NCBI GenBank assembly: GCA_965219455.1
Contig: OZ244744.1
Location: forward strand, 4,352,001 to 4,416,000
Length of the DNA: 64,000 nucleotides
Source of the DNA: Candidatus Latescibacterota bacterium
Lineage (GTDB): Bacteria; Latescibacterota; UBA2968; GCA-2709665
Reading direction: 5' to 3'
Within the stretch, counting starts at the first letter, position 1. Every line of letters begins with the position of its first letter. A model generated the notes under the pieces. That model saw nothing but the letters and a program-made list of their open reading frames with translations. It did not search any database and had not been told where the DNA came from. The translations under genes and the position numbers were made by a program. Positions 1-64,000 of this stretch are shown one piece after another.

Positions 1-1
1 G

Positions 2-1225
2 GAGGACTACGTCTGCTACGATATGTGCCTGTCTGCGGATTCGGAGCGGCTGCTTGTGGGCACGCGCCACATGTCGAACGAGTGGCGCCTGCGTGACTAC
101 GAATGCCTGGAGACCTTTACCGGGCACCTGGGGCACGCTGTACCTTCCGTGGCCTATGCCCGGGACAACCGGCACGTATTGACGGGGTCGCGGGACGGGT
201 CGATCCGGCTATGGGACCGTAAAACCGCCACAGTCGTACGGCGGTGGTACCCCCATCAGAGCCATGTAAACCGGATCCGGGTTTCGCCCGATGGAGACTG
301 GGTGCTCTCCCATGGGAGCGATGCGCTGCTGTCGGAGACCAGCCTGGCAACGGGGCGGCCGCGCCTGCAGTGGGAACGTCACATGGCCGGGGTACAGGCC
401 GTTGCGGTTACGCCCGATGGATCCAGGGCAATAACCGGGTCCACGGACAAGACCATCCGGTGGTGGGAGACAGAGAGATGGACGACCGCGCAAACGGTGG
501 CGTGTCCGGGTGGCGAGGTACACGCGCTGGCGGTTTCTCCCGACGGCGCCCGGGTTGCCGCGGGTTGCAAGGATGGCAGCGTCCGGGTTTTCGAGTGCGC
601 GAGCGGAACGTGCGTGCACGCGTTTGACGGGCACCGAGGGTATGTTCGGGCGGTGGCCTTCGCGGGTGCCGGCGCAGTCGTGAGTGCCGCCGACGATGGA
701 TCGGTCCGGGTGTGGGATACCTGCACGGGACGGGCCATACGGACCCTGGAAGGGCATTTGGGCGGCGTCCTGGCGCTGGCTGTCTCGCAGGACGCCCGAG
801 ATGTTGTGAGCGGTGGTCGGGACGGTACTGTGAGGGTCTGGCGTCTGGCGACGGGTGAGTTGAAGGTGACGGCGGCCGCACACCGTGGCTGGGTCCAGGC
901 CGTAAGCTGTGCGCCGGATGGCCGCGTGATCTCCGCGGGCCGGGACGGTTGGGTGGTTGAGTGGGATCTGCGGGAATGGCGGGAGTTGCGTTCATACGCG
1001 CACGGAGACGGCCTGGAAGATGCCCTGTATCTGCCCGACGGGACGTCGGTATGTTCGGCCGGGCAGGATGGCAGGGTGGTTGTATGGACGCGGGAGTGCG
1101 CCAGCCCCGCAGTCGAATTCACCGGGCACGTGGGGGTCGTCCATGCGCTGGCGGCAAGCCCGGACGGGCGCTGGATATTGTCCGGATCCGCCGATACCAC
1201 CTTGCTGGTCTGGGCGTTGCCCTGA
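2..1225 (+). CDS. WD40-repeat protein, 5'-partial; divergent repeats, not a member of the array family
   Basis: Frame is open from the window edge; repeated GH...V..V..SPDG...S.D..VR.W motifs. Confidence 0.9.
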   Translation, partial: EDYVCYDMCLSADSERLLVGTRHMSNEWRLRDYECLETFTGHLGHAVPSVAYARDNRHVLTGSRDGSIRLWDRKTATVVRRWYPHQSHVNRIRVSPDGDWVLSHGSDALLSETSLATGRPRLQWERHMAGVQAVAVTPDGSRAITGSTDKTIRWWETERWTTAQTVACPGGEVHALAVSPDGARVAAGCKDGSVRVFECASGTCVHAFDGHRGYVRAVAFAGAGAVVSAADDGSVRVWDTCTGRAIRTLEGHLGGVLALAVSQDARDVVSGGRDGTVRVWRLATGELKVTAAAHRGWVQAVSCAPDGRVISAGRDGWVVEWDLREWRELRSYAHGDGLEDALYLPDGTSVCSAGQDGRVVVWTRECASPAVEFTGHVGVVHALAASPDGRWILSGSADTTLLVWALP

Positions 1226-1297
1226 TTTTCGCACCATGTAAGTACACGCTGTCTTCCTGCAACGGGGTTTTCGGACATGGGGAACAGGAATACGCGA

Positions 1298-2998
1298 ATG
1301 TCTTACCCGACCGTGAAGGACAAGGATCTCCAGGCGGTGATGCGGGATGGCACTGTGTTGCGCGCTGATGCGTATCGGCCCGACATGCCGGGACGGTTTC
1401 CGGTGTTGCTCTGCCGGACGCCCTACGACAAGGGGGGAGAGAAGCAGCTTGAGATTGGTCCGAACTTGGCCGAACGCGGTTATGTCGTGGTGATACAGGA
1501 CGTACGCGGGCGGTATGCGTCGGATGGCGATTTTCAGCCGGGGTTCTACAGTTCCGATCACCGGGATTCTGAAGATGGGTTCGATACGGTGGGCTGGGCC
1601 GCTGGCCTGCCCTGGTCCAACGGGAGGGTGGGCACGTTCGGCAATTCGTACGATGGGTGGCTGCAGTGGGAACTTGCACACACGCGCCCACCCAATCTGG
1701 TGGCGATGCTGGCGGGGGGAATTGCGGCAAATCTGCTGGACAGGGAATTGTGCGGGGTGCTGCGCCTTGGCAGGGTAATCGATTGGACGATAAACAATCT
1801 TTCGGTGGATACCGCGCGCCGGACCGGCCATTCGTGGAAAGAGAAAACCAAGGAGGACGCATCCCGGCTTTGGCAGGACCGGGACCGAAGCAAGTGGCTC
1901 TGGTATCTGCCGCTGATGGACATTCCCGAGGATGCCATGCCGGGAATGGGCAGGCACTGGCGGCGATGGCTCGCGGACCATGCCACGGACCACTTCGGCT
2001 TCCAGCAAAAACATGTAAAGGTGGACGTTCCCGTGCTGGGTACGGCGGGGTGGTACGATCAGCAGATCGGCATATTCAAGCATTTTACGGGCATGCGGGA
2101 AAACGGCGGGAGTATACGCGCCCGGGAGAACCAGTACATAATCATCGGGCCGTGGACCCACACGCTCCTGGACCTGCACCGCCAGGTGGGTGAGGTGGAT
2201 TTCGGCCCGGAAGCCACGCGGGACTTTTATGAAATCGCGGATGCGTGGTTTTCGCGCTGGCTTAAAGGAGAGCGGAACGGGGCGCAGGACTGGGCCCCCT
2301 TGCAACTCTTCGTAATGGGCGCCAATACCTGGCGGGGAGAGCGGGAGTGGCCGCTGAAACGAACGGTTTATACGTCGTTCTACCTGCACAGTTCGGGCCA
2401 CGCGGACCTGCCGTCGGGTGCGGGGTGGCTGTCTCCGGAGGCGCCGCAAGAGGAAAAGCCGGATTCTTACGGTTACGATCCGAGAGATCCGGTGATGACC
2501 CTGTACACCCCGGGCGGGCAGCACGCGCCCATGGACCAGAGGGCCCTGGACGGGCGGCGCGACGTGATGGTGTATATGACGCCGCCGCTGAGCGCTCCGG
2601 TGGAAGTAACCGGACCGGTCGAAGTGCGCCTCTTTGCATCTTCATCGGCTCGGGATACGGATTTTGTCGCCAGGTTGATGGATGTCCGGCCGGACGGATT
2701 CGTCCAGGAGTTGTGTCATGGAATTGTACGTGCGCGGTATCGTGAGTCCTTTGAAAACCCGTCGTTGATTGAACCGGACCGGGTTTACGAATACACGATT
2801 CAGGTGAATCCGACCAGCAATCTGTTCAGGGAGGGACACCGGATTCGGTTGGATATTTCCAGCAGCGATTTTCCGAATTTTGATCGGAACCACAATACGG
2901 GTGGTGACGATTACCGCGACACGGTTCTCCGGACGGCGCATCAGAGGATTTTCCACGACGCTTGCCGTCCATCCCGGATTCTGCCGGTGATTCCCTGA
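1298..2998 (+). CDS. CocE/NonD family hydrolase (Xaa-Pro dipeptidyl-peptidase/cocaine esterase-like)
   Basis: MRDGTVLRAD, RTPYDK, QDVRGRYASDG, GNSYDG nucleophile, GPWTH, SSDFPNFDRN motifs. Confidence 0.92.
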   Translation: MSYPTVKDKDLQAVMRDGTVLRADAYRPDMPGRFPVLLCRTPYDKGGEKQLEIGPNLAERGYVVVIQDVRGRYASDGDFQPGFYSSDHRDSEDGFDTVGWAAGLPWSNGRVGTFGNSYDGWLQWELAHTRPPNLVAMLAGGIAANLLDRELCGVLRLGRVIDWTINNLSVDTARRTGHSWKEKTKEDASRLWQDRDRSKWLWYLPLMDIPEDAMPGMGRHWRRWLADHATDHFGFQQKHVKVDVPVLGTAGWYDQQIGIFKHFTGMRENGGSIRARENQYIIIGPWTHTLLDLHRQVGEVDFGPEATRDFYEIADAWFSRWLKGERNGAQDWAPLQLFVMGANTWRGEREWPLKRTVYTSFYLHSSGHADLPSGAGWLSPEAPQEEKPDSYGYDPRDPVMTLYTPGGQHAPMDQRALDGRRDVMVYMTPPLSAPVEVTGPVEVRLFASSSARDTDFVARLMDVRPDGFVQELCHGIVRARYRESFENPSLIEPDRVYEYTIQVNPTSNLFREGHRIRLDISSSDFPNFDRNHNTGGDDYRDTVLRTAHQRIFHDACRPSRILPVIP

Positions 2999-3025
2999 AA
3001 GCGCAGTGAAACGAAGGAGGTTGTC

Positions 3026-3376
3026 GTGAGCGAAGTCGTGATCTACCATAATCCGGCGTGCAGCAAAAGCAGGCAGACGTTGAAGCTCTTGAAGGATCGC
3101 GGTATAGAGCCGAGAATTGTCGAGTACTTGAAAACACCCCCGGATGAGGAGACGCTCTCCGGCATTCTGGAAATGTTGGGTGTCCGGCCTGCGGATCTGG
3201 TCCGAACCAGGGAAGATGAATACAGCCGGCTTCGCCTCGAAGATAAGGCGAACGATCCAGCGGCGCTGATCCGGGCGATGACGAAGTATCCCATCCTGAT
3301 CGAGAGGCCGATCGTCATCAGAGGCAACCAGGCCAGGCTGGGTCGACCGCCGGAAGACGTGCTGGAGATTCTTTGA
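3026..3376 (+). CDS. arsC: arsenate reductase (glutaredoxin-type ArsC family)
   Basis: IYHNPACSKSR and LIERPIV...ARLGRPPE motifs; GTG start after AAGGAGG. Confidence 0.88.
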   Translation: MSEVVIYHNPACSKSRQTLKLLKDRGIEPRIVEYLKTPPDEETLSGILEMLGVRPADLVRTREDEYSRLRLEDKANDPAALIRAMTKYPILIERPIVIRGNQARLGRPPEDVLEIL

Positions 3377-3416
3377 CGGGCGCTGACGGAGCCCGCGGCG
3401 ACGGGTTACGGAATTC

Positions 3417-3447
3417 AACCCCGTTGGCCTCTTGCCGGCGGGGTTTT
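3417..3447 (+). terminator. intrinsic terminator after arsC
   Basis: AACCCCGTTGGC-CTCTT-GCCGGCGGGGTT stem followed by T tract. Confidence 0.65.
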
Positions 3448-3561
3448 GAATGGTCGCTCCGGGATACTCATTGCATCTGATGTTCGGGAAAACTATATTT
3501 CCTGCCGAAAGGCAACGTCGCGTGAATCGTGGAATTGACCGGGTCAAGGAAAGGTGCTCGA

Positions 3562-4614
3562 ATGGCGGTCGTGAAACCTGTGGTTACAGCCGAAGCGCTG
3601 AAGAAGCGCCTGGCGCGTTTTTCGCGTCTGTCACTGGCGGATCTGCCCACACCGCTCCTGGAATGTCCCAGGCTCTCGGAGAAGCTGGGGGGACCCCGTA
3701 TCTGGGTCAAGCGGGAGGACCAAACCGGCATGGCCTTTGGCGGCAATAAGGTACGGGAGTTCGAGTATTCGGTTGCGCCCGCGATCCGGGAGGGCTACGA
3801 CGTTCTGTTGCACGGGGCGGCTTCCCAGTCGAATCAGTCTCGCCTGACCGCGGCGATGGCGGCTCGGTTCGGGCTCAAAGCCGTCATGGTTGGACGAAAG
3901 GACGCGCATTCCAAACCTGTAAACGGAAACCTGCTGCTGGATCATCTATTCGGCGCGGAGGTCCACCTCGTGGACCGTCCCGAAGAGAAAGAGCGGGTCA
4001 TCGAGCGTCTGGAGTCGGAGGGGCACAGAGTCTACAATACGAGCACGGACGGATATTACCTCCGAAGCATATCCTACGTCGACGGCTTTCTGGAATTGTG
4101 GGAACAGCTGCAGGAACGGGAGATTCAACCGGACGCCCTCTACGTCTGTTCGGGCGTGCATACGCATGTCGGACTGGTCGTCGGCGCTCGGGCGTTGGGG
4201 GTCCCGCTCCGTGTCGTGGGGATCAGTCCAAGCCCCCAGGATGACGAAAAAGACGCGGCCGGTCTCGCCCGGGTGGCCAACACGGTGGCGCAGATGCTTG
4301 CCCTGGATCTGTCTTTTACCCGGGACGATTTCGAAAGCTACGGGGCCTTCGCGGGGGAGGCATATGGGACGTTGACGGATGCGAGCCGGGAAGCGGTTGT
4401 GCTGGCCGCACGAACGGAGGCGCTGATTTTGGATCCGGTATACACCGGCAAGGCGTTCGGGGCGATGGTCCGGCATATACGTGAGGGTCAGTGGAGACCG
4501 GGACAGACGGTGGTGTTTGTGCACACCGGGGGCACGCCGGCATTGTTCGCGTATGCGGATGAGATGCTGGATCCGGAGGCGGCGAATCCGGATCGTAAGG
4601 AAACAGTCGAGTGA
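3562..4614 (+). CDS. D-cysteine desulfhydrase / ACC deaminase family PLP enzyme
   Basis: LPTPL, KRED..G.AFGGNKVR, QSN, LDPVYTGKA, FVHTGG motifs. Confidence 0.88.
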   Translation: MAVVKPVVTAEALKKRLARFSRLSLADLPTPLLECPRLSEKLGGPRIWVKREDQTGMAFGGNKVREFEYSVAPAIREGYDVLLHGAASQSNQSRLTAAMAARFGLKAVMVGRKDAHSKPVNGNLLLDHLFGAEVHLVDRPEEKERVIERLESEGHRVYNTSTDGYYLRSISYVDGFLELWEQLQEREIQPDALYVCSGVHTHVGLVVGARALGVPLRVVGISPSPQDDEKDAAGLARVANTVAQMLALDLSFTRDDFESYGAFAGEAYGTLTDASREAVVLAARTEALILDPVYTGKAFGAMVRHIREGQWRPGQTVVFVHTGGTPALFAYADEMLDPEAANPDRKETVE

Positions 4615-6080
4615 CAACCGGGAATCGCCAGGAAACGAAAGCAGGTCACAAGATGTCGGAGAATATTCCGAATGTTCTGGCCGGGCGGTATGCGAGTTCG
4701 GAAATCAAGGCGATCTGGTCCGAAGAAGGCCGCATTGTACTGGAGAGGCGGTTCTGGATCTCGGTGATGAGGGCCCAGCGAAAACTGGGGCTGGATGTGC
4801 CGGAGGAGGCGATTCGCGCCTATGAAGGGGTCGTGGATCAGGTGGACCTGGCCTCGATACAACGCCGGGAAGCCCTGACCCGGCACGACGTTAAGGCACG
4901 CATCGAGGAATTCTGTGAACTGGCCGGGTACGAACATATACATAAAGGCATGACCAGCCGGGATCTGACGGACAACGTGGAGCAGTACCAGGTGCTGCGC
5001 TCGTTGCGGTACCTGGCTTCGAAGTACGTGGCGCTGCTGTTGCGCCTGAGCCAGAGGGTGCGTGAATGGAAGGCGATGCCCATCGTGGGCCGCACCCACC
5101 ATGCGGCGGCACAGCCGACAACGGTTGGAAAGCGATTCGCCATGTTCGGCGAGGAAATGTTGCACGCGTTCCGGCGATTTGAGCATCTTGTGGAAAATTA
5201 CCCGCTTCGGGGGCTGAAGGGTGCAGTGGGGACGGCGCTGGACCAGTTGACACTTGTGCATGGCGACCATGACAAGCTGGAAGCGCTCCAGGACGAGGTC
5301 CGGGTGTACCTGGGGTTTGGCCGCGAGTTGAATGCGGTGGGACAGATTTATCCGCGGAGTCTGGATTTCGAAGTCATCAGTTGTCTCTACCAGTTGGGCG
5401 GGGGTATTGCCAATTTGTCGCGCACGTTGCGATTGATGGCGGGCGCCGAGAGCGCAACCGAGGGGTTTGCGAAGGGCCAGGTTGGGTCGTCCGCCATGCC
5501 GCACAAGATGAATACGCGCAGCGCCGAGCGGATCAACGGATTTCAGGTGCTTCTGGGCGGATACGTTCATATGGCCGGCGGGCTCGTCGGCGACCAGTGG
5601 TTCGAGGGCGACGTGTCCTGCTCGGTTGTTCGCCGGGTGGCGTTGCCCGACGCGATTTTCGCGTTTGACGGTATGCTGGAGACCGCGCTGCACGTGCTCG
5701 ACGAAATGGGCGTGTACGCGGCGGTCGTACGGAATGAACTGACTAGGTATATGCCGTTCCTGGCCACAACCACGTTGTTGATGGCTTCCGTCCAGCGGGG
5801 CGCCGGACGCGAACAGGTCCACGACGCGCTGAAGGAGCACGCGGTGGCCGTGGCGCTGGAAATGCGCGAAGAGGGACGGGAGAAAAACGACCTGGCGCAG
5901 CGGCTCGGAGATGACCGCCGGATCCCGCTTTCGAACGAAGAGATTGAGGGCATTCTGGGTGAGAGCGGGCGCTTCGTGGGGCAGGCCGAGGCGCAGGCCG
6001 ATGGATTCGTGAGTGCGGTGGAGGCATTGGCCGCGCGGTACCCCGAAGCCGGGCGAGTGCGGAAGGGGCGGCTTCTGTGA
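4611..6080 (+). CDS. purB: adenylosuccinate lyase (alternative start 4653)
   Basis: RYAS, TRHDVKA, HKGMTSRD and GSSAMPHKMN fumarase-superfamily signature. Confidence 0.93.
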   Translation: MTTGNRQETKAGHKMSENIPNVLAGRYASSEIKAIWSEEGRIVLERRFWISVMRAQRKLGLDVPEEAIRAYEGVVDQVDLASIQRREALTRHDVKARIEEFCELAGYEHIHKGMTSRDLTDNVEQYQVLRSLRYLASKYVALLLRLSQRVREWKAMPIVGRTHHAAAQPTTVGKRFAMFGEEMLHAFRRFEHLVENYPLRGLKGAVGTALDQLTLVHGDHDKLEALQDEVRVYLGFGRELNAVGQIYPRSLDFEVISCLYQLGGGIANLSRTLRLMAGAESATEGFAKGQVGSSAMPHKMNTRSAERINGFQVLLGGYVHMAGGLVGDQWFEGDVSCSVVRRVALPDAIFAFDGMLETALHVLDEMGVYAAVVRNELTRYMPFLATTTLLMASVQRGAGREQVHDALKEHAVAVALEMREEGREKNDLAQRLGDDRRIPLSNEEIEGILGESGRFVGQAEAQADGFVSAVEALAARYPEAGRVRKGRLL

Positions 6081-6092
6081 CCGGCGGTCCTC

Positions 6093-6716
6093 TTACGTGT
6101 CACGTCTCGCGTCTAACCGCTCCTTGAGCATATAGAGCGCGATAATCGTCTTCGAGTCCACGATGCGCCCGTCTGCGACCATGCGAAGGGCCTCTGCGAA
6201 GGGGACGGTGTGAGGGCGGATGTCTTCTGTTTCGGAGTCCAGCCCTGCGTGCCTTCGGATCCCTTCCAATTTACTCACGCGGGCAAGATAGAGTTCGATG
6301 CGTTCCGAGGAGCCGCCCGGGCTGGCGTAAATGGTGGTGAGATGCTCCAGGGCGTCGCTGAGCGCGTATCCTGTTTCTTCGAGCAGTTCGCGTCTGGCGA
6401 CAGCGGGTCCCCGGGCATCCTTAACGCCAGCGACGGTTTCCAGGATCCAGCCGTTGCCCTCCCGTTCGGATTCCGGGTAGCTCGCATAGACGGGAAAACG
6501 GAACTGTTCGACCAGTACGACTTCGTCGGTTTCCTCCGCGTAAAGGAGCACGGAAACGCTGTCTCCCCGGTTGAAATTCACCCGTTTGACCGCGGGGATC
6601 ATCCGGCCGTCAAAGCGCTCGTGTGAGAGCACGGCTTCTTCGATGCTGAAGAGCAAACGCCCGTTGGGCGAATGAAATTCGTACGGCGTGGACCGGCTGC
6701 TGATTTCGACTCTCAT
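6093..6716 (-). CDS. NUDIX hydrolase (ADP-ribose/GDP-mannose pyrophosphatase-like)
   Basis: QFRFP, ETVAG...ARRELLEETG Nudix box, SPGGSSE, IVDSKTII. Confidence 0.88.
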   Translation of the reverse strand: MRVEISSRSTPYEFHSPNGRLLFSIEEAVLSHERFDGRMIPAVKRVNFNRGDSVSVLLYAEETDEVVLVEQFRFPVYASYPESEREGNGWILETVAGVKDARGPAVARRELLEETGYALSDALEHLTTIYASPGGSSERIELYLARVSKLEGIRRHAGLDSETEDIRPHTVPFAEALRMVADGRIVDSKTIIALYMLKERLDARRDT

Positions 6717-6820
6717 GACGACACTCCGTTTGCAAGGTCAATTGATACTCCGGGGTTTCGGAATTTACGTCGGCTTTTTCCTATGTGCAATGTTGAATTC
6801 TACCATCTGAAAGGCGCGTG

Positions 6821-8059
6821 ATGTCCGGCCGTCTCGCATTGTTGGGCGGAGAGCCCGTCGTGGCTCAGGGGATTGCGGATCCCTGGCCGCAGTTCGACCA
6901 GACCGAAGAGGCCATGTTGTTGGAGGTGTTGCGGAGCCGGAGCTGGAACTACGGCCCCAGGTGCCTTGAACTGGAGGAAAAGTTCGCCCGTTTTCAGGAT
7001 GCGGCGTATGGGCTGGTGTGCAGTGGGGGCACCAATGCTCTGGAAGCCGCGTGCCGGGGCGCGGAGATCGGCGTAGGGAACGAGGTGATAACCAGTCCAT
7101 ATACGTTCCACGGCACGTGCATGGGTATTCTGGCCGCTGGTGCGACGGCGACGTTCGCGGACATCGCTCCGAATTCGGACAATATCGACCCCGATGCGAT
7201 TGAAGCGGCGGTTACGCCCCGAACGAAGGCAATTATGGTGGTTCATTTCGGTGGCTTGGCCTGCGATATGAAACGGATTCAGACAATCGCGGTCCGGCAC
7301 AATCTTGTCGTACTGGAAGACGCCTGCCATGGCTGGGGGGCGTCGTATATGGACCGTGGACTGGGAAGTTGGGGTCTGGCGTCGGGCTTCAGTTTTCAGC
7401 GAAGCAAGAACATCACGTGCGGGGAGGGCGGAATCGCGCTGACAAACGACGAAGAGGTAGCCGACCGTATGGGTTGCGTGATCAATTCGGGACGGTCCCG
7501 GTTCAACCGGACGCCCGAGGGACTGCGCTGGGGCGGCAACCATCGAATGACGGATTTCGCGGCGGCGATACTGCTGTGCCAGTTGGAGCGGGTCAGGAAA
7601 CAGACGGATATCCGGGAACAGAATGCCGCAATGCTGACTCGAACGCTGTCGCGGATCGATGGCATTGAGCCGGTCGAAAGACTGCCGGAAGCAACCGGGG
7701 CGAGTTGGCACATTTACAGCGCCCGGTACGCGGCGGACGAGTTCGAGGGAGTACCGCGCGAGCGGTTTCTGCAGGCGCTTCGGGCGGAAGGGGTGCCAGC
7801 GAGCGGAGGCTACACCGAGCCGGTCTATCGGAATCCCGTATTTCAGAACGACTGGAAGGCCGGTTCGTACAGGCCCTTCGCCTGGAACACGATGGACGAT
7901 GCGCCTGATTATGGGAGTCTTCATCTGCCTAACGTGGAGAAGGCCTGTAAAGACCGGATCTGGCTGTCTCAGACGGTTCTGCTTACCTCCGAAGCAAAGA
8001 TGAAGGATCTCTGCCTGGCATTTGAGAAGGTGAGAGCGCATGCGAAAGACTTACGGTAA
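6821..8059 (+). CDS. DegT/DnrJ/EryC1/StrS family PLP aminotransferase
   Basis: EDACH, FSFQRSKNITCGEGG, N.RMTD motifs. Confidence 0.9.
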   Translation: MSGRLALLGGEPVVAQGIADPWPQFDQTEEAMLLEVLRSRSWNYGPRCLELEEKFARFQDAAYGLVCSGGTNALEAACRGAEIGVGNEVITSPYTFHGTCMGILAAGATATFADIAPNSDNIDPDAIEAAVTPRTKAIMVVHFGGLACDMKRIQTIAVRHNLVVLEDACHGWGASYMDRGLGSWGLASGFSFQRSKNITCGEGGIALTNDEEVADRMGCVINSGRSRFNRTPEGLRWGGNHRMTDFAAAILLCQLERVRKQTDIREQNAAMLTRTLSRIDGIEPVERLPEATGASWHIYSARYAADEFEGVPRERFLQALRAEGVPASGGYTEPVYRNPVFQNDWKAGSYRPFAWNTMDDAPDYGSLHLPNVEKACKDRIWLSQTVLLTSEAKMKDLCLAFEKVRAHAKDLR

Positions 8060-8061
8060 GC

Positions 8062-8144
8062 CGTGAGACGAAAGACGTTAGAGGAAAGAGGGGGCGAGAA
8101 GTCACGGGGGCGTTGTGTGGTTCGCTGGCGTTTCACGTCTCACG
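8062..8144. repeat. imperfect inverted repeat built of heptamer-like units
   Basis: CGTGAGACGAAAGACG ... CGTTTCACGTCTCACG immediately after the aminotransferase stop. Confidence 0.4.
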
Positions 8145-8252
8145 TCTGGCGGCTGTAAGTCAGGCGGGAGAAACCGGTGGCGACCGGAGAATTACGTACC
8201 ATCCCCTGGATTTCGATTTTCTCATTCGACACTTGACATAACCGGAGGGTGT

Positions 8253-8981
8253 ATGTTCGAGAATGCCGTTGGTCTGAAGAAACGAATGCGTGACGGAGAG
8301 CAGATTTTCGGCACGACGCTGCCCGCGGATGCGTCACGGGAGCGACTCCTGCAGGTAGTGGAGAGCGGTCCGTACGATTTCGTATCCGTGGACAGCCAGC
8401 ATTCGGCGTTGAATGAAGAGCGGTTGGAGGAATTCTGCGGCATCGCGGAGGAATTGGACGTGTTTGTCCAGTTTCGCATAAAACATACCAGGAACGCGTA
8501 CCTGATCGGGAATTACCTGGATCTGGGGCCGTGCGGCGTGGAGGTGCCCCAGACGGAGACGGATGAGACGGCGGTCGAGGCGATCAACGCGTTTTACTAT
8601 CCACCTGCGGGTGTTCGCAGTTTCGGTGGCCGCGCCCGGCGCGGGGCGGCGGAATTCTCCGATCCCTTCGATTACGCGGACTGGTGGAAGGCATACGGGG
8701 TGTTGTGGCTGCAGATCGAGTCCGTAGAGGCCGTGACCCGGGCGCATCTTCTGGCCAGGCCCGGGGTGGACTGCCTGTCTTTCGGACCCACCGACCTGAC
8801 GGTCAGCCTGAGTGCACACCCCAATCACGCCTTGAAGGCAGTCGATGACGCCGTCGCATACGTGGCAAAGTCCCTCCAGGGTTCCGGTGTGGCCGTCTGC
8901 CACCGGATCGGCGCGGCGGAACAGCGGTCGAAATTCGCGGATATGGGCGTGACGGTCTTTCTGGAACCGCCGGCGGTTTGA
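8253..8981 (+). CDS. HpcH/HpaI aldolase/citrate lyase family protein
   Basis: VDSQHS, LDLG..GVEVP, YPPAGVRSFG, QIES.EAV, FGPTDL motifs; GGAGG RBS. Confidence 0.85.
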   Translation: MFENAVGLKKRMRDGEQIFGTTLPADASRERLLQVVESGPYDFVSVDSQHSALNEERLEEFCGIAEELDVFVQFRIKHTRNAYLIGNYLDLGPCGVEVPQTETDETAVEAINAFYYPPAGVRSFGGRARRGAAEFSDPFDYADWWKAYGVLWLQIESVEAVTRAHLLARPGVDCLSFGPTDLTVSLSAHPNHALKAVDDAVAYVAKSLQGSGVAVCHRIGAAEQRSKFADMGVTVFLEPPAV

Positions 8982-9048
8982 GAGGGGAATCGCGGCGTAG
9001 GTCGGGACGCGGTGGTGCGTGCCCTTGCATTTCAACGGGAGAGCAAAG

Positions 9049-10257
9049 ATGGCGGGGTCGCCGGGACGGCAGTCCGAGGTCAATGTTGCGGATTTCTACG
9101 ATTCGGCATCCCCCACGTGCGGGATTGCCGAGGCGATCGCTTCACTGTCGCCAGCGGGAGGACGGGTCCGCGCGCCGGCGGGCACGTACCTGCTGAGGCA
9201 ATCCGTCTACCTGCCCCGAGGCGTGAGCCTGGCAGGCGATGGGCCGGCAACCGTTCTAGCGATACGGCCGCCGGAATCCGTTGCCCTGGAGACAGACGCG
9301 CGCGAGGGCGAAAACGAGTTTAAATGCCGCACACGTCCGCCTTTCCGGGTCGGCGACGCCGTTGGAATTTGCGACGACCGGCAGTCCGGTTGGCACGGTA
9401 CGCACGGAATCGTGCAGGAGCGAAATGGGTCCCGCGTGCGGCTGAACGTGGCGCTGGAACGCGAGCTGAAAGTGGCTGAAAACGCTCGGGCCGTGCGGCT
9501 GTTTCCGGCGATCTACGCGCTGGATGAGGTCGATATCGAGATTCAGGACCTCACCATACGGGGTCACGGACAATACCAGGGGCCCTGGTGGGACTTCACC
9601 TATGCAGCCGTCCACCTGGTCGGCTGCCGGCGTGTGCGGGTGGTAAATTGCACGGTATCGGATTGGGCGAGCGACGGATTCGGCATTCAACGGGGCAGCG
9701 ACGTCCAGGTTATGCAATGCCAGGCGCATGGCTGCCGCGGTCACGGGTTTCATCCCGGGACGGCGTTGCGCGCAAGCGTCTGGTCGCACAATATCGCCGA
9801 AGGCAACGGCGGCGACGGCTTTTTCTTCTGCGCCCGCGTGCACCATACGGTGTGCAGCGACAGCGTGTTTTCACGTAATGGCCAACACGGCATCGGCGGC
9901 GTGGCGAATGGAGGCGACCATCACAACATCATCAGCGACAATGTCTGTGCGTACAACGGGCGCTGCGGGATCGACGCCAACCGGGGCGAGGAGCAGGTGC
10001 TATCGGGAAACCTGCTGTTGAGCAATTCGCAGGAGGCGCCCGGTCGCTGGCCCGGGATTCGGTTGCACGACCTCGAGCGGGCGATTGTACAGGGCAACCG
10101 TTGCGCCGACGACCAGGAGACTCCCACGCAGACGGGCGGTATCGTGGAGAGCGGATCCAGCGATTACAACTTGATGGGCGGCAATATGTGTGTGGGGATG
10201 CGGGAGCCCGTTGTGGTGACTGGCCCCAACAGCCGTGTGGAGGGTAATCTGGTCTGA
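9049..10257 (+). CDS. right-handed parallel beta-helix (pectin lyase-like) protein
   Basis: PAGTYLL...LAGDGPATVL start followed by N/G-rich beta-helix turns. Confidence 0.75.
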   Translation: MAGSPGRQSEVNVADFYDSASPTCGIAEAIASLSPAGGRVRAPAGTYLLRQSVYLPRGVSLAGDGPATVLAIRPPESVALETDAREGENEFKCRTRPPFRVGDAVGICDDRQSGWHGTHGIVQERNGSRVRLNVALERELKVAENARAVRLFPAIYALDEVDIEIQDLTIRGHGQYQGPWWDFTYAAVHLVGCRRVRVVNCTVSDWASDGFGIQRGSDVQVMQCQAHGCRGHGFHPGTALRASVWSHNIAEGNGGDGFFFCARVHHTVCSDSVFSRNGQHGIGGVANGGDHHNIISDNVCAYNGRCGIDANRGEEQVLSGNLLLSNSQEAPGRWPGIRLHDLERAIVQGNRCADDQETPTQTGGIVESGSSDYNLMGGNMCVGMREPVVVTGPNSRVEGNLV

Positions 10258-10419
10258 TATATCCCATGTTGGATGGCCCGTTTGCGGGACGGGGACCATC
10301 CGGTTTGGCCATACGTAAGGGCGTGAGGGCTCGCCGATCCGGTTTTGTGGGTCGGCGAGTTCTGGTGTTCTGTCCCGAAAATAGATTGCCGAATGGCGAC
10401 ATATTTCCGGGGCGGGACA

Positions 10420-10584
10420 CTAAATTGCGGAGAGGAGCGCGCCGATGAGCAATTTGGAAAGAGCTTCACCGAGCAGGACGGCAGCTGCGAACAGGCCGAT
10501 AGCCCTGCCGCCGGCGATGTAGTGAAACGGGTTGAAGAACCACGTCTTCACATCGTTCGAGGGTGTGCTTTCCGACATTTCCAT
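10420..10584 (-). pseudogene. short hydrophobic ORF, probably an internally deleted membrane protein
   Basis: GGGAGG RBS; WFFNPFHYIAGG followed by only about 30 hydrophobic residues; directly downstream of the DUF2089 gene. Confidence 0.4.
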
Positions 10585-10656
10585 TGTGACCTCCCTGAAG
10601 GCATTCAATCGGATCCCGGCCCGCAGGTGATTGCGAATCGCACTGAACTCTACCGC

Positions 10657-10941
10657 CTACGCTTTTCCTGCTTCCAATTCACCGATCTTTTCGATCAGCG
10701 CGTCGAGACGGTTGCGAACCGTCGGATAGGTGACGCCATAGAGCCTGGCAAGATCTTTGAGGTTTCCACTGGATTTCACCAGGTTGAGTATCAGCGAACG
10801 GTCTCCCGGATCCAGGCGCGTCAGGATCGGGAGCACATAGCAGCCCTGTACGACCGTACCGCAATGGTCGCATCCGAGCCGCGCAACGTGCAATTGATGG
10901 GCGCAACTGGGACACCGGACGGGAAGGGTCTTGTTTGACAT
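10657..10941 (-). CDS. DUF2089 family protein (Zn ribbon plus HTH)
   Basis: CPSC...CDHC and SSGNLKDLA...GVTYPTVRNRLD. Confidence 0.85.
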   Translation of the reverse strand: MSNKTLPVRCPSCAHQLHVARLGCDHCGTVVQGCYVLPILTRLDPGDRSLILNLVKSSGNLKDLARLYGVTYPTVRNRLDALIEKIGELEAGKA

Positions 10942-11156
10942 TGTGTGTCCTATATTTTATCAATAGTTTCTTTAGTTTTATTCCATACGGTCCCAGACGA
11001 AAAAAACAGGCGTTCCGGGTGCGCCGCCTGTGTTGCCAGTGTCGAGCCTGTGTAAACAAGCTTGGCGAAACGAAGACATTCCATTTACGCTGACTGCCAA
11101 CGACTCGCTATCGGAAAACCGCGCGAAATATTGTCACTGCGCGAAGCCTTGTTCTG

Positions 11157-11196
11157 CTCCCCCTTTCCTTTAGGAGAGGGGGCCGGCGGGAGAGGT
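11157..11196. repeat. REP-like palindrome (CCCCCTTTCC-TTTA-GGAGAGGGGG-CCGGCGGGAGAGG), partial second copy near 11304
   Basis: Intergenic hairpin plus G-rich tail; the tail recurs about 130 bp downstream. Confidence 0.5.
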
Positions 11197-11386
11197 CTGC
11201 GCCCTTCGCGGTCGTTCGCATAATAACGCTGACGTCAAATGATCGGGCTTTTGGTTCAAGCAGACGGCTGAGAGCTTATAGCTGCTTTTTGCTGTTTCTC
11301 GGCGGCCGGGGGGAGAGGTCCCCGCATAGCAGATGACCTGTTGTCCCTGAGATTTTCGGGACAGGATGGGACGCCTTTTGACACAT

Positions 11387-12127
11387 TCAGGCTCTTATTT
11401 CGTCCAGTGCCTTCTGCACGCCGGCTTCGAGGGTGCGCAGATCGCTGGCGATGTCCATGAATGTAAATCCCTCCCGTATGCGTTTCCTGACAATGTCCAG
11501 GCCGCGTTCGGGCATCCCGTAGGGTTTGCCGGCGTTTTTGCATCCGGATACGAATGTCTGTATGGCGTTCTCGTGGTCCGGGTGGCCCCGGTTCACACCC
11601 ATCGAGAGGGCCAGGTCGCCTGGCCCGAGGAAGCCGACGTCTATTCCCTCGACCGACATGATGGCTTCCGCGTTGTTGATGCCTTCCATGTCTTCAATTT
11701 GGGGTACGATCATCACCGCATCGTTGGCGCACTGGCGATATTCGTCGCCGTAGACGGCGACCCGGCCCGTACCGGCGGAGCGGGCGCCCTTGGGAGGGTA
11801 GCGCATGGCCTGCACGAGTGCTTCGGCCTGCCGGGGGGTGCTCACGTGCGGTACAATGATGCCGTAGGCGCCGGCGTCCAGGATGCGGGCAAGCGAGACG
11901 GGATCGTGGTCCCACGCGCGGACGAAGGGCACGGCGCCCCGGGCCTCGATGGCACGGAACGTGTCCGCGATCAGGGGGATGTCGAACGGCGAGTGTTCCG
12001 CGTCTATGGCCAGCCACTCGTATCCGGCGGCGGCCATGAGTTCGGCGGCCAGCGGGGAACCCAGGTTCAACCAGCCGCCAAGGGACAGTTCACCCCTGGA
12101 GAGTTTCGCTTTGACGGGATTTTCCAC
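11387..12127 (-). CDS. HpcH/HpaI aldolase family protein
   Basis: WLAIDAEHSP, LDAGAYGIIVP, YPPKGARS, QIED, FLGPGDL. Confidence 0.9.
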   Translation of the reverse strand: MENPVKAKLSRGELSLGGWLNLGSPLAAELMAAAGYEWLAIDAEHSPFDIPLIADTFRAIEARGAVPFVRAWDHDPVSLARILDAGAYGIIVPHVSTPRQAEALVQAMRYPPKGARSAGTGRVAVYGDEYRQCANDAVMIVPQIEDMEGINNAEAIMSVEGIDVGFLGPGDLALSMGVNRGHPDHENAIQTFVSGCKNAGKPYGMPERGLDIVRKRIREGFTFMDIASDLRTLEAGVQKALDEIRA

Positions 12128-12222
12128 CGGGTCTCCTTTTCAAGGTGTGGGCATACCAGCATGGACAGCGAATAGTTGACTTTAATTGCCGCTGCTCCGG
12201 GATCTTCGCCGCCTTCCGCCGA

Positions 12223-12246
12223 CCCTTCGACAGGCTCAGGGAGCGG
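12223..12246. repeat. REP-like unit CCCTTCGACAGGCTCAGGGAGCGG
   Basis: Short hairpin CCCT...AGGG; related reverse-strand copies near 35555-35610. Confidence 0.5.
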
Positions 12247-12275
12247 CTCAGGGGCCGGGGCTCAATGATGTCGTG

Positions 12276-13646
12276 TCACTCGATGCTCGATGAGGCCATT
12301 TCATATTCCCCCTGCACCCCTTTGACCGTACTCGAAGATCGGCGCTTGAATGACTTGCCGAATGCGGCGGCCAGACGCAGGGCCTGGTCCGGGTGATCGT
12401 CGACGAGGTTGACCCGTTCTCCGGGATCGTCCGGAAGATGGTACAGCTCATCGGGCTCCCCGTCCGGGCGCTGGATATAACTCCAGGTGTTGTCACGGGT
12501 GCAGCGGTCGGTACCGCCATGGTAACCGGTGATAATCGCCCGCCGGTGTTCATCCGCATCTCCGGTGAGCACGGGCATAAAGCTGCGACCCGCCATGGCG
12601 TCGGTGTTGCCGCGCAGGTCGAGTGCGTCGAGGAGGGTGGGCAGCACGTCCTGAAACTGTACGATCGCGGAAGTCCGGCGACCCCCGTGTTTCCCACCAG
12701 GCAGTCGGACAATGAACGGAACCTTGAGCAGTTCGTTGTACATCCGGTCCGCGCCCTTGAGGAATTTTCCGTGGTCGTTCAGAGGATGCCCGTGGTCGGC
12801 CAGCAGACAAATGACGCTGTCGTCGTAATATCCCAGGTTTCTCAGGGCTTCGAAGAGTCGCCCGAGGCAGTGGTCCACATAGGCGCACTCCCCCGCGTAG
12901 AGACCCTGGATATGGGAGATCTCGCCGGGTGAGGCCCAGTCTTCCGATGGGCCTCCCATTGGCATAATGAGGCGGGGGCCCCGGTAGCCGGGATCGGTGT
13001 AGCTATCGAATTCCGGAATGGGATCCCAGGGTTCGTGAGGGTCGAAGGAGTCCACCCAGAGCATGACGTTTTCGTGCGTGCGGTTCGTTTCCAACCAGCC
13101 GATGGCGCTGTCGACCACCTTCCAGGCAAATCCGTCTTCAGCCGAGTCGAAACCGTCGGTGTTGGCCAGGAATTGTGAGATGCGCCGGCGCCAGGTGTCG
13201 GGATAGTTCCCGTTGACGTAGTCCTCGATATTGCGTCTGGCGGGCGCGGAGATCCAGGGATCGTATTCCTGGCCGCGGATCCAGTCGTACGATGCGAAGT
13301 TCCGGTGGTAGTTCATCCCGGGAGCCCGGTAGTGGTACGTATCCGTAACGAGGCCGCAGACATAATCCTGCTCGGAAAGTATCTGGGCGACGTGGACGTC
13401 TTCCGGGGTGAGGGGTTGCCAGCCGCGGCTGTGCAGCGTGCGATGTCCGGTCATCAGCTGGCAGCGAATGGGAATGGTCGGCAGGGCTTCGGGGTAGGCA
13501 TTGTCGAATACGACAGCCTCTCGCGCAAATGCGTCGATATGCGGCGTCATGCACGCGCCGATGCCGGGAAAGGGCGCGGTTCCGCGGTTGTACAGGCTTA
13601 CGTGATCCTGTCGGAAGCTATCGAGTACGATGAAGACAACGTTCAT
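12276..13646 (-). CDS. sulfatase-fold (alkaline phosphatase superfamily) hydrolase
   Basis: VLDSFRQD, PTIPIR..LMTG, FDPHEPWDP, ADHG, ELY.L.DDPGE; ATGA overlap with the upstream enolase. Confidence 0.88.
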   Translation of the reverse strand: MNVVFIVLDSFRQDHVSLYNRGTAPFPGIGACMTPHIDAFAREAVVFDNAYPEALPTIPIRCQLMTGHRTLHSRGWQPLTPEDVHVAQILSEQDYVCGLVTDTYHYRAPGMNYHRNFASYDWIRGQEYDPWISAPARRNIEDYVNGNYPDTWRRRISQFLANTDGFDSAEDGFAWKVVDSAIGWLETNRTHENVMLWVDSFDPHEPWDPIPEFDSYTDPGYRGPRLIMPMGGPSEDWASPGEISHIQGLYAGECAYVDHCLGRLFEALRNLGYYDDSVICLLADHGHPLNDHGKFLKGADRMYNELLKVPFIVRLPGGKHGGRRTSAIVQFQDVLPTLLDALDLRGNTDAMAGRSFMPVLTGDADEHRRAIITGYHGGTDRCTRDNTWSYIQRPDGEPDELYHLPDDPGERVNLVDDHPDQALRLAAAFGKSFKRRSSSTVKGVQGEYEMASSSIE

Positions 13647-14809
13647 GAAGTCACTTCCTCCCGGGAAACGCGACGTTCCCAGCCGTCTCGGAAGAGCGGC
13701 AGGTGGTTGTTCACGGAATAGGGGTGTTTCCGGATCTCGTCCACGTTGAGATCGATGCCCAGGCCGGGTGCGGCAGGCACCCTGAAGTAGCCGTCGACGA
13801 CATCGAAACTTTCGCCCGTAACCAGGTCGCGCTCCCAGTCCACGTTGAATTCGTCGAAGGTTTCCTGAATGAAGTGGTTGGGTGTACAGGCCGCCAGTTG
13901 CAGGCAGATTGCTGTACAGACGGGGCCCTGGGCGTCGTGTGGCGCGACAACGCCATAGTGCGCGTCGACCATATCGCATATCATGCGGGTGGGCCAGAGT
14001 CCGCCGCAGGCCAGGGGTTCGGGCTGCAGGATGTGTACGACGTCGTGCTTCAGCAGTTCTGCAAACTGATATTTCGTATGCAGGCTTTCCCCCGTGGCAA
14101 TGGGCACTGGCGACTCTCTCGCGACCTGTGCGAGGGCGTCGATTTTGTGGTGAGGCGTCGGTTCCTCAAACCAGGTGGGGTTGTAGGGTTCCATCTTGCG
14201 GGCGAATTTGAGGGCGGTGGATGTACTGAAGCGGCAATGCCCTTCCACGAGAACGTCTACGCTGGGTCCCACGGCGTCGCGTACGGCCGCGATGATGTCG
14301 ATGGCCAGCGCCTCGTCGTCCAGGTCCGTAATCTGGTATGCGGAGCCGAAGGGGTCGAATTTGAGGGCCGTGTATCCTCGGCGAATCACGTTCTGCGCCT
14401 TCTCGTGAAAGTTCTCCGGCGTCCGCGGGCCGCGATACCAGCCATTTGCATAGGCTCTGATTCTGTCGCGCATCTGGCCGCCCAGAAGCTGGTAGACGGG
14501 TTTGTTCAGGCACTTGCCCATAATGTCCCAGCACGCGACTTCGATGGCCGCAACGGCGTGTTTATGAATCTGACCGCCGTCGGTGTACACGTCGCGGTAC
14601 ATCCGCTGGAGAATGCGTTCGGGCTGGAACGGATCCTGCCCTTCCCACTGCGGCCTGAGTTCGTGGATTGCGGCTTCAACCGTCCTGGCCATGAAGTTGA
14701 CAGTGCCTTCACCGACACCGTACACGCCCTCGTCCGTATGCACACGGGTAAAGAGCCAGTTTTTCCACGGGTTGCCCGCAATGAACGTTTCTACGTCCGT
14801 GATTTTCAT
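13643..14809 (-). CDS. mandelate racemase/enolase superfamily dehydratase (galactonate dehydratase-like)
   Basis: TDEGVYGVGE, WDIMGK, YANGW, KFDPFG, EGHCRF, WFEEP, IATGE. Confidence 0.9.
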   Translation of the reverse strand: MKITDVETFIAGNPWKNWLFTRVHTDEGVYGVGEGTVNFMARTVEAAIHELRPQWEGQDPFQPERILQRMYRDVYTDGGQIHKHAVAAIEVACWDIMGKCLNKPVYQLLGGQMRDRIRAYANGWYRGPRTPENFHEKAQNVIRRGYTALKFDPFGSAYQITDLDDEALAIDIIAAVRDAVGPSVDVLVEGHCRFSTSTALKFARKMEPYNPTWFEEPTPHHKIDALAQVARESPVPIATGESLHTKYQFAELLKHDVVHILQPEPLACGGLWPTRMICDMVDAHYGVVAPHDAQGPVCTAICLQLAACTPNHFIQETFDEFNVDWERDLVTGESFDVVDGYFRVPAAPGLGIDLNVDEIRKHPYSVNNHLPLFRDGWERRVSREEVTS

Positions 14810-15159
14810 GAAATACCTCTTGTCTGGCCCGGGGTTCGAATGTCGTGGAAACGGAACTCCAATATTATCCCTGAGTCCCGGCCCGTCAAGTCGAATTTCC
14901 GTGCCTGGCGTGCGTCTGGCCGGGCGCGGTTCGGGATTTCGCGGCGACCCTTAACTTTTTTCTTCACAATGACGCTGCGGTCGCGTAAGTTCGGATGGGT
15001 CGGGTTCTCTGTTTATACCGACGACTGTACGATGGCGTTTCGCGCCTGTACCGGGTGTACCGGTCTGCAAGGGGTACACCACGTGAAATCCATGCGGGCC
15101 GGATCGATGAATTCGCCCGACCCGCGAAGATGATGTTCCGGGATGTCCGGGTATACACA

Positions 15160-16128
15160 ATGGGGGGGCCGTTGGACCACGTATTGAAGATTTCAGATGC
15201 GGAAATCGAGGGAATACTCTCGGTTGAGGAGGTTCTCGAAAGCTGTGACCGGGCGTTCCGTCTCTATGGGATGGGACAGGTGTCGAATCCGCCGCGGCGG
15301 GAAACCGTGCGCAGGACGGAAGGCGCGGACCTGTTTCGCCTGGAGATGCCTGCGGAGTGGCCGGGGCGGTACCGCGCCAGGAAGGTGATTGTGGAGCGGT
15401 CGGATGTCTCTGCGGGGCGGCTTGCAGGGCGCACCGCCGTCGTCGAACTGGATGATCTGTCGACGGGCCGGAGGGCCGTCCTGGAGGCGGAATATCTGAC
15501 CAATATGCGGACGGGCGCGGCGGGCGCGTTGGGTGCGCGATACCTGGGCAGCAATGCGGAGGTGCTCGCGATTCTGGGCACAGGACGTATTTCACGGGCG
15601 CTTGCCGTGTGCGCCGACGCTGCCCTCGGGCCGCGCGAGATCCGGGCGACCAGCAGAAGCGCAGCCAACCTCGAGGCGTTCGCCTCGTTCGTGGAACCCA
15701 GGGTGAACGCCCGGGTACGGGTCCCCAACTCTATTGGCGACTGTCTGGACGGCGCGGATACCGTGCTGACGGCGGTTCCCACACCACGCCCGATTCTGGG
15801 TCGATCGGACATCGCGGACGCCGTGCATCTGTCCGTGATTGCGGGCGACCCGAGGACCGCTCAACTCGACGCCGGGCTGCTGAGCAGCCGGGAGGTGGTT
15901 GCCGACCATCCTGAACAGGCTCTGAAGTCGGGAGATTTCCTGTTGGCCGGGATGGGATGGGACCGGTTCGCCCAGGACGGCGAAGGACGCGTCCTGACCA
16001 TTGGAGACGCGGCGATGGGCCGTCTGGAAGACCGGCGCGGCCACGGCGCGATTGCCTATTTTACGGGGATGGCGATTCAGGATCTGATGGCTGCGGTGCA
16101 GGTGTATGAACGCGTGGCAGGGCGTTGA
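15160..16128 (+). CDS. ornithine cyclodeaminase / mu-crystallin family protein (start uncertain)
   Basis: LTNMRTGAAGALG, ILGTGRI Rossmann motif, TGMAIQDL. Confidence 0.82.
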   Translation: MGGPLDHVLKISDAEIEGILSVEEVLESCDRAFRLYGMGQVSNPPRRETVRRTEGADLFRLEMPAEWPGRYRARKVIVERSDVSAGRLAGRTAVVELDDLSTGRRAVLEAEYLTNMRTGAAGALGARYLGSNAEVLAILGTGRISRALAVCADAALGPREIRATSRSAANLEAFASFVEPRVNARVRVPNSIGDCLDGADTVLTAVPTPRPILGRSDIADAVHLSVIAGDPRTAQLDAGLLSSREVVADHPEQALKSGDFLLAGMGWDRFAQDGEGRVLTIGDAAMGRLEDRRGHGAIAYFTGMAIQDLMAAVQVYERVAGR

Positions 16129-16153
16129 GATTGGGGGTTATTCACGGGCAGGG

Positions 16154-16960
16154 TCATGAGTCGCGCTCGGCGGTCGCTTGTTTCGATTTGTTTTCCTTGG
16201 ATGCTTCCCATAGCCGGTCCATTTCTTCCAGACTGGCGTTCTGCGGGTTCTTTCCCTGTTTTCCGAGTTCCTGTTCTATATAACGAAATCGGGTCTCGAA
16301 TTTCCCGACGGTCTTCCGGAGCGCATTTTCCGGGCAGACTTTCAGAAACCTGGCGAGGTTGACCAGAGAGAAGAGGAGGTCGCCAAGCTCTTCTTCCACA
16401 CCCGTCTGGTCAGTGTCCCGCCACGCTTCCAGAAACTCGTCCACTTCCTCGCGTACTTTGTCTACAACCTCGTCGGTGTCTGTCCAGTCAAAGCCGGACC
16501 GGGCGGCCCGCTCCTGGACGCGTTGCGCACTGAGCAGTGCGGGAAGATGCCCGGGTATGCCGTCGAGGATGGAAGGGTTCAGGCCCTTCTCCCGCTTTTC
16601 CCGAGATTTGATGGATTCCCAGTTTTCAATCACTTGACCCGGGGTTTCCGCAGTGGCATTCCCGAATACGTGAGGATGCCTGCGAATGAGCTTTTCCGAC
16701 GTGGCCGCCGCCACGTCATCCAGGGTGAACCTGGCGTCCTCCCGGGCGAGTTGCGCGTGGAAGACGACTTGAAGGAGTACGTCGCCCAGTTCGTCGCGCA
16801 GACCATCGTCGTCATTCCGGTCGATGGCGTCCAGGGCTTCGTAGGTCTCTTCGATCAAATAGGGTTTGAGGCTCTGGTGCGTCTGCTCGCGGTCCCATGG
16901 GCATCCGTCCGGGCCGCGAAGCCGGGCCATGAGATTGACGAGACGATCGAGTTCGGACAT
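16154..16960 (-). CDS. mazG: nucleoside triphosphate pyrophosphohydrolase MazG
   Basis: LRGPDGCPWDREQT, EETYE, ELGDVLLQVVFH, KLIRRHPHVF, second EELGDLLF domain. Confidence 0.95.
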   Translation of the reverse strand: MSELDRLVNLMARLRGPDGCPWDREQTHQSLKPYLIEETYEALDAIDRNDDDGLRDELGDVLLQVVFHAQLAREDARFTLDDVAAATSEKLIRRHPHVFGNATAETPGQVIENWESIKSREKREKGLNPSILDGIPGHLPALLSAQRVQERAARSGFDWTDTDEVVDKVREEVDEFLEAWRDTDQTGVEEELGDLLFSLVNLARFLKVCPENALRKTVGKFETRFRYIEQELGKQGKNPQNASLEEMDRLWEASKENKSKQATAERDS

Positions 16961-17130
16961 CCGGGAATCCTCGAAAAAGCTGGGGTTAGACTGCGCATGG
17001 TAGTTCGGAGTTTGCGAGTCCCGGTCAAGTGAGTCGGTCCGGGAATTCGTCCGACGACAAACTACGCCGGAGGGCGGCAGGAGTCAATGGTTTTCGGGAA
17101 ACCGGGCGAGTATCGACGGAAAATTAGCCG

Positions 17131-17159
17131 TTGACAAAAGGCAGGGCGCAATGTATGTT
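17131..17159 (+). promoter_or_regulatory. sigma70-type promoter
   Basis: TTGACA-17 bp-TATGTT upstream of ORF 17245. Confidence 0.6.
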
Positions 17160-17244
17160 TCTCTCGTGCATCTGAATTGCAAAAACGACCCCGCAATTAA
17201 TGCGTTTCCGTTCCCGGATGTCCAAACGATCTGGAGGGGTATGA

Positions 17245-17700
17245 ATGAGCAAGTCGGTTAAGGATATTATGCGGAAAATTGGGAACGATGAACTCAAAGA
17301 TCAGGAACATGAGCGATTCAGGAAGAAGGCGGACGATGTTTCCGCATATTACGAAAACGAGGAAGATAAGTCGGAACTCGAGAAGCGGCACGACCGGTTT
17401 CGCCAGCGGCAGGAGTATACCAGCCGGCTCGGCCCGGCGGCCGAGCGCCTGCCCATCCTCACAAGGGAAGAGCAGGAACGTCGAGAAAAAGAACGACCCG
17501 CTCGCAGGGCGATCCAGTTCGAGGGTCCAATCGAAAAACTGATCGAAAAATACAACGACCCGAAAGAGGTGTTCAACCACCTGTCGCTCGGGCAGTTGAT
17601 GAAATACGAACTGCAAGCGGAGACCGGTTGCATTTACGAAAAGGGTAAGTTGATTTTCGACGGCGAGAAACTGGTAAACGACGTTGGTGAAAGGCGATGA
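17245..17700 (+). CDS. hypothetical highly charged protein
   Basis: GGAGGGG RBS, upstream promoter, 151 codons; no family recognised. Confidence 0.7.
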   Translation: MSKSVKDIMRKIGNDELKDQEHERFRKKADDVSAYYENEEDKSELEKRHDRFRQRQEYTSRLGPAAERLPILTREEQERREKERPARRAIQFEGPIEKLIEKYNDPKEVFNHLSLGQLMKYELQAETGCIYEKGKLIFDGEKLVNDVGERR

Positions 17701-17790
17701 ACGGAAGAATGAATCCGGTGATAGCGGGAACACGAGCCAAAAAAGTCGGAACCCGCGCCGTCGTCGATGCAGGGTAACCTTGATTCGTCA

Positions 17791-17890
17791 GTGCGCCGTG
17801 AAAAGGCGCGGAACTCCAGCGGGTGAAAGTCCCACCCGACAAATGTTGCTGCAGTCGGAAGCAATCGGAGCGGAGACGTAGGTAATGAAG
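17791..17890 (+). mobile_element. truncated 5' end (domain I start) of a group II intron
   Basis: Begins with the GTGCG consensus; GCGCC/GGCGC stem, GGGTGAAAGTCCC element, CCGAC/GTCGG stem; no RT ORF or domain V follows. Confidence 0.7.
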
Positions 17891-18400
17891 AGGTTTATTC
17901 CACTTATTGCGCTACTGTTGTCCTGCGGTGGAAGCGACAGTGAAGTTAATCCATTGGTCGGTGAATGGAACTTTGTCAGTCAAGATAATGAAAGGCTGAT
18001 TCATTATCTTGCTCATCACTTTGGCTCACGTGATCTTGCTATGGAATCCATTAAAGATATGCCGACATCAATTGAAGATTACGTGATTCGATTTAATGCA
18101 GATCTTACATATACCGATAGTTACGGTGCAAACGGAACCTGGAGTGCAACAAAAACTGTGGCGACATTAAGTGAGGGTTATGATGTATTTGTAATGCCTT
18201 ACGTTATTATGGACACGGAATTAGTGCTTACTCTTGGAAAAGTAGAAATGAAGACTTTTTTGTACGGGGGTGTCGGTGATGATGAGCTGTCTGAAATAGT
18301 TTCGTTTTATAGAACAACTATGCCTTATCGTTATACGAACCTTATTCAACTGACTTTTCGCCGTCAGGTGAGCGGTGTTCGGGTGGTTGGCCCGGCGTAG
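17885..18400 (+). CDS. AT-rich putative lipoprotein, lipocalin-like
   Basis: MKR-hydrophobic-LLLSC lipobox; LVGEW and GTWS motifs; visibly lower GC than flanks. Confidence 0.7.
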   Translation: MKRFIPLIALLLSCGGSDSEVNPLVGEWNFVSQDNERLIHYLAHHFGSRDLAMESIKDMPTSIEDYVIRFNADLTYTDSYGANGTWSATKTVATLSEGYDVFVMPYVIMDTELVLTLGKVEMKTFLYGGVGDDELSEIVSFYRTTMPYRYTNLIQLTFRRQVSGVRVVGPA

Positions 18401-18648
18401 GGGATTTCTAATTGCCTTTTAAACGAGGATTAACAATAACGAAACACGACTTTGGACCTCGTCAGAGTGGATTTTGAATTTTCGGAGTGGTCTCAAGGTT
18501 AATTGGCTGATCAACCGGCAGTCGTGTAAACCCTTTTTGGCCGATGTTTCCGTCCACTTTTGTCTTTGGTCAAGCCCTTCGGATCTCTGTGCTCCGAAGG
18601 GCTTCTTATTCCGGAGTCGGCGTGGGCGCATCGCCTCAGACTGCCAGA

Positions 18649-19575
18649 TCAGGGCTTCTTGTCCGTATTCGCTACACAGGCCTTGATGTATTCCCGAATT
18701 TTCTCTCCGCACTCGGGATCCTGAAGCGCAAAGTCGATAAACGCCCGGTAGTAACTTGCGTGGCTACCGATATCGTACCTCGTTTCGTCCGGCAGCAACC
18801 GCACGCATCTGACCGATTTTCCCCGACTTATAAGGCTCCGAATGGCGTCCGTAACGCCGAGTTCGCCACAGGTGGCCTGCGTCAGCCCGCGGATTTCGTC
18901 GAAGATGTCCGGGCTGAACACATAACGGGCGCTCACGGCCATAAGGCTGGGCGCTTCGGCTGCGCCGGGTTTTTCCACAAGGTCGTTAATGGAGAAGCTG
19001 TCTGGGTTCAGATCGTCTACCGGGTCCGGGGTGACAATACCGTAGCGCCCGACCATATCGCGCGTGACGGGGCGAACGCCCACGGTACAGGCTGAATCGT
19101 ATTTGAGATGCGATTCGATCATTCGTGCCAGAAAGTTCGGCGTGTGTCTGGTGTTGATGATGGTATCGCCGTAGGCAACAGCGAAATTCTCTTTGTCTAC
19201 GAAACTCTCGGCCGCGAGTATCGCCGCGCCCGTGCCCCGAAGTTTGATCGTGGGAGACAGGGCCTGTTGCCGGGTATAAAAAAACTCGATACCGCGCCGG
19301 CTGTAGTCGAAGTTACTCGGGTCATTCCAGCCGTGGTTCTGGTCCGACCCGGCGCCGAGGTCAACGTTGTTGTCGAACTGGTTTTCGATGATGGTCTTGC
19401 TGTGAGAGGTAATGAAGAGACATTTCTTCAGATTGGCGGCCGCCATCTCCTCCACGACATGCTGTATAGCGGGATATTTGCCTACTGGCAGCATTTCTTT
19501 TGGCAGGGCTCTTGTCGTGGGCAGCAATCGGGTGCCGAGCCCGGCAACCGGGATGACGACTTTTCTGACGCGCAT
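18649..19575 (-). CDS. galU: UTP--glucose-1-phosphate uridylyltransferase-like nucleotidyltransferase
   Basis: VIPVAGLGTRLLP.T...PKEMLPV, LVEKP, YDIG motifs. Confidence 0.8.
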   Translation of the reverse strand: MRVRKVVIPVAGLGTRLLPTTRALPKEMLPVGKYPAIQHVVEEMAAANLKKCLFITSHSKTIIENQFDNNVDLGAGSDQNHGWNDPSNFDYSRRGIEFFYTRQQALSPTIKLRGTGAAILAAESFVDKENFAVAYGDTIINTRHTPNFLARMIESHLKYDSACTVGVRPVTRDMVGRYGIVTPDPVDDLNPDSFSINDLVEKPGAAEAPSLMAVSARYVFSPDIFDEIRGLTQATCGELGVTDAIRSLISRGKSVRCVRLLPDETRYDIGSHASYYRAFIDFALQDPECGEKIREYIKACVANTDKKP

Positions 19576-19777
19576 AAACCATCCTTCCGAAGAGTAACCG
19601 GCCGGAAAGATAAACCTGGTTTGGTGCGTTGTCAATACAGAAGCGTCCTGATTTCCCGGGACTTCAAACAACCTCCGCGCCCGTGCGCCACGTTTAGAAT
19701 TCCTTTGCGCGCAATGCACAGATTCGATAGATTTTCTTGGTGACCCGATTGTGCGTCCTTTCGCGAAAGGTTCAACC

Positions 19778-21994
19778 ATGAAGTGGATCATTGCACTGTC
19801 TGTCCCGATTGTTGCGTTCGCATCCGCGGCGACAGCGGCGACGGTGGATTCGCTTCGGGTCGAGGCGGATGCGGACTTGAGCCGGTCCGAGCGTGCCATT
19901 GCCGCGCTGAAACAGGTGATCAACACCGGAAGGGAAACGGCGCAGGATCTTGTCCTTCTTGGACAGGCGTATCTGGATGCCGGCAACCGGAAGGCGGCCA
20001 AAAAAGCGTTCAGAAAGGCCGTCAAAAAAGGTGCGAAGGCGGCCGGGTACAACGGGCTGGGGTTGGCCTACATGGCTTCAAAACAGGGATTAAGGCGCGC
20101 GGAGACGAATTTCAGGCGGGCTCTAAAGGCCGACCCGGATTTGGCCGAGGCGCAGTACCACCTGGCGAGGGTTTACCTGGAAACACGGCGGCGTCGGGCG
20201 CGGGAAGCATTTGAGAAAGTGATTGAAATCGATGCCGACTACCCGGACGCGCATTACCAGGTGGGGTTGCTGCTGGAAACCGACGGCAAGCGACACGAGG
20301 CGATTTCCGCCTACCAGCGAGAGATCGAGGCAAATCCATCACACCCGCTTGCGGGAATCCGGCTGGCCCGTTTGTGGCTCGTTCTGGGCGAAAGTGCGGA
20401 GGCGGTCAACACCCTCTCAGGGCTGTTGAAGGGCGGGGGCGATGCCCGGATTTCGGCCAATCGCGACCTTGCGATCATTGGCCTTGTGAATGGGGATTTC
20501 GAGCGGGCGAACGAACTGTTCGAGGACTATTTTTCCTATCTTCCGGACGCCGAGCGGCGCAGATTTCGAGACATTTCTCTGGTGGCGGCCGACAAGGATC
20601 TGGCCCGTTACGTGGCGGCCCCGCCCGAGGAGAAGGATGCGCTCGCCGTGCGGTTCTGGAACCGGCGCGATCCGACGCCCCTCACCCCTGAAAACGAGCG
20701 CCTGCTGGAGCACTATCGGCGGGTAGCGTATGCGTTGGAACACTATACCAGGCCGGGGGGCGGCTGGGACAAACGCGGCGAGGTTTTCATCCGGCTGGGG
20801 GATCCGGACCATATCAGCAGTTGGGACGACGTCCAGGCCGAACGGAATCGGGAGGTACAGGAAGCGCGCGTGAATTTCGTGAACCGGTCCCGTATCGCGT
20901 TGGCTATTTCACCGGGGTTGCCCATTTTTCCCGTCTCTGCGAATGCAAGGTGGGAATATTGGGTCTATACACGGGTGGACGGCGGAATTGAGATTACTTT
21001 CGCGGAGGTCTTTAAGGGCAGGCGTTACGATTACGCCCCGTTTCCGCTCCGGATTGCGCCCCATCTCGGTGTCCACCTGGCCGATTATCAGGGCGGGGTG
21101 GTTATGCAGAATGTCGTGGCCAGGCGGCCTTCACTCTACACACCCGATTTCGCCGATCTGCCAATCGATTTCTTCTACTATCCAGCGGATTTCAAGGGTC
21201 CGAATTCCACAACGCGTCTGGAGGTCTACTACGGGTTGCCGGCATCCGAGGTGGTTCGGTTGAACGTGGATGAGAAGACGGATCTGATCTTGCTGGACCG
21301 GGGCGTGGCCTTCTTCGACAGTTTGTGGAATGAAGTTCATCGGGAGGTGGATCAGATGGCCTTCAAGGCGCCCACGGACCAGCAGGTTGCAGACGGCGCG
21401 TTCATTCCGGGCGTTATGCCCGTGGATTTGCCGCCGGGGACATACCATATGGCGCTACAGGTAAGGGACGTGGTTTCCGGAAAATCCCAGGTCTACCAGC
21501 AGGCGGTTATTCTGGAGGACTATCACAAACCATCCAGGCTGTTGGTCAGCGATATCGAACTGGCCTTCGCAACGGAGCCGACCGACGAAGCGTCGGGGGA
21601 CTATGTAAAAAACGGGCTTAAGGTAATTCCGATGTCGTCCCTGGCGTTCCGGAGCGAACAGAACGCGTTCGTCTATTTCGAAATCTATAATTTGAAACAG
21701 AATTCATTCGGACAAACGCGTTATCGAGTGGAATATACGTTGCGGTCGCAACGGGAAAGGGCGCTCCCTGCAAAGATTCTGCACGGACTGGGTCGGGCTT
21801 TCCGGCTGTCTGAAAAGGATCAGGAAATCGTTATTGCTTACGACCAGGCCGGCACCCGGCCGGATGAAGTTGCCTACGTCGAACTGGACCTGACCGAGAC
21901 GCAGGAGGGCGGGCAGCAGGTCAGGGTGGCGGTCACGGATCTGTTGGCGGATGATCGGGCTACAAAGGAGATTTCGTTCAGGATTGTGCCCTGA
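19778..21994 (+). CDS. secreted TPR + GWxTD-domain protein
   Basis: Signal peptide, TPR helices, FWNRRDPTP.T.ENE...EHYRRV.YA...WDKRGEVFIRLGDPD. Confidence 0.82.
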   Translation: MKWIIALSVPIVAFASAATAATVDSLRVEADADLSRSERAIAALKQVINTGRETAQDLVLLGQAYLDAGNRKAAKKAFRKAVKKGAKAAGYNGLGLAYMASKQGLRRAETNFRRALKADPDLAEAQYHLARVYLETRRRRAREAFEKVIEIDADYPDAHYQVGLLLETDGKRHEAISAYQREIEANPSHPLAGIRLARLWLVLGESAEAVNTLSGLLKGGGDARISANRDLAIIGLVNGDFERANELFEDYFSYLPDAERRRFRDISLVAADKDLARYVAAPPEEKDALAVRFWNRRDPTPLTPENERLLEHYRRVAYALEHYTRPGGGWDKRGEVFIRLGDPDHISSWDDVQAERNREVQEARVNFVNRSRIALAISPGLPIFPVSANARWEYWVYTRVDGGIEITFAEVFKGRRYDYAPFPLRIAPHLGVHLADYQGGVVMQNVVARRPSLYTPDFADLPIDFFYYPADFKGPNSTTRLEVYYGLPASEVVRLNVDEKTDLILLDRGVAFFDSLWNEVHREVDQMAFKAPTDQQVADGAFIPGVMPVDLPPGTYHMALQVRDVVSGKSQVYQQAVILEDYHKPSRLLVSDIELAFATEPTDEASGDYVKNGLKVIPMSSLAFRSEQNAFVYFEIYNLKQNSFGQTRYRVEYTLRSQRERALPAKILHGLGRAFRLSEKDQEIVIAYDQAGTRPDEVAYVELDLTETQEGGQQVRVAVTDLLADDRATKEISFRIVP

Positions 21995-22060
21995 ACACAG
22001 ACCGTCCGGGGGTGTTTTACGCATTTCCGTTCACGTGCTTTCTTGCGCTGTGCATCGTGA

Positions 22061-23518
22061 ATGGCGTCCGTTATCGGGAGAAACATGGCGGGACAGGCCA
22101 ACTTGTCGGTGATTCCTTCGGTTGACGCGGTACTGGCCGATCCTGAGGTGCGGGCGTTGCGCGAACGCTGCGATCAGCCGCTGGTTACGCGTTTCGTGCG
22201 GGAGGGTATCGACGACGTCCGACAGGCCATGCTCAGCGGCGAAGCGATCGGCGAATCCAGGGATGCGCTCGTGGCGCGGGTGGTCCGCCGGGCTTGTCTT
22301 CGCGTGGCCCGCATAACCGATCCCGGTCTCAAGCGGGTGGTAAACGCCACTGGAATCGTGTTGCACACAAACCTCGGACGCGCGCCACTGGCGGATGCGG
22401 CCGCCCGCGCGGTCGCCGGGGTTGCCTCGGGATACAGCAATCTCGAAGTGGATCTGGAATCCGGCCGGCGCGGGTTCCGATCGGCGCTGGTTGAGGAGTT
22501 GCTGTGTGCGTTAACGGGCGCTGAAGCGGCCGCCGTGGTCAACAACAACGCGGCCGCCGTATTGTTGACTCTGAATTCGCTGTGTCTGGGTAAAGAGGCG
22601 GTGGTCTCACGAGGCGAATTGATCGAAATCGGAGGATCCTTCCGCATCCCGGAAATTATGGAGCGCAGCGGCGCTGTAATGGTCGAGGTAGGAACAACCA
22701 ACCGGACCCACCTTCAGGACTATGAGGCAGCCCTGACCCAGCGCGCCGGTATGATGCTGGCGGTGCACCCCAGCAATTACAAGGTGATGGGCTTTACGGC
22801 TGCGGTTTCGCTGGAGGATCTGGTTGCGCTGGGCAATCGGCGCAGCGTGGCCGTGGTTCACGATCTGGGAGGCGGTGCTCTGGTGGACATGCGCGAGTTC
22901 GGTCTGCCTCACGAGCCCCTCGTATCGGACAGCGTGGCGGCTGGCGCCGACGTGGTAACGTTCAGCGCCGACAAGGTGTTGGGCGGCCCTCAGGCGGGCA
23001 TTCTGGTGGGGACGAGAGACGCCATCGAGACGATCCGACGGAATCCGCTCATGCGGGCGCTGCGATGCGGTAAACTGACCTACGCCGCGCTCGCGGCAAC
23101 CTTGAGGCTCTTCCTGAACCGTAAAAAATTGTTACGGGCGCATCCCACGCTTGGGATGTTGACCGTGCCTGTCTCGAACCTGAAGCGACGGGGCCTGCGG
23201 AGCCTGTCGCGGCTGAGTAAGCTGCAGGATAAAGGGCTGCGGGTTGAATTGGTGGATTCAGTCGCCCAGACGGGAAGCGGCGCGATGCCGCTGGAGGAGA
23301 TCGCAAGCCTGGCGCTTTGTGTGTCTTTGGTTGGTGGATCCGTGACTGACCTTGCGGCACGACTGCGTGCGGCCGACCCGCCGGTGATCGGATACGTGCG
23401 GGACGATCGACTGTTTCTGGATTTACGGACGGTGGCTGCAGGCGAGTTGCGCCACGTCGAGGCCGCGCTGCGCCGGGCGGTGGGGATAGGTGTGGAGTCA
23501 GTCTCATGTCACACGTGA
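22061..23518 (+). CDS. selA: L-seryl-tRNA(Sec) selenium transferase (alternative start 22085)
   Basis: VNATGIVLHTNLGRA, VNNNAAA, SRGELIEIGGSFRIP, EVGTTNRT, FSADKVLGGPQAG. Confidence 0.96.
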   Translation: MASVIGRNMAGQANLSVIPSVDAVLADPEVRALRERCDQPLVTRFVREGIDDVRQAMLSGEAIGESRDALVARVVRRACLRVARITDPGLKRVVNATGIVLHTNLGRAPLADAAARAVAGVASGYSNLEVDLESGRRGFRSALVEELLCALTGAEAAAVVNNNAAAVLLTLNSLCLGKEAVVSRGELIEIGGSFRIPEIMERSGAVMVEVGTTNRTHLQDYEAALTQRAGMMLAVHPSNYKVMGFTAAVSLEDLVALGNRRSVAVVHDLGGGALVDMREFGLPHEPLVSDSVAAGADVVTFSADKVLGGPQAGILVGTRDAIETIRRNPLMRALRCGKLTYAALAATLRLFLNRKKLLRAHPTLGMLTVPVSNLKRRGLRSLSRLSKLQDKGLRVELVDSVAQTGSGAMPLEEIASLALCVSLVGGSVTDLAARLRAADPPVIGYVRDDRLFLDLRTVAAGELRHVEAALRRAVGIGVESVSCHT

Positions 23519-25404
23519 TCATCGGTACGGCAGGTCATATCGATCATGGCAAGACCGCGCTGATCAAGGCGCTTACGGGTATCGATACGGATACGCTCCC
23601 GCAGGAGAAGGAACGGGGGGTGACGATCGATATCGGATTTGCATACTGGAAGGACCATGTCACAATAATCGACGTGCCCGGTCACGAACGGTTTGTGAAG
23701 AATATGGTGACGGGCGTATGCACTGTGGATCTCGCGTTGTTTGTGGTTGCGGCGGATGACGGGGCCATGCCCCAGACACGTGAGCATCTGGGTATTCTGA
23801 ATCTTCTGGGGGTGCGACGGGGCGTTGTAGCGCTGAATAAGGTGGACCTGGTGGAGCCGGATTGGACGGAGTTGGTGGAGGAGGACTTGCGCGATCTGTT
23901 TGAAGGGACGTTTCTGGATGGCGCGCCAATCGTGTCGGTGTCTGCAGTGACCGGCGAAGGGATTGAGACGCTTCGGGAATTGCTGGAGGAGGAAATCGAG
24001 AAGGTGGAGGAGCGCCCGGATGGCGGGGTGTTCCGTCTGCCCGTGGATCGGGTGTTCTCGATGAGGGGATTCGGTACGGTCGTGACCGGCACCGTACTGT
24101 CCGGCCGGGTTCGGGTGAAGGACGTGGTGATGCTCCAGCCGGCCGACAGGGCTGTACGGGTGCGTGGCGTGCAGGTGCACGGCAGGGACGTGGATACGGC
24201 CCACGTCGGTCATCGAGCGGCGATCAATCTGGCCGACGCGGAAGTGGATCAGGTCACGCGGGGCGATCTTCTGGCACAGCAGGGTTATTTCAGTTCCACC
24301 TATATGCTTGACGCGCGCCTGTGGTTGTTGAAGGATGCGCCGGTGTCACTGAAGAACCGGGCGCGGGTGCATCTGCACCTCGGTCCCCGCGAAGTGCTGG
24401 CGCGTGTGATTCTTCTGGAGGCCGACGAGTTGGCGCCCGGCGAGTCCCAGTTGGTGCAGTTCCGCCTGGAAGGCCGCGGCGTGGCCGCCCGTGGAGACCG
24501 TTATGTGATCCGACGTTATTCGCCCGTACAAACGCTGGGGGGCGGGGTGGTGCTGGATGCGCAGCCGGTGAAGCATCGCCGTTTTCGAGAGGATACGTTG
24601 GAAAGGCTGCGTGGGTCCGAGGTTGAGGATCCCACCCGGGTGCTGGCCCTTCGGCTGAAGGCGGCGGGATTTCGGGCGCTTTCAGCCAGTGACCTTGCGG
24701 CGGCGTTGGGCCTGTCTCTGTCCGAAACAGACGATCGGCTGCAGGGTCTGCTGGCGGATGGAGAAGCATTCGGCTTTCGCCACGCGGGAGAGGCCATTTA
24801 CGTCCATACGGACTCCTGGCAGTTGCTTCTGGAGCGAATAGAGGAAGCGTTGTCGGGCTACCATCGGACAAACCCGCTCAAGACTGGCGTCTCGCGCAAC
24901 GAACTTCGCCTCCGGGTGGCGGGAGAGCCGCCCGTGGGTCTTGTTGAGCATGCAATCGATTGTCTGCTTTCTCAGGAGGTGTTGACGCCCGTGGGTCCCC
25001 TGTTGCGTATGGCCAATCACCGGATCCGATTTTCGGGGGAACAGCGCCGGATCAGAAAGGAAATCCTGGTGCTGTTGCTGGAGGGTCGGGCGGCGCCTCC
25101 CGATTTGAATGAGATTGGCACACAACTGCCGCAAAATTCCGCGGAGGTTCACGCTGTTGCAGCCGCCATGCAGGCCATGGGCGAGATTGTAAGGCTCGAC
25201 GAGTATCTTATGTTTCCTCCACACACGCTGGAGGAGATTGAGCAGGGTCTCGTGGGTTATCTGCAACGAAACCGCGAAATGAGTGTTTCAGCTTTCCGTG
25301 ATCTGGTCGGCACCACGCGCAAATATGCCGTTCCGTTGTTGAACTATTTCGACAATAGGGGCGTCACAATAAGGCAGGGGGACGTCAGGGTGCTGGCGGG
25401 ATAG
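23506..25404 (+). CDS. selB: selenocysteine-specific elongation factor
   Basis: [26 protein letters not shown]-terminal [13 protein letters not shown] winged helix. Confidence 0.96.
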
Positions 25405-25534
25405 ACGCAAGCGTCGATTCAGGGATCGAGTCGCTTGCCGCTTTTTGGCTTTCGGCAGGATTTCGGTCGCTGGGGATGGTTCTGCCGTACAACACGTCAG
25501 GATGCCATGATCGCCGGCAGCCTGCCCTTTGTGC

Positions 25535-25632
25535 GGGAGTGGATGGGGCACTGGTGGCCCTCGCGGGCTTCAAACCCGTTGCGGCGTGCTAATCACGCGC
25601 TGGGTGGGTTCGATTCCCACACATTCCCGCCA
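25535..25632 (+). tRNA. selC: tRNA-Sec (anticodon TCA)
   Basis: GCGGG-CTTCAAA-CCCGT anticodon arm, long variable arm, GTGGG-TTCGATT-CCCAC T arm, GCCA end; next to selAB. Confidence 0.95.
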
Positions 25633-25640
25633 TCATCGGG

Positions 25641-25674
25641 AGTGGGGGCCTCACACGGGGCCCCCGCTTCTGTT
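25641..25674 (+). terminator. terminator-like hairpin after selC
   Basis: GTGGGGGCCTC...GGGGCCCCCGC followed by TTCTGTT. Confidence 0.6.
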
Positions 25675-25683
25675 AACGAGTCG

Positions 25684-25712
25684 TTGACAAAAAAGACGCT
25701 CCGATGTAACTT
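25684..25712 (+). promoter_or_regulatory. sigma70-type promoter
   Basis: TTGACA-17 bp-TAACTT upstream of ORF 25785. Confidence 0.55.
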
Positions 25713-25784
25713 CGAATTCAGAAATCAGGATCGGTGTATTCCCCGCGGCTCAAACAGAGTTGATGCATTTACACGGGGTTCCAT

Positions 25785-26678
25785 ATGGCAAGATGGCCTG
25801 GTGTCTTGATGTTGATCGTTTTACAAACCAGCGCAGCCCATGGCTGGTGGGTCCGCGGGCACAGTATCGTCAGCAAAGCAGCCGTAGCCTCGCTGCCGGA
25901 GCAGATGCCGGGCTTCTTTCGGGCCGGGGGAGACGCCATCTCGCACTACGTGTGGGACCCCGACCTGGCCAGGAATCGCGGTACCCCTATTGCGCGCCAT
26001 GCGGAGGGTCCGGAGCACTATTTCAATCCGGAGCGCTTGAAGGATCCGACGTTGCCCGCCGACCGAAACGGATTTATGCACGTATGCGCGAACCAGGGAG
26101 TCGCGCCGCACAAAGCGGGTTTTCTCCCTTATTCGGTAGCGGAATGGACGCAGAGGCTGGCGGTGGCGTTTGCCGAGCACCGGCGCTGGCCCGACAATCC
26201 CTTCATCAGGTGGAAGTGTCTGATGTACGCGGGTTTTATTGCGCATTACGCCCAGGATCTGTGCCAGCCGCTGCATGTGACCATGTACTATGACGGCCGG
26301 CCCGGCCCGGACGGCTCCGTGCAATCGACCGGCATACATTCCAGAGTGGACGATCTGATCCGCAGGCTTAACCCGGCGCCCGGCGACCTGGCTCGAGGTC
26401 TGGAGCCGGTGGCGTTGGATAGCCTGATGGCTGGAATTGTTGTGCAGATCGAGAACAGCAGGTCGTTCATCGATGCCGTATACGGCCTGGAGGATCGAAT
26501 GCCGCCCGCGGGTGAAGGCGAATGGACGCCGGTTCCCGAGGTCGTGGCCTTTGGTGTGGAACGTGCGCGGGAGGCGGCGAGGTTTACCGCTTCGCTTTAC
26601 CTGACGGCCTGGCGTCTGTCTGAAAAGTTGAAATTCGAGGATTGGGTGGAGCGGGATGGAGAAACCGCTGCGGAATGA
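25785..26678 (+). CDS. secreted S1/P1 nuclease / Zn-phospholipase C-like protein
   Basis: Signal peptide followed by WW..GH, PD, H, HYAQDLCQPLH, GIH Zn-ligand pattern. Confidence 0.75.
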   Translation: MARWPGVLMLIVLQTSAAHGWWVRGHSIVSKAAVASLPEQMPGFFRAGGDAISHYVWDPDLARNRGTPIARHAEGPEHYFNPERLKDPTLPADRNGFMHVCANQGVAPHKAGFLPYSVAEWTQRLAVAFAEHRRWPDNPFIRWKCLMYAGFIAHYAQDLCQPLHVTMYYDGRPGPDGSVQSTGIHSRVDDLIRRLNPAPGDLARGLEPVALDSLMAGIVVQIENSRSFIDAVYGLEDRMPPAGEGEWTPVPEVVAFGVERAREAARFTASLYLTAWRLSEKLKFEDWVERDGETAAE

Positions 26679-26732
26679 CAAGTACCCGCCCGGGTGACAT
26701 CGGCCATGAGGATGCTCAGTGAAGGCGTGCGG

Positions 26733-28052
26733 ATGAAATTCTTGATGATTGCCGTCGACAGCCTGCGAGCTGATCGACTCGGATGCTACGGTTATGACCG
26801 GCCAACCACTCCGTTTATCGATACCCTTGCAGGCCACTCGACGGTGTTCGAGAATTGCTATGCGCCTTCGATTCCCACGCAACCCTCGTTTACGACCATG
26901 TTCACCGGACAATTGCCGACCACGCATGGGATCGTGGCGCATCGGGGCCGCTGGTCTTTAGATGAGCGCGCGCCGTTCCTGCCCGAATACCTGCAGCGGG
27001 CCGGGTACGCCACGGCGGCCGTGGACAATCTGGCGGTGCATCACAAACCCTGGTTTTCCAGAGGATTCGATGTCTGTCTGAATCCACGGGAGTCGGGTAC
27101 GTATCCGAATTGTTTTCGGTTTAACGAGCTTGCCATTGAGTGGCTGAAAGCCCGCGGCCGCGAGCCTTTTTTTCTCTTTGTACACTATTGGGATCCTCAC
27201 ACGCCCTACATGCCTCCCGGCCGGTATAGAGACCTTTTCTATTCCAGCGATCCGACGGTTGAAAACAGGGGCAGCCTCGACGACTTTTACCGGCGGCCCC
27301 TGAGAACGTGGTGGCCGTCCGGCTGGCTCGGACGGATGGCGTCCGAGTGGCCGGATGCGGCGGGTGCACAGATATCCGATATCGAATTTGTGCGCAGCCA
27401 ATACGATGCCGAGGTGAGGTGTGTGGACGATGGAATTCAGGAGTTGCTGGTGGCGCTTGATGAGTTGGGTATCGAGGAAGAGACAGCAGTTTTTATTTTT
27501 AGCGACCACGGCGAGGAATTGGGTGAGCACGGCATCTACTTCGATCACCATGGATTGTACGAGAGCGACATCCGGGTGCCGTTAATTGTGCGTTGGCCGG
27601 ACCTCGACTTCAATGGAACCCGCGTCCGGTCACTGGTTCAACACACGGATCTGGCGCCGACGGTCCTGGAGGGCGCCGGTCTGCCGGTCCCTCACAAGAT
27701 GGATGGCCGTTCGATGCTCCCCTTCATCCGCGGCGAGGCTGATGCCGGAATCGGGGAGCTGCTGCTCACCCAGGAGTGCACCTGGATGGCCAAATGGGCT
27801 GTTTGCGAAGGGGGATGGAAGCTGATTGTCGCCCGGGAGCCGGATTTTTACGGGAATCCCATGCTGGAACTGTATGACTTGAACGGCGATCCCGGTGAGC
27901 GGCACAACCTGGCGCGGGAGTTGCCCGGAAGAACACAGGAAATGGGTGAAATCCTGGCCTCGGAGTTATCCCGTAGGCTGGCGCGAGGCGGACGAACCGA
28001 AGACCCGGTAGTAGCGCACGGGATTACACTCGGCAAGGAGATGTATGCGTGA
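26733..28052 (+). CDS. sulfatase-fold hydrolase
   Basis: VDSLRAD.LGCYGY, TPFID, PTQPS.TTMFTG, HYWDPHTPY, SDHGE, ELYDL..DPGE. Confidence 0.88.
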   Translation: MKFLMIAVDSLRADRLGCYGYDRPTTPFIDTLAGHSTVFENCYAPSIPTQPSFTTMFTGQLPTTHGIVAHRGRWSLDERAPFLPEYLQRAGYATAAVDNLAVHHKPWFSRGFDVCLNPRESGTYPNCFRFNELAIEWLKARGREPFFLFVHYWDPHTPYMPPGRYRDLFYSSDPTVENRGSLDDFYRRPLRTWWPSGWLGRMASEWPDAAGAQISDIEFVRSQYDAEVRCVDDGIQELLVALDELGIEEETAVFIFSDHGEELGEHGIYFDHHGLYESDIRVPLIVRWPDLDFNGTRVRSLVQHTDLAPTVLEGAGLPVPHKMDGRSMLPFIRGEADAGIGELLLTQECTWMAKWAVCEGGWKLIVAREPDFYGNPMLELYDLNGDPGERHNLARELPGRTQEMGEILASELSRRLARGGRTEDPVVAHGITLGKEMYA

Positions 28053-28154
28053 GTCGCGCAATGGTACGGCTGGCAGGCAATACAGCCCGAGTTTGCGGCG
28101 AATATGGGAAATAGGGCAGGCGCGAAGGGGAAACATGGCACAGGATAAGTCTTC

Positions 28155-28892
28155 ATGCGTGACTACAATGAGGTGGTTAAACGCACCGAGGCGCTTTCGC
28201 GCCGGGGTGCCCGTGTCGACGTGCTGGATCGGATAAACGGGTATCCTGTTTTTTGTGTATCCCGCTGCACTGATCCGTCGCTACCCGCGATATACGTCAA
28301 CGGCGGAACACATGGCGACGAACCGGCCGGGATGCAAGGGGCGCTGGCATTCCTCGAAGCGCTGCAGGAACGGTGGCTGGATCGGTTCCAATTTGACGTA
28401 ATTCCTTGTTTGAATCCTTACGGTTACGTCCACAATACCCGGTTGAATGCCCAGGAGGTGGACATCAACTGGGCATTTTTGCGAAAAGACGTGCCGGAGA
28501 TCGACGTTGTCAAGCGGTTTATTCAGGGGAGGAAGTTTGCAGCCATAATGGATCTGCATGAAGACTGGGAGAGCCCGGGGTACTATCTTTACGAGCAGGT
28601 TCGCGGATTGACGCCCGCGGGACCCCCGATTGCTCAGCAGGTGTCCGGGGTCTGTCCGCTGAATACACAATCCAGGATTGAGGGCGAAATTGCGAAAAAC
28701 GGGGTGATTTTTCCGGACCTGCAGGTGGAAAAGCGGCGTCTTGGCGGGGGCGTGCCGATCGCACTTTTCAAGCAAGCGTATACGGATCGTTTGATTACGT
28801 CTGAGTCGCCGTCGGCGTTAACGATGGACGTGCGGGTTCAGGCGCACCTTGTTGCGCTGGAGGCGTTGCTTGAGGTTCATGCCGGAGGATAG
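28155..28892 (+). CDS. M14 family Zn-carboxypeptidase / succinylglutamate desuccinylase-like protein
   Basis: GGTHGDEPAG, NPYG, DIN, DLHED motifs. Confidence 0.8.
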   Translation: MRDYNEVVKRTEALSRRGARVDVLDRINGYPVFCVSRCTDPSLPAIYVNGGTHGDEPAGMQGALAFLEALQERWLDRFQFDVIPCLNPYGYVHNTRLNAQEVDINWAFLRKDVPEIDVVKRFIQGRKFAAIMDLHEDWESPGYYLYEQVRGLTPAGPPIAQQVSGVCPLNTQSRIEGEIAKNGVIFPDLQVEKRRLGGGVPIALFKQAYTDRLITSESPSALTMDVRVQAHLVALEALLEVHAGG

Positions 28893-28895
28893 CGC

Positions 28896-29405
28896 GTGGG
28901 AAAACCCGACCTGAAATCGGCGCGGATGAAGCGTGCTTACCGCATCAGCGCGGAGGATGTTGTAGAGCCGGCGATGTCGGTCGAGGATTGGATGAACTTT
29001 GAGAAAGGCGTGAGGCTCTTCAACGGCCGGGAGCACTGGGAAAGCCACGAGGCCTGGGAGCAGGTGTGGCGGCGACATACCGAGCCGAGCCGGATTTTCT
29101 TTCAGGGCCTGATCCAGCTCGCCGCGGCGTATCATCAGCTTCAACGAGGGATCTATCACGGGACGGTAAAGCACTACAACAACTCATATTTCAAGCTGAA
29201 ACAGTTTCCCCGCCGGTTTCTGGGTGTGGATGTAGGCGTTCTCAAACGGAAAATCGAGCATGGGCTGGCCGAGGTGGAGCGGCTGGGGCCGGAAAGGATG
29301 GATGAGTTTCCACAGGATCTGGTGGCGGAGGTGATATTCGTGCGGCCGCCGAGGGCTGAGGGTCGTGCAAGGGGTGTCGGCGGACTGCATGGCGCCAATC
29401 GATAG
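28896..29405 (+). CDS. DUF309 family protein
   Basis: LFN...WESHEAWE.VW...FQGLIQLAAA. Confidence 0.85.
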   Translation: MGKPDLKSARMKRAYRISAEDVVEPAMSVEDWMNFEKGVRLFNGREHWESHEAWEQVWRRHTEPSRIFFQGLIQLAAAYHQLQRGIYHGTVKHYNNSYFKLKQFPRRFLGVDVGVLKRKIEHGLAEVERLGPERMDEFPQDLVAEVIFVRPPRAEGRARGVGGLHGANR

Positions 29406-29443
29406 ACATGTTCGTGGTTCTGCCAATCAGGAAGATCCCATAC

Positions 29444-29478
29444 AAAAAGGCCCCGGACATCAGCGTCCGGGGCCTTTT
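29444..29478. terminator. bidirectional intrinsic terminator
   Basis: AAAAAGGCCCCGGAC-ATCAGC-GTCCGGGGCCTTTT between convergent genes. Confidence 0.85.
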
Positions 29479-29506
29479 CCCTTCGGTTTGGGACAGAACA
29501 CTCTAT

Positions 29507-31066
29507 TCAGTGTGCCGGATGCCCGTTGTCGTAGAGTTGAGTGAAGAATTCCAGAGCCGCCCGGAACGAGACCACCTTGACGGCCCGTCCGGCGGGATCG
29601 ACAACCGGGATATGCCGGTAGCCGTGCAGGTCCATCAGATGCAGCGCGTATCCGATCGGGTCCGCCAATTTCATAGTTATGGGATTGGGTGTCATTACAT
29701 CTTCGACGGGCGTGGAAGCCAGGTCAATGTCGTTACCGACGACCTTCATGAAGAAGTCGCCTTCGGCCAGGATGCCTTGAAGGGTGACGCCGTCTTCGGA
29801 AACCAGCAGGCAGCCGGCGTCTTTTTCCTCCATAAGGGCCATGGCCTCCAGCATTGAAGCCCCCGGTGCGATAAATACCGGCATGTGGAGCTTTATGGTC
29901 GAAATCGGATTGATAACGAGATGCTGGAATTCGGACTTTGGCGCCAGCGGATCCTCGTCGCCGATTCCCGGTATGATTTCGGGGATATCCGTCGAGATTT
30001 CCTCCTCGACGACGTCCCGTTCTGCAGGTACGCTATCCTCTTCCGATACAATCCATGTATCCGCGGCCTGATAGAGTGTGGACAAATCGGCGTCCCCAAG
30101 CTGTTCGACGGCCTCTCGCCCCTGGGCGAGAATCTGATCTTCGTAAACGGGTCGTTCCACGCATCGGAGAACGCCCAACGGCACCGGAAAATTGGGAAAT
30201 TCCATGCGGCTCAACATGTAAGCCAGCGCGGGCGGATCCGCGGTTTCGTCGTGTACCAGGAGAGCGTTTTCGGATGTGCCGTTGCCAAGCTTCACGACTT
30301 CCGGACCCAGACCGTTCAACCGGATGCCTTTGTCGTGTTCCTTGCCGAATATCATCGGCTGACCGTGTTCGACAATTAACGTATTGTCGTCTTTCACGTC
30401 CGCTTCGGTGATGTGAAACCATGCGCCATCGTTGTAAATATTGCAGTTCTGATAGATTTCAACAAACGAGGTGCCCTTGTGCGCGGCCGCCCGGCGGAGC
30501 ATTTCGGCAAGGTGCTTGGTATTCCTGTCTACCGAACGCGCGACGAAGGTGGCCTCAGCGCCAATGGCTACGGAGATGGGATTGAAGGACTGTTCGATGG
30601 AGCCCATGGGCGACGAGTAGGTCTTGTGTCCAGGCAACGACGTGGGGGAGTACTGCCCCTTGGTGAGCCCATAGATGCGATTGTTGAAGAGGATAATGTT
30701 TACGTTCACGTTTCTGCGCAAAATATGCAGCAGATGGTTGCCGCCGATGGAGAGCCCATCCCCGTCACCGGTGATGACCCACACATGCAGGTCCGGGTTG
30801 GCTACCTTCAGGCCCGAGGCGAGGGTTGGCGCACGTCCGTGGATCGAGTGCACGCCATAGGTGTTCATATAATACGGAAAACGGCTGGAACAACCAATTC
30901 CGGAGATAAAGACGATCTGTTCCCGGGGAATGCCGAGTTCGGGAAGTACCCTCTGCATCTGTGCCAGAATGGCGTAATCCCCACAGCCGGGACACCAGCG
31001 GACTTCCTGGTCCGAAACGAAGTCCTTACGGGTTAGTTGTTGGAATTCCGATGTGGCTAGTGCCAT
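29507..31066 (-). CDS. korB: 2-oxoacid:ferredoxin oxidoreductase beta subunit fused to a C-terminal CBS pair
   Basis: WCPGCGD, SGIGCS, IHGRA, GDGD, YGLTKGQ; acidic linker followed by CBS motifs (GCLLV...GIL, VEDVMTPNP, YRHIPVVD). Confidence 0.88.
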   Translation of the reverse strand: MALATSEFQQLTRKDFVSDQEVRWCPGCGDYAILAQMQRVLPELGIPREQIVFISGIGCSSRFPYYMNTYGVHSIHGRAPTLASGLKVANPDLHVWVITGDGDGLSIGGNHLLHILRRNVNVNIILFNNRIYGLTKGQYSPTSLPGHKTYSSPMGSIEQSFNPISVAIGAEATFVARSVDRNTKHLAEMLRRAAAHKGTSFVEIYQNCNIYNDGAWFHITEADVKDDNTLIVEHGQPMIFGKEHDKGIRLNGLGPEVVKLGNGTSENALLVHDETADPPALAYMLSRMEFPNFPVPLGVLRCVERPVYEDQILAQGREAVEQLGDADLSTLYQAADTWIVSEEDSVPAERDVVEEEISTDIPEIIPGIGDEDPLAPKSEFQHLVINPISTIKLHMPVFIAPGASMLEAMALMEEKDAGCLLVSEDGVTLQGILAEGDFFMKVVGNDIDLASTPVEDVMTPNPITMKLADPIGYALHLMDLHGYRHIPVVDPAGRAVKVVSFRAALEFFTQLYDNGHPAH

Positions 31067-31090
31067 GGAAAATTCTCCAGATTCGGGCTG

Positions 31091-32965
31091 CTAGTCCAGC
31101 AACCCGTTGATTTTGTTCAGAATTTCAGAAATTTTGAATGGTTGACCCTGAACTTTAGGATAGCTGATGACACGCAGAGGGTACCTGGCATTGAGCAACA
31201 TTGATAGCTGCCCACCGTTTATTTCGGGAACCAGAATCTTGCGATAGCGCAGAAGCAGGTTGCCCAGGTTAGCCGGAAACGGGTTCAGATATCGCACGTG
31301 GGCGTGGGCAACGGACCGGCCGTTGGAAACCGCCCTGCGAACCGCGGTCCTGATGGCGCCGTACGTGCTGCCCCAACCGATAACAAGCAGGTCGCCTGTG
31401 AGAGGGCCGTATACATCCTGCCTCGGAATCCGATTGGCGATACGCGCGACCTTTTCGGCGCGGATCTTCACCATGTTTTCATGGTCTTTCGGATCGTATG
31501 AGACGTTTCCGGTGCCGTCCTGTTTACCCAGCCCGCCGATGCGGTGTTCGAGGCCGGGTGTGCCGGGAAGCGCCCAGGGGCGCGACAGTGTCTCTGGATT
31601 CCTCATATAGGGCTCGAAATGTTCAGGATCCGTCCTGTGTTTTACCACGATGGGTTCAATTTCCCCGGGGTCGGGTATTTTCCAGGGTTCGGAACTGCTG
31701 TTCAGATAGCCGTCGGAAAGGAAGAAGACGGGCGACATGCTTTCCACGGCGATACGAAAGGCTTCGATGCCCAGGTAGAAGCAGTCGGAGGACGTGGCCG
31801 GCGCGACAATGGGGACCGGGCTTTCGCCGTTGCGGCCGAACATACATTGGAGCAGGTCGGACTGTTCCGTTTTCGTGGGAAGCCCCGTGCTGGGCCCGCC
31901 CCGTTGAAAGTTGGCGATCACCAGGGGCAATTCCAGGACCAGGGCCAGGTTGATGGCCTCGCTCTTGAGTGCGACGCCGGGTCCGCTGGTGCCGGTTGCG
32001 GCAAAGGCACCCCCGAATGCGGCGCCGATGGCGGAACCGATGGCAGCAATTTCGTCTTCGGCCTGAAAGGTGCGCACGTCGAAGTTTTTCAAGGCGGCCA
32101 GCGCTTCGAGCAGGGCGCTGGCGGGGGTGATGGGGTAGCTGCCGTAAAAGAGGGTCTGGCCGGCCTTGTGGGCCGCGGTGACGAAACCCATTGCGGTGGC
32201 CTGGGCGCCGGTAACGGTCCGATACGTGCCGGGTTCGACCACGGCCTTGGGTACCTTGTATCGGAACTGGAACTGTTCGGTCGTTTCACCGTAGTTGTAT
32301 CCGGCCTTCAAGGTCGTTACGTTGCCCTCGACGACATTGGGACGGCTGGCGAATTTCTCTTCCAGCATGCGGACCGTCGGTTCCAGCGGACGGTCGAAGA
32401 TCCAATAGGCAAGGCCGAGTGCGAAGCAGTTTTTCATCATATTGATCTGCCGGTTGGACAGGCCTTCAATGTCGGCTACGGCCCTCTTGTGCAGGGCTGT
32501 CAAAGGCACCTTGCATACGCGATAGTCGTTCAGCGATTCGTCTTCCAGCGGGTCGTTCTGGTAGCCGGCCTTGCGCAGGTTGTTTCGTGTAAAGCTATTC
32601 GTATTGGTGATGACCACTCCCCCGCGCGGCAGATCCGGGAGGTTGGCCTTCAATGCGGCCGGATTCATGGCAACAAGCACCTGCGGCTCGTCTCCGGGAG
32701 TGAAAATGTCTTCGCTGGAAATGCGAACCTGGAACCCGCTGATTCCCGGCAACGTGCCTGCGGGAGCGCGGATTTCGGCGGGGAAGTCCGGCATGGTGCT
32801 GATGTCGTTGCCCACGATGGCGGATGTGTTTGCAAATTCCCCGCCAATAAACTGGCTGCCATCGCCCGAGTCGCCGGCAAATCGGACCGCAATGGACTCG
32901 ACCTCGGTCAATTCGTCCAGTAAATCACCCTCTGCGTCAATTTCTTCGACGGCTGTTTCGGCCAT
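31091..32965 (-). CDS. korA: 2-oxoacid:acceptor oxidoreductase alpha subunit
   Basis: FAGDSGDG, PAEIRAP.GT, YPITPAS, QAEDEIA, QRGGPSTGLPTK. Confidence 0.92.
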   Translation of the reverse strand: MAETAVEEIDAEGDLLDELTEVESIAVRFAGDSGDGSQFIGGEFANTSAIVGNDISTMPDFPAEIRAPAGTLPGISGFQVRISSEDIFTPGDEPQVLVAMNPAALKANLPDLPRGGVVITNTNSFTRNNLRKAGYQNDPLEDESLNDYRVCKVPLTALHKRAVADIEGLSNRQINMMKNCFALGLAYWIFDRPLEPTVRMLEEKFASRPNVVEGNVTTLKAGYNYGETTEQFQFRYKVPKAVVEPGTYRTVTGAQATAMGFVTAAHKAGQTLFYGSYPITPASALLEALAALKNFDVRTFQAEDEIAAIGSAIGAAFGGAFAATGTSGPGVALKSEAINLALVLELPLVIANFQRGGPSTGLPTKTEQSDLLQCMFGRNGESPVPIVAPATSSDCFYLGIEAFRIAVESMSPVFFLSDGYLNSSSEPWKIPDPGEIEPIVVKHRTDPEHFEPYMRNPETLSRPWALPGTPGLEHRIGGLGKQDGTGNVSYDPKDHENMVKIRAEKVARIANRIPRQDVYGPLTGDLLVIGWGSTYGAIRTAVRRAVSNGRSVAHAHVRYLNPFPANLGNLLLRYRKILVPEINGGQLSMLLNARYPLRVISYPKVQGQPFKISEILNKINGLLD

Positions 32966-33021
32966 CTGGATTAACCTCCCGGTTTTTTATGCTGCAGCTC
33001 TGGAGAAAAAGTATTTACCGG

Positions 33022-33489
33022 TTAAGCGCCGGCACGGGCTTTGGCAAACACGTCCGGCACGGGCGGCTGGTTGTAAATTTCCTGCGGAAAATAGTCGCAG
33101 ATGTATTTGATAATCGCATAATAGGTCAATGTACCCAGGACCTTGCCCTTCTCATTGGTAACCGGCATGTATCGGTACCGGTTCGAGGCGATCACCCTGG
33201 TGGCATCCAGGATGTTCGTGTCCGCGTCGATGGTTTCAGGGTTGGGCGTCATCAGGTTTTCGATCGGCGCATCGCTGCTCTGCGGGTCACGTGCCACCTT
33301 TTTCATGATATCGCGCTCGGTGAAGATGCCGACCAGCCGGCCGTGGTCCATCACCAGGGCGCATTTCCGATGACTGGCCTTCATCTTTTCGAGTACATCT
33401 CCGGCTCGCGTGCCTTTTTCGGTCTCGACGTAATACGAAAGGTCGACCTGGGTTATCAGAGCGGTTCGAATATCCACTTTCAGTTCCAT
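33022..33489 (-). CDS. CBS-domain protein
   Basis: LVGIFTERDI, LMTPNP, YRYMPV; GGAG RBS. Confidence 0.88.
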   Translation of the reverse strand: MELKVDIRTALITQVDLSYYVETEKGTRAGDVLEKMKASHRKCALVMDHGRLVGIFTERDIMKKVARDPQSSDAPIENLMTPNPETIDADTNILDATRVIASNRYRYMPVTNEKGKVLGTLTYYAIIKYICDYFPQEIYNQPPVPDVFAKARAGA

Positions 33490-33850
33490 CTGGCTCCTCC
33501 GGAATCGATGCCCTCGACCATGCCCCGCGCAGGCGACCACCGCCCGGTACGGCGCGATACGGATTTCCCGCTGGGCCGCAGGCTGGGTATCCCGCGCTCA
33601 ACAATAAGCCGGGCTTATCCGGTCTTAATATATGGTATTCAGGTTGTTATGGCAAGACGAATCCATTAGTTATTTTTGTTTAAGCTGCCCTCATACTGTA
33701 TTTTGGTTTATAGTGACATTCGGGATATACATCCATAAGCCGATCTGAATTTCCAGGTAAGAATGGGTTGAATAAACGCCACCTCCGCTTGTCGAATCCT
33801 GACCAGGAACTATTTGATCTCAGGAGATTTAACGTCTATATTGCAGCAGG

Positions 33851-33888
33851 GCTTCCAGGATCAGACGTTGCTTCCAGGATCAGACGTT
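33851..33888. repeat. perfect 19-bp tandem duplication GCTTCCAGGATCAGACGTT x2
   Basis: Read directly from the sequence. Confidence 0.9.
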
Positions 33889-34005
33889 GTCGATTCATGG
33901 GACAATGAATCGACCGCTTCGCGGAATCCTGTCTCACCGAGACCGTGCACCATTGCCTACCGATCACCGATCTTTCGCCATTCGGCGCGGCCAGGGAACC
34001 TCGAT

Positions 34006-35478
34006 ATGCGAGTTGGCATTCTCTCTTTGATCCACGAGTCCAATACGTTCATCTGTACGCCCACCACACTGGCGATGTTCAGGTCAGGTCGGATCCTGAT
34101 CGGAGACGAGGTGGCGGTGGCATTCAAGGATGGGCTGAACGAGGTCAGCGGTTTCCTGGAGGGTCTGGACGAGTCGGGTATCGAAGCCGTACCGCTCTTT
34201 TACGCCAGCACCGAGCCGTCCGGCCGGATTACGAACGAGACGTGCGACGCGCTCATGGGGATGATGTTTGAACAGGTCGAACACGCCGGGAAACTGGACG
34301 GCTGGCTCGTGGCGCCCCACGGAGCAAACGTGGGTGCGGGAGACGATTATTGGGACCTGGATGGATACTGGCTGTCCCGCCTGCGTCGCCTGGTAGGAGC
34401 AGAGACGCCCATAATCTGTACGATCGATCCGCACGCGAATCTGTCGGAGAGAATGGTTGCGGCCTGTGATGCGACCATCGCCTATCGCAGCAACCCGCAT
34501 CTGGATCAGAAGAAGGTGGGTCTGCAGGCGTCGCGGTTGATGGCGCGGACGCTTCGAGGCGAAGTAAAGCCCACGCAGGCCGCCGTGTTTCCCCCAATTG
34601 CGATCAATATTGAACGGCAATTGACGGGAGCGCCACCGTGCAGGGAAATGTACGAGCTGGCCGATGACCTCCTGAACCGGCCGGGCATGTTGTCGAATAG
34701 CATTGTGCTTGGATTCCCCTACGCGGACGTGCCGGAGATGGGTACTGCGATGATTGCGGTGACGGATGGAGATCCGGGCCTCGCGCAAGCCGTTGCCGGA
34801 GAACTCGCGGACCATCTCCACACCTTTCGCAAAGACTTCAGGGGTGAGTTTGTCGGCATCAGCGAAGCCGTCGACGCGGCGCTCGCCACGGAAGGCCCGG
34901 TCTGCCTGCTGGACATGGGAGACAATGCGGGTGGCGGGTCCGCCGCGGATGGGACGATGCTTGCTCACGAATTGCATCGGCGAGGGAACGCGAGGGCATT
35001 CGTGTGTCTGTACGACAGCGAGTCCGTATCGAAGGCGGCTGCGGCGGGGGTGGGCAACAGGGTGACGCTCCGGATGGGTGGAAAGACGGATGAATTGCAT
35101 GGGCCGCCGCTCGAGGCTCCTGTAACGGTTCGCGGCCTTTATGACGGCCGGTTTCGGGAGTCCGAGATTCGCCACGGCGGGCGGACGGCGTTCGACATGG
35201 GTCAGACGGCCGTGGTGGACACGGATACGGGTCTGACATTCAGCCTCACGTCCCGGCGGGTCGTACCGGTGAGTCTGGGTCTGATGACGAGTTGCGATCT
35301 GCGTCCGGACGCGTTCGACGTTATCGTCGCCAAGGGGGTGCATGCGCCCGTGGCGGCGTACGCGCCGGTGTGCAAGCGCCTGATACGCGTGGATACGCCC
35401 GGCGCAACGGCGGCGGATATGCGAAAATTCGAATTCAGCCATCGCAGGCGGCCCCTGTATCCGTTCGAAGAGATTTAG
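34006..35478 (+). CDS. M81 family metallopeptidase (MlrC-like)
   Basis: HESNTF, HGA, DPHAN, YRSNPHLD, DNAGGG motifs. Confidence 0.9.
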   Translation: MRVGILSLIHESNTFICTPTTLAMFRSGRILIGDEVAVAFKDGLNEVSGFLEGLDESGIEAVPLFYASTEPSGRITNETCDALMGMMFEQVEHAGKLDGWLVAPHGANVGAGDDYWDLDGYWLSRLRRLVGAETPIICTIDPHANLSERMVAACDATIAYRSNPHLDQKKVGLQASRLMARTLRGEVKPTQAAVFPPIAINIERQLTGAPPCREMYELADDLLNRPGMLSNSIVLGFPYADVPEMGTAMIAVTDGDPGLAQAVAGELADHLHTFRKDFRGEFVGISEAVDAALATEGPVCLLDMGDNAGGGSAADGTMLAHELHRRGNARAFVCLYDSESVSKAAAAGVGNRVTLRMGGKTDELHGPPLEAPVTVRGLYDGRFRESEIRHGGRTAFDMGQTAVVDTDTGLTFSLTSRRVVPVSLGLMTSCDLRPDAFDVIVAKGVHAPVAAYAPVCKRLIRVDTPGATAADMRKFEFSHRRRPLYPFEEI

Positions 35479-35692
35479 TCAACTTGCGTCAAATCGACAT
35501 GGTGACGATTTGGTGTCGTACGTCTCAATCCAGCCGAAGCATGGACATTGCTTGCGTCGAGCCGGTCGACACGGCTTGCCGGAGCGCGTTCATTGAGCAT
35601 GTCGAAATGCCCGCGCGTCGGCAAACCCCGTATCGCAAAGCTGTATCCGAGATCGGTATTTGTCGAATAACTTCACGAAAGGAGGATGGTCC

Positions 35693-36466
35693 GTGTCCTT
35701 TCTATTCGAAGAGATGACCCGGGAGGAGATTCGGGAGGTTGCGCCCTCGGCCACGGCGATCCTGCCCACGGCGGCCATTGAGCAGCACGGACCTCACCTG
35801 CCTGTATGTACGGATACCGTTCTTTGCGGGACGGTTGCGCGCGAGGCCGCGGCGCGTGCAAACGAACATGCACCGGTTGTGGTGGCCCCCACGCTGCAAT
35901 TCGGCAACTCCCATCATCACTATCCGTTTCCGGGGGTCCTGTCTTTCAAGACGACCACGTTCGTCGAAGCCGTGAAGGACGTTCTGGAGGGCCTCGTGCG
36001 AAGCGGATTCAAACGGCTCGTGGTCTTGAACGGCCACGGGGGGAATTCGAACCCGAACGGACTCGTGGGGCAGGACTTCGTGAATCGCCTGGGCAATCCG
36101 GCCGCCGTGGCTACCGGCGATTACTGGAATATTGCCCGCGAGGCGCTCACCGATGTCATGCCGTCCAAGCTCATCCCGGGCCATGCAGGGCGATTCGAGG
36201 CGGCGATGATGATGGCGGTTCGGCCTGACCTGGTGAACAGGGAGGCGCTGGCCGAGATGAGCGGACAGGTGCACGACGATGCCGGCCTGGACGTGGGCCT
36301 CTCGGGCGCCGTGGTCCAGGTTCACGGTGAATGGCAGTCGGGTGTGGGCTACACGGACAACCCGGCGGAGGCGACCGAAGAGGAGGGGCGTGCGATGCTG
36401 GAGATTATCGTACGCGGGGTGTCCGACTTCTTCGTTGCGTTCCATCGGAGCGGACATCCCAAATGA
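35693..36466 (+). CDS. creatininase family amidohydrolase
   Basis: EQHGPHLP..TD, G.SHHH..FPG, NGHGGN, HAG.FE; AAAGGAGG RBS. Confidence 0.9.
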   Translation: MSFLFEEMTREEIREVAPSATAILPTAAIEQHGPHLPVCTDTVLCGTVAREAAARANEHAPVVVAPTLQFGNSHHHYPFPGVLSFKTTTFVEAVKDVLEGLVRSGFKRLVVLNGHGGNSNPNGLVGQDFVNRLGNPAAVATGDYWNIAREALTDVMPSKLIPGHAGRFEAAMMMAVRPDLVNREALAEMSGQVHDDAGLDVGLSGAVVQVHGEWQSGVGYTDNPAEATEEEGRAMLEIIVRGVSDFFVAFHRSGHPK

Positions 36467-36490
36467 TCGCGCACGAAAATAAAAAATTTC

Positions 36491-36520
36491 AAAGGCGCCC
36501 TGTACCTCGGGGCGCCTTTT
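36491..36520. terminator. bidirectional terminator closing the WD40 array
   Basis: AAAGGCGCCC-TGTACCTCG-GGGCGCCTTTT between convergent genes. Confidence 0.8.
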
Positions 36521-36573
36521 CCGTGACTGTGCAGACTTCTACCGAGGCATTCCTCGGCGCCTGTCCCGGCGGC

Positions 36574-38622
36574 TCATCCACCCTGGCCGAAGCTGCGTGC
36601 GAAGATCACGTAATCGTTGAACCCGACGGTGCCGTCGCTGTCCAGATCGAAGCGCGCGTCAAATCCGGCGTCGTCCTGGCTCTGACCGAACTGCGACGCA
36701 AACTGCAAGAAGTCGGGGAAACCCACAGTGCCGTCCCCGTCAAAGTCGCCAGCAAGGGTTTGAGGTGCGACATACGGCGAAACATTCCACAGTAGAATCG
36801 TGCCGTCGTAACTGCAGCTTGCCAGGATCTGCCCATCCGGCGAGAACGCCAACGAAAGGATTATCCACGTATGTCCTGTAAGAACACCTATTTCCTGCCA
36901 GGTGTCCACGTCCCAAAGCAGCATTTTGTTGTCGTGACTGGCGCTTACCAGCGTTCTCCCATCAGGTGAGAACGCCACCGACTCGACACTCCGCTCATGT
37001 CCTGTGAGGGTGTGTTTTTCCCGCCCTGTGGCCACGTCCCACAACCGCACCGTATTGTCACGACCTGCGCTGGCCACTGTCATCCCATCCGGCGAAAACA
37101 CCACGGAAGTGACCCAGGACGTATGTCCTGTGAGGGTGCTTTGTTCCTGCCCCGTGGCCACGTCCCACAACCGCACCGTATCATCATCACTGCCGCTTGC
37201 CAGGGTGGTCCCATCCGGCGAAAACGCCACCGACCTCACCCCATCGGTATGTTCTGTGAGGATGTGCTTTTCCTGCCCTGTGGCCACGTCCCACAACCGC
37301 ACCGTATTGTCACGACCTGCGCTGGCCACTGTCATCCCATCCGGCGAAAACGCCACCGAGGTGACCCCACGTGTGTGGCCTGTGAGAGTGCTTTTTCCCT
37401 CCCCCGTCGCCACGTCCCACAACCGCACATCAGTGCCGCCGCTTGCCAGCATCGTCCCATCGGGCGAAAACGCCACCGACCTGAGCCTGCCGACGTCCCC
37501 TCCGAGTGTGCTTTTTTTCTGCCAGGTGGTCACGTCCCACAGTCGTATCGTACCGTCGTTATTGGCGCCTGCCACCGTGGTCCCATCCGGCGAAAACGCC
37601 ACCGACCAGACAAAAGGCGTGTGTCCCGTGATAGTGCCTTTTTCCTGCCCCGTTGCGACGTCCCACACCCGCACCGTGTTATCACCACTGCCGCTTGCCA
37701 GGGTCATCCCATCCGGCGAAAACGCCACCGAGTTGACCCCACGTGTGTGGCCTGTGAGGATGCCTTTCTTCTGTCGGGTGGCCATATCCCACAACCACAC
37801 CGTACGGTCTGTACTGCCGCTTGCCAGCGTGGTCCCGTCGGGCGAAAACACCACCGAACGGACCCAATGGGGATGTCCTGTGAGGGTGTGTCTTACCTGC
37901 CCTGTGGCCACGTCCCACAACCGCACCGTACTGTCATTGCTGGCGCTTGCCAATGTCGTCCCATCCGGCGAAAACGCCACCGAATTGACAAACCACCTAT
38001 GTCCCGTCAGGGTGTGTTTTGCCTGCCCTGTGGCCACGTCCCACAGCCGCGCCGTACTGTCTTCACTGGCGCTTGCCAATGTCGTCCCATCCGGCGAGAA
38101 CACCACCGACCTGAGCCTCCGGGTATGCCCGCTCAGAGTGCTTTTCTCCTGCCCTGTGGCCACGTCCCACAACCGCACCTCGTTCGAATAACCGACGCTT
38201 GCCACCGTCGTTCCATCCGGTGAAAACGCCACCGACGTGACTGAGCCAGAATGCGCTTTGGTAGAGCTTTTCTCTTGTCCGGTGGCCGCGTCCCACAACC
38301 GCATGGTACCATCGTGACCGGCGCTGGCCAGCATCGACCCATCCGTCGAATACACCACATGATTGACTCTTCTCGTATGGCCTGTGAGCAGCGAAATTTC
38401 ATCACCTGTCTGGGCATCGTAGAGCCAGATGCCGGCGGTGCCCCCCACGGCCAGGCGCGTGCCGTCCGGCGACCAGGTGACGTCGCGCACGTCTCCTTTG
38501 CCCAGCCGCACGAGCGCTCCATCGGGCAAACTCCAGCGATTGTAGTCCTGTGCGCGGATGTTCTGTGCATATAGAGCAGCTGTCAAAATTAGAGTGACGC
38601 TCAAAATCGTTGACCTATTCAT
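36574..38622 (-). CDS. W1: secreted WD40-repeat protein with dockerin-like double EF-hand tail
   Basis: Signal peptide, LP.GA..RLGKG cap, about 14 [14 protein letters not shown]...D..VRLWD repeats, DFDGDG/DLDSDG tail. Confidence 0.93.
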   Translation of the reverse strand: MNRSTILSVTLILTAALYAQNIRAQDYNRWSLPDGALVRLGKGDVRDVTWSPDGTRLAVGGTAGIWLYDAQTGDEISLLTGHTRRVNHVVYSTDGSMLASAGHDGTMRLWDAATGQEKSSTKAHSGSVTSVAFSPDGTTVASVGYSNEVRLWDVATGQEKSTLSGHTRRLRSVVFSPDGTTLASASEDSTARLWDVATGQAKHTLTGHRWFVNSVAFSPDGTTLASASNDSTVRLWDVATGQVRHTLTGHPHWVRSVVFSPDGTTLASGSTDRTVWLWDMATRQKKGILTGHTRGVNSVAFSPDGMTLASGSGDNTVRVWDVATGQEKGTITGHTPFVWSVAFSPDGTTVAGANNDGTIRLWDVTTWQKKSTLGGDVGRLRSVAFSPDGTMLASGGTDVRLWDVATGEGKSTLTGHTRGVTSVAFSPDGMTVASAGRDNTVRLWDVATGQEKHILTEHTDGVRSVAFSPDGTTLASGSDDDTVRLWDVATGQEQSTLTGHTSWVTSVVFSPDGMTVASAGRDNTVRLWDVATGREKHTLTGHERSVESVAFSPDGRTLVSASHDNKMLLWDVDTWQEIGVLTGHTWIILSLAFSPDGQILASCSYDGTILLWNVSPYVAPQTLAGDFDGDGTVGFPDFLQFASQFGQSQDDAGFDARFDLDSDGTVGFNDYVIFARSFGQGG

Positions 38623-39155
38623 CTGTACCCCCCTGACTAAGATTGACCGTGATTAACTATGATTACGATGATGGACTGTGATTAGACGACATGTAGACAC
38701 TGTGATTGATGTGGTCTTTGTGATGACCTGGAGCGAGGGATCGAGATTTATAGAGAGCTGGTGAACATTGCTCGATTACGCATGCCGCGCAACGTGGAAT
38801 TTCGGCACTTGCTCCGAGACGTAGTCTCTCACGTAGGGGTACTGCGGTCAGACGTTTAACAATGTGGATTCCAAAAACACCCCCTTTCAGAACGCGATCA
38901 GATCCGTGGCCGGCATTAACCACTTGTACAGGCGATCATCGCGTTAAAGTAGACGTACGACGGCCAGACATTTATCGGCGTGGTTTCCAGTTATCACCTC
39001 CTTTCCGAACGCGGCCAAGTTGGGTGATCGATGGAGTGTCAAAGCAGAGGTCGGTCAGAGTTTTTACTCTCATACCAGGAACCCGACCAAAGGGGGCGGG
39101 TTCCTGGCCCTAATGCAGACCTGGCGCGACCTGTTTCTGACAGGGCGGGTTCGCC
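38623..39155 (-). repeat. long array spacer (also 41247-41783, 43860-44393, 55151-55687): post-stop hairpin, tetraloop hairpin, two SD-containing units, TGATT array
   Basis: Four alignable spacers of 533-537 bp; about 41431-41760 and 44041-44370 are nearly identical. Confidence 0.85.
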
Positions 39156-41246
39156 TCAGGTTCCCCGGCCGAAGCTTTTTCCGAAGATCCACCAATCGGC
39201 GGAACCGACCTCACCGTCGCCGTCCAGATCGAAGCGCGCGTCATATCCCGCATCTCCCCAGCGCAGCCCGTAATTCGCGATGAATTGCAGAAAGTCGGAA
39301 AAGCTCACGGACCCGTCGCCGTCGAAGTCGGCAGCAAGGGGTTGCAGTATGGCACGTGAAGACACATCCCACAGCAGAATCGTACCGTCGTAACTGCCGC
39401 TTGCCAGCGTTGTCCCATCAGGCGAAAACACCACCGAATAGATCGGACCGGTGTGTCCTGTGAGGGTGCGTATATCCTGCCCTGAGGCTACGTCCCACAA
39501 CCACACCGCCTTGTACGGACTACAGGTTGCCAGCGTGGTCCCATCCGGCGAAAACGCCACCGACCAGAAATTATCGCCGCCTGTGAGGGCACGCAAATGC
39601 TGCCCAGTGGCTGCGTCCCACAACCGCACCGTACCCCTGATATCTGCGCTTGCCAGCGTTGCCCCATCGGGGGAAAACGCCACCCCCTGGATCCCCTGGG
39701 TATGTTCTGTGAGGGTGATTTTTTCTTGCCCGGTTGCCGGATCCCACAATCGCACCGTTTGGTCGTGACTTGCGCTTGCCAGGGTCTGACCATCGGGGGA
39801 AAACGCCACCGAAGCGACATCATCGGTATGTGCTGTGAGGGTATATTTCTCCTGTCCTGTGGTCACGTCCCACACCCTCACCGTTTCATCCCGATAGCCG
39901 CCACCACTTGCCAGGGTCGACCCATCCGGCGAAAACGCCACAGTCCTCACGGTGCCCGTATGTCCTTTGAGGGTGTCTTTCTCGTGCCCTGTGGCCGCGT
40001 CCCACAACCGCACCGTTTCATCCCGATAGCCGGCACCACTTGCCAGGGTCGACCCATCCGGCGAAAACGCGACCGAATTGACCCAACGGGTATGTCCCGT
40101 GAAGGTGCGTATATCCAACCCGGTGACGACGTCCCACAACCGGACCATGCGGTCGTTTCCGCCGCTTGCCAGCATCGTCCCGTCCGGTGAATATGCAACC
40201 GACCGGACGACGGAGGTATGTCCTGTAAGGGTGAGGGTGCTATTCTCCTGCCCCGTTTCCGCGTCCCACTGTCGCACCTCATTGTCGAAACCGCGGCTCG
40301 CCAGGGACATCCCGTCCTGCGAATACGCAACCGACGGGACACTGGACGTATGTCCTGTGAGGGTGTGTTTCTCGTGCCCTGTGGCCGCGTCCCACAACCG
40401 GACCGTACTGTCCCGACTCGCGCTTGCCAGCGTCGTTCCATCGGGCGAAAACACCACCGAATACACCCAATGGGTATGCCCGTCCAGGGTGGACTTTTCC
40501 TGTCCCGTTTCCACGTCCCACAACCGCACCGTACTGTCCCGACTCCCACTGGCCAGCGTCATTCCGTCCGGCGAAAAAGCCACCGACCAGACCTCATGGG
40601 TATGTGCTGTGAGCGTGTGTTCTTCCTGCCCTGAGTTCACGTCCCACACCCGCACGGTACTGTCCCGGCTGGCGCTTGCCAGCGTCGCTCCATCGGGCGA
40701 AAACACCACCGACACGACCCAGGGGTTATTCAACCTACCCCGGTACTCTTCATTGACGAGGGTGCTTCTCTCCTGCCCTGTTTCCACGTCCCACACCCGC
40801 ACCGTGCCGTCGCGACTGCCGCTTGCCAGCGTCGTCCCATCCGGCGAGAATGCCACCGCCTCAACGTCGTACCTGTGTCCCGTGAGGATGCTTTTTTCCT
40901 GTCCGGTTGCGACGTCCCACAACCGTGCCGTATCGTCCCGGCTGCCGCTTGCCAGCGTCAGACCGTCGGGCGAAAACGCAATCCCATTGACTCTGAACGA
41001 ATGTCCCGTGATCAGGGAAACTTCCTCCCCCGTGCGGGCATCGTAGAGCCAGATGCCGGCGGTGCCCCCCAAGGCCAGGAGCGTCCGGTCCGGTGACCAG
41101 GCCACGTCGAGCACGTAGCCTTTGCCCAGCCGCATGCGGGCGCCTTCGGGCAAGCTCCAGCGATTGTAGTCCTGTGCGTGGCTGTCCTGGGCGATCAAGA
41201 CGGCCGTCAACAGAATGAGGGTGCAAGAAATCGTCCGTTTTTTCAT
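39156..41246 (-). CDS. W2: secreted WD40-repeat protein with dockerin-like tail
   Basis: Same architecture as W1; GGGAGGA RBS before ATG 41246. Confidence 0.93.
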   Translation of the reverse strand: MKKRTISCTLILLTAVLIAQDSHAQDYNRWSLPEGARMRLGKGYVLDVAWSPDRTLLALGGTAGIWLYDARTGEEVSLITGHSFRVNGIAFSPDGLTLASGSRDDTARLWDVATGQEKSILTGHRYDVEAVAFSPDGTTLASGSRDGTVRVWDVETGQERSTLVNEEYRGRLNNPWVVSVVFSPDGATLASASRDSTVRVWDVNSGQEEHTLTAHTHEVWSVAFSPDGMTLASGSRDSTVRLWDVETGQEKSTLDGHTHWVYSVVFSPDGTTLASASRDSTVRLWDAATGHEKHTLTGHTSSVPSVAYSQDGMSLASRGFDNEVRQWDAETGQENSTLTLTGHTSVVRSVAYSPDGTMLASGGNDRMVRLWDVVTGLDIRTFTGHTRWVNSVAFSPDGSTLASGAGYRDETVRLWDAATGHEKDTLKGHTGTVRTVAFSPDGSTLASGGGYRDETVRVWDVTTGQEKYTLTAHTDDVASVAFSPDGQTLASASHDQTVRLWDPATGQEKITLTEHTQGIQGVAFSPDGATLASADIRGTVRLWDAATGQHLRALTGGDNFWSVAFSPDGTTLATCSPYKAVWLWDVASGQDIRTLTGHTGPIYSVVFSPDGTTLASGSYDGTILLWDVSSRAILQPLAADFDGDGSVSFSDFLQFIANYGLRWGDAGYDARFDLDGDGEVGSADWWIFGKSFGRGT

Positions 41247-41783
41247 TTGATAATCCTCCCTGACAATCACAAACTGTGTTTGTTCGGATTAACTACGATT
41301 AAAACCGCACGGAGAATCTGTGACTGATGTGGCAACTTAAATGCCTTGGAGCGAGTGATGGCGTTATCGAAATACCGGTTTTTGTCGTTCGGAGGAATAG
41401 CTCCTCCGCTTAGCAGTGTCACGTTTCATTTCAGCACCTGCTCCGAGACGTAGTCTCTCACTTAAACGTACAGCGGTGAGAGGTTTAACGACGTGGATTC
41501 CGATATCACCTCCTTTCAGAACGCGGACAGAACCGCGACCGGCATTAGCCACGTGTACAGGCGATCATCGCGTTAAAGTAGACGTACGACGGACAGACGT
41601 TTATCAGCGTGGATTCCGATATCACCTCCTTCCCAGACGCGGTCAGATTGGGTGATCGATGGAATGTCAAAACAGGAGTCCGTCAAGGATTTGACTCTCA
41701 TGCCGGAAACCCGCCCGAAGGGGGTGGGTTCCCGGCCCTAATGCAGACCTTGCGCGACCTGTTTCTGACAGGGCGGGTTCGCC

Positions 41784-43859
41784 TCAGGTGCCCCGGCCGT
41801 AGCTTTGTATGAAGATCGTCCAATCGCCGTACCAGACGGTACCGTCGCCGTTCAGGTCGAAGCGCGCGTCATATCCCGCATCTCCCCAGTTCAGCCCGTA
41901 CTTCGCGACGAATTGCAGAAAGTCGAGAAAGTCCACGGATCCGTCGCCGTCGAAGTCGGCAGCGTGGGTTAATGGTGCGGCACCCGGCGAGACATCCCAC
42001 AGCAGAATCGTACCGTCGTAACTGCCGCTTGCCAGCGTCGTTCCATCCGGAGAAAACACCACCGAATAGACCCGATCAATATGCCCTGTGAGCGTGCGTA
42101 TATCCTGCCCGGTGGCCACGTCCCACAACCACACGGGCTTGCGCAGACTGCCGGTTGCCAGTGTTGTTCCATCCGGCGAAAACGCCACCGACCAGTGACT
42201 CTCGTGGCCATCCGTGAGGCTGAGTAAATCCTGTCCTGTGGCCGCGTCCCACAATCGCACCGTACCCCCACCATCGGTGATTGCCAGCGTCGCACCATCC
42301 GGCGAGAACGCCACCGAATAGATCCTTCCGGTATGTTCTATAAGGGTATTCTTCTCCTGCCCTGTGGCCGCGTCCCACAACCTCACCGTACTGTCAAGAC
42401 TGGCGCTTGCCAGCGTCAGACCATCGGGCGAAAAAACCACCGACGAGACAGTGCGCGTATGTCCAGTGAGGGTATTCTTCTCCTGCCCTGTGGCCACATC
42501 CCACAATCGTACAGTCTCATCCTGACTGCCGCTTGCCAACGTCCTCCCATCCAGCGAAAAAGCCACCGACCGGACCCGATGGGTATGTCCGGTGAGCATG
42601 TATTTCTCATGTCCCGTCTCCACGTCCCACAACCTCACCGTACTGTCAAGACTGGCGCTTGCCAGCGTCAGACCATCGGGCGAAAAAACCACCGACGAGA
42701 CAGTGCGCGTATGTCCAGTGTGGGTATTCTTCTCCTGCCCTGTGGCCAAGTCCCACACCCACACCGTACGGTCGTTACCGCCGCTCGCCAGCGTTGATCC
42801 ATCCGGCGAGAACGCCACCGTAGTTATTTCGCGGGTATGCCCTGTGAGGGTAAGCGTGCTTTGTTCGTGTCCCGTTTCCACGTCCCACACCCGCACCGTA
42901 TTGTCCCCACCGGCGCCTGTCACCGTCGATCCGTCTGGCGAAAACGCCACCGACCTTACATACGACGTATGTCCTGTGAGGGTGTTTTTCTCCTGCCGTG
43001 TGGCCACGTCCCACACCCGCACCGTGCGGTCGCCACCACCGCTTGCCAGCGTCGTCCCATCCGGCGAGAAACCCACCGAGATGATCCAACTCGTATGTTC
43101 TTCCAGGGTGCTCTTTTCCTGTCCTGTTTCCACGTCCCACAACCGCACCGTACTGTCAGTACTGGCGCTTGCGAGCGTCAGACCATCAGGTGAAAACGCG
43201 ATCGACCGAACCCTTCCGACATGTCCCGTGAGCGTGTGTTTTTCCTCCCCGGTGGCCGCGTCCCACAACCGCACCGTGGTGTCCTGAAGACTTGCGGTGG
43301 CCAGCGTCGATCCATCCGGCGAAAACGCCACCGAAGTAACCCAGGGCGCATCCCGAGACCCATCTCCTATGATGGTGCTTTTTCCCTGTCCTGTGGCCAC
43401 GTCCCACAACCGCACTGTACCGTCGCGACTGCCGCTTGCCAGCGTCGTCCCATCCAGCGAGAATGCCACCGCCTCGACATCGTAGGTATGTCCCGTGAGG
43501 GTGCTTTTTTCCTGTCCTGTGGCCGCGTCCCACAACCGCACCATATCGTCCCGACTGCCACTCGCCAGCGTGAGACCATCGGGCGAAAACGCAATCGCAT
43601 TGACTTTGTATATATGTCCTGTGAGTAGTGAAATTTCCGCCCCCGTACGGGTATCGTAGACCCAGATACCGACGCTGCCCCCCACGGCCAGGCGCGTGCC
43701 GTCCGGCGACCAGGCCACGTCGAGCACGTTTCCTTTGCCCAACCGCATGTGGGCGCCTTCGGGCAGACTCCAGCGAAGGTAATCCTGTGCGTAGCTGTTC
43801 TGTGCATACAGAGCCGTCGCTAAAAGAAGCAGTAGACTCGAAACCGTTGTCCTTTTCAT
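41784..43859 (-). CDS. W3: secreted WD40-repeat protein with dockerin-like tail
   Basis: Same architecture as W1. Confidence 0.93.
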
Positions 43860-44393
43860 CTGTACCCCCCGACTGTGATTCAGGTGATTACGGTGATTAG
43901 AGGCTGATTAAAACCCATGAAGAGACTGTGTTTGATGTGGCTTTTGTTATGACATTGAGCGAGTGAGGGCGATATGCAGCGACCCGGTGTTCACTGGTCG
44001 GTGGCATCGTTCGGCCGCTTGCACTGCGCACCGTGTCCGTTCAGCACCTGCTCCGAGACGTAGTCTCTCACTTAAACGTACAGCGGTGAGAAGTTTAACG
44101 GCGTGGATTCCGATATCACCGCCTTTCCGAACGCGGACAGAACCGCGACCGGCATTAGCCACGTGTACAGGCGATCATCGCGTTAAAGTAGACGTACGAC
44201 GGACAGACGTTTATCAGCGTGGATTCCGATATCGCCTCCTTCCCAGACGCGGTCAGATTGGGTGATCGATGGAATGTCAAAACAGGAGTCCGTCAAGGAT
44301 TTGACTCTCATGCCGGGAACCCGCCCGAAGGGGGTGGGTTCCCGGACTCAATGCAGACCTGGCGCGACCTGATTCAGACACCGTTTATTCGCC

Positions 44394-46469
44394 TCACGTA
44401 CCCCGGCCGAAGCTTTTTCCGAAGGTCCACCAATCGCGGGACCCGACCTCACCGTCGCCGTCCAGATCGAAGCGCGCGTCATATCCCGCATCTCCCCAGC
44501 TCAGTCCGTACTTTGCGACGAATTGCAGAAAGTCTGAAAAGCCCACGGCCCCGTCACCGTCGAAGTCGGCGGCAAGGGGTTGCAGTGCGGCACGTGACGA
44601 GACATCCCACAGCAGAATCGTACCGTCGTAACTGGCGCTTGCCAGCGTTCTGCCATCCGGCGAAAACACCACCGACTTGACCGGATCGGTATGTCCTGTT
44701 AGGGTGCGTATATCCTGTCCTGTGGCCACGTCCCACAACCACACCGCCTTGTACGGACTGCAGGTTGCCAGCGTCATCCCATCCGGCGAGAACGCCACCG
44801 ACCAGAAATTATCGCCGCTTGTGAGGGCGCGTAAATGCTGACCTGTGGCCGCGTCCCACAACCGCACCGTACCCGCACCATCGGCGCTTGCCAGCGTCGC
44901 CCCATCGGGCGAAAAAACCACCCCATGGATCCCACGGGTATGTCCTGTGAGGCTGTTTTTCTCCTGCCCTGTGGCCGCGTCCCACAATCGCACCGTATTG
45001 TCGATACTGGCGCTTGCAAGCGTCGATCCATCGGGCGAAAACGCTACCGACGTGACTGTCGCCGTATGTCCTGTGAGGGTGTTTTTCTCGTGCCCTGTGC
45101 CCACGTCCCACAACAGCAACGCATTGTCCGAACCACCGGTTGCCAGCGTGGTCCCATCCGGCGAAAACGCCACCGGTGCGCCCGAACCGGTATTTCCCGT
45201 GAGGGTTTGTTTTTCCCGACCGGTGACCACGTCCCACAACACCACTGGACGGCCTCCGCTTGCCAGTGTCGTGCCATCCGGCGAGAACGCCACCGACGCG
45301 ATCCCACCACGGGAATGTCCTGTGAGCGTGTTTATCTCGTGCCCTGCGGCCGCGTCCCACAACTGGACCGTGGGTTCGTTACCACCGCTTGCCAACATCG
45401 TCCCATCGGGCGAATACACTACCGACCGGACGAGAGTGGTATGCCCGGTGAGTGTGAGGGCGCCTTTCTCCTGCCCGGTTTCTACCTCCCACAGCCGCAC
45501 CGTATTGTCGACGCTGCGGCTTGCCAACGTCATCCCGTCCTGCGAATACGCAACCGACCGGACGCTGGACGTATGGCCTGTGAGGGTGTTTTTTTCATGC
45601 CCTGTGGCCGCCTCCCATACCCGCACGGTACTGTCCCGGCTGGCGCTTGCCAGCGTCGATCCATCGGGCGAATACACCACCGAATACACCCGATGGGTAT
45701 GTCCTTCCAGGATGCTCCGTTCCTGTCCCGTTTCCACGTCCCACAACCGCACCGTGCTGTCCAGACTTGCACTGGCCAGCGTCATGCCATCCGGGGAATA
45801 AGCCACCGACCAGACCCGATGGGTATGTCCGGTGAGCGTGTGTTTTTCCTGCCCGGTTTCCACGTCCCACACCCGCACTGTAGAGTCGTTTCCAGCGCTT
45901 GCCAACGTCAGACCATCGGGCGAAAATGCCACTGAATAGACCCAGGGCCTATTCCGCAACTCCCGGTACTTTTCATTTACGAGGGTATGTTCTTCCCGCC
46001 CGGTGGCCACGTCCCACACCCGCACCGTACCGTCGCGACTGCCGCTTGCCAGGGTCGTTCCATCCAGCGAGAATGTAACCGCCTCCACGTCGTAGGTATG
46101 TCCCGTGAGGATGCTCTTTTCCTGTCCCGTTTCCACGTCCCACAACCGTACCGTTTTGTCCCGACTGCCACTCGCCAGCGTGAGACCGTCGGGCGAAAAC
46201 GCAATACCATTGACTCTGAACGCATGTCCTGTGATCAGGGAAACTTCCGCCCCGGTTTCGGCATCGTAGAGCCAGATGCCGACGCTGCCCCCCACGGCCA
46301 GGAGCGTGCGGTCCGGTGACCACGCCACGTCGCGCACGTTGCCTTTGCCCAGCCGCATGCGGGCGCCTTCGGGCAGACGCCAGCGATTGTAGTCCTGTGC
46401 GTGGCTGTACTGTGCAAACAGGAATGAAGCAAAAAGAAGCAATAGGCTTAGAATTGTTGTCCTTTTCAT
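44394..46469 (-). CDS. W4: secreted WD40-repeat protein with dockerin-like tail
   Basis: Same architecture as W1. Confidence 0.93.
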   Translation of the reverse strand: MKRTTILSLLLLFASFLFAQYSHAQDYNRWRLPEGARMRLGKGNVRDVAWSPDRTLLAVGGSVGIWLYDAETGAEVSLITGHAFRVNGIAFSPDGLTLASGSRDKTVRLWDVETGQEKSILTGHTYDVEAVTFSLDGTTLASGSRDGTVRVWDVATGREEHTLVNEKYRELRNRPWVYSVAFSPDGLTLASAGNDSTVRVWDVETGQEKHTLTGHTHRVWSVAYSPDGMTLASASLDSTVRLWDVETGQERSILEGHTHRVYSVVYSPDGSTLASASRDSTVRVWEAATGHEKNTLTGHTSSVRSVAYSQDGMTLASRSVDNTVRLWEVETGQEKGALTLTGHTTLVRSVVYSPDGTMLASGGNEPTVQLWDAAAGHEINTLTGHSRGGIASVAFSPDGTTLASGGRPVVLWDVVTGREKQTLTGNTGSGAPVAFSPDGTTLATGGSDNALLLWDVGTGHEKNTLTGHTATVTSVAFSPDGSTLASASIDNTVRLWDAATGQEKNSLTGHTRGIHGVVFSPDGATLASADGAGTVRLWDAATGQHLRALTSGDNFWSVAFSPDGMTLATCSPYKAVWLWDVATGQDIRTLTGHTDPVKSVVFSPDGRTLASASYDGTILLWDVSSRAALQPLAADFDGDGAVGFSDFLQFVAKYGLSWGDAGYDARFDLDGDGEVGSRDWWTFGKSFGRGT

Positions 46470-46815
46470 CTGTACCCCCCGGACTATGATTAAATATGAT
46501 TACGGTGATTAACTATGATTAAACCACATGAAGAGACTGTGATTGATGTGATTTTTGTAATGACCTGGAGCGAGGGATCGAGATTTGTAGAGACCTGGTG
46601 CACATTGATCGGCGGCATTGTTCGACCGTTCCCACTGTGGAACGTGTCACATGAGCACTTGCTCCGAGACGTAGTCTCTCACGTAGAGGTACTGCGGCCA
46701 GACGTTTAGCGATGTGGATTCGAATATCAACTCCTCTCCGAATTCGGCAAGGGCGGTGAACGGCGTTAACCGCTTGAGAAGCCGATAACCTGGTACGACG
46801 TCTTTTAGAGGCGCC
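46470..46815 (-). repeat. medium array spacer (also 59499-59853): one SD-containing unit plus TGATT array
   Basis: Aligns to the gene-proximal part of the long spacers. Confidence 0.8.
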
Positions 46816-48996
46816 TCATGAACCCTGGCCGAAGCTGCGTGCGAAGATCACGAAATCGTTGAACCCGACGTTACCGTCGCTGTCAAGATCGAAACGCGCG
46901 TCAAATCCGGCGTCACCCTGGCTCTGCCCGAACTGCGACGCAAACTGCAGGAAGTCGGGGAAACCCACAGTGCCGTCGCCGTCGAAGTCGGCAGCAAGGG
47001 GTTGAGGTGCGACATACGGCGACACATCCCACAGCAGAATCGTTTGGTCGTAACTACCGCTTGCCAGGGTCGTCCCATCCGGAGAAAACGCCACCGAACT
47101 GACCCACGTCAGATGTCCTGTCAGGACGCTTTTTTCCCGCCCCGTGGACGGGTCCCACAACCGCACCGCATTGTCCCGACTACCGCTTGCCAGGGTCGTC
47201 CCATCCGGAGAAAACGCCACAGACAAGACCCGGGACGTATGTCCCTTTAGGGTGCTTTTTTCGCGTCCCGTGGACGCGTCCCACAACCGAACTGTACTGT
47301 CCGAACTGGCGCTGGCCAGGGTCGTCCCATCCGGCGAAAACGCCACCGAATAGACATCTGACGTATGTTCTGTGAGGGTGTGTTTTTCCTGCCCTGTAGC
47401 CACGTCCCACACACGCACCGTCTCGTCGCCACTGGCGCTTGCCAGCGTCATCCCGTCCGGCGAAAATGCAACCGACAGGACTTCGGACCTATGTCCGGTG
47501 AGGGCGTGTTTTTCCTGTCTTGTGTTCCAGTCCCACAACCGCACCGTATTGCCCCGACTGCCGCTGGCCAGGGTCGTCCCATCCGGCGAAAACGCCACCG
47601 ATCGGACAGACCCCGTATGTCCTATCAGGGCGCCTTTCTCCCGCCCTGTGGACGCGTCCCACAATCGCACCGTCCAGTCGTCACTGGCGCTTGCCAGGGT
47701 CGTCCCATCCGGCGAAAACACCACCGAATTGACCCCAAGTGGTCCTGAGAGTCTGCTTTTCTCCTGCCACGTGGCCACGTCCCACAACCGAACTGTCTCG
47801 TTGCGACCGGCGCTTGCCAGGGTCGTCCCATCCGGCGAAAACACCACCGAATTGACCCCAAGTGGTCCTGAGAGTCTGCTTTTCTCCTGCCACGTGGCCA
47901 CGTCCCACAACCGAACTGTCTCGTTGCGACCGGCGCTTGCCAGGGTCGTCCCATCCGGCGAAAACACCACCGAAAAGACATAAGACGGATGTCCTGTTCC
48001 CATGATGCTGCTTTTTTTCTCCCCCGTGGCCAAATCCCACAACCGCACGGTATTGTCGGCACTGCCGCTTGCCAGGGTCGTCCCGTCCGGCGAAAACGCC
48101 AACGAATTGACCCCGCGGGTATGTCCTGTCAGGATGCTTTTCTCCTCTCCCGTGGCCACGTCCCACAGCCGCACCGTATGGTCGCTACTGCCGCTTGCCA
48201 GCATCGTCCCATCCGGCGAAAACGCCAACGCCCAGACCGGACGGGAATGTCTCGTTAGGATGTTCTCTTCCAGTCCGGTGGCCACGTCCCACAATCGCAC
48301 GGTCTCGTCGAGACTGCCACTTGTCAACGTCGTCCCGTCAGGCGAAAACGCAACCGACAAGACCCGACTGGTATGTCCTGTCAGGGTGCTTTTCTCCTGC
48401 CCGGTGGCGACGTCCCACACCCTCACCGTACTGTCGTAACTGGCGCTTGCCAGCGTCAGACCATCCGGCGAATACGCCACCGCCTCGACAGCCCTCGTAT
48501 GTCCCCCCAGGCTGCTTTTCTCCTGCCCGGTGGCCACGTCCCAAACCCGCACCCTATGGTCGTAACTGTCGCTTGCCAGCGTCGTTCCATCCGGCGAAAA
48601 TGCCACCGATAGGACAGACCGCGGATGTGCTCTGATACTGCTTCTTTCCTGTCCCGTGGCCACGTCCCACAATCGCAACCTACCGTCGAGACCTGCACTT
48701 GCGAGTGTCGTCCCATCCGGCGAAAATACCATCGAATGGAGTCTTCTCGTATGGCCCGTGAGCAGGGAAACTTCGGACCCGGTGTCGGCATCGTAGAGCC
48801 AGATGCCGGGGCTGGTGCCCACCGCCAGGCGTGTTCCGTCCGGCGACCAGGCCACGTCGCGCACGTTTCCTTTGCCCAGCCGCAGGCGGGCGCCTTCGGG
48901 CAAGCTCCAGCGATTGTAGTCCTGTGCGTGGGCGAACTGCGCAGACAAGACAGCCGTCGAAAGAATAATGAGACTCAAAATCGTTAGCTTTTTCAT
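46816..48996 (-). CDS. W5: secreted WD40-repeat protein with dockerin-like tail (one blade duplicated)
   Basis: Same architecture as W1; 123-bp exact internal duplication. Confidence 0.93.
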   Translation of the reverse strand: MKKLTILSLIILSTAVLSAQFAHAQDYNRWSLPEGARLRLGKGNVRDVAWSPDGTRLAVGTSPGIWLYDADTGSEVSLLTGHTRRLHSMVFSPDGTTLASAGLDGRLRLWDVATGQERSSIRAHPRSVLSVAFSPDGTTLASDSYDHRVRVWDVATGQEKSSLGGHTRAVEAVAYSPDGLTLASASYDSTVRVWDVATGQEKSTLTGHTSRVLSVAFSPDGTTLTSGSLDETVRLWDVATGLEENILTRHSRPVWALAFSPDGTMLASGSSDHTVRLWDVATGEEKSILTGHTRGVNSLAFSPDGTTLASGSADNTVRLWDLATGEKKSSIMGTGHPSYVFSVVFSPDGTTLASAGRNETVRLWDVATWQEKSRLSGPLGVNSVVFSPDGTTLASAGRNETVRLWDVATWQEKSRLSGPLGVNSVVFSPDGTTLASASDDWTVRLWDASTGREKGALIGHTGSVRSVAFSPDGTTLASGSRGNTVRLWDWNTRQEKHALTGHRSEVLSVAFSPDGMTLASASGDETVRVWDVATGQEKHTLTEHTSDVYSVAFSPDGTTLASASSDSTVRLWDASTGREKSTLKGHTSRVLSVAFSPDGTTLASGSRDNAVRLWDPSTGREKSVLTGHLTWVSSVAFSPDGTTLASGSYDQTILLWDVSPYVAPQPLAADFDGDGTVGFPDFLQFASQFGQSQGDAGFDARFDLDSDGNVGFNDFVIFARSFGQGS

Positions 48997-49157
48997 CTGA
49001 ATGCCCCTCCCGGACTAAGATTGACTGGGACTTCAATTTACTATGATTAGACGGCATGAAGAGACTGTGATTGATGTGATTCTGATGACGTCCTGAAGCG
49101 AGAGATGGACTCGTGAAGAGACCTGGCGCAACCTGTTTCCGACACCGTTTATTCGCC
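48997..49157 (-). repeat. short array spacer (also 57265-57425, differing by one base seen, and 52799-52954): TGATT array joined directly to the post-stop motif
   Basis: Direct comparison of the spacers. Confidence 0.85.
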
Positions 49158-50917
49158 TCAGGTGCCCCGGCCGTAGCTTTTTCCGAAGATCCACCAATCG
49201 CGGGACCCAACGGTACCGTCGCCGTCCAGATCGAAGCGCGCGTCATATCCCGCATCTCCCCAGCTCAGTCCGAACTTCGCGATGAATTGCAGAAAGTCTG
49301 AAAAGCCCACGGCCCCGTCGCCGTCGAAGTCGGCGGCAAGGGGTTGCAGTGCGGCACGTGACGAGACATCCCACAGCAGAACCGTACAGTCGTAACTGCC
49401 GCTTGCGAGGGTCGTCCCATCCGGCGAAAACACCACCGAATAGATCGGATCGGTATGTCCTGTGAGGGTGCGTATATCCTGCCCTGTGGCCACGTCCCAC
49501 AACCACACCGCCTTTTGCGGACTGGCGGTTGCCAGCGTGGTCCCGTCGGGCGAGAACGCCACCGAAAAGAAATTATCGCTACCTGCTGTGAGGGTGTTTT
49601 TTTCATGCCCGGTGGCCGCGTCCCACAACCGCACCGTACCACCGGCATCGGCGCTTGCCAGCGTCGCCCCATCGGGCGAAAACACCACTCCATGGATCCC
49701 ACGGGTATGTCCTATGAGGGTGTTTTTCTCGTGGCCGGTTGCCGGATCCCACAACCGCACCGTATTGTCGGAACTGGCGCTTGCAAGTGTCAATCCATCG
49801 GGTGAAAACGCCACCCACGAGACAGACGACGTATGTCCCGTGAGGATGTTTTTCTCCTGCCCTGTGGCCACGTCCCATAACCGCACCGTTTCGTCCCGAC
49901 CGCCGGCACTTGCCAGCGTGGACCCATCCGGCGAGTACGCCACCGACTCGATACGCGATGTATGTCCTGTGAGGGTATGTTCCTCCAGCCCTGTGGCCAC
50001 GTCCCACAATCGCACCGTTTCGTCGCGACTGCCGGTTGCCAGCGTGGTCCCATCCGGCGAAAACGCCACCGGTGCGCCCGAACCGGTATTTCCCGTGAGG
50101 GTTTGTTTTTCCCGACCGGTGACCACGTCCCACAACACCACTGGACGGCCTCCGCTTGCCAGTGTCGTGCCATCCGGCGAGAACGCCACCGACGCGATCC
50201 CACCACGGGAATGTCCTGTGAGCGTGTTTATCTCGTGCCCTGCGGCCGCGTCCCACAACTGGACCGTGGGTTCGTTACCACCGCTTGCCAACATCGTCCC
50301 ATCGGGCGAATACACTACCGACCGGACGAGAGTGGTATGCCCGGTGAGTGTGAGGGCGCCTTTCTCCTGCCCGGTTTCTACCTCCCACAGCCGCACCGTA
50401 TTGTCGACGCTGCGGCTTGCCAACGTCATCCCGTCCTGCGAATACGCAACCGAATGGACGCTGGACGTATGTCCCGTGAGCGTGTTTTTCTCCTGCCCTG
50501 TGGCCGCGTCCTATAGCCGCACCGTACGGTCGTGACTGCCACTTGCCAGCGTCGATCCATCCGGCGAATACACCACCGTATTCACACCGAGAAACTGCCC
50601 TTCCAGGGTGCTTAGTTCCTGACCCGTTTCCATGTCCCACAGCCGCACGGTACGGTCACTACCGGCGCTTGCCAGCGTGAGGCCATCGGGTGAAAACGCC
50701 AGCGAGGGGATCCTCCCGGTATGTCCTCTTAGCGCGTGTTTTTCCTGCCCAGTGGCCACGTCCCACAACCGCACCGTATCGTCCCGGCTGCCGCTTGCCA
50801 GCGTCAGACCATCGGGCGAAAATGCAACCGCATTGACTCTGAACGAATGTCCTGTGATCAGGGAAATTTCCGCCCCAGTGCGGGCATCGTAGAGCCAGAT
50901 GCCGACGCTGCCCCCTA

Positions 50918-52623
50918 GCGCGGCTTCGCTTTGCTCAGCCGCAACCAAATAGGTGGTAGTCAAGAGCAGATAGTTTTAGGGTATGCAAAACGGCGTTCAT
51001 CCCCTATGATGGTGGTACCCACCGCCATCAATGGAAGGAGGAACGCCGTGAAAGACTTCGTGGACCAATGTAGTGAAAAAATCACCGGAGTGGTATCCTG
51101 TTTTGATCGGGTTCTGTTCAAAGGGTACCTGCCGCTGGGATTTGGAACTGCGATGGAGCGGTTCATCAGCAATCAGGGTTTATTGTTGAAGGACTTCAAG
51201 CGTTTTGTGATGACGCATTCCGATACGATCAAAGCCCACGCGGAGGCGATGGCAAACAAGCACGAGCGCCCGTTCATCTATCTGCAACGCAACACCATCA
51301 GGAAAGAGGACGAAGCGCGACGGTTGGCAAAACACGATGGGATCACGCAAGGCCTGGTCTGTGTGTTTCGGGCCCTGGAAGGCTGCCAGAGTTTCAAGCT
51401 GGTTCCAGGGGAAGGAAGGCCTCGCCTGATCAACGCACAACGGAAATGCCTATGCTACTACTTTTACTGGATTGACCGGGAGTTCGGGTTGATGCATATC
51501 CGCATCCAGTCCTGGTTCCCGCTGGTGGTGCAGATCTGTCTCAATGGCCACGAGTTCTTGGCGCGCAAGCTCGAGCAACACGGCATCGCCTATGAAAAAT
51601 CAGACAACGCTTTTCTATGGATTGCCGATGTGGACCGGGCGCAACGCTTTGCCGATCGTTTTGTGGGCAAGAATTGGCCGCGCATTCTCTCGGCGTTCGC
51701 CCGCAAGGTCAACCCCCTGCTCAAAGACCTGCTTTCGGGCATGGACTACTACTGGGTCGTTGACCAAGCCGAGTTCGCCACCGACGTGATGTTCCAAAGC
51801 CCCCACGCCCTGAAGGTGCTGTATGAAAACCTGCTCAGACACACGGTGCTGTGCTTCTCTCCCCAGGACATCTTGACCTTCCTGGGCCGCAAACTCCACG
51901 GCAATTTTCAGGGCGAAGTCCTCACGGACTTCAAAAACAAACGCCACAAAGGCGCAAGAGTCAAACACCGGATGTGCGAGAACTGGATTAAAATGTACGA
52001 CAAACACGGGTGCGTACTACGCGTCGAAACAGTGATCAACCATCCAAGGCAGTTCAAGGTCCGCCGCTGGGGCATACGGCGAGGACAACGCGTGATGGGC
52101 TGGTATCCCATGGCCAAAGGCGTGGCCAACCTCTACCGCTATCGGGAAATCTCGTTGACGGCCAACCAACGCTACTTTCAGGCGCTGTCCGCAGCCCCTG
52201 ACGCCGCTACCGGACATCAAAGCCTCACCACACTGGCGCGGCCACGCAGGCACAAGGGACGTACCTATCGGGGCTTCAACCCCGCCGACCCTGCCGACCT
52301 CGCCCTGTTTACCGCTGTGTTGAAAGGCGAACACGCCCTGATGGGCTTCCGCAACCAGGACATCCGAACACACCTCTTCCAACATCCAGCATCCCTGCTG
52401 CAACGCACTCGGCACGCCAATGCCACCAGCCGCCGCCTCAAACGCCTACACGTCCGCGGCCTTATTGCAAAAATCCCACGGTCCAGACGGTGGCGCGTCA
52501 CACCCGAAGGGCACAAAATACTCGCCTTGTCTTTGACCCTTTACCATCAACACCCTACAACTAAACAAGCAGCATGAATAATTATCTACGCATTTTGCGT
52601 AGAAGTCACACTGTAAGACTCTA
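50918..52623 (+). mobile_element. 1706-bp insertion element with no terminal inverted repeats, CTA at both junctions and subterminal hairpins
   Basis: Boundaries fixed by the interrupted W6 frame; CTA at 50915-50917 and 52621-52623; hairpins at 50920-50942 and 52585-52603. Confidence 0.9.
51048..52577 (+). CDS. putative transposase: Rep_trans-like nickase motifs plus C-terminal winged HTH
   Basis: Only substantial ORF with an RBS in the insertion; AAGGAGG then GTG; QAEFATD, KMYDK, LRVET motifs; LKRLHVRGLIAK...WRVT wHTH. Confidence 0.75.
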   Translation: MKDFVDQCSEKITGVVSCFDRVLFKGYLPLGFGTAMERFISNQGLLLKDFKRFVMTHSDTIKAHAEAMANKHERPFIYLQRNTIRKEDEARRLAKHDGITQGLVCVFRALEGCQSFKLVPGEGRPRLINAQRKCLCYYFYWIDREFGLMHIRIQSWFPLVVQICLNGHEFLARKLEQHGIAYEKSDNAFLWIADVDRAQRFADRFVGKNWPRILSAFARKVNPLLKDLLSGMDYYWVVDQAEFATDVMFQSPHALKVLYENLLRHTVLCFSPQDILTFLGRKLHGNFQGEVLTDFKNKRHKGARVKHRMCENWIKMYDKHGCVLRVETVINHPRQFKVRRWGIRRGQRVMGWYPMAKGVANLYRYREISLTANQRYFQALSAAPDAATGHQSLTTLARPRRHKGRTYRGFNPADPADLALFTAVLKGEHALMGFRNQDIRTHLFQHPASLLQRTRHANATSRRLKRLHVRGLIAKIPRSRRWRVTPEGHKILALSLTLYHQHPTTKQAA

Positions 52624-52954
52624 AAGCCAGGAGCGCGCGGTCCGGCGACCAGGCCACGTCGCGCACGTCTCCTTTGCCCAGCCGCACGAGCGCTCCTTCG
52701 GGCAGCCCCCAGCGAAGGTAATCCTGTGCGTAGGCGAACTGTGCAAACAAGACAGCCGTCAAAATGAGAGTGACGCTCAAAATCGTTTGCCTTTTCATCT
52801 GAATACCCCTCCCGGACAATGATTAACTGGGGCTGTGATAAACAATGATTGGACGGATTAACTGCAATTGATGTGATCTTGATGATGGACTGGAGTGTGA
52901 GATGGATTCGCGGAGAGACCTGGCGCGACCTGTTTCTGACAGGGCGGGTTCGCC

Positions 52955-55150
52955 TCACGTACCCCGGCCGAAGCTGCGTGCAAAGATCACGAAATCGTTG
53001 AACTCGACGGCGCCGTTGCCGTCCAGATCGAAGCGCGCGTCAAACCCGGCGTCGTCCTGGTTACGCCCGAACTGCGCCGCGAATTGTAGAAAGTCGGGAA
53101 AACCCACGGCCCCGTCGCCGTCGAAGTCGGCGGTAAGGGATTGAGGTGCGACATACGGCGACATATCCCACAACAGAATCGTCTGGTCGTGACTGCCGGT
53201 TGCCAGGGTCTGGCCATCCGGCGAAAATGCCATTGACACGAGATACCATGTATGTCCGGTGAGGGTGCCTTTTACATGCCACGTGGCCGCGTCCCACAGT
53301 AGCATCCTATTGTGGGGGCTGGCGCTTACCAGAGTTGTCCCATCCGGCGAGAACGCCAACGACTCGACAGTCCGCGTATGTTCCGTGAGGGTGATTTTCT
53401 CCTGCCCAGTGCCTACGTCCCACAATCGCACCGTACGGTCTCGACTGCCGCTTGCCAGCGTCAGCCCATCCGGCGAAAACGCCACCGAATAGACCCCATC
53501 GGTATGTCCTGTGAGGGTGTGTATCTCCTGCGCCGTTGCCACGTCCCACAGCCGCACCGTATTGTCGTAACTGCCGCTTGCCAGTGTCATCCCATCCGGC
53601 GAAAACGCCACCGAAAAGACCACGTCGGTATGTCCCGCAAGGGTGCTTTTCTCCTGCCCAGTGTCTACGTCCCACAACCGCACCGTTTTGTCACCACTGC
53701 CGCTTGCCAGCGATGTCCCGTCCGGGGAAAACGCCACGGGTCCGACCCCGCCGGAGTGTCCTGTAAGGGTGCTTTTTTGCTGCCCAGTGTCTACGTCCCA
53801 CAACCGCACCGTTTTGTCACCACTGCCGCTTGCCAGCGATGTCCCGTCCGGGGAAAACGCCGCCGACCAGACCACACTCGTGTGCCCTGTGAGGACGTCC
53901 ATTTCCTCTCCTGTTTCCACATTCCACAGCCGCACGGTACGGTCATTACCGCCGCTTGCCAGCGTCGTCCCATCCGGCGAAAACACGACCGAAAAGACAT
54001 ACGACGCATGTCCCACGCCCTTGATACTGGTCTTTTCCTGCCCGGTGTCCGCGTCCCACAGAAGCACCGTTTCGTCACCGCTGCGGCTTGCCAGCGTCGT
54101 CCCGTCCGGCGAAAACGCCACCGACAGGACACTGGACGTATGTCCTGTGAGGGTACTTTTTCCCTGCCCTGTGTTCACGTCCCACAGCCGCACGGTACTG
54201 TCCCGGCTGGCGCTCGCCAGCGTGGTTCCATCCCGCGAAAACGCCACCGAATAGACCCTATGCGTATGTCCTGTGAGGGTGCTTTTTTCCTGCCCTGTGT
54301 TCACGTCCCACAGCCGCACGGTACTGTCCCGGCTGGCGCTCGCCAGCGTGGTTCCATCCCGCGAAAACGCCACCGAATAGACCCTATGCGTATGTCCTGT
54401 GAGCGTGTTTCTTTCCTGTCCTGTGGCTACGTCCCACAACCGCACCGTACTATCAGAACTGGCGCTTGCCAGCGTGGTTCCATCCGTGGAAAACACCACC
54501 GGTCCGACCGCACGGGTATGTCCTGTGAGGGCGCTTTTTTCCTGTCCGTTAGCCACGTCCCACAGCCGCACCGTGTTGTCACTGCTGCCGCTCGCCAGGG
54601 TGGTTCCATCCGGCGAAAACGCCACCGAATTGACATTCCTCGTATGTCCTTCGAGGCTGCTTTTTTCCTGTCCGGTTGCCACGTCCCACAGCCGCACAGG
54701 TGGCAAGGGACCTGAATAACCGCCGGTTGCCAGTGTGTTCCCATCCGGCGAAAATGCTACCGAAGTTACAGACCCAAAATGCGCCTTGAGGACGTATTTT
54801 TCCTGTCCCGTGGCCACGTCCCATAACCGCGCCGTTCCGTCGTGACCGGCGCTTGCCAGCGTGGTTCCATCCCGCGAAAACACCACCGCATTGACTCTCC
54901 TCGTATGGCCCGTGAGCAGTGAAACCTCGGCCCCCGTGCGGGCATCGTAGAGCCAGATGCCCACGGTACCCCCAACGGCCAGGCGCGTGCCGTCCGGCGA
55001 CCACGCCACGTCCAGCACGCTTCCTTTGCCCAGCCGCAGCAGGGCGCCTTCGGGCAGTCCCCAGCGAAGGTAATCCTGTGCGACGCTGCCCTGTGCAAAC
55101 AACACAGTGATCGAAAAAGAAATGAGGCAAGAAATCGTTGACCTTTTCAT
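52955..55150 (-). CDS. W7: secreted WD40-repeat protein with dockerin-like tail (one blade duplicated)
   Basis: Same architecture as W1; 126-bp internal duplication. Confidence 0.93.
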   Translation of the reverse strand: MKRSTISCLISFSITVLFAQGSVAQDYLRWGLPEGALLRLGKGSVLDVAWSPDGTRLAVGGTVGIWLYDARTGAEVSLLTGHTRRVNAVVFSRDGTTLASAGHDGTARLWDVATGQEKYVLKAHFGSVTSVAFSPDGNTLATGGYSGPLPPVRLWDVATGQEKSSLEGHTRNVNSVAFSPDGTTLASGSSDNTVRLWDVANGQEKSALTGHTRAVGPVVFSTDGTTLASASSDSTVRLWDVATGQERNTLTGHTHRVYSVAFSRDGTTLASASRDSTVRLWDVNTGQEKSTLTGHTHRVYSVAFSRDGTTLASASRDSTVRLWDVNTGQGKSTLTGHTSSVLSVAFSPDGTTLASRSGDETVLLWDADTGQEKTSIKGVGHASYVFSVVFSPDGTTLASGGNDRTVRLWNVETGEEMDVLTGHTSVVWSAAFSPDGTSLASGSGDKTVRLWDVDTGQQKSTLTGHSGGVGPVAFSPDGTSLASGSGDKTVRLWDVDTGQEKSTLAGHTDVVFSVAFSPDGMTLASGSYDNTVRLWDVATAQEIHTLTGHTDGVYSVAFSPDGLTLASGSRDRTVRLWDVGTGQEKITLTEHTRTVESLAFSPDGTTLVSASPHNRMLLWDAATWHVKGTLTGHTWYLVSMAFSPDGQTLATGSHDQTILLWDMSPYVAPQSLTADFDGDGAVGFPDFLQFAAQFGRNQDDAGFDARFDLDGNGAVEFNDFVIFARSFGRGT

Positions 55151-55165
55151 CTGAATATCCCCCCG

Positions 55166-55205
55166 GTCTAAGATTGACTGTGATTAACAATGATTGACTA
55201 TGATT
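55166..55205 (-). promoter_or_regulatory. 10-bp-phased direct repeats (RACTRTGATT on the + strand) directly upstream of the W7 RBS; variants precede W1-W9
   Basis: GTCTAAGATT GACTGTGATT AACAATGATT GACTATGATT. Confidence 0.65.
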
Positions 55206-55687
55206 AAACCCAAACGGAAAGACTGTGACTGATGTGACTATCGTCAGGACTTGGTGCGAGTGATTTAGATATGGAGAGATCTGGTGTAAATCGTTCGGTG
55301 GCATTGCTCTCCCGCTCACACAGTGCAACGTTTCATTTCAGCACTTGCTCCGAGCCGTAGTCTCTCATGTAGGGGTACTGCGGCCAGGCGTTTAACAATG
55401 TGGATTCCAATATCACCTCCTTCCGAACACGGACAGGTCCGTGACCGGCATTAACCACATGTACACGATCATCACGTTAAAGTAGACGTACGACGGACAT
55501 ACGTTTAACGGTATGTTTTCCAATATCACCTCCTTCGCAGACGCGGTCAGATTGGGTGATCGATGGATAGTTAAAACAGAAGTCTCTCAAGGTTTCAACT
55601 CTCATGCCGGGAACCGGACCGACGGGGATGGATTCCCTTCAGTAAAGCAGTTTTGGCCCGACCTGTTTCTGACAGGGCGCCTGCGCC

Positions 55688-57264
55688 TCACCCACCTCGG
55701 CCGTAGCTTTGTATGAAGATCGTCCAATCGCCGTACCAGACGATACCGTCTCCGTTTAGATCAAAGCGCGCGTCATATTCCGCATCTTCCCAACTCCGTC
55801 CGAACATTGCCGCGAATAGCAGAAAATCGAGAAAGTCCACGGATCCGTCGCCGTCGAAGTCGGCAGCGTGGGTTAATGGTTCGGCACCCGGCGAGACATC
55901 CCACAGCAGAATCGTACCGTCGTAACTGCCGCTTGCCAGCGTTTTCCATCCGGCGAAAACACCGCCGAATTAATCGGATCGGTATGCCCCGTGAGGGCGC
56001 GTATATCCCGCCCTGTGGCCAGGTCCCACAACCACACCGCCTTGAACGGACTGCAGGTTGCCAGTGTCATCCCATCCGGCGAAAAAGCCACCGACCTGAC
56101 CGCGCGGGTATGTCCTGCGTAGGTGCGTATTTCCTGCCCTGTAGTCACGTCCCACAACCGGACCGTACGGTCACCACTGGCACTTGCCAGCGTCATCCCG
56201 TCAGGAGAATACAAAGCCGAAAGGACGCTGGAGGTATGCCCTTTGAGGGTGAGGGTACTTGTTTTCTGCCCCGTTTCCACGTCCCACGACCTGACCGTAT
56301 TGTCGATACTGCGGCTTGCCAGGCTCATCCCGTCCTGCGAATAAGCAACCGACTGAACTCTGGACTCATGCCCTGTGAGGGTGTGAATCTCCTGCCCTGT
56401 GGCCGCGTCCCACACCCGCACGGTACTGTCCCGGCTGGCGCTTGCAAGCGTCGCTCCATCGGGCGAAAACACCACCGAATACACCCAATGGGTATGCCCG
56501 TCCAGGGTGGACTTTTCCTGTCCCGTTTCCACGTCCCACAACCGCACCGTATTGTCCAGACTCCCACTGGCCAGCGTCATTCCGTCCGGCGAAAAAGCCA
56601 CCGACCAGACCTCATGGGTATGTGCTGTGAGCGTGTGTTCTTCCTGCCCTGAGTTCACGTCCCACAACCGCACGGTACTGTCCCGGCTGGCGCTTGCCAG
56701 CGTCAGACCATCGGGTGAAAACACCACCGACACGACCCAGGGGTTATTCAACCTACCCCGGTACTCTTCATTGACGAGGGTGCTTCTCTCCTGCCCTGTT
56801 TCCACGTCCCACACCCGCACCGTGCCGTCGCGACTGCCGCTTGCCAGCGTCGTCCCATCCGGCGAGAATGCCACCGCCTCAACGTCGTACCTGTGTCCCG
56901 TGAGGATGCTTTTTTCCTGTCCGGTTGCGACGTCCCACAACCGCACCGTATCGTCCCGGCTGCCACTTGCCAGCGTCAGACCATCGGGCGAAAATGCAAC
57001 CGCATTGACTCTGAACGCATGTCCTGTGATCAGAGAAACTTCCGCCCCTGTCTGGGTATCATAGAGCCAAATGCCCGCAGTGCCCCCCGCGGCCAGCAGA
57101 GCGCCGTCCGGCGACCAGGCTGTGGCGCGCACGTCTCCTTTGCCGAGACGCATGCGGGCGCCTTCGGGCAGGCTCCAGCGAAGGTAATCCTGCGCGCGGC
57201 TGTCCTGTGTAAACCAGACAGCCGTCAAAAGAAGAATGAGGCTCGAAACCGTTAGCTTTTTCAT
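55688..57264 (-). pseudogene. W8: shortened WD40/dockerin paralogue with a frameshift near 55943
   Basis: Frame breaks after FSPDG of the last blade; the tail ([13 protein letters not shown]...IQSYGRGG) continues in another frame to TGA at 55688. Confidence 0.85.
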
Positions 57265-57425
57265 CTGAATGCCCCTCCCGGACTAAGATTGACTGGGACT
57301 TCAATTTACTATGATTAGACGGCATGAAGAGACTGTGATTGATGTGATTCTGATGACGTCCTGAAGCGAGAGATGGACTCGTGAAGAGACCTGGCGCGAC
57401 CTGTTTCCGACACCGTTTATTCGCC

Positions 57426-59498
57426 TCAGGTACCCCGGCCGTAGCTTTTTCTGAATGTCCACCAATCGCGAGACCCAACGGTACCGTCGCCGTCCAGATC
57501 GAAGCGCGCGTCATATCCCGCATCTCCCCAGCTCAGTCCGTACTTTGCGACGAATTGCAGAAAGTCTGAAAAGCCCACGGACCCGTCGCCATCGAAGTCG
57601 GCAGCAAGGGGTTGCAGCGCGTCACGTGACGAGACATCCCACAGCAGGATCGTACCGTCGTAACTGGCGCTTGCCAGCGTTCTGCCATCCGGCGAAAACA
57701 CCACCGACCTGACCGGATCGGTATGTCCTGTGAGGGTGCGTATATCCTGTCCCGTGGCCACGTCCCACAACCACACCGCCTTGAACGGACTACAGGTTGC
57801 CAGCGTCATCCCATCCGGCGAGAACGCCACCGACCAGAAATTATCGCCGCCTGTGAGGGCGCGTAAATGCTGACCTGTGGCCGCGTCCCACAACCGCACC
57901 GTACCGGCACCATCCGCGCTTGCAAGCGTCGCACCATCGGGCGAAAAAACCACCCCATGGATCCCACGGGTATGTCCTGTGAGGCTGTTTTTCTCCTGCC
58001 CTGTGGCCGCGTCCCACAATCGCACCGTATTGTCGAAACTGGCGCTTGCAAGCGTCGATCCATCGGGCGAAAACGCTACCGACGTGACTGTCGCCGTATG
58101 TCCTGTGAGGGTGTTTTTCTCGTGCCCTGTGCCCACGTCCCACAACAGCAACGCATTGTCCGAACCACCGCTTGCCAGCGTCATCCCATCCGGCGAAAAC
58201 GCCACCGGTGCGCCCGAACCGGTATGTCCTGTGAGCGTGTGTTTTTCCCGACCGGTGCCCACGTCCCACAACACCACTGGACGGCCTCCGCTTGCCAGCG
58301 TCGTCCCATCCGGCGAGAACGCCACCGACGCGATCCCACGGGAATGTCCTGTGAGGGTGTTTATCTCATGCCCTGCGGCCGCGTCCCACAACTGGACCGT
58401 GGGATCGTTACCACCGCTTGCCAACATCGTCCCATCGGGCGAATACACAACCGACAGGACGAGAGTGGTATGCCCGGTGAGGGTGAGGGCGCCTTTCTCC
58501 TGCCCGGTTTCCACCTCCCACAGCCGTACCGTATTGTCGACACTGCGGCTTGCCAGGGTCATCCCGTCCTGCGAATACGCAACCGACCGGACGCTGGACG
58601 TATGTCCTGTGAGGGTGTTTATCTCATGCCCTGTGGCCGCGTCCCACATCCGCACGGTACTGTCCCGACTGGCACTTGCCAGCGTCGATCCATCGGGCGA
58701 ATACACCACCGAATACACCCGATGGGTATGTCCTTCCAGGATGCTCCTTTCCTGTCCCGTTTCCACGTTCCACAACCGCACCGTACTGTCCAGACTTGCA
58801 CTTGCCAGCGTCATCCCATCGGGCGAAAATGCCACCGACCAGACCCGATGGGTATGTCCGGCGAGCGTGTGTTTTTCCTGCCCGGTGGCCACGTCCCACA
58901 CCCGCACCGTAGAGTCGTTTCCGGCGCTTGCCAGCGTCATCCCATCGGGCGAAAATGCCACCGAATAGACCCAGGGCCTATTCCCCAAATCTCGGTACTT
59001 TTCATTCACGAGGGTATGTTCTTCTCGCCCGGTGGCCACGTCCCACACCCGCACCGTACCGTCGCGACTGCCGCTTGCCAGGGTCGTTCCATCCGGCGAG
59101 AATGACACCGCCTGGACATCGTAGGTATGTCCCGTAAGGATACTTTTTTCCCGCCCGGATTCCACGTCCCAGAACCGCACCGTATGGTCCCGACTGCCAC
59201 TCGCCAGCGTCAGACCGTCGGGCGAAAACGCAACTGCATTGACCCTGAACGAATGTCCTGTGATCAGGGAAACTTCCGCTCCGGTGCCGCCATCGTAGAG
59301 CCAGATGCCTGCCGTGCCCCCCGCGGCCAGGCGCGTGCCGTCCGGCGACCAGGCTGTGGCGCGCACGTCTCCTTTGCCCAGACGCATGAGGGCGCCTTCG
59401 GGCAAGCTCCAGCGATTGTAGTCCTGTGCACAGATGTCCTGTGCAAACCAGACAGCCGTCAAAAGAAGAATCAGGCTCGAAACCGTTGGCTTTTTCAT
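57426..59498 (-). CDS. W9: secreted WD40-repeat protein with dockerin-like tail
   Basis: Same architecture as W1; closest to W4. Confidence 0.93.
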   Translation of the reverse strand: MKKPTVSSLILLLTAVWFAQDICAQDYNRWSLPEGALMRLGKGDVRATAWSPDGTRLAAGGTAGIWLYDGGTGAEVSLITGHSFRVNAVAFSPDGLTLASGSRDHTVRFWDVESGREKSILTGHTYDVQAVSFSPDGTTLASGSRDGTVRVWDVATGREEHTLVNEKYRDLGNRPWVYSVAFSPDGMTLASAGNDSTVRVWDVATGQEKHTLAGHTHRVWSVAFSPDGMTLASASLDSTVRLWNVETGQERSILEGHTHRVYSVVYSPDGSTLASASRDSTVRMWDAATGHEINTLTGHTSSVRSVAYSQDGMTLASRSVDNTVRLWEVETGQEKGALTLTGHTTLVLSVVYSPDGTMLASGGNDPTVQLWDAAAGHEINTLTGHSRGIASVAFSPDGTTLASGGRPVVLWDVGTGREKHTLTGHTGSGAPVAFSPDGMTLASGGSDNALLLWDVGTGHEKNTLTGHTATVTSVAFSPDGSTLASASFDNTVRLWDAATGQEKNSLTGHTRGIHGVVFSPDGATLASADGAGTVRLWDAATGQHLRALTGGDNFWSVAFSPDGMTLATCSPFKAVWLWDVATGQDIRTLTGHTDPVRSVVFSPDGRTLASASYDGTILLWDVSSRDALQPLAADFDGDGSVGFSDFLQFVAKYGLSWGDAGYDARFDLDGDGTVGSRDWWTFRKSYGRGT

Positions 59499-59853
59499 CT
59501 ATACCCCCCGGACTATGATTAAATATTATTACGGTGATTAACTATGATTAAACCACATGAAGAGACTGTGATTGATGTGGTCTTTGTGATGACCTGGAGC
59601 GAGTGATCAAGATATGTAGAGACATGGTGTGAAGCGTTCAGCGGCATTGCTTGACCGCTTCCATTGCGCAACGTGTCAGTTCAGCACTTGCTCCGAGCCG
59701 TAGTTTCTCACGTAGAAGTACATCGACAAATCGTTTAGCGACGTGGTTTCCAATATCATCTCCTTTCCGAACGCGTGCAGGTCTGTGAAAGGCGTCAAAC
59801 AGATGTTCAGCCGATCGCCCGGCGCGACCTCATTCAAACACCGCGCCGGCGCC

Positions 59854-61920
59854 TCATCCACCCTGGCCGAAGCTGCGTGCAAAGATCACAAAATCGCCGA
59901 ACTCGACGGTCCCGTCGCCGTTCAGGTCGAAACGTGCGTCATACCCGGCGTCTCCCTGGCTCAGCCCGACCTGCGCCGCGAATTGCAGAAAGTCGGGAAA
60001 ACCCACGGTCCCGTCGCCGTCGAAGTCCGCAGTAACGGGTTGAGGTGCGACATATGGCGACATATCCCACAGCAGAATCGTGCCGTCGTGACTTCCGCTT
60101 GCAAGCATCGTCCCATCCGGAGAAAACACCATCGAAGTGACGTTGTCCGTATGTCCTGTCAGGCTGTGTTTTTGCTGTCCAGTCTCCACGTCCCACAACC
60201 GCACCGTATGGTCCCACTTGGTGCTTGTCAGCATCGTCCCATCCGGCGAAAACGCTATACTGGACCCGCCGGTAGCCGCCCGCGTGAGGGTGTTTTCTTC
60301 CTGCCCTGTGGCCGCGTCCCAAAAGCGCACCGTACTATGACCGGCGCTTGCCAGCGTCGTCCCATCAGGTGAAAACACCACCGAATAGACCCCACCGGTA
60401 TGCCCTGTGAAGGTGCCTTTTTCCTGCCCTGTGGCCGCGTCCCACAACCGCACGGTACTGTCCCGACTGGCGCTTGCCAGGGTCCTCCCGTCCGGCGAAA
60501 ACGCCACCGAACCGACGGACCGCGTATGTCCTGTGAGGGTGTGTATTTCCTGCCCTGTGGCTAGGTCCCACAGCCGCACCGTACTGTCGTAACTGGCGCT
60601 TGCCAGCGTCGTTCCATCCGGCGAAATCGCCACCGAATAGACGGACCGCCTATGACCTGTGAGGGTGTGTATTTCCTGCCCTGTGGCCAGGTCCCACAGC
60701 CGCACCGTACTGTCCCAACCGCCGCTTGCGAGCGTCGTCCCATCAGGTGAAAACGCCACCGAATAGACGGACCACCTATGACCTGTGAGGATGTTTTTTC
60801 CCTGCCCTGTGGCCGCGTCCCACAGCCGCACCGTTGGAATATTACCGCCGCTTGCCAGCGTCGTCCCATGCGGCGAGAACGCCACTGACCTGACAGCCCC
60901 CGAATGACCAGTGATGGAGTGTTTTTTCTGTCCCGTAGCCACGTTCCAGAACAGTATTGTACGGTCAGTACTGAGGCTTGTCAGCGTCGTACCATGCGGT
61001 GAGAACGCCACCGAATAGACCGCACCGGTATGTCCTGTGAAGGTGCCTTTTTCCTGCCCTGTGGCCGCGTCCCACAACCGCACGGTACTGTCCCCACTGG
61101 CGCTAGCCAGCGTCGTCCCATCCGGCGAAAACGCCACCGAATAGACGGACCGCCTATGACCTGTGAGGATGTTTTTTCCCTGCCCTGTGGCCGCGTCCCA
61201 CAACCGCACCGTACTATCGTAACTGGCGCTTGCCAGCGTCGTCCCATCTGGCGAAAACGCCACCGAACCGACGGACCGCGTATGTCCTGTGAGGATGTTT
61301 TTTCCCTGCCCTGTGGCTACGTCCCAAAGGCGCGCGGTACTGTCCTGACTAGCGCTAGCCAGCGTCGCTCCATCCGGCGAAAACGCCACCAACATGACAG
61401 TTTGAGTATGTCCTTTGAGGATATGTTTTTCCTGCCCTGTGGCCACGTCCCACAACCGCACCGGGTTGTAGTTTGGCCAAATGTCATCACCGGCGCTTGC
61501 CAACATCGTCCCATCCGGCGAAAACGCCACCGAACGGACCTCATAGGTATGTCCTGTGAGGGTGTGTATCTCCTGGCCCGTGGCCACATCCCATAACCGC
61601 ACCGTATTGTCCCGACTTCCGCTAGCCAGCGTCGTCCCATCCGGCGAAAACGCCACCGAATAGACTCTATGCGTATGGCCGGAGAGCAGGTTGACTTCGG
61701 CGCCGGTTGTTGCATCGTAGAGCCAGATGCCAATGTGGGCTGCAACAGCCACCCGCGTCCCGTCTGGCGACCAGGCCACGGCATGCGCGTATCCCTTGCC
61801 CAGCCGTAGAAGGGCCCCTTCGGGCAGTCCCCAGCGAGTGAAATCCTGCGCGTGGCTGTTCTGTGCAAACAAGACAGACGTCGACAAAAGAATCAGGCTC
61901 GAAATCGTAGACCTTTTCAT
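59854..61920 (-). CDS. W10: secreted WD40-repeat protein with dockerin-like tail
   Basis: Same architecture as W1. Confidence 0.93.
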   Translation of the reverse strand: MKRSTISSLILLSTSVLFAQNSHAQDFTRWGLPEGALLRLGKGYAHAVAWSPDGTRVAVAAHIGIWLYDATTGAEVNLLSGHTHRVYSVAFSPDGTTLASGSRDNTVRLWDVATGQEIHTLTGHTYEVRSVAFSPDGTMLASAGDDIWPNYNPVRLWDVATGQEKHILKGHTQTVMLVAFSPDGATLASASQDSTARLWDVATGQGKNILTGHTRSVGSVAFSPDGTTLASASYDSTVRLWDAATGQGKNILTGHRRSVYSVAFSPDGTTLASASGDSTVRLWDAATGQEKGTFTGHTGAVYSVAFSPHGTTLTSLSTDRTILFWNVATGQKKHSITGHSGAVRSVAFSPHGTTLASGGNIPTVRLWDAATGQGKNILTGHRWSVYSVAFSPDGTTLASGGWDSTVRLWDLATGQEIHTLTGHRRSVYSVAISPDGTTLASASYDSTVRLWDLATGQEIHTLTGHTRSVGSVAFSPDGRTLASASRDSTVRLWDAATGQEKGTFTGHTGGVYSVVFSPDGTTLASAGHSTVRFWDAATGQEENTLTRAATGGSSIAFSPDGTMLTSTKWDHTVRLWDVETGQQKHSLTGHTDNVTSMVFSPDGTMLASGSHDGTILLWDMSPYVAPQPVTADFDGDGTVGFPDFLQFAAQVGLSQGDAGYDARFDLNGDGTVEFGDFVIFARSFGQGG

Positions 61921-61976
61921 CCGGCTATCCTCCCCGGCCTATGCACGCCTTTACCTGCATTGCTCAGCTGACCGCC

Positions 61977-64000
61977 TCACGAGCCCAGGCCGAAGCTGCG
62001 TGCAAAGATCACAAAATCGCTGAATCCAACCGCGCCGTCGCCGTTCAGGTCGAACCGCGCATCAAATCCGGCGTCGCCCCGGCTCTGTCCGAACTGCGCC
62101 GCGAACCGCAAAAAGTCGGGAAAACCAACAGCCCCGTCGCCGTCGAAGTCTGCGGCAAGCGTTGGAGGTGAGACATGAGGCGACACATCCCACAGCAGAA
62201 TCGTACCGTCGTAACTTCCGCTCGCCAGCGTTCTGCCGTCCGGGGAAAACGCCACCGACGTTAGAATCCACGTATGTCCTGTCAGGGTGCCGATTTCCTT
62301 CCAGGTGGCCACGTCCCACAACCGCACGGCCTTGAACTGGCTGCCGGTCGCGAGCGTTGCCCCATCGGGCGAAAACGCCACCGACGAGAAAATCTCGTTA
62401 TCTGCTTTGTGGGTGTGAATGAGCTGTCCTGTGTCCGGGTCCCACACCCGCACCGTACCATCTCCTTGGGCGCTTGCGAGCGTCGTCCCATCAGGTGAAA
62501 ACGCCACCGAATTGATCCAACGGGAATGTCCTGTGAGGATGTTTTTCTCATTCCCGTTGGCCGCGTTCCACAAGCGCACCGTGCTGTCCGCACTGGAGCT
62601 GGCCAGCGTTGATCCATCCGGCGAAAACGCCACCGAATAGATTATTTCCGCATGTCCCGTCAGGGTGTGTTTTTCCTGTCCGGTGGCCACGTCCCACAAC
62701 CGCACGGTATTGTCAGTACCGGCGCTGGCCAGCGTCGTCCCATCCGGCGAGAACGCCACCGTCCTGATCCGACTGGTATGTCCTTTGAGGGTGTTATTCT
62801 CGCGCCCTGTGGCCACGTCCCACAACCGCACCGTCCTGTCGTAACTGCCGCTGGCCAGCGTTGATCCATCCGGCGAGAACGCCACCGATCTGACCAAACT
62901 GGTATGTCCTTTGAGGGTGTTATTCTCGCGCCCTGTGGCCACGTCCCACAACCGCACCGTCCTGTCGTAACTGCCGCTGGCCAGCGTTGATCCATCCGGC
63001 GAGAACGCCACCGATCTGACCAAACTGGTATGTCCTTTGAGGGTGTTATTCTACTGCCCTGTAGCCACGTCCCACAACCGCACGGTAAAGTCCCAACTGG
63101 CGCTTGCCAGCCTATTCCCATCCGGTGAGAACGCCACCGAAAATACTTCTCGGGTATGCCCTGTGAGGGTGAGGGCGCCCTTCTCCTGACCCGTCTCTAT
63201 GTCCCACAGCCGCACACCGTATTGTCGTCACTGCGGCTTGCCAGCGTCGTCCCGTCCGGCGAAAACGCAACCGACCGGACTCCGAACCTATGTCCTTTGA
63301 GGGTGTGTTTCTCGTGCCCTGTGTCCATGTCCCACAGACGCACAGTACTTTCCCAACTGCCGATTGCCAGTGTCGATCCATCAGGCGAATACACCACCGT
63401 ATTCACACCAAGAAAATGCCCTTCCAGGGTGCTTAGTTCCTGACCCGTTTCCATGTCCCACAGCCGCACGGTACGATCACTACCGGCGCTTGCCAGCGTG
63501 AGACCATCGGGTGAAAACGCCAGCGAGCGGATCCTCCCGGTATGTCCTCTTAGCGCGTGTTTTTCCTGCCCAGTGGCCACGTCCCACACCCGCACCATAG
63601 TGTCAAGACTGGCGCTTGCCAGCGTGAGACCATCGGGCGAAAATACTACGGAAACGACAAAGGGCCTGTCCAATTGGCTTCGGTACCTATCATCCAGGAG
63701 GGTGCTCTTCTCCTGCACGGTGGCCACGTCCCACAACCGCACCGTGCCGTCGCGACTGCCGCTTGCCAGCGTCGCCCCATCCGGAGAGAATGCCACCGCC
63801 TCGACGTCGTCGGTATGTCCATCCAGGGTGCTTCGTTCCTGACCCGTTTCTATGTCCCACAGCCGTACGGTACGGTCACTACCGGCGCTTGCCAGCGTGA
63901 GACCATCGGGCGAAAACGCAATCCCATTGACTCTGAACGAACGTCCTGTGATCAGTGAAATTTCCGCCCCGGTGCGGGCATCGTATAGCCAGATGCCGAG
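61977..64000 (-). pseudogene. W11: WD40/dockerin paralogue, 5' end outside the window, with a +2 frameshift near 63214 and TAG at 63051-63053
   Basis: CGCACACCGT instead of CGCACCGT; CAG TAG AAT instead of CAG GAG AAT. Confidence 0.85.

Follow-up and report, generated by a model that had tools for sequence, protein, structure and literature searches.

Introduction

Why would the spacers of a gene array carry near-perfect Shine-Dalgarno (SD) sequences that lead to no gene? The question is raised by a minus-strand array of secreted WD40 genes in a Candidatus Latescibacterota bacterium, a sponge symbiont. The array was first described in a 64,000-nucleotide stretch of its DNA (the window). The original prediction described duplicated SD-like units in some spacers and proposed either a structured regulatory RNA, possibly one that binds ribosomes or acts as a decoy, or a decaying leader-peptide system. 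We find that the units derive from one conserved element of about 105 nt and are its paralogous copies; it does not code for protein and is part of the leader of WD40 genes whose secreted products have a dockerin-like C-terminus.

SD-like units in the spacers of the WD40 array

The duplicated units are real and their presence is optional: 10 units lie in six spacers of the array and four spacers have none. A 14-mer, GGAAAGGAGGTGAT, allowing up to 2 mismatches, has nine minus-strand matches between 38993 and 59768 and one elsewhere in the window (7076, + strand). The chance expectation is 0.31, and 10 matches were reached in 0 of 100 shuffles. The tenth unit (38876-38889, 3 mismatches) was seen at a looser cutoff. 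Four spacers (38623-39155, 41271-41783, 43860-44393 and 55151-55687) contain two units, A and then B, with SD-like starts separated by 113-117 bp, and two others (46470-46815 and 59499-59853) contain a single B unit each. The unit-free spacers are 48997-49157, 57265-57425, 61921-61976 and ~50430-50590 (short, above an IS-split gene). The SD-like core, GGAGGTGAT, is altered in 5 of the 10 window units, and two of the long spacers are 97% identical to each other. The first unit below was identified by nhmmer (E 8e-41) and the others by a 14-mer match together with nhmmer.

38783..38933, minus strand: B unit, SD-like core mutated (GGGGGTGTT at 38876-38889)
38919..39045, minus strand: A unit, perfect GAAAGGAGGTGAT within 38993-39006
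41412..41562, minus strand: B unit, perfect GAAAGGAGGTGAT within 41505-41518
41536..41673, minus strand: A unit, SD-like sequence at 41621-41634
44021..44172, minus strand: B unit, core GGCGG (44115-44128)
44153..44283, minus strand: A unit, core GGAGGCGAT (44231-44244)
46632..46783, minus strand: single B unit, core GGAGTTGAT (46726-46739)
55318..55465, minus strand: B unit, SD-like sequence at 55412-55425, with a 25-aa TTG ORF at 55333-55410
55466..55577, minus strand: A unit, SD-like sequence at 55525-55538
59662..59812, minus strand: single B unit, core GGAGATGAT (59755-59768), with a 25-aa TTG ORF at 59676-59753

Other parts of the spacers include a hairpin (T hairpin), boxes on either side of the units, and a short spacer form that has no unit.

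39075..39107, minus strand: T hairpin after the stop of the upstream gene, terminator-like, without a U tract (RNAalifold helix)
41703..41735, minus strand: T hairpin (RNAalifold helix and coordinates)
44313..44345, minus strand: T hairpin (RNAalifold helix and coordinates)
55607..55637, minus strand: T hairpin (coordinates)
39022..39034, minus strand: upstream box CCATCGATCACCC, which can pair with GGTGAT of the A unit (sequence and fold)
41650-41662, 44260-44272 and 55554-55566, minus strand: further copies of the upstream box
41346..41359, minus strand: downstream box ATCAC-TCG-CTCC, which resembles the 16S tail (sequence)
38728-38741, 46565-46578, 55251-55264 and 59594-59607, minus strand: further copies of the downstream box
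48997..49157, minus strand: 161-bp unit-free spacer, with a near-identical counterpart at 57265-57425

The RNAalifold helix of the T hairpin pairs columns 49-58 with 72-81 and has two-sided changes at 2 pairs. In the long spacers, each edge of the module corresponds to the CCAGGTCT|CT junction of the 161-bp unit-free spacers, and the presence of CCAGGTCT / CCAGCTCT at both module edges is compatible with either deletion or insertion. Judging from this layout, duplication of the genes would have copied the element too, on one occasion as a tandem A+B pair, and deletions between short direct repeats (CCAGGTCT) may later have removed it from some spacers.

A 13-nt complement of the 16S tail

The 16S rRNA of the organism ends in ...GGATCACCTCCTTTCT, and GAAAGGAGGTGAT is the exact 13-nt complement of this tail. 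The most constrained feature of the unit, GAAAGGAGGUGAU, is a perfect complement of the 16S 3' end. No conserved start codon follows it, and the units lead to no conserved gene, as predicted. The ribosome binding sites (RBSs) of the WD40 genes themselves are G-runs (GGGGGG, GGGAGG), also as originally described. In the 5.84 Mb genome, AAGGAGGTGAT occurs 9 times; the array accounts for six of the occurrences and the rDNA itself for one. The 13-mer is perfect in 24 of 73 units, and changes affect G positions in 13 of 365 cells and A positions in 55 of 365. A perfect complement of this length, rare elsewhere in the genome, is unlikely to be an accident.

The founder copy and its promoter

Each array head examined carries a founder copy of the unit. 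In all 12 of these heads (those of genomes G002, G005 and G012 are excluded), the founder lies 60-290 nt behind TTGACA-N17-TAAAMT, a consensus sigma-70 type promoter, which a promoter scan recovered in 10 of the 12. The array head in the source genome is just past the end of the window. The rRNA promoter of this genome has the same form (TTGACA-N17-TAAATT), and promoter plus leader occur together only twice in the genome, each time ahead of a unit and a secreted WD40 gene. Because it is downstream of a strong promoter, the founder is probably transcribed. Four founder orthologs have GGTGG in place of GGAGG.

A sigma-70 promoter scan of the sense strand found none in the internal spacers of 38500-47000. 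An internal TTGACA was considered as a remnant of the -35 box of the head promoter and rejected, since its stretch aligns with G011 sequence upstream of that promoter (score 64; shuffles 21.4 +/- 4.0, maximum 42). Low-depth contigs from two sponge metatranscriptome runs, which are blind to strand, ends and absence, touch the array in three places. One (44205-44368) covers an A unit, one (39072-39308) stops just beyond a T hairpin, although contigs cannot show ends, and one (41111-41313) contains a gene start and 43 nt of spacer. The B units are uncovered in these contigs, which cannot show absence.

Distribution of the unit

By sequence search, the unit is confined to one genus of Candidatus Latescibacterota. 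An nhmmer search that covered the window and arrays from 13 further genomes of the genus gave 74 matches. With a sequence-only model, the unit was found in all 14 genomes from the genus, in 0 of 7 from other genera of the family, and in 1 of 31 from the sister family (E 0.004). A+B pairs are present in G003, G009, G010, G012 and G013, and the pairs therefore predate speciation. In the source genome, nhmmer found 11 copies in the array and one at 1.25 Mb, likewise before a WD40 gene, and no further copies at E below 0.05. The copies are thus not dispersed through the genome as those of a MITE or other mobile repeat would be. Similar WD40 gene arrays in the same genome lack the unit, and thus the gene family does not need it.

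Wider pattern searches gave 9 matches to a 20-nt core pattern outside Latescibacterota-labelled records, plus one Gemmatimonadota-labelled contig that is the G010 array, and 79 metagenome matches to a 19-nt pattern. The wider matches were rejected as units: the unit model gives them at most 20 bits, with the pattern part alone matching, and gives full-length units 72-98 bits. They are chance matches or ordinary RBSs.

The units are more conserved than neutral proxies

Between species, identity is 0.83 in the founder core and 0.69 at the four-fold sites of its adjacent gene. In 66 of 66 pairs the core has the higher value (mean excess 0.148), although the pairs are not independent. Across five species, orthologous long spacers (terminator-A-B) are 82-85% identical, and the WD40 genes that flank long spacers are 75-83% identical at the nucleotide level and 63-74% at four-fold sites. 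Conservation extends some 90 nt past the SD-like site. The conserved core includes short palindromes (GATATC, AAACGTTT and TGTACA).

It had been proposed that units with no significant covariation or coding signal and no transcription would have been passively co-duplicated. This proved wrong. Since their conservation exceeds neutral proxies, the units are not passive; on these comparisons they are not junk and are maintained by selection.

Neither a peptide nor a conserved fold accounts for the constraint

One possible source of the constraint is translation from the strong SD, which would yield a leader peptide or other small ORF product of 25-27 aa. The two 25-aa TTG ORFs read exactly as originally noted and are intact, the proposed frame is open in 26 of 41 units, and a stop codon (TGA, TAG or TAA) is found at the same position in many units. 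However, there is no conserved coding signal. pN/pS in the proposed frame (0.78) is no lower than in the other sense frames (0.72 and 1.07), and codon-position entropy over 12 orthologs is flat (0.44, 0.40 and 0.39), with no 3-periodicity. All six length changes in the unit are not multiples of three and break the proposed frame, in-frame stops interrupt nine units (the genome's own founder among them), and 12 of 41 units have TTG at the proposed start. A translated peptide is highly improbable, and the idea of a decaying leader-peptide system loses its support in pN/pS, periodicity and frame. Coding on the antisense strand was also rejected (pN/pS 1.12, 0.72 and 0.68, with no frame distinct).

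We give similarly little credence to a new family of structured cis-regulatory RNA, such as a riboswitch or attenuator. Conservation at the nucleotide level and a position in the leader would be expected of such an RNA, but we found no conserved fold, covariation or Rfam match. The Rfam gathering scan of the window returned tRNA-Sec only, and an E-value scan of five array-head loci gave a lone 26.9-bit RcsR1 match outside the unit, in agreement with the earlier statement that no known RNA family could be assigned. With RNAalifold, 30 B units gave -0.07 kcal/mol and 18 longer stretches -6.86 kcal/mol, in both cases with no compensatory change in the predicted pairs; for eight long spacers the covariation term was +2.54. 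Folding energies were no better than those of shuffled sequence (z-scores 0.22, 1.01 and 0.72). The original prediction also named two hairpins and a compensatory change (CACGG/CCGTG vs CGCGG/CCGCG). The change is real inside the window but fails across the genus: over 30 units, the share of paired cells in the two hairpins is 60.5%, compared to 59.2% in shuffles.

Some translational riboswitches and thermometers act through SD-sequestering hairpins and anti-SD elements. The unit resembles these in having an SD-like site beside complementary ...AUCACC and CCUCC boxes with which a hairpin is possible, but no gene uses the sequestered site as its RBS, and covariation, a stable fold and an Rfam match are lacking. 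In a switch of this kind, the SD-like site would have two alternative partners, an AUCACC box upstream and an AUCAC-NNN-CCUCC box downstream, the latter otherwise masking the G-rich RBS of the WD40 gene, and translation would be controlled. As predicted, pairing is possible between the first SD-like site and CCATCGATCACC upstream of it; of 9 A units tested, 7 have this hairpin as their minimum-energy fold, and it is present in the RNAalifold consensus. For the downstream box, pairing with the SD-like site is possible in 90.1% of cells, compared to 29-61% when the partner is slid. However, this pairing has zero two-sided changes, the A-unit hairpin has no compensatory change and four uncompensated one-sided disruptions, and its z-scores spread from -2.35 to +1.43. 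Moreover, the box is unchanged in the four founders with GGTGG. We consider such a switch quite improbable. A CsrA sponge or target, or a CsrA/Rsm-bound leader, was rejected because this genome, rated 100% complete, has no match to CsrA (PF02599).

Discussion

We postulate that the unit is a leader or intercistronic element that binds the 30S subunit and does not start translation, like STAB-SD. This candidate function is possible, somewhat short of an even chance, and a ribosome-binding or decoy role, already among the original proposals, still appears to be the best fit. Each unit on the sense transcript would dock a 30S subunit without starting translation. The docked 30S could shield or organise the leader or intercistronic RNA and stabilise it against 5'-end-dependent decay in the manner of STAB-SD, and the flanking AUCAC..CUCC boxes, which are 16S-tail-like, may compete for the SD-like site.

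Polycistronic mRNAs can contain intercistronic processing and stabiliser modules. The array is similar in that the upstream gene has a 3' hairpin behind it and the next gene is preceded by a putatively protected 5' region, a pattern repeated along the array. It differs in that the putative protection would come from ribosome docking and not from structure.

STAB-SD, as described in the relevant passages of the source, is a 5' mRNA stabiliser of Bacillus thuringiensis cry3A that acts by blocking RNase J1 (PMC4113751). Compared with that description, both are SD-like sequences in an untranslated leader (for the unit, a putative one), complementary to the 16S 3' end, that do not direct initiation (for the unit, as judged by sequence), and both are upstream of a gene for a highly expressed secreted or stored protein. 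There are also differences. STAB-SD is a bare SD in a Firmicute, whereas the unit is about 105 nt of conserved sequence, can be tandem and between cistrons, lies 170-290 nt or more from the start codon, and belongs to a Latescibacterota genus. In addition, RNase J (TIGR00649), the target of the STAB-SD block, was not found in the present genome (best match 37 bits, cutoff 400); RNase Y (two copies) and RNase E/G are present. Other points also weigh against docking. By itself it leaves the conservation past the SD-like site unexplained, the core is changed in half of the window units and in four founder orthologs, the internal spacers scanned have no sense-strand sigma-70 promoter, and other similar WD40 arrays in the genome do without the unit.

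Two other readings share some of this evidence. The terminator-A-B spacer might work as DNA, as a complex promoter or operator of the downstream WD40 gene, with an unrecognised type of promoter or with regulators that bind the short palindromes, and the 16S match would be incidental. Consistent with this reading are the clear constraint without an RNA fold or coding signal, the several palindromes inside the conserved core, and the two-sided changes in the terminator-like hairpin. Transcription past such a hairpin would call for a new promoter, and the sigma-70 scan found none there. We nevertheless think a DNA-level role unlikely: the 13-nt complement is hard to attribute to accident, the founder is probably transcribed, and a Pfam scan of six flanking genes found no regulator domain (three of the six, and the IS ORF, have no match at all). 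Alternatively, the founder alone might be functional and the internal units might have been carried along by gene duplication, with gene conversion holding them alike while they slowly decay. The optional presence of the units, the altered cores, the lack of internal promoters by scan, and the 97% identity of two long spacers, which fits recent duplication or conversion, would be expected if so. However, orthologous long spacers are more similar across five species than the four-fold sites of the flanking genes, and the A+B pairs are older than speciation; this reading does not strike us as likely either.

If instead ribosomes dock at the units and no translation follows, protection of mRNA by SD sequences would reach outside the Firmicutes and would not be limited to RNase J. 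We speculate further, and regard as doubtful, that the unit represents a new kind of cis-element: a 105-nt unstructured leader or intercistronic RNA with a 13-nt 16S-tail-complement core that docks 30S without translation in a phylum without RNase J, that is under tighter constraint than the fast-evolving genes for host interaction (eukaryote-like WD40) behind it, and through which a sponge symbiont sets the stability of, or the ribosome supply to, an entire gene array. Mechanism aside, the array offers a clean example of non-coding spacer sequence whose conservation exceeds that of the adjoining genes, and its unusually clear promoter makes reporter tests possible. If the proposed role is true, the unit would provide a handle on the expression of large eukaryote-like repeat-protein arrays in uncultured sponge symbionts.

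Distribution and genomic context

The unit, a spacer element of about 105 nt with a Shine-Dalgarno (SD)-like core, is a conserved, non-coding leader repeat restricted to one genus. It occurs singly or as a tandem pair (A, then B; sense on the minus strand). The ten copies of the original prediction, two, one or none per spacer, are present and far above chance. An nhmmer-type HMM built from these ten (cut-off E 0.05) finds 11 copies in the array of the genome holding the window (G000), the eleventh just beyond the window end, a degraded copy at 1.25 Mb upstream of a secreted WD40 gene, and no others in G000. BLAST with one spacer detects the unit in 13 of the 14 remaining genomes of the genus and in none of the 7 genomes from the family's other genera. 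With a sequence-only covariance model the counts are 14/14 and 0/7, and 1/31 sister-family genomes matches, at E 0.004; collection-wide pattern scans give only chance matches outside the genus. Unit matches total 74 in the window and the arrays of 13 relatives.

G000 is a single contig of 5.84 Mb, of which the window is bases 4352001-4416000, and public sequencing runs containing this stretch are largely sponge-associated. A minus-strand array, from about 36.5 kb to the window end, consists of genes of about 690-730 aa whose products have a signal peptide, a WD40 propeller and, judged by sequence, a dockerin-like C-terminus. One gene is interrupted (fragments at 49158-50429 and about 50450-50590) by a probable IS element, an insertion of about 1.9 kb. 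Elsewhere in the window there is a tRNA-Sec gene at 25535-25628 on the plus strand (Rfam RF01852, 73.6 bits).

The spacers are modular. Directly after the stop codon come 38 conserved nt, then the optional modules in order: a GC-rich hairpin (T), unit A, unit B and a variable segment containing an ATCAC-TCG-CTCC box. The gene-proximal segment of about 125 nt contains TAATCA repeats and a G-run RBS. The TAATCA repeats are direct (3-4 copies about 10 nt apart, just 5' of the RBS) and could be a protein-binding array or promoter region. T lies about 45 nt past the stop codon in long spacers; it has no U tract in the window, and the homologous hairpin of one relative (G011) has one.

Features of the array in the window
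38650-38684, 43885-43910, 46487-46521 and 59516-59550, minus strand: TAATCA repeat arrays
39075-39107, 41703-41735, 44313-44345 and 55607-55637, minus strand: GC-rich T hairpins
48997-49157 and 57265-57425: near-identical 161-bp spacers without units
50931-52577, plus strand: 548-aa ORF of the insertion, no Pfam match

Array heads and origin of the units

We compared 12 array heads from fetched loci, a set that leaves out those of relatives G002, G005 and G012. The same two genes, one of the DHDPS family and one of 302 aa, precede the array in all 12, and each first spacer contains TTGACA-N17-TAAA(A/C/T)T, a conserved initial transcribed stretch and, 60-290 nt on, the unit or units. The G000 head promoter scores 10 of 12 in a promoter scan, and the G000 rRNA promoter has the same form. 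An ACUAA/UUAGU hairpin at the 5' end is possible in ACTAAAGTTACGTATTAGT, the invariant stretch after the promoter. The combination of promoter and leader has just two occurrences in G000, each upstream of a unit and a WD40 gene; at the second locus (L154) about 900 bp separate the unit from the secreted WD40 gene, of 652 aa. In the first spacers of four loci of relatives, several copies of a GC-rich motif, GGCGCGCCCTGCGCC, with its flanks lie between the founder unit (the copy at the array head) and the first WD40 gene.

Features of array heads and of the second locus
G000 about 4417220-4417280, minus strand: array-head promoter TTGACA-N17-TAAACT (L041), conserved in 12/12 heads, just past the window end
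G000 1254724-1257904: second promoter-leader-unit locus (L154), unit degraded, GGAAAGGTATTGAT
First spacers of L029, L037, L038 and L040 (relatives): recurrences of GGCGCGCCCTGCGCC

Because array heads carry promoter, leader and unit, the units derive by duplication, together with the WD40 genes, from a leader element. At least five other species have the A+B pair and T in their orthologous spacers, and therefore the tandem is older than their split. Unit-free spacers have an exact junction, CCAGGTCT followed directly by CT, a sequence present at both module edges, which fits loss by deletion between short direct repeats. The paired 161-bp spacers point to a recent segmental duplication within the array.

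Possible functions

The core is the most distinctive part of the unit. Since the 16S rRNA of G000 ends in ...GGAUCACCUCCUUUCU, GAAAGGAGGUGAU is a perfect 13-nt complement of its tail. As an SD-like leader element, the unit is a variant whose complement to that tail is exceptional. The 11-mer AAGGAGGTGAT occurs nine times in G000, among them six in the array, one in rDNA and one as a genuine RBS 5 nt ahead of an ATG. The perfect 13-mer is kept in 24/73 units; changes affect 13/365 cells at its G positions, which lie opposite C in the rRNA, and 55/365 at its A positions, 37 of these being A to G.

A small ORF is very improbable. The two 25-aa ORFs have the sequences originally reported, and the decaying leader peptide proposed from them finds no support. 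In 30 B units pN/pS is 0.78 in the proposed frame, 1.07 and 0.72 in the other sense frames and 1.12, 0.72 and 0.68 in the antisense frames. Stop codons do not mark the frame (9/745 codons vs 11/718 in another), and column entropy has no codon periodicity (0.44, 0.40, 0.39 in 12 orthologs; 0.68, 0.70, 0.72 in 30 units). Among 41 full-length units there are six length changes, none a multiple of three; nine more units, the G000 founder among them, have in-frame stops, and 12 have the proposed TTG start. A 1-nt indel directly behind the SD-like site differs among A units, and the nucleotides downstream are still conserved. The unit is non-coding. Nor is it detectably folded, and we give a folded RNA as little chance as an ORF. 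Rfam has no match to the unit, as the original prediction had it. RNAalifold gives -0.07 kcal/mol for 30 B units and -6.86 kcal/mol for 18 sequences reaching the proximal segment, with no compensatory changes at predicted pairs in either alignment. The two hairpins proposed earlier are paired in 60.5% of cells vs 59.2% in shuffles, and for three spacer stretches folding is no better than for shuffles (z-scores 0.22, 1.01 and 0.72). Eight orthologous long spacers have a consensus fold of -52.5 kcal/mol with a covariation term on the positive side (+2.54). The fold includes T, in which 2 pairs show two-sided changes between species, and a hairpin of unit A. A switch between SD and anti-SD is somewhat less improbable, though still quite unlikely. 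The AUCACC/GGUGAU hairpin of unit A is the minimum-energy fold in 7/9 A units (z-scores -2.35 to +1.43) and has four disruptions, none compensated. A downstream box, AUCAC-NNN-CCUCC, resembles the 16S tail and is a possible partner of the SD-like site; the two could base-pair in 90.1% of cells vs 29-61% with a slid partner, with no two-sided changes, both sides simply being conserved.

Its conservation shows that the unit is under selection. The founder core (90 columns, 12 orthologs) has an identity of 0.83, vs 0.69 at four-fold sites of the neighbouring 302-aa gene at the 12 loci, 0.52 in the 52 columns upstream and 0.67-0.69 downstream; identity is higher in the core than at the four-fold sites in 66/66 pairs, which are not independent. 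One explanation, which we consider unlikely, is that only the founder functions and internal copies are passengers; between-species identity of internal T-A-B spacers is 82-85% over about 340 nt, and that of the WD40 genes beside them 75-83% in nucleotides, 68-79% in protein and 63-74% at four-fold sites. We rate a DNA-level promoter or operator region equally low; a promoter precedes the founder in all 12 heads compared, and the core matches the 16S tail. We tentatively prefer, at somewhat less than even chance, that the unit is a docking element in the leader or intercistronic RNA of the WD40 genes, where it would bind the 30S subunit without starting translation. Two observations count against docking in its pure form: GGTGG in four founders, and strong conservation running about 90 nt 3' (GGAATCCACGTCG, TACGTGAGAAACT, TCGGGGCAA). 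CsrA binding is excluded because G000 has no CsrA.

The nearest known system is STAB-SD, the SD-like 5' mRNA stabilizer of Bacillus thuringiensis cry3A (PMC4113751). We do not claim membership for the unit: RNase J was not found in G000, although the genome encodes RNase E/G and two copies of RNase Y.

WD40 and other eukaryote-like repeat proteins are reported in MAGs of sponge Latescibacterota, in WD40 passages that do not mention the spacers (PMC12993501). A tblastn search of G000 gives 104 matches with the dockerin-like C-terminus (75 aa) and 27 with the WD40 N-terminus, among them a further array, without the unit, at 3.703-3.717 Mb. Because similar WD40 genes in other G000 arrays do without it, the unit is a lineage-specific addition that the gene family does not need.
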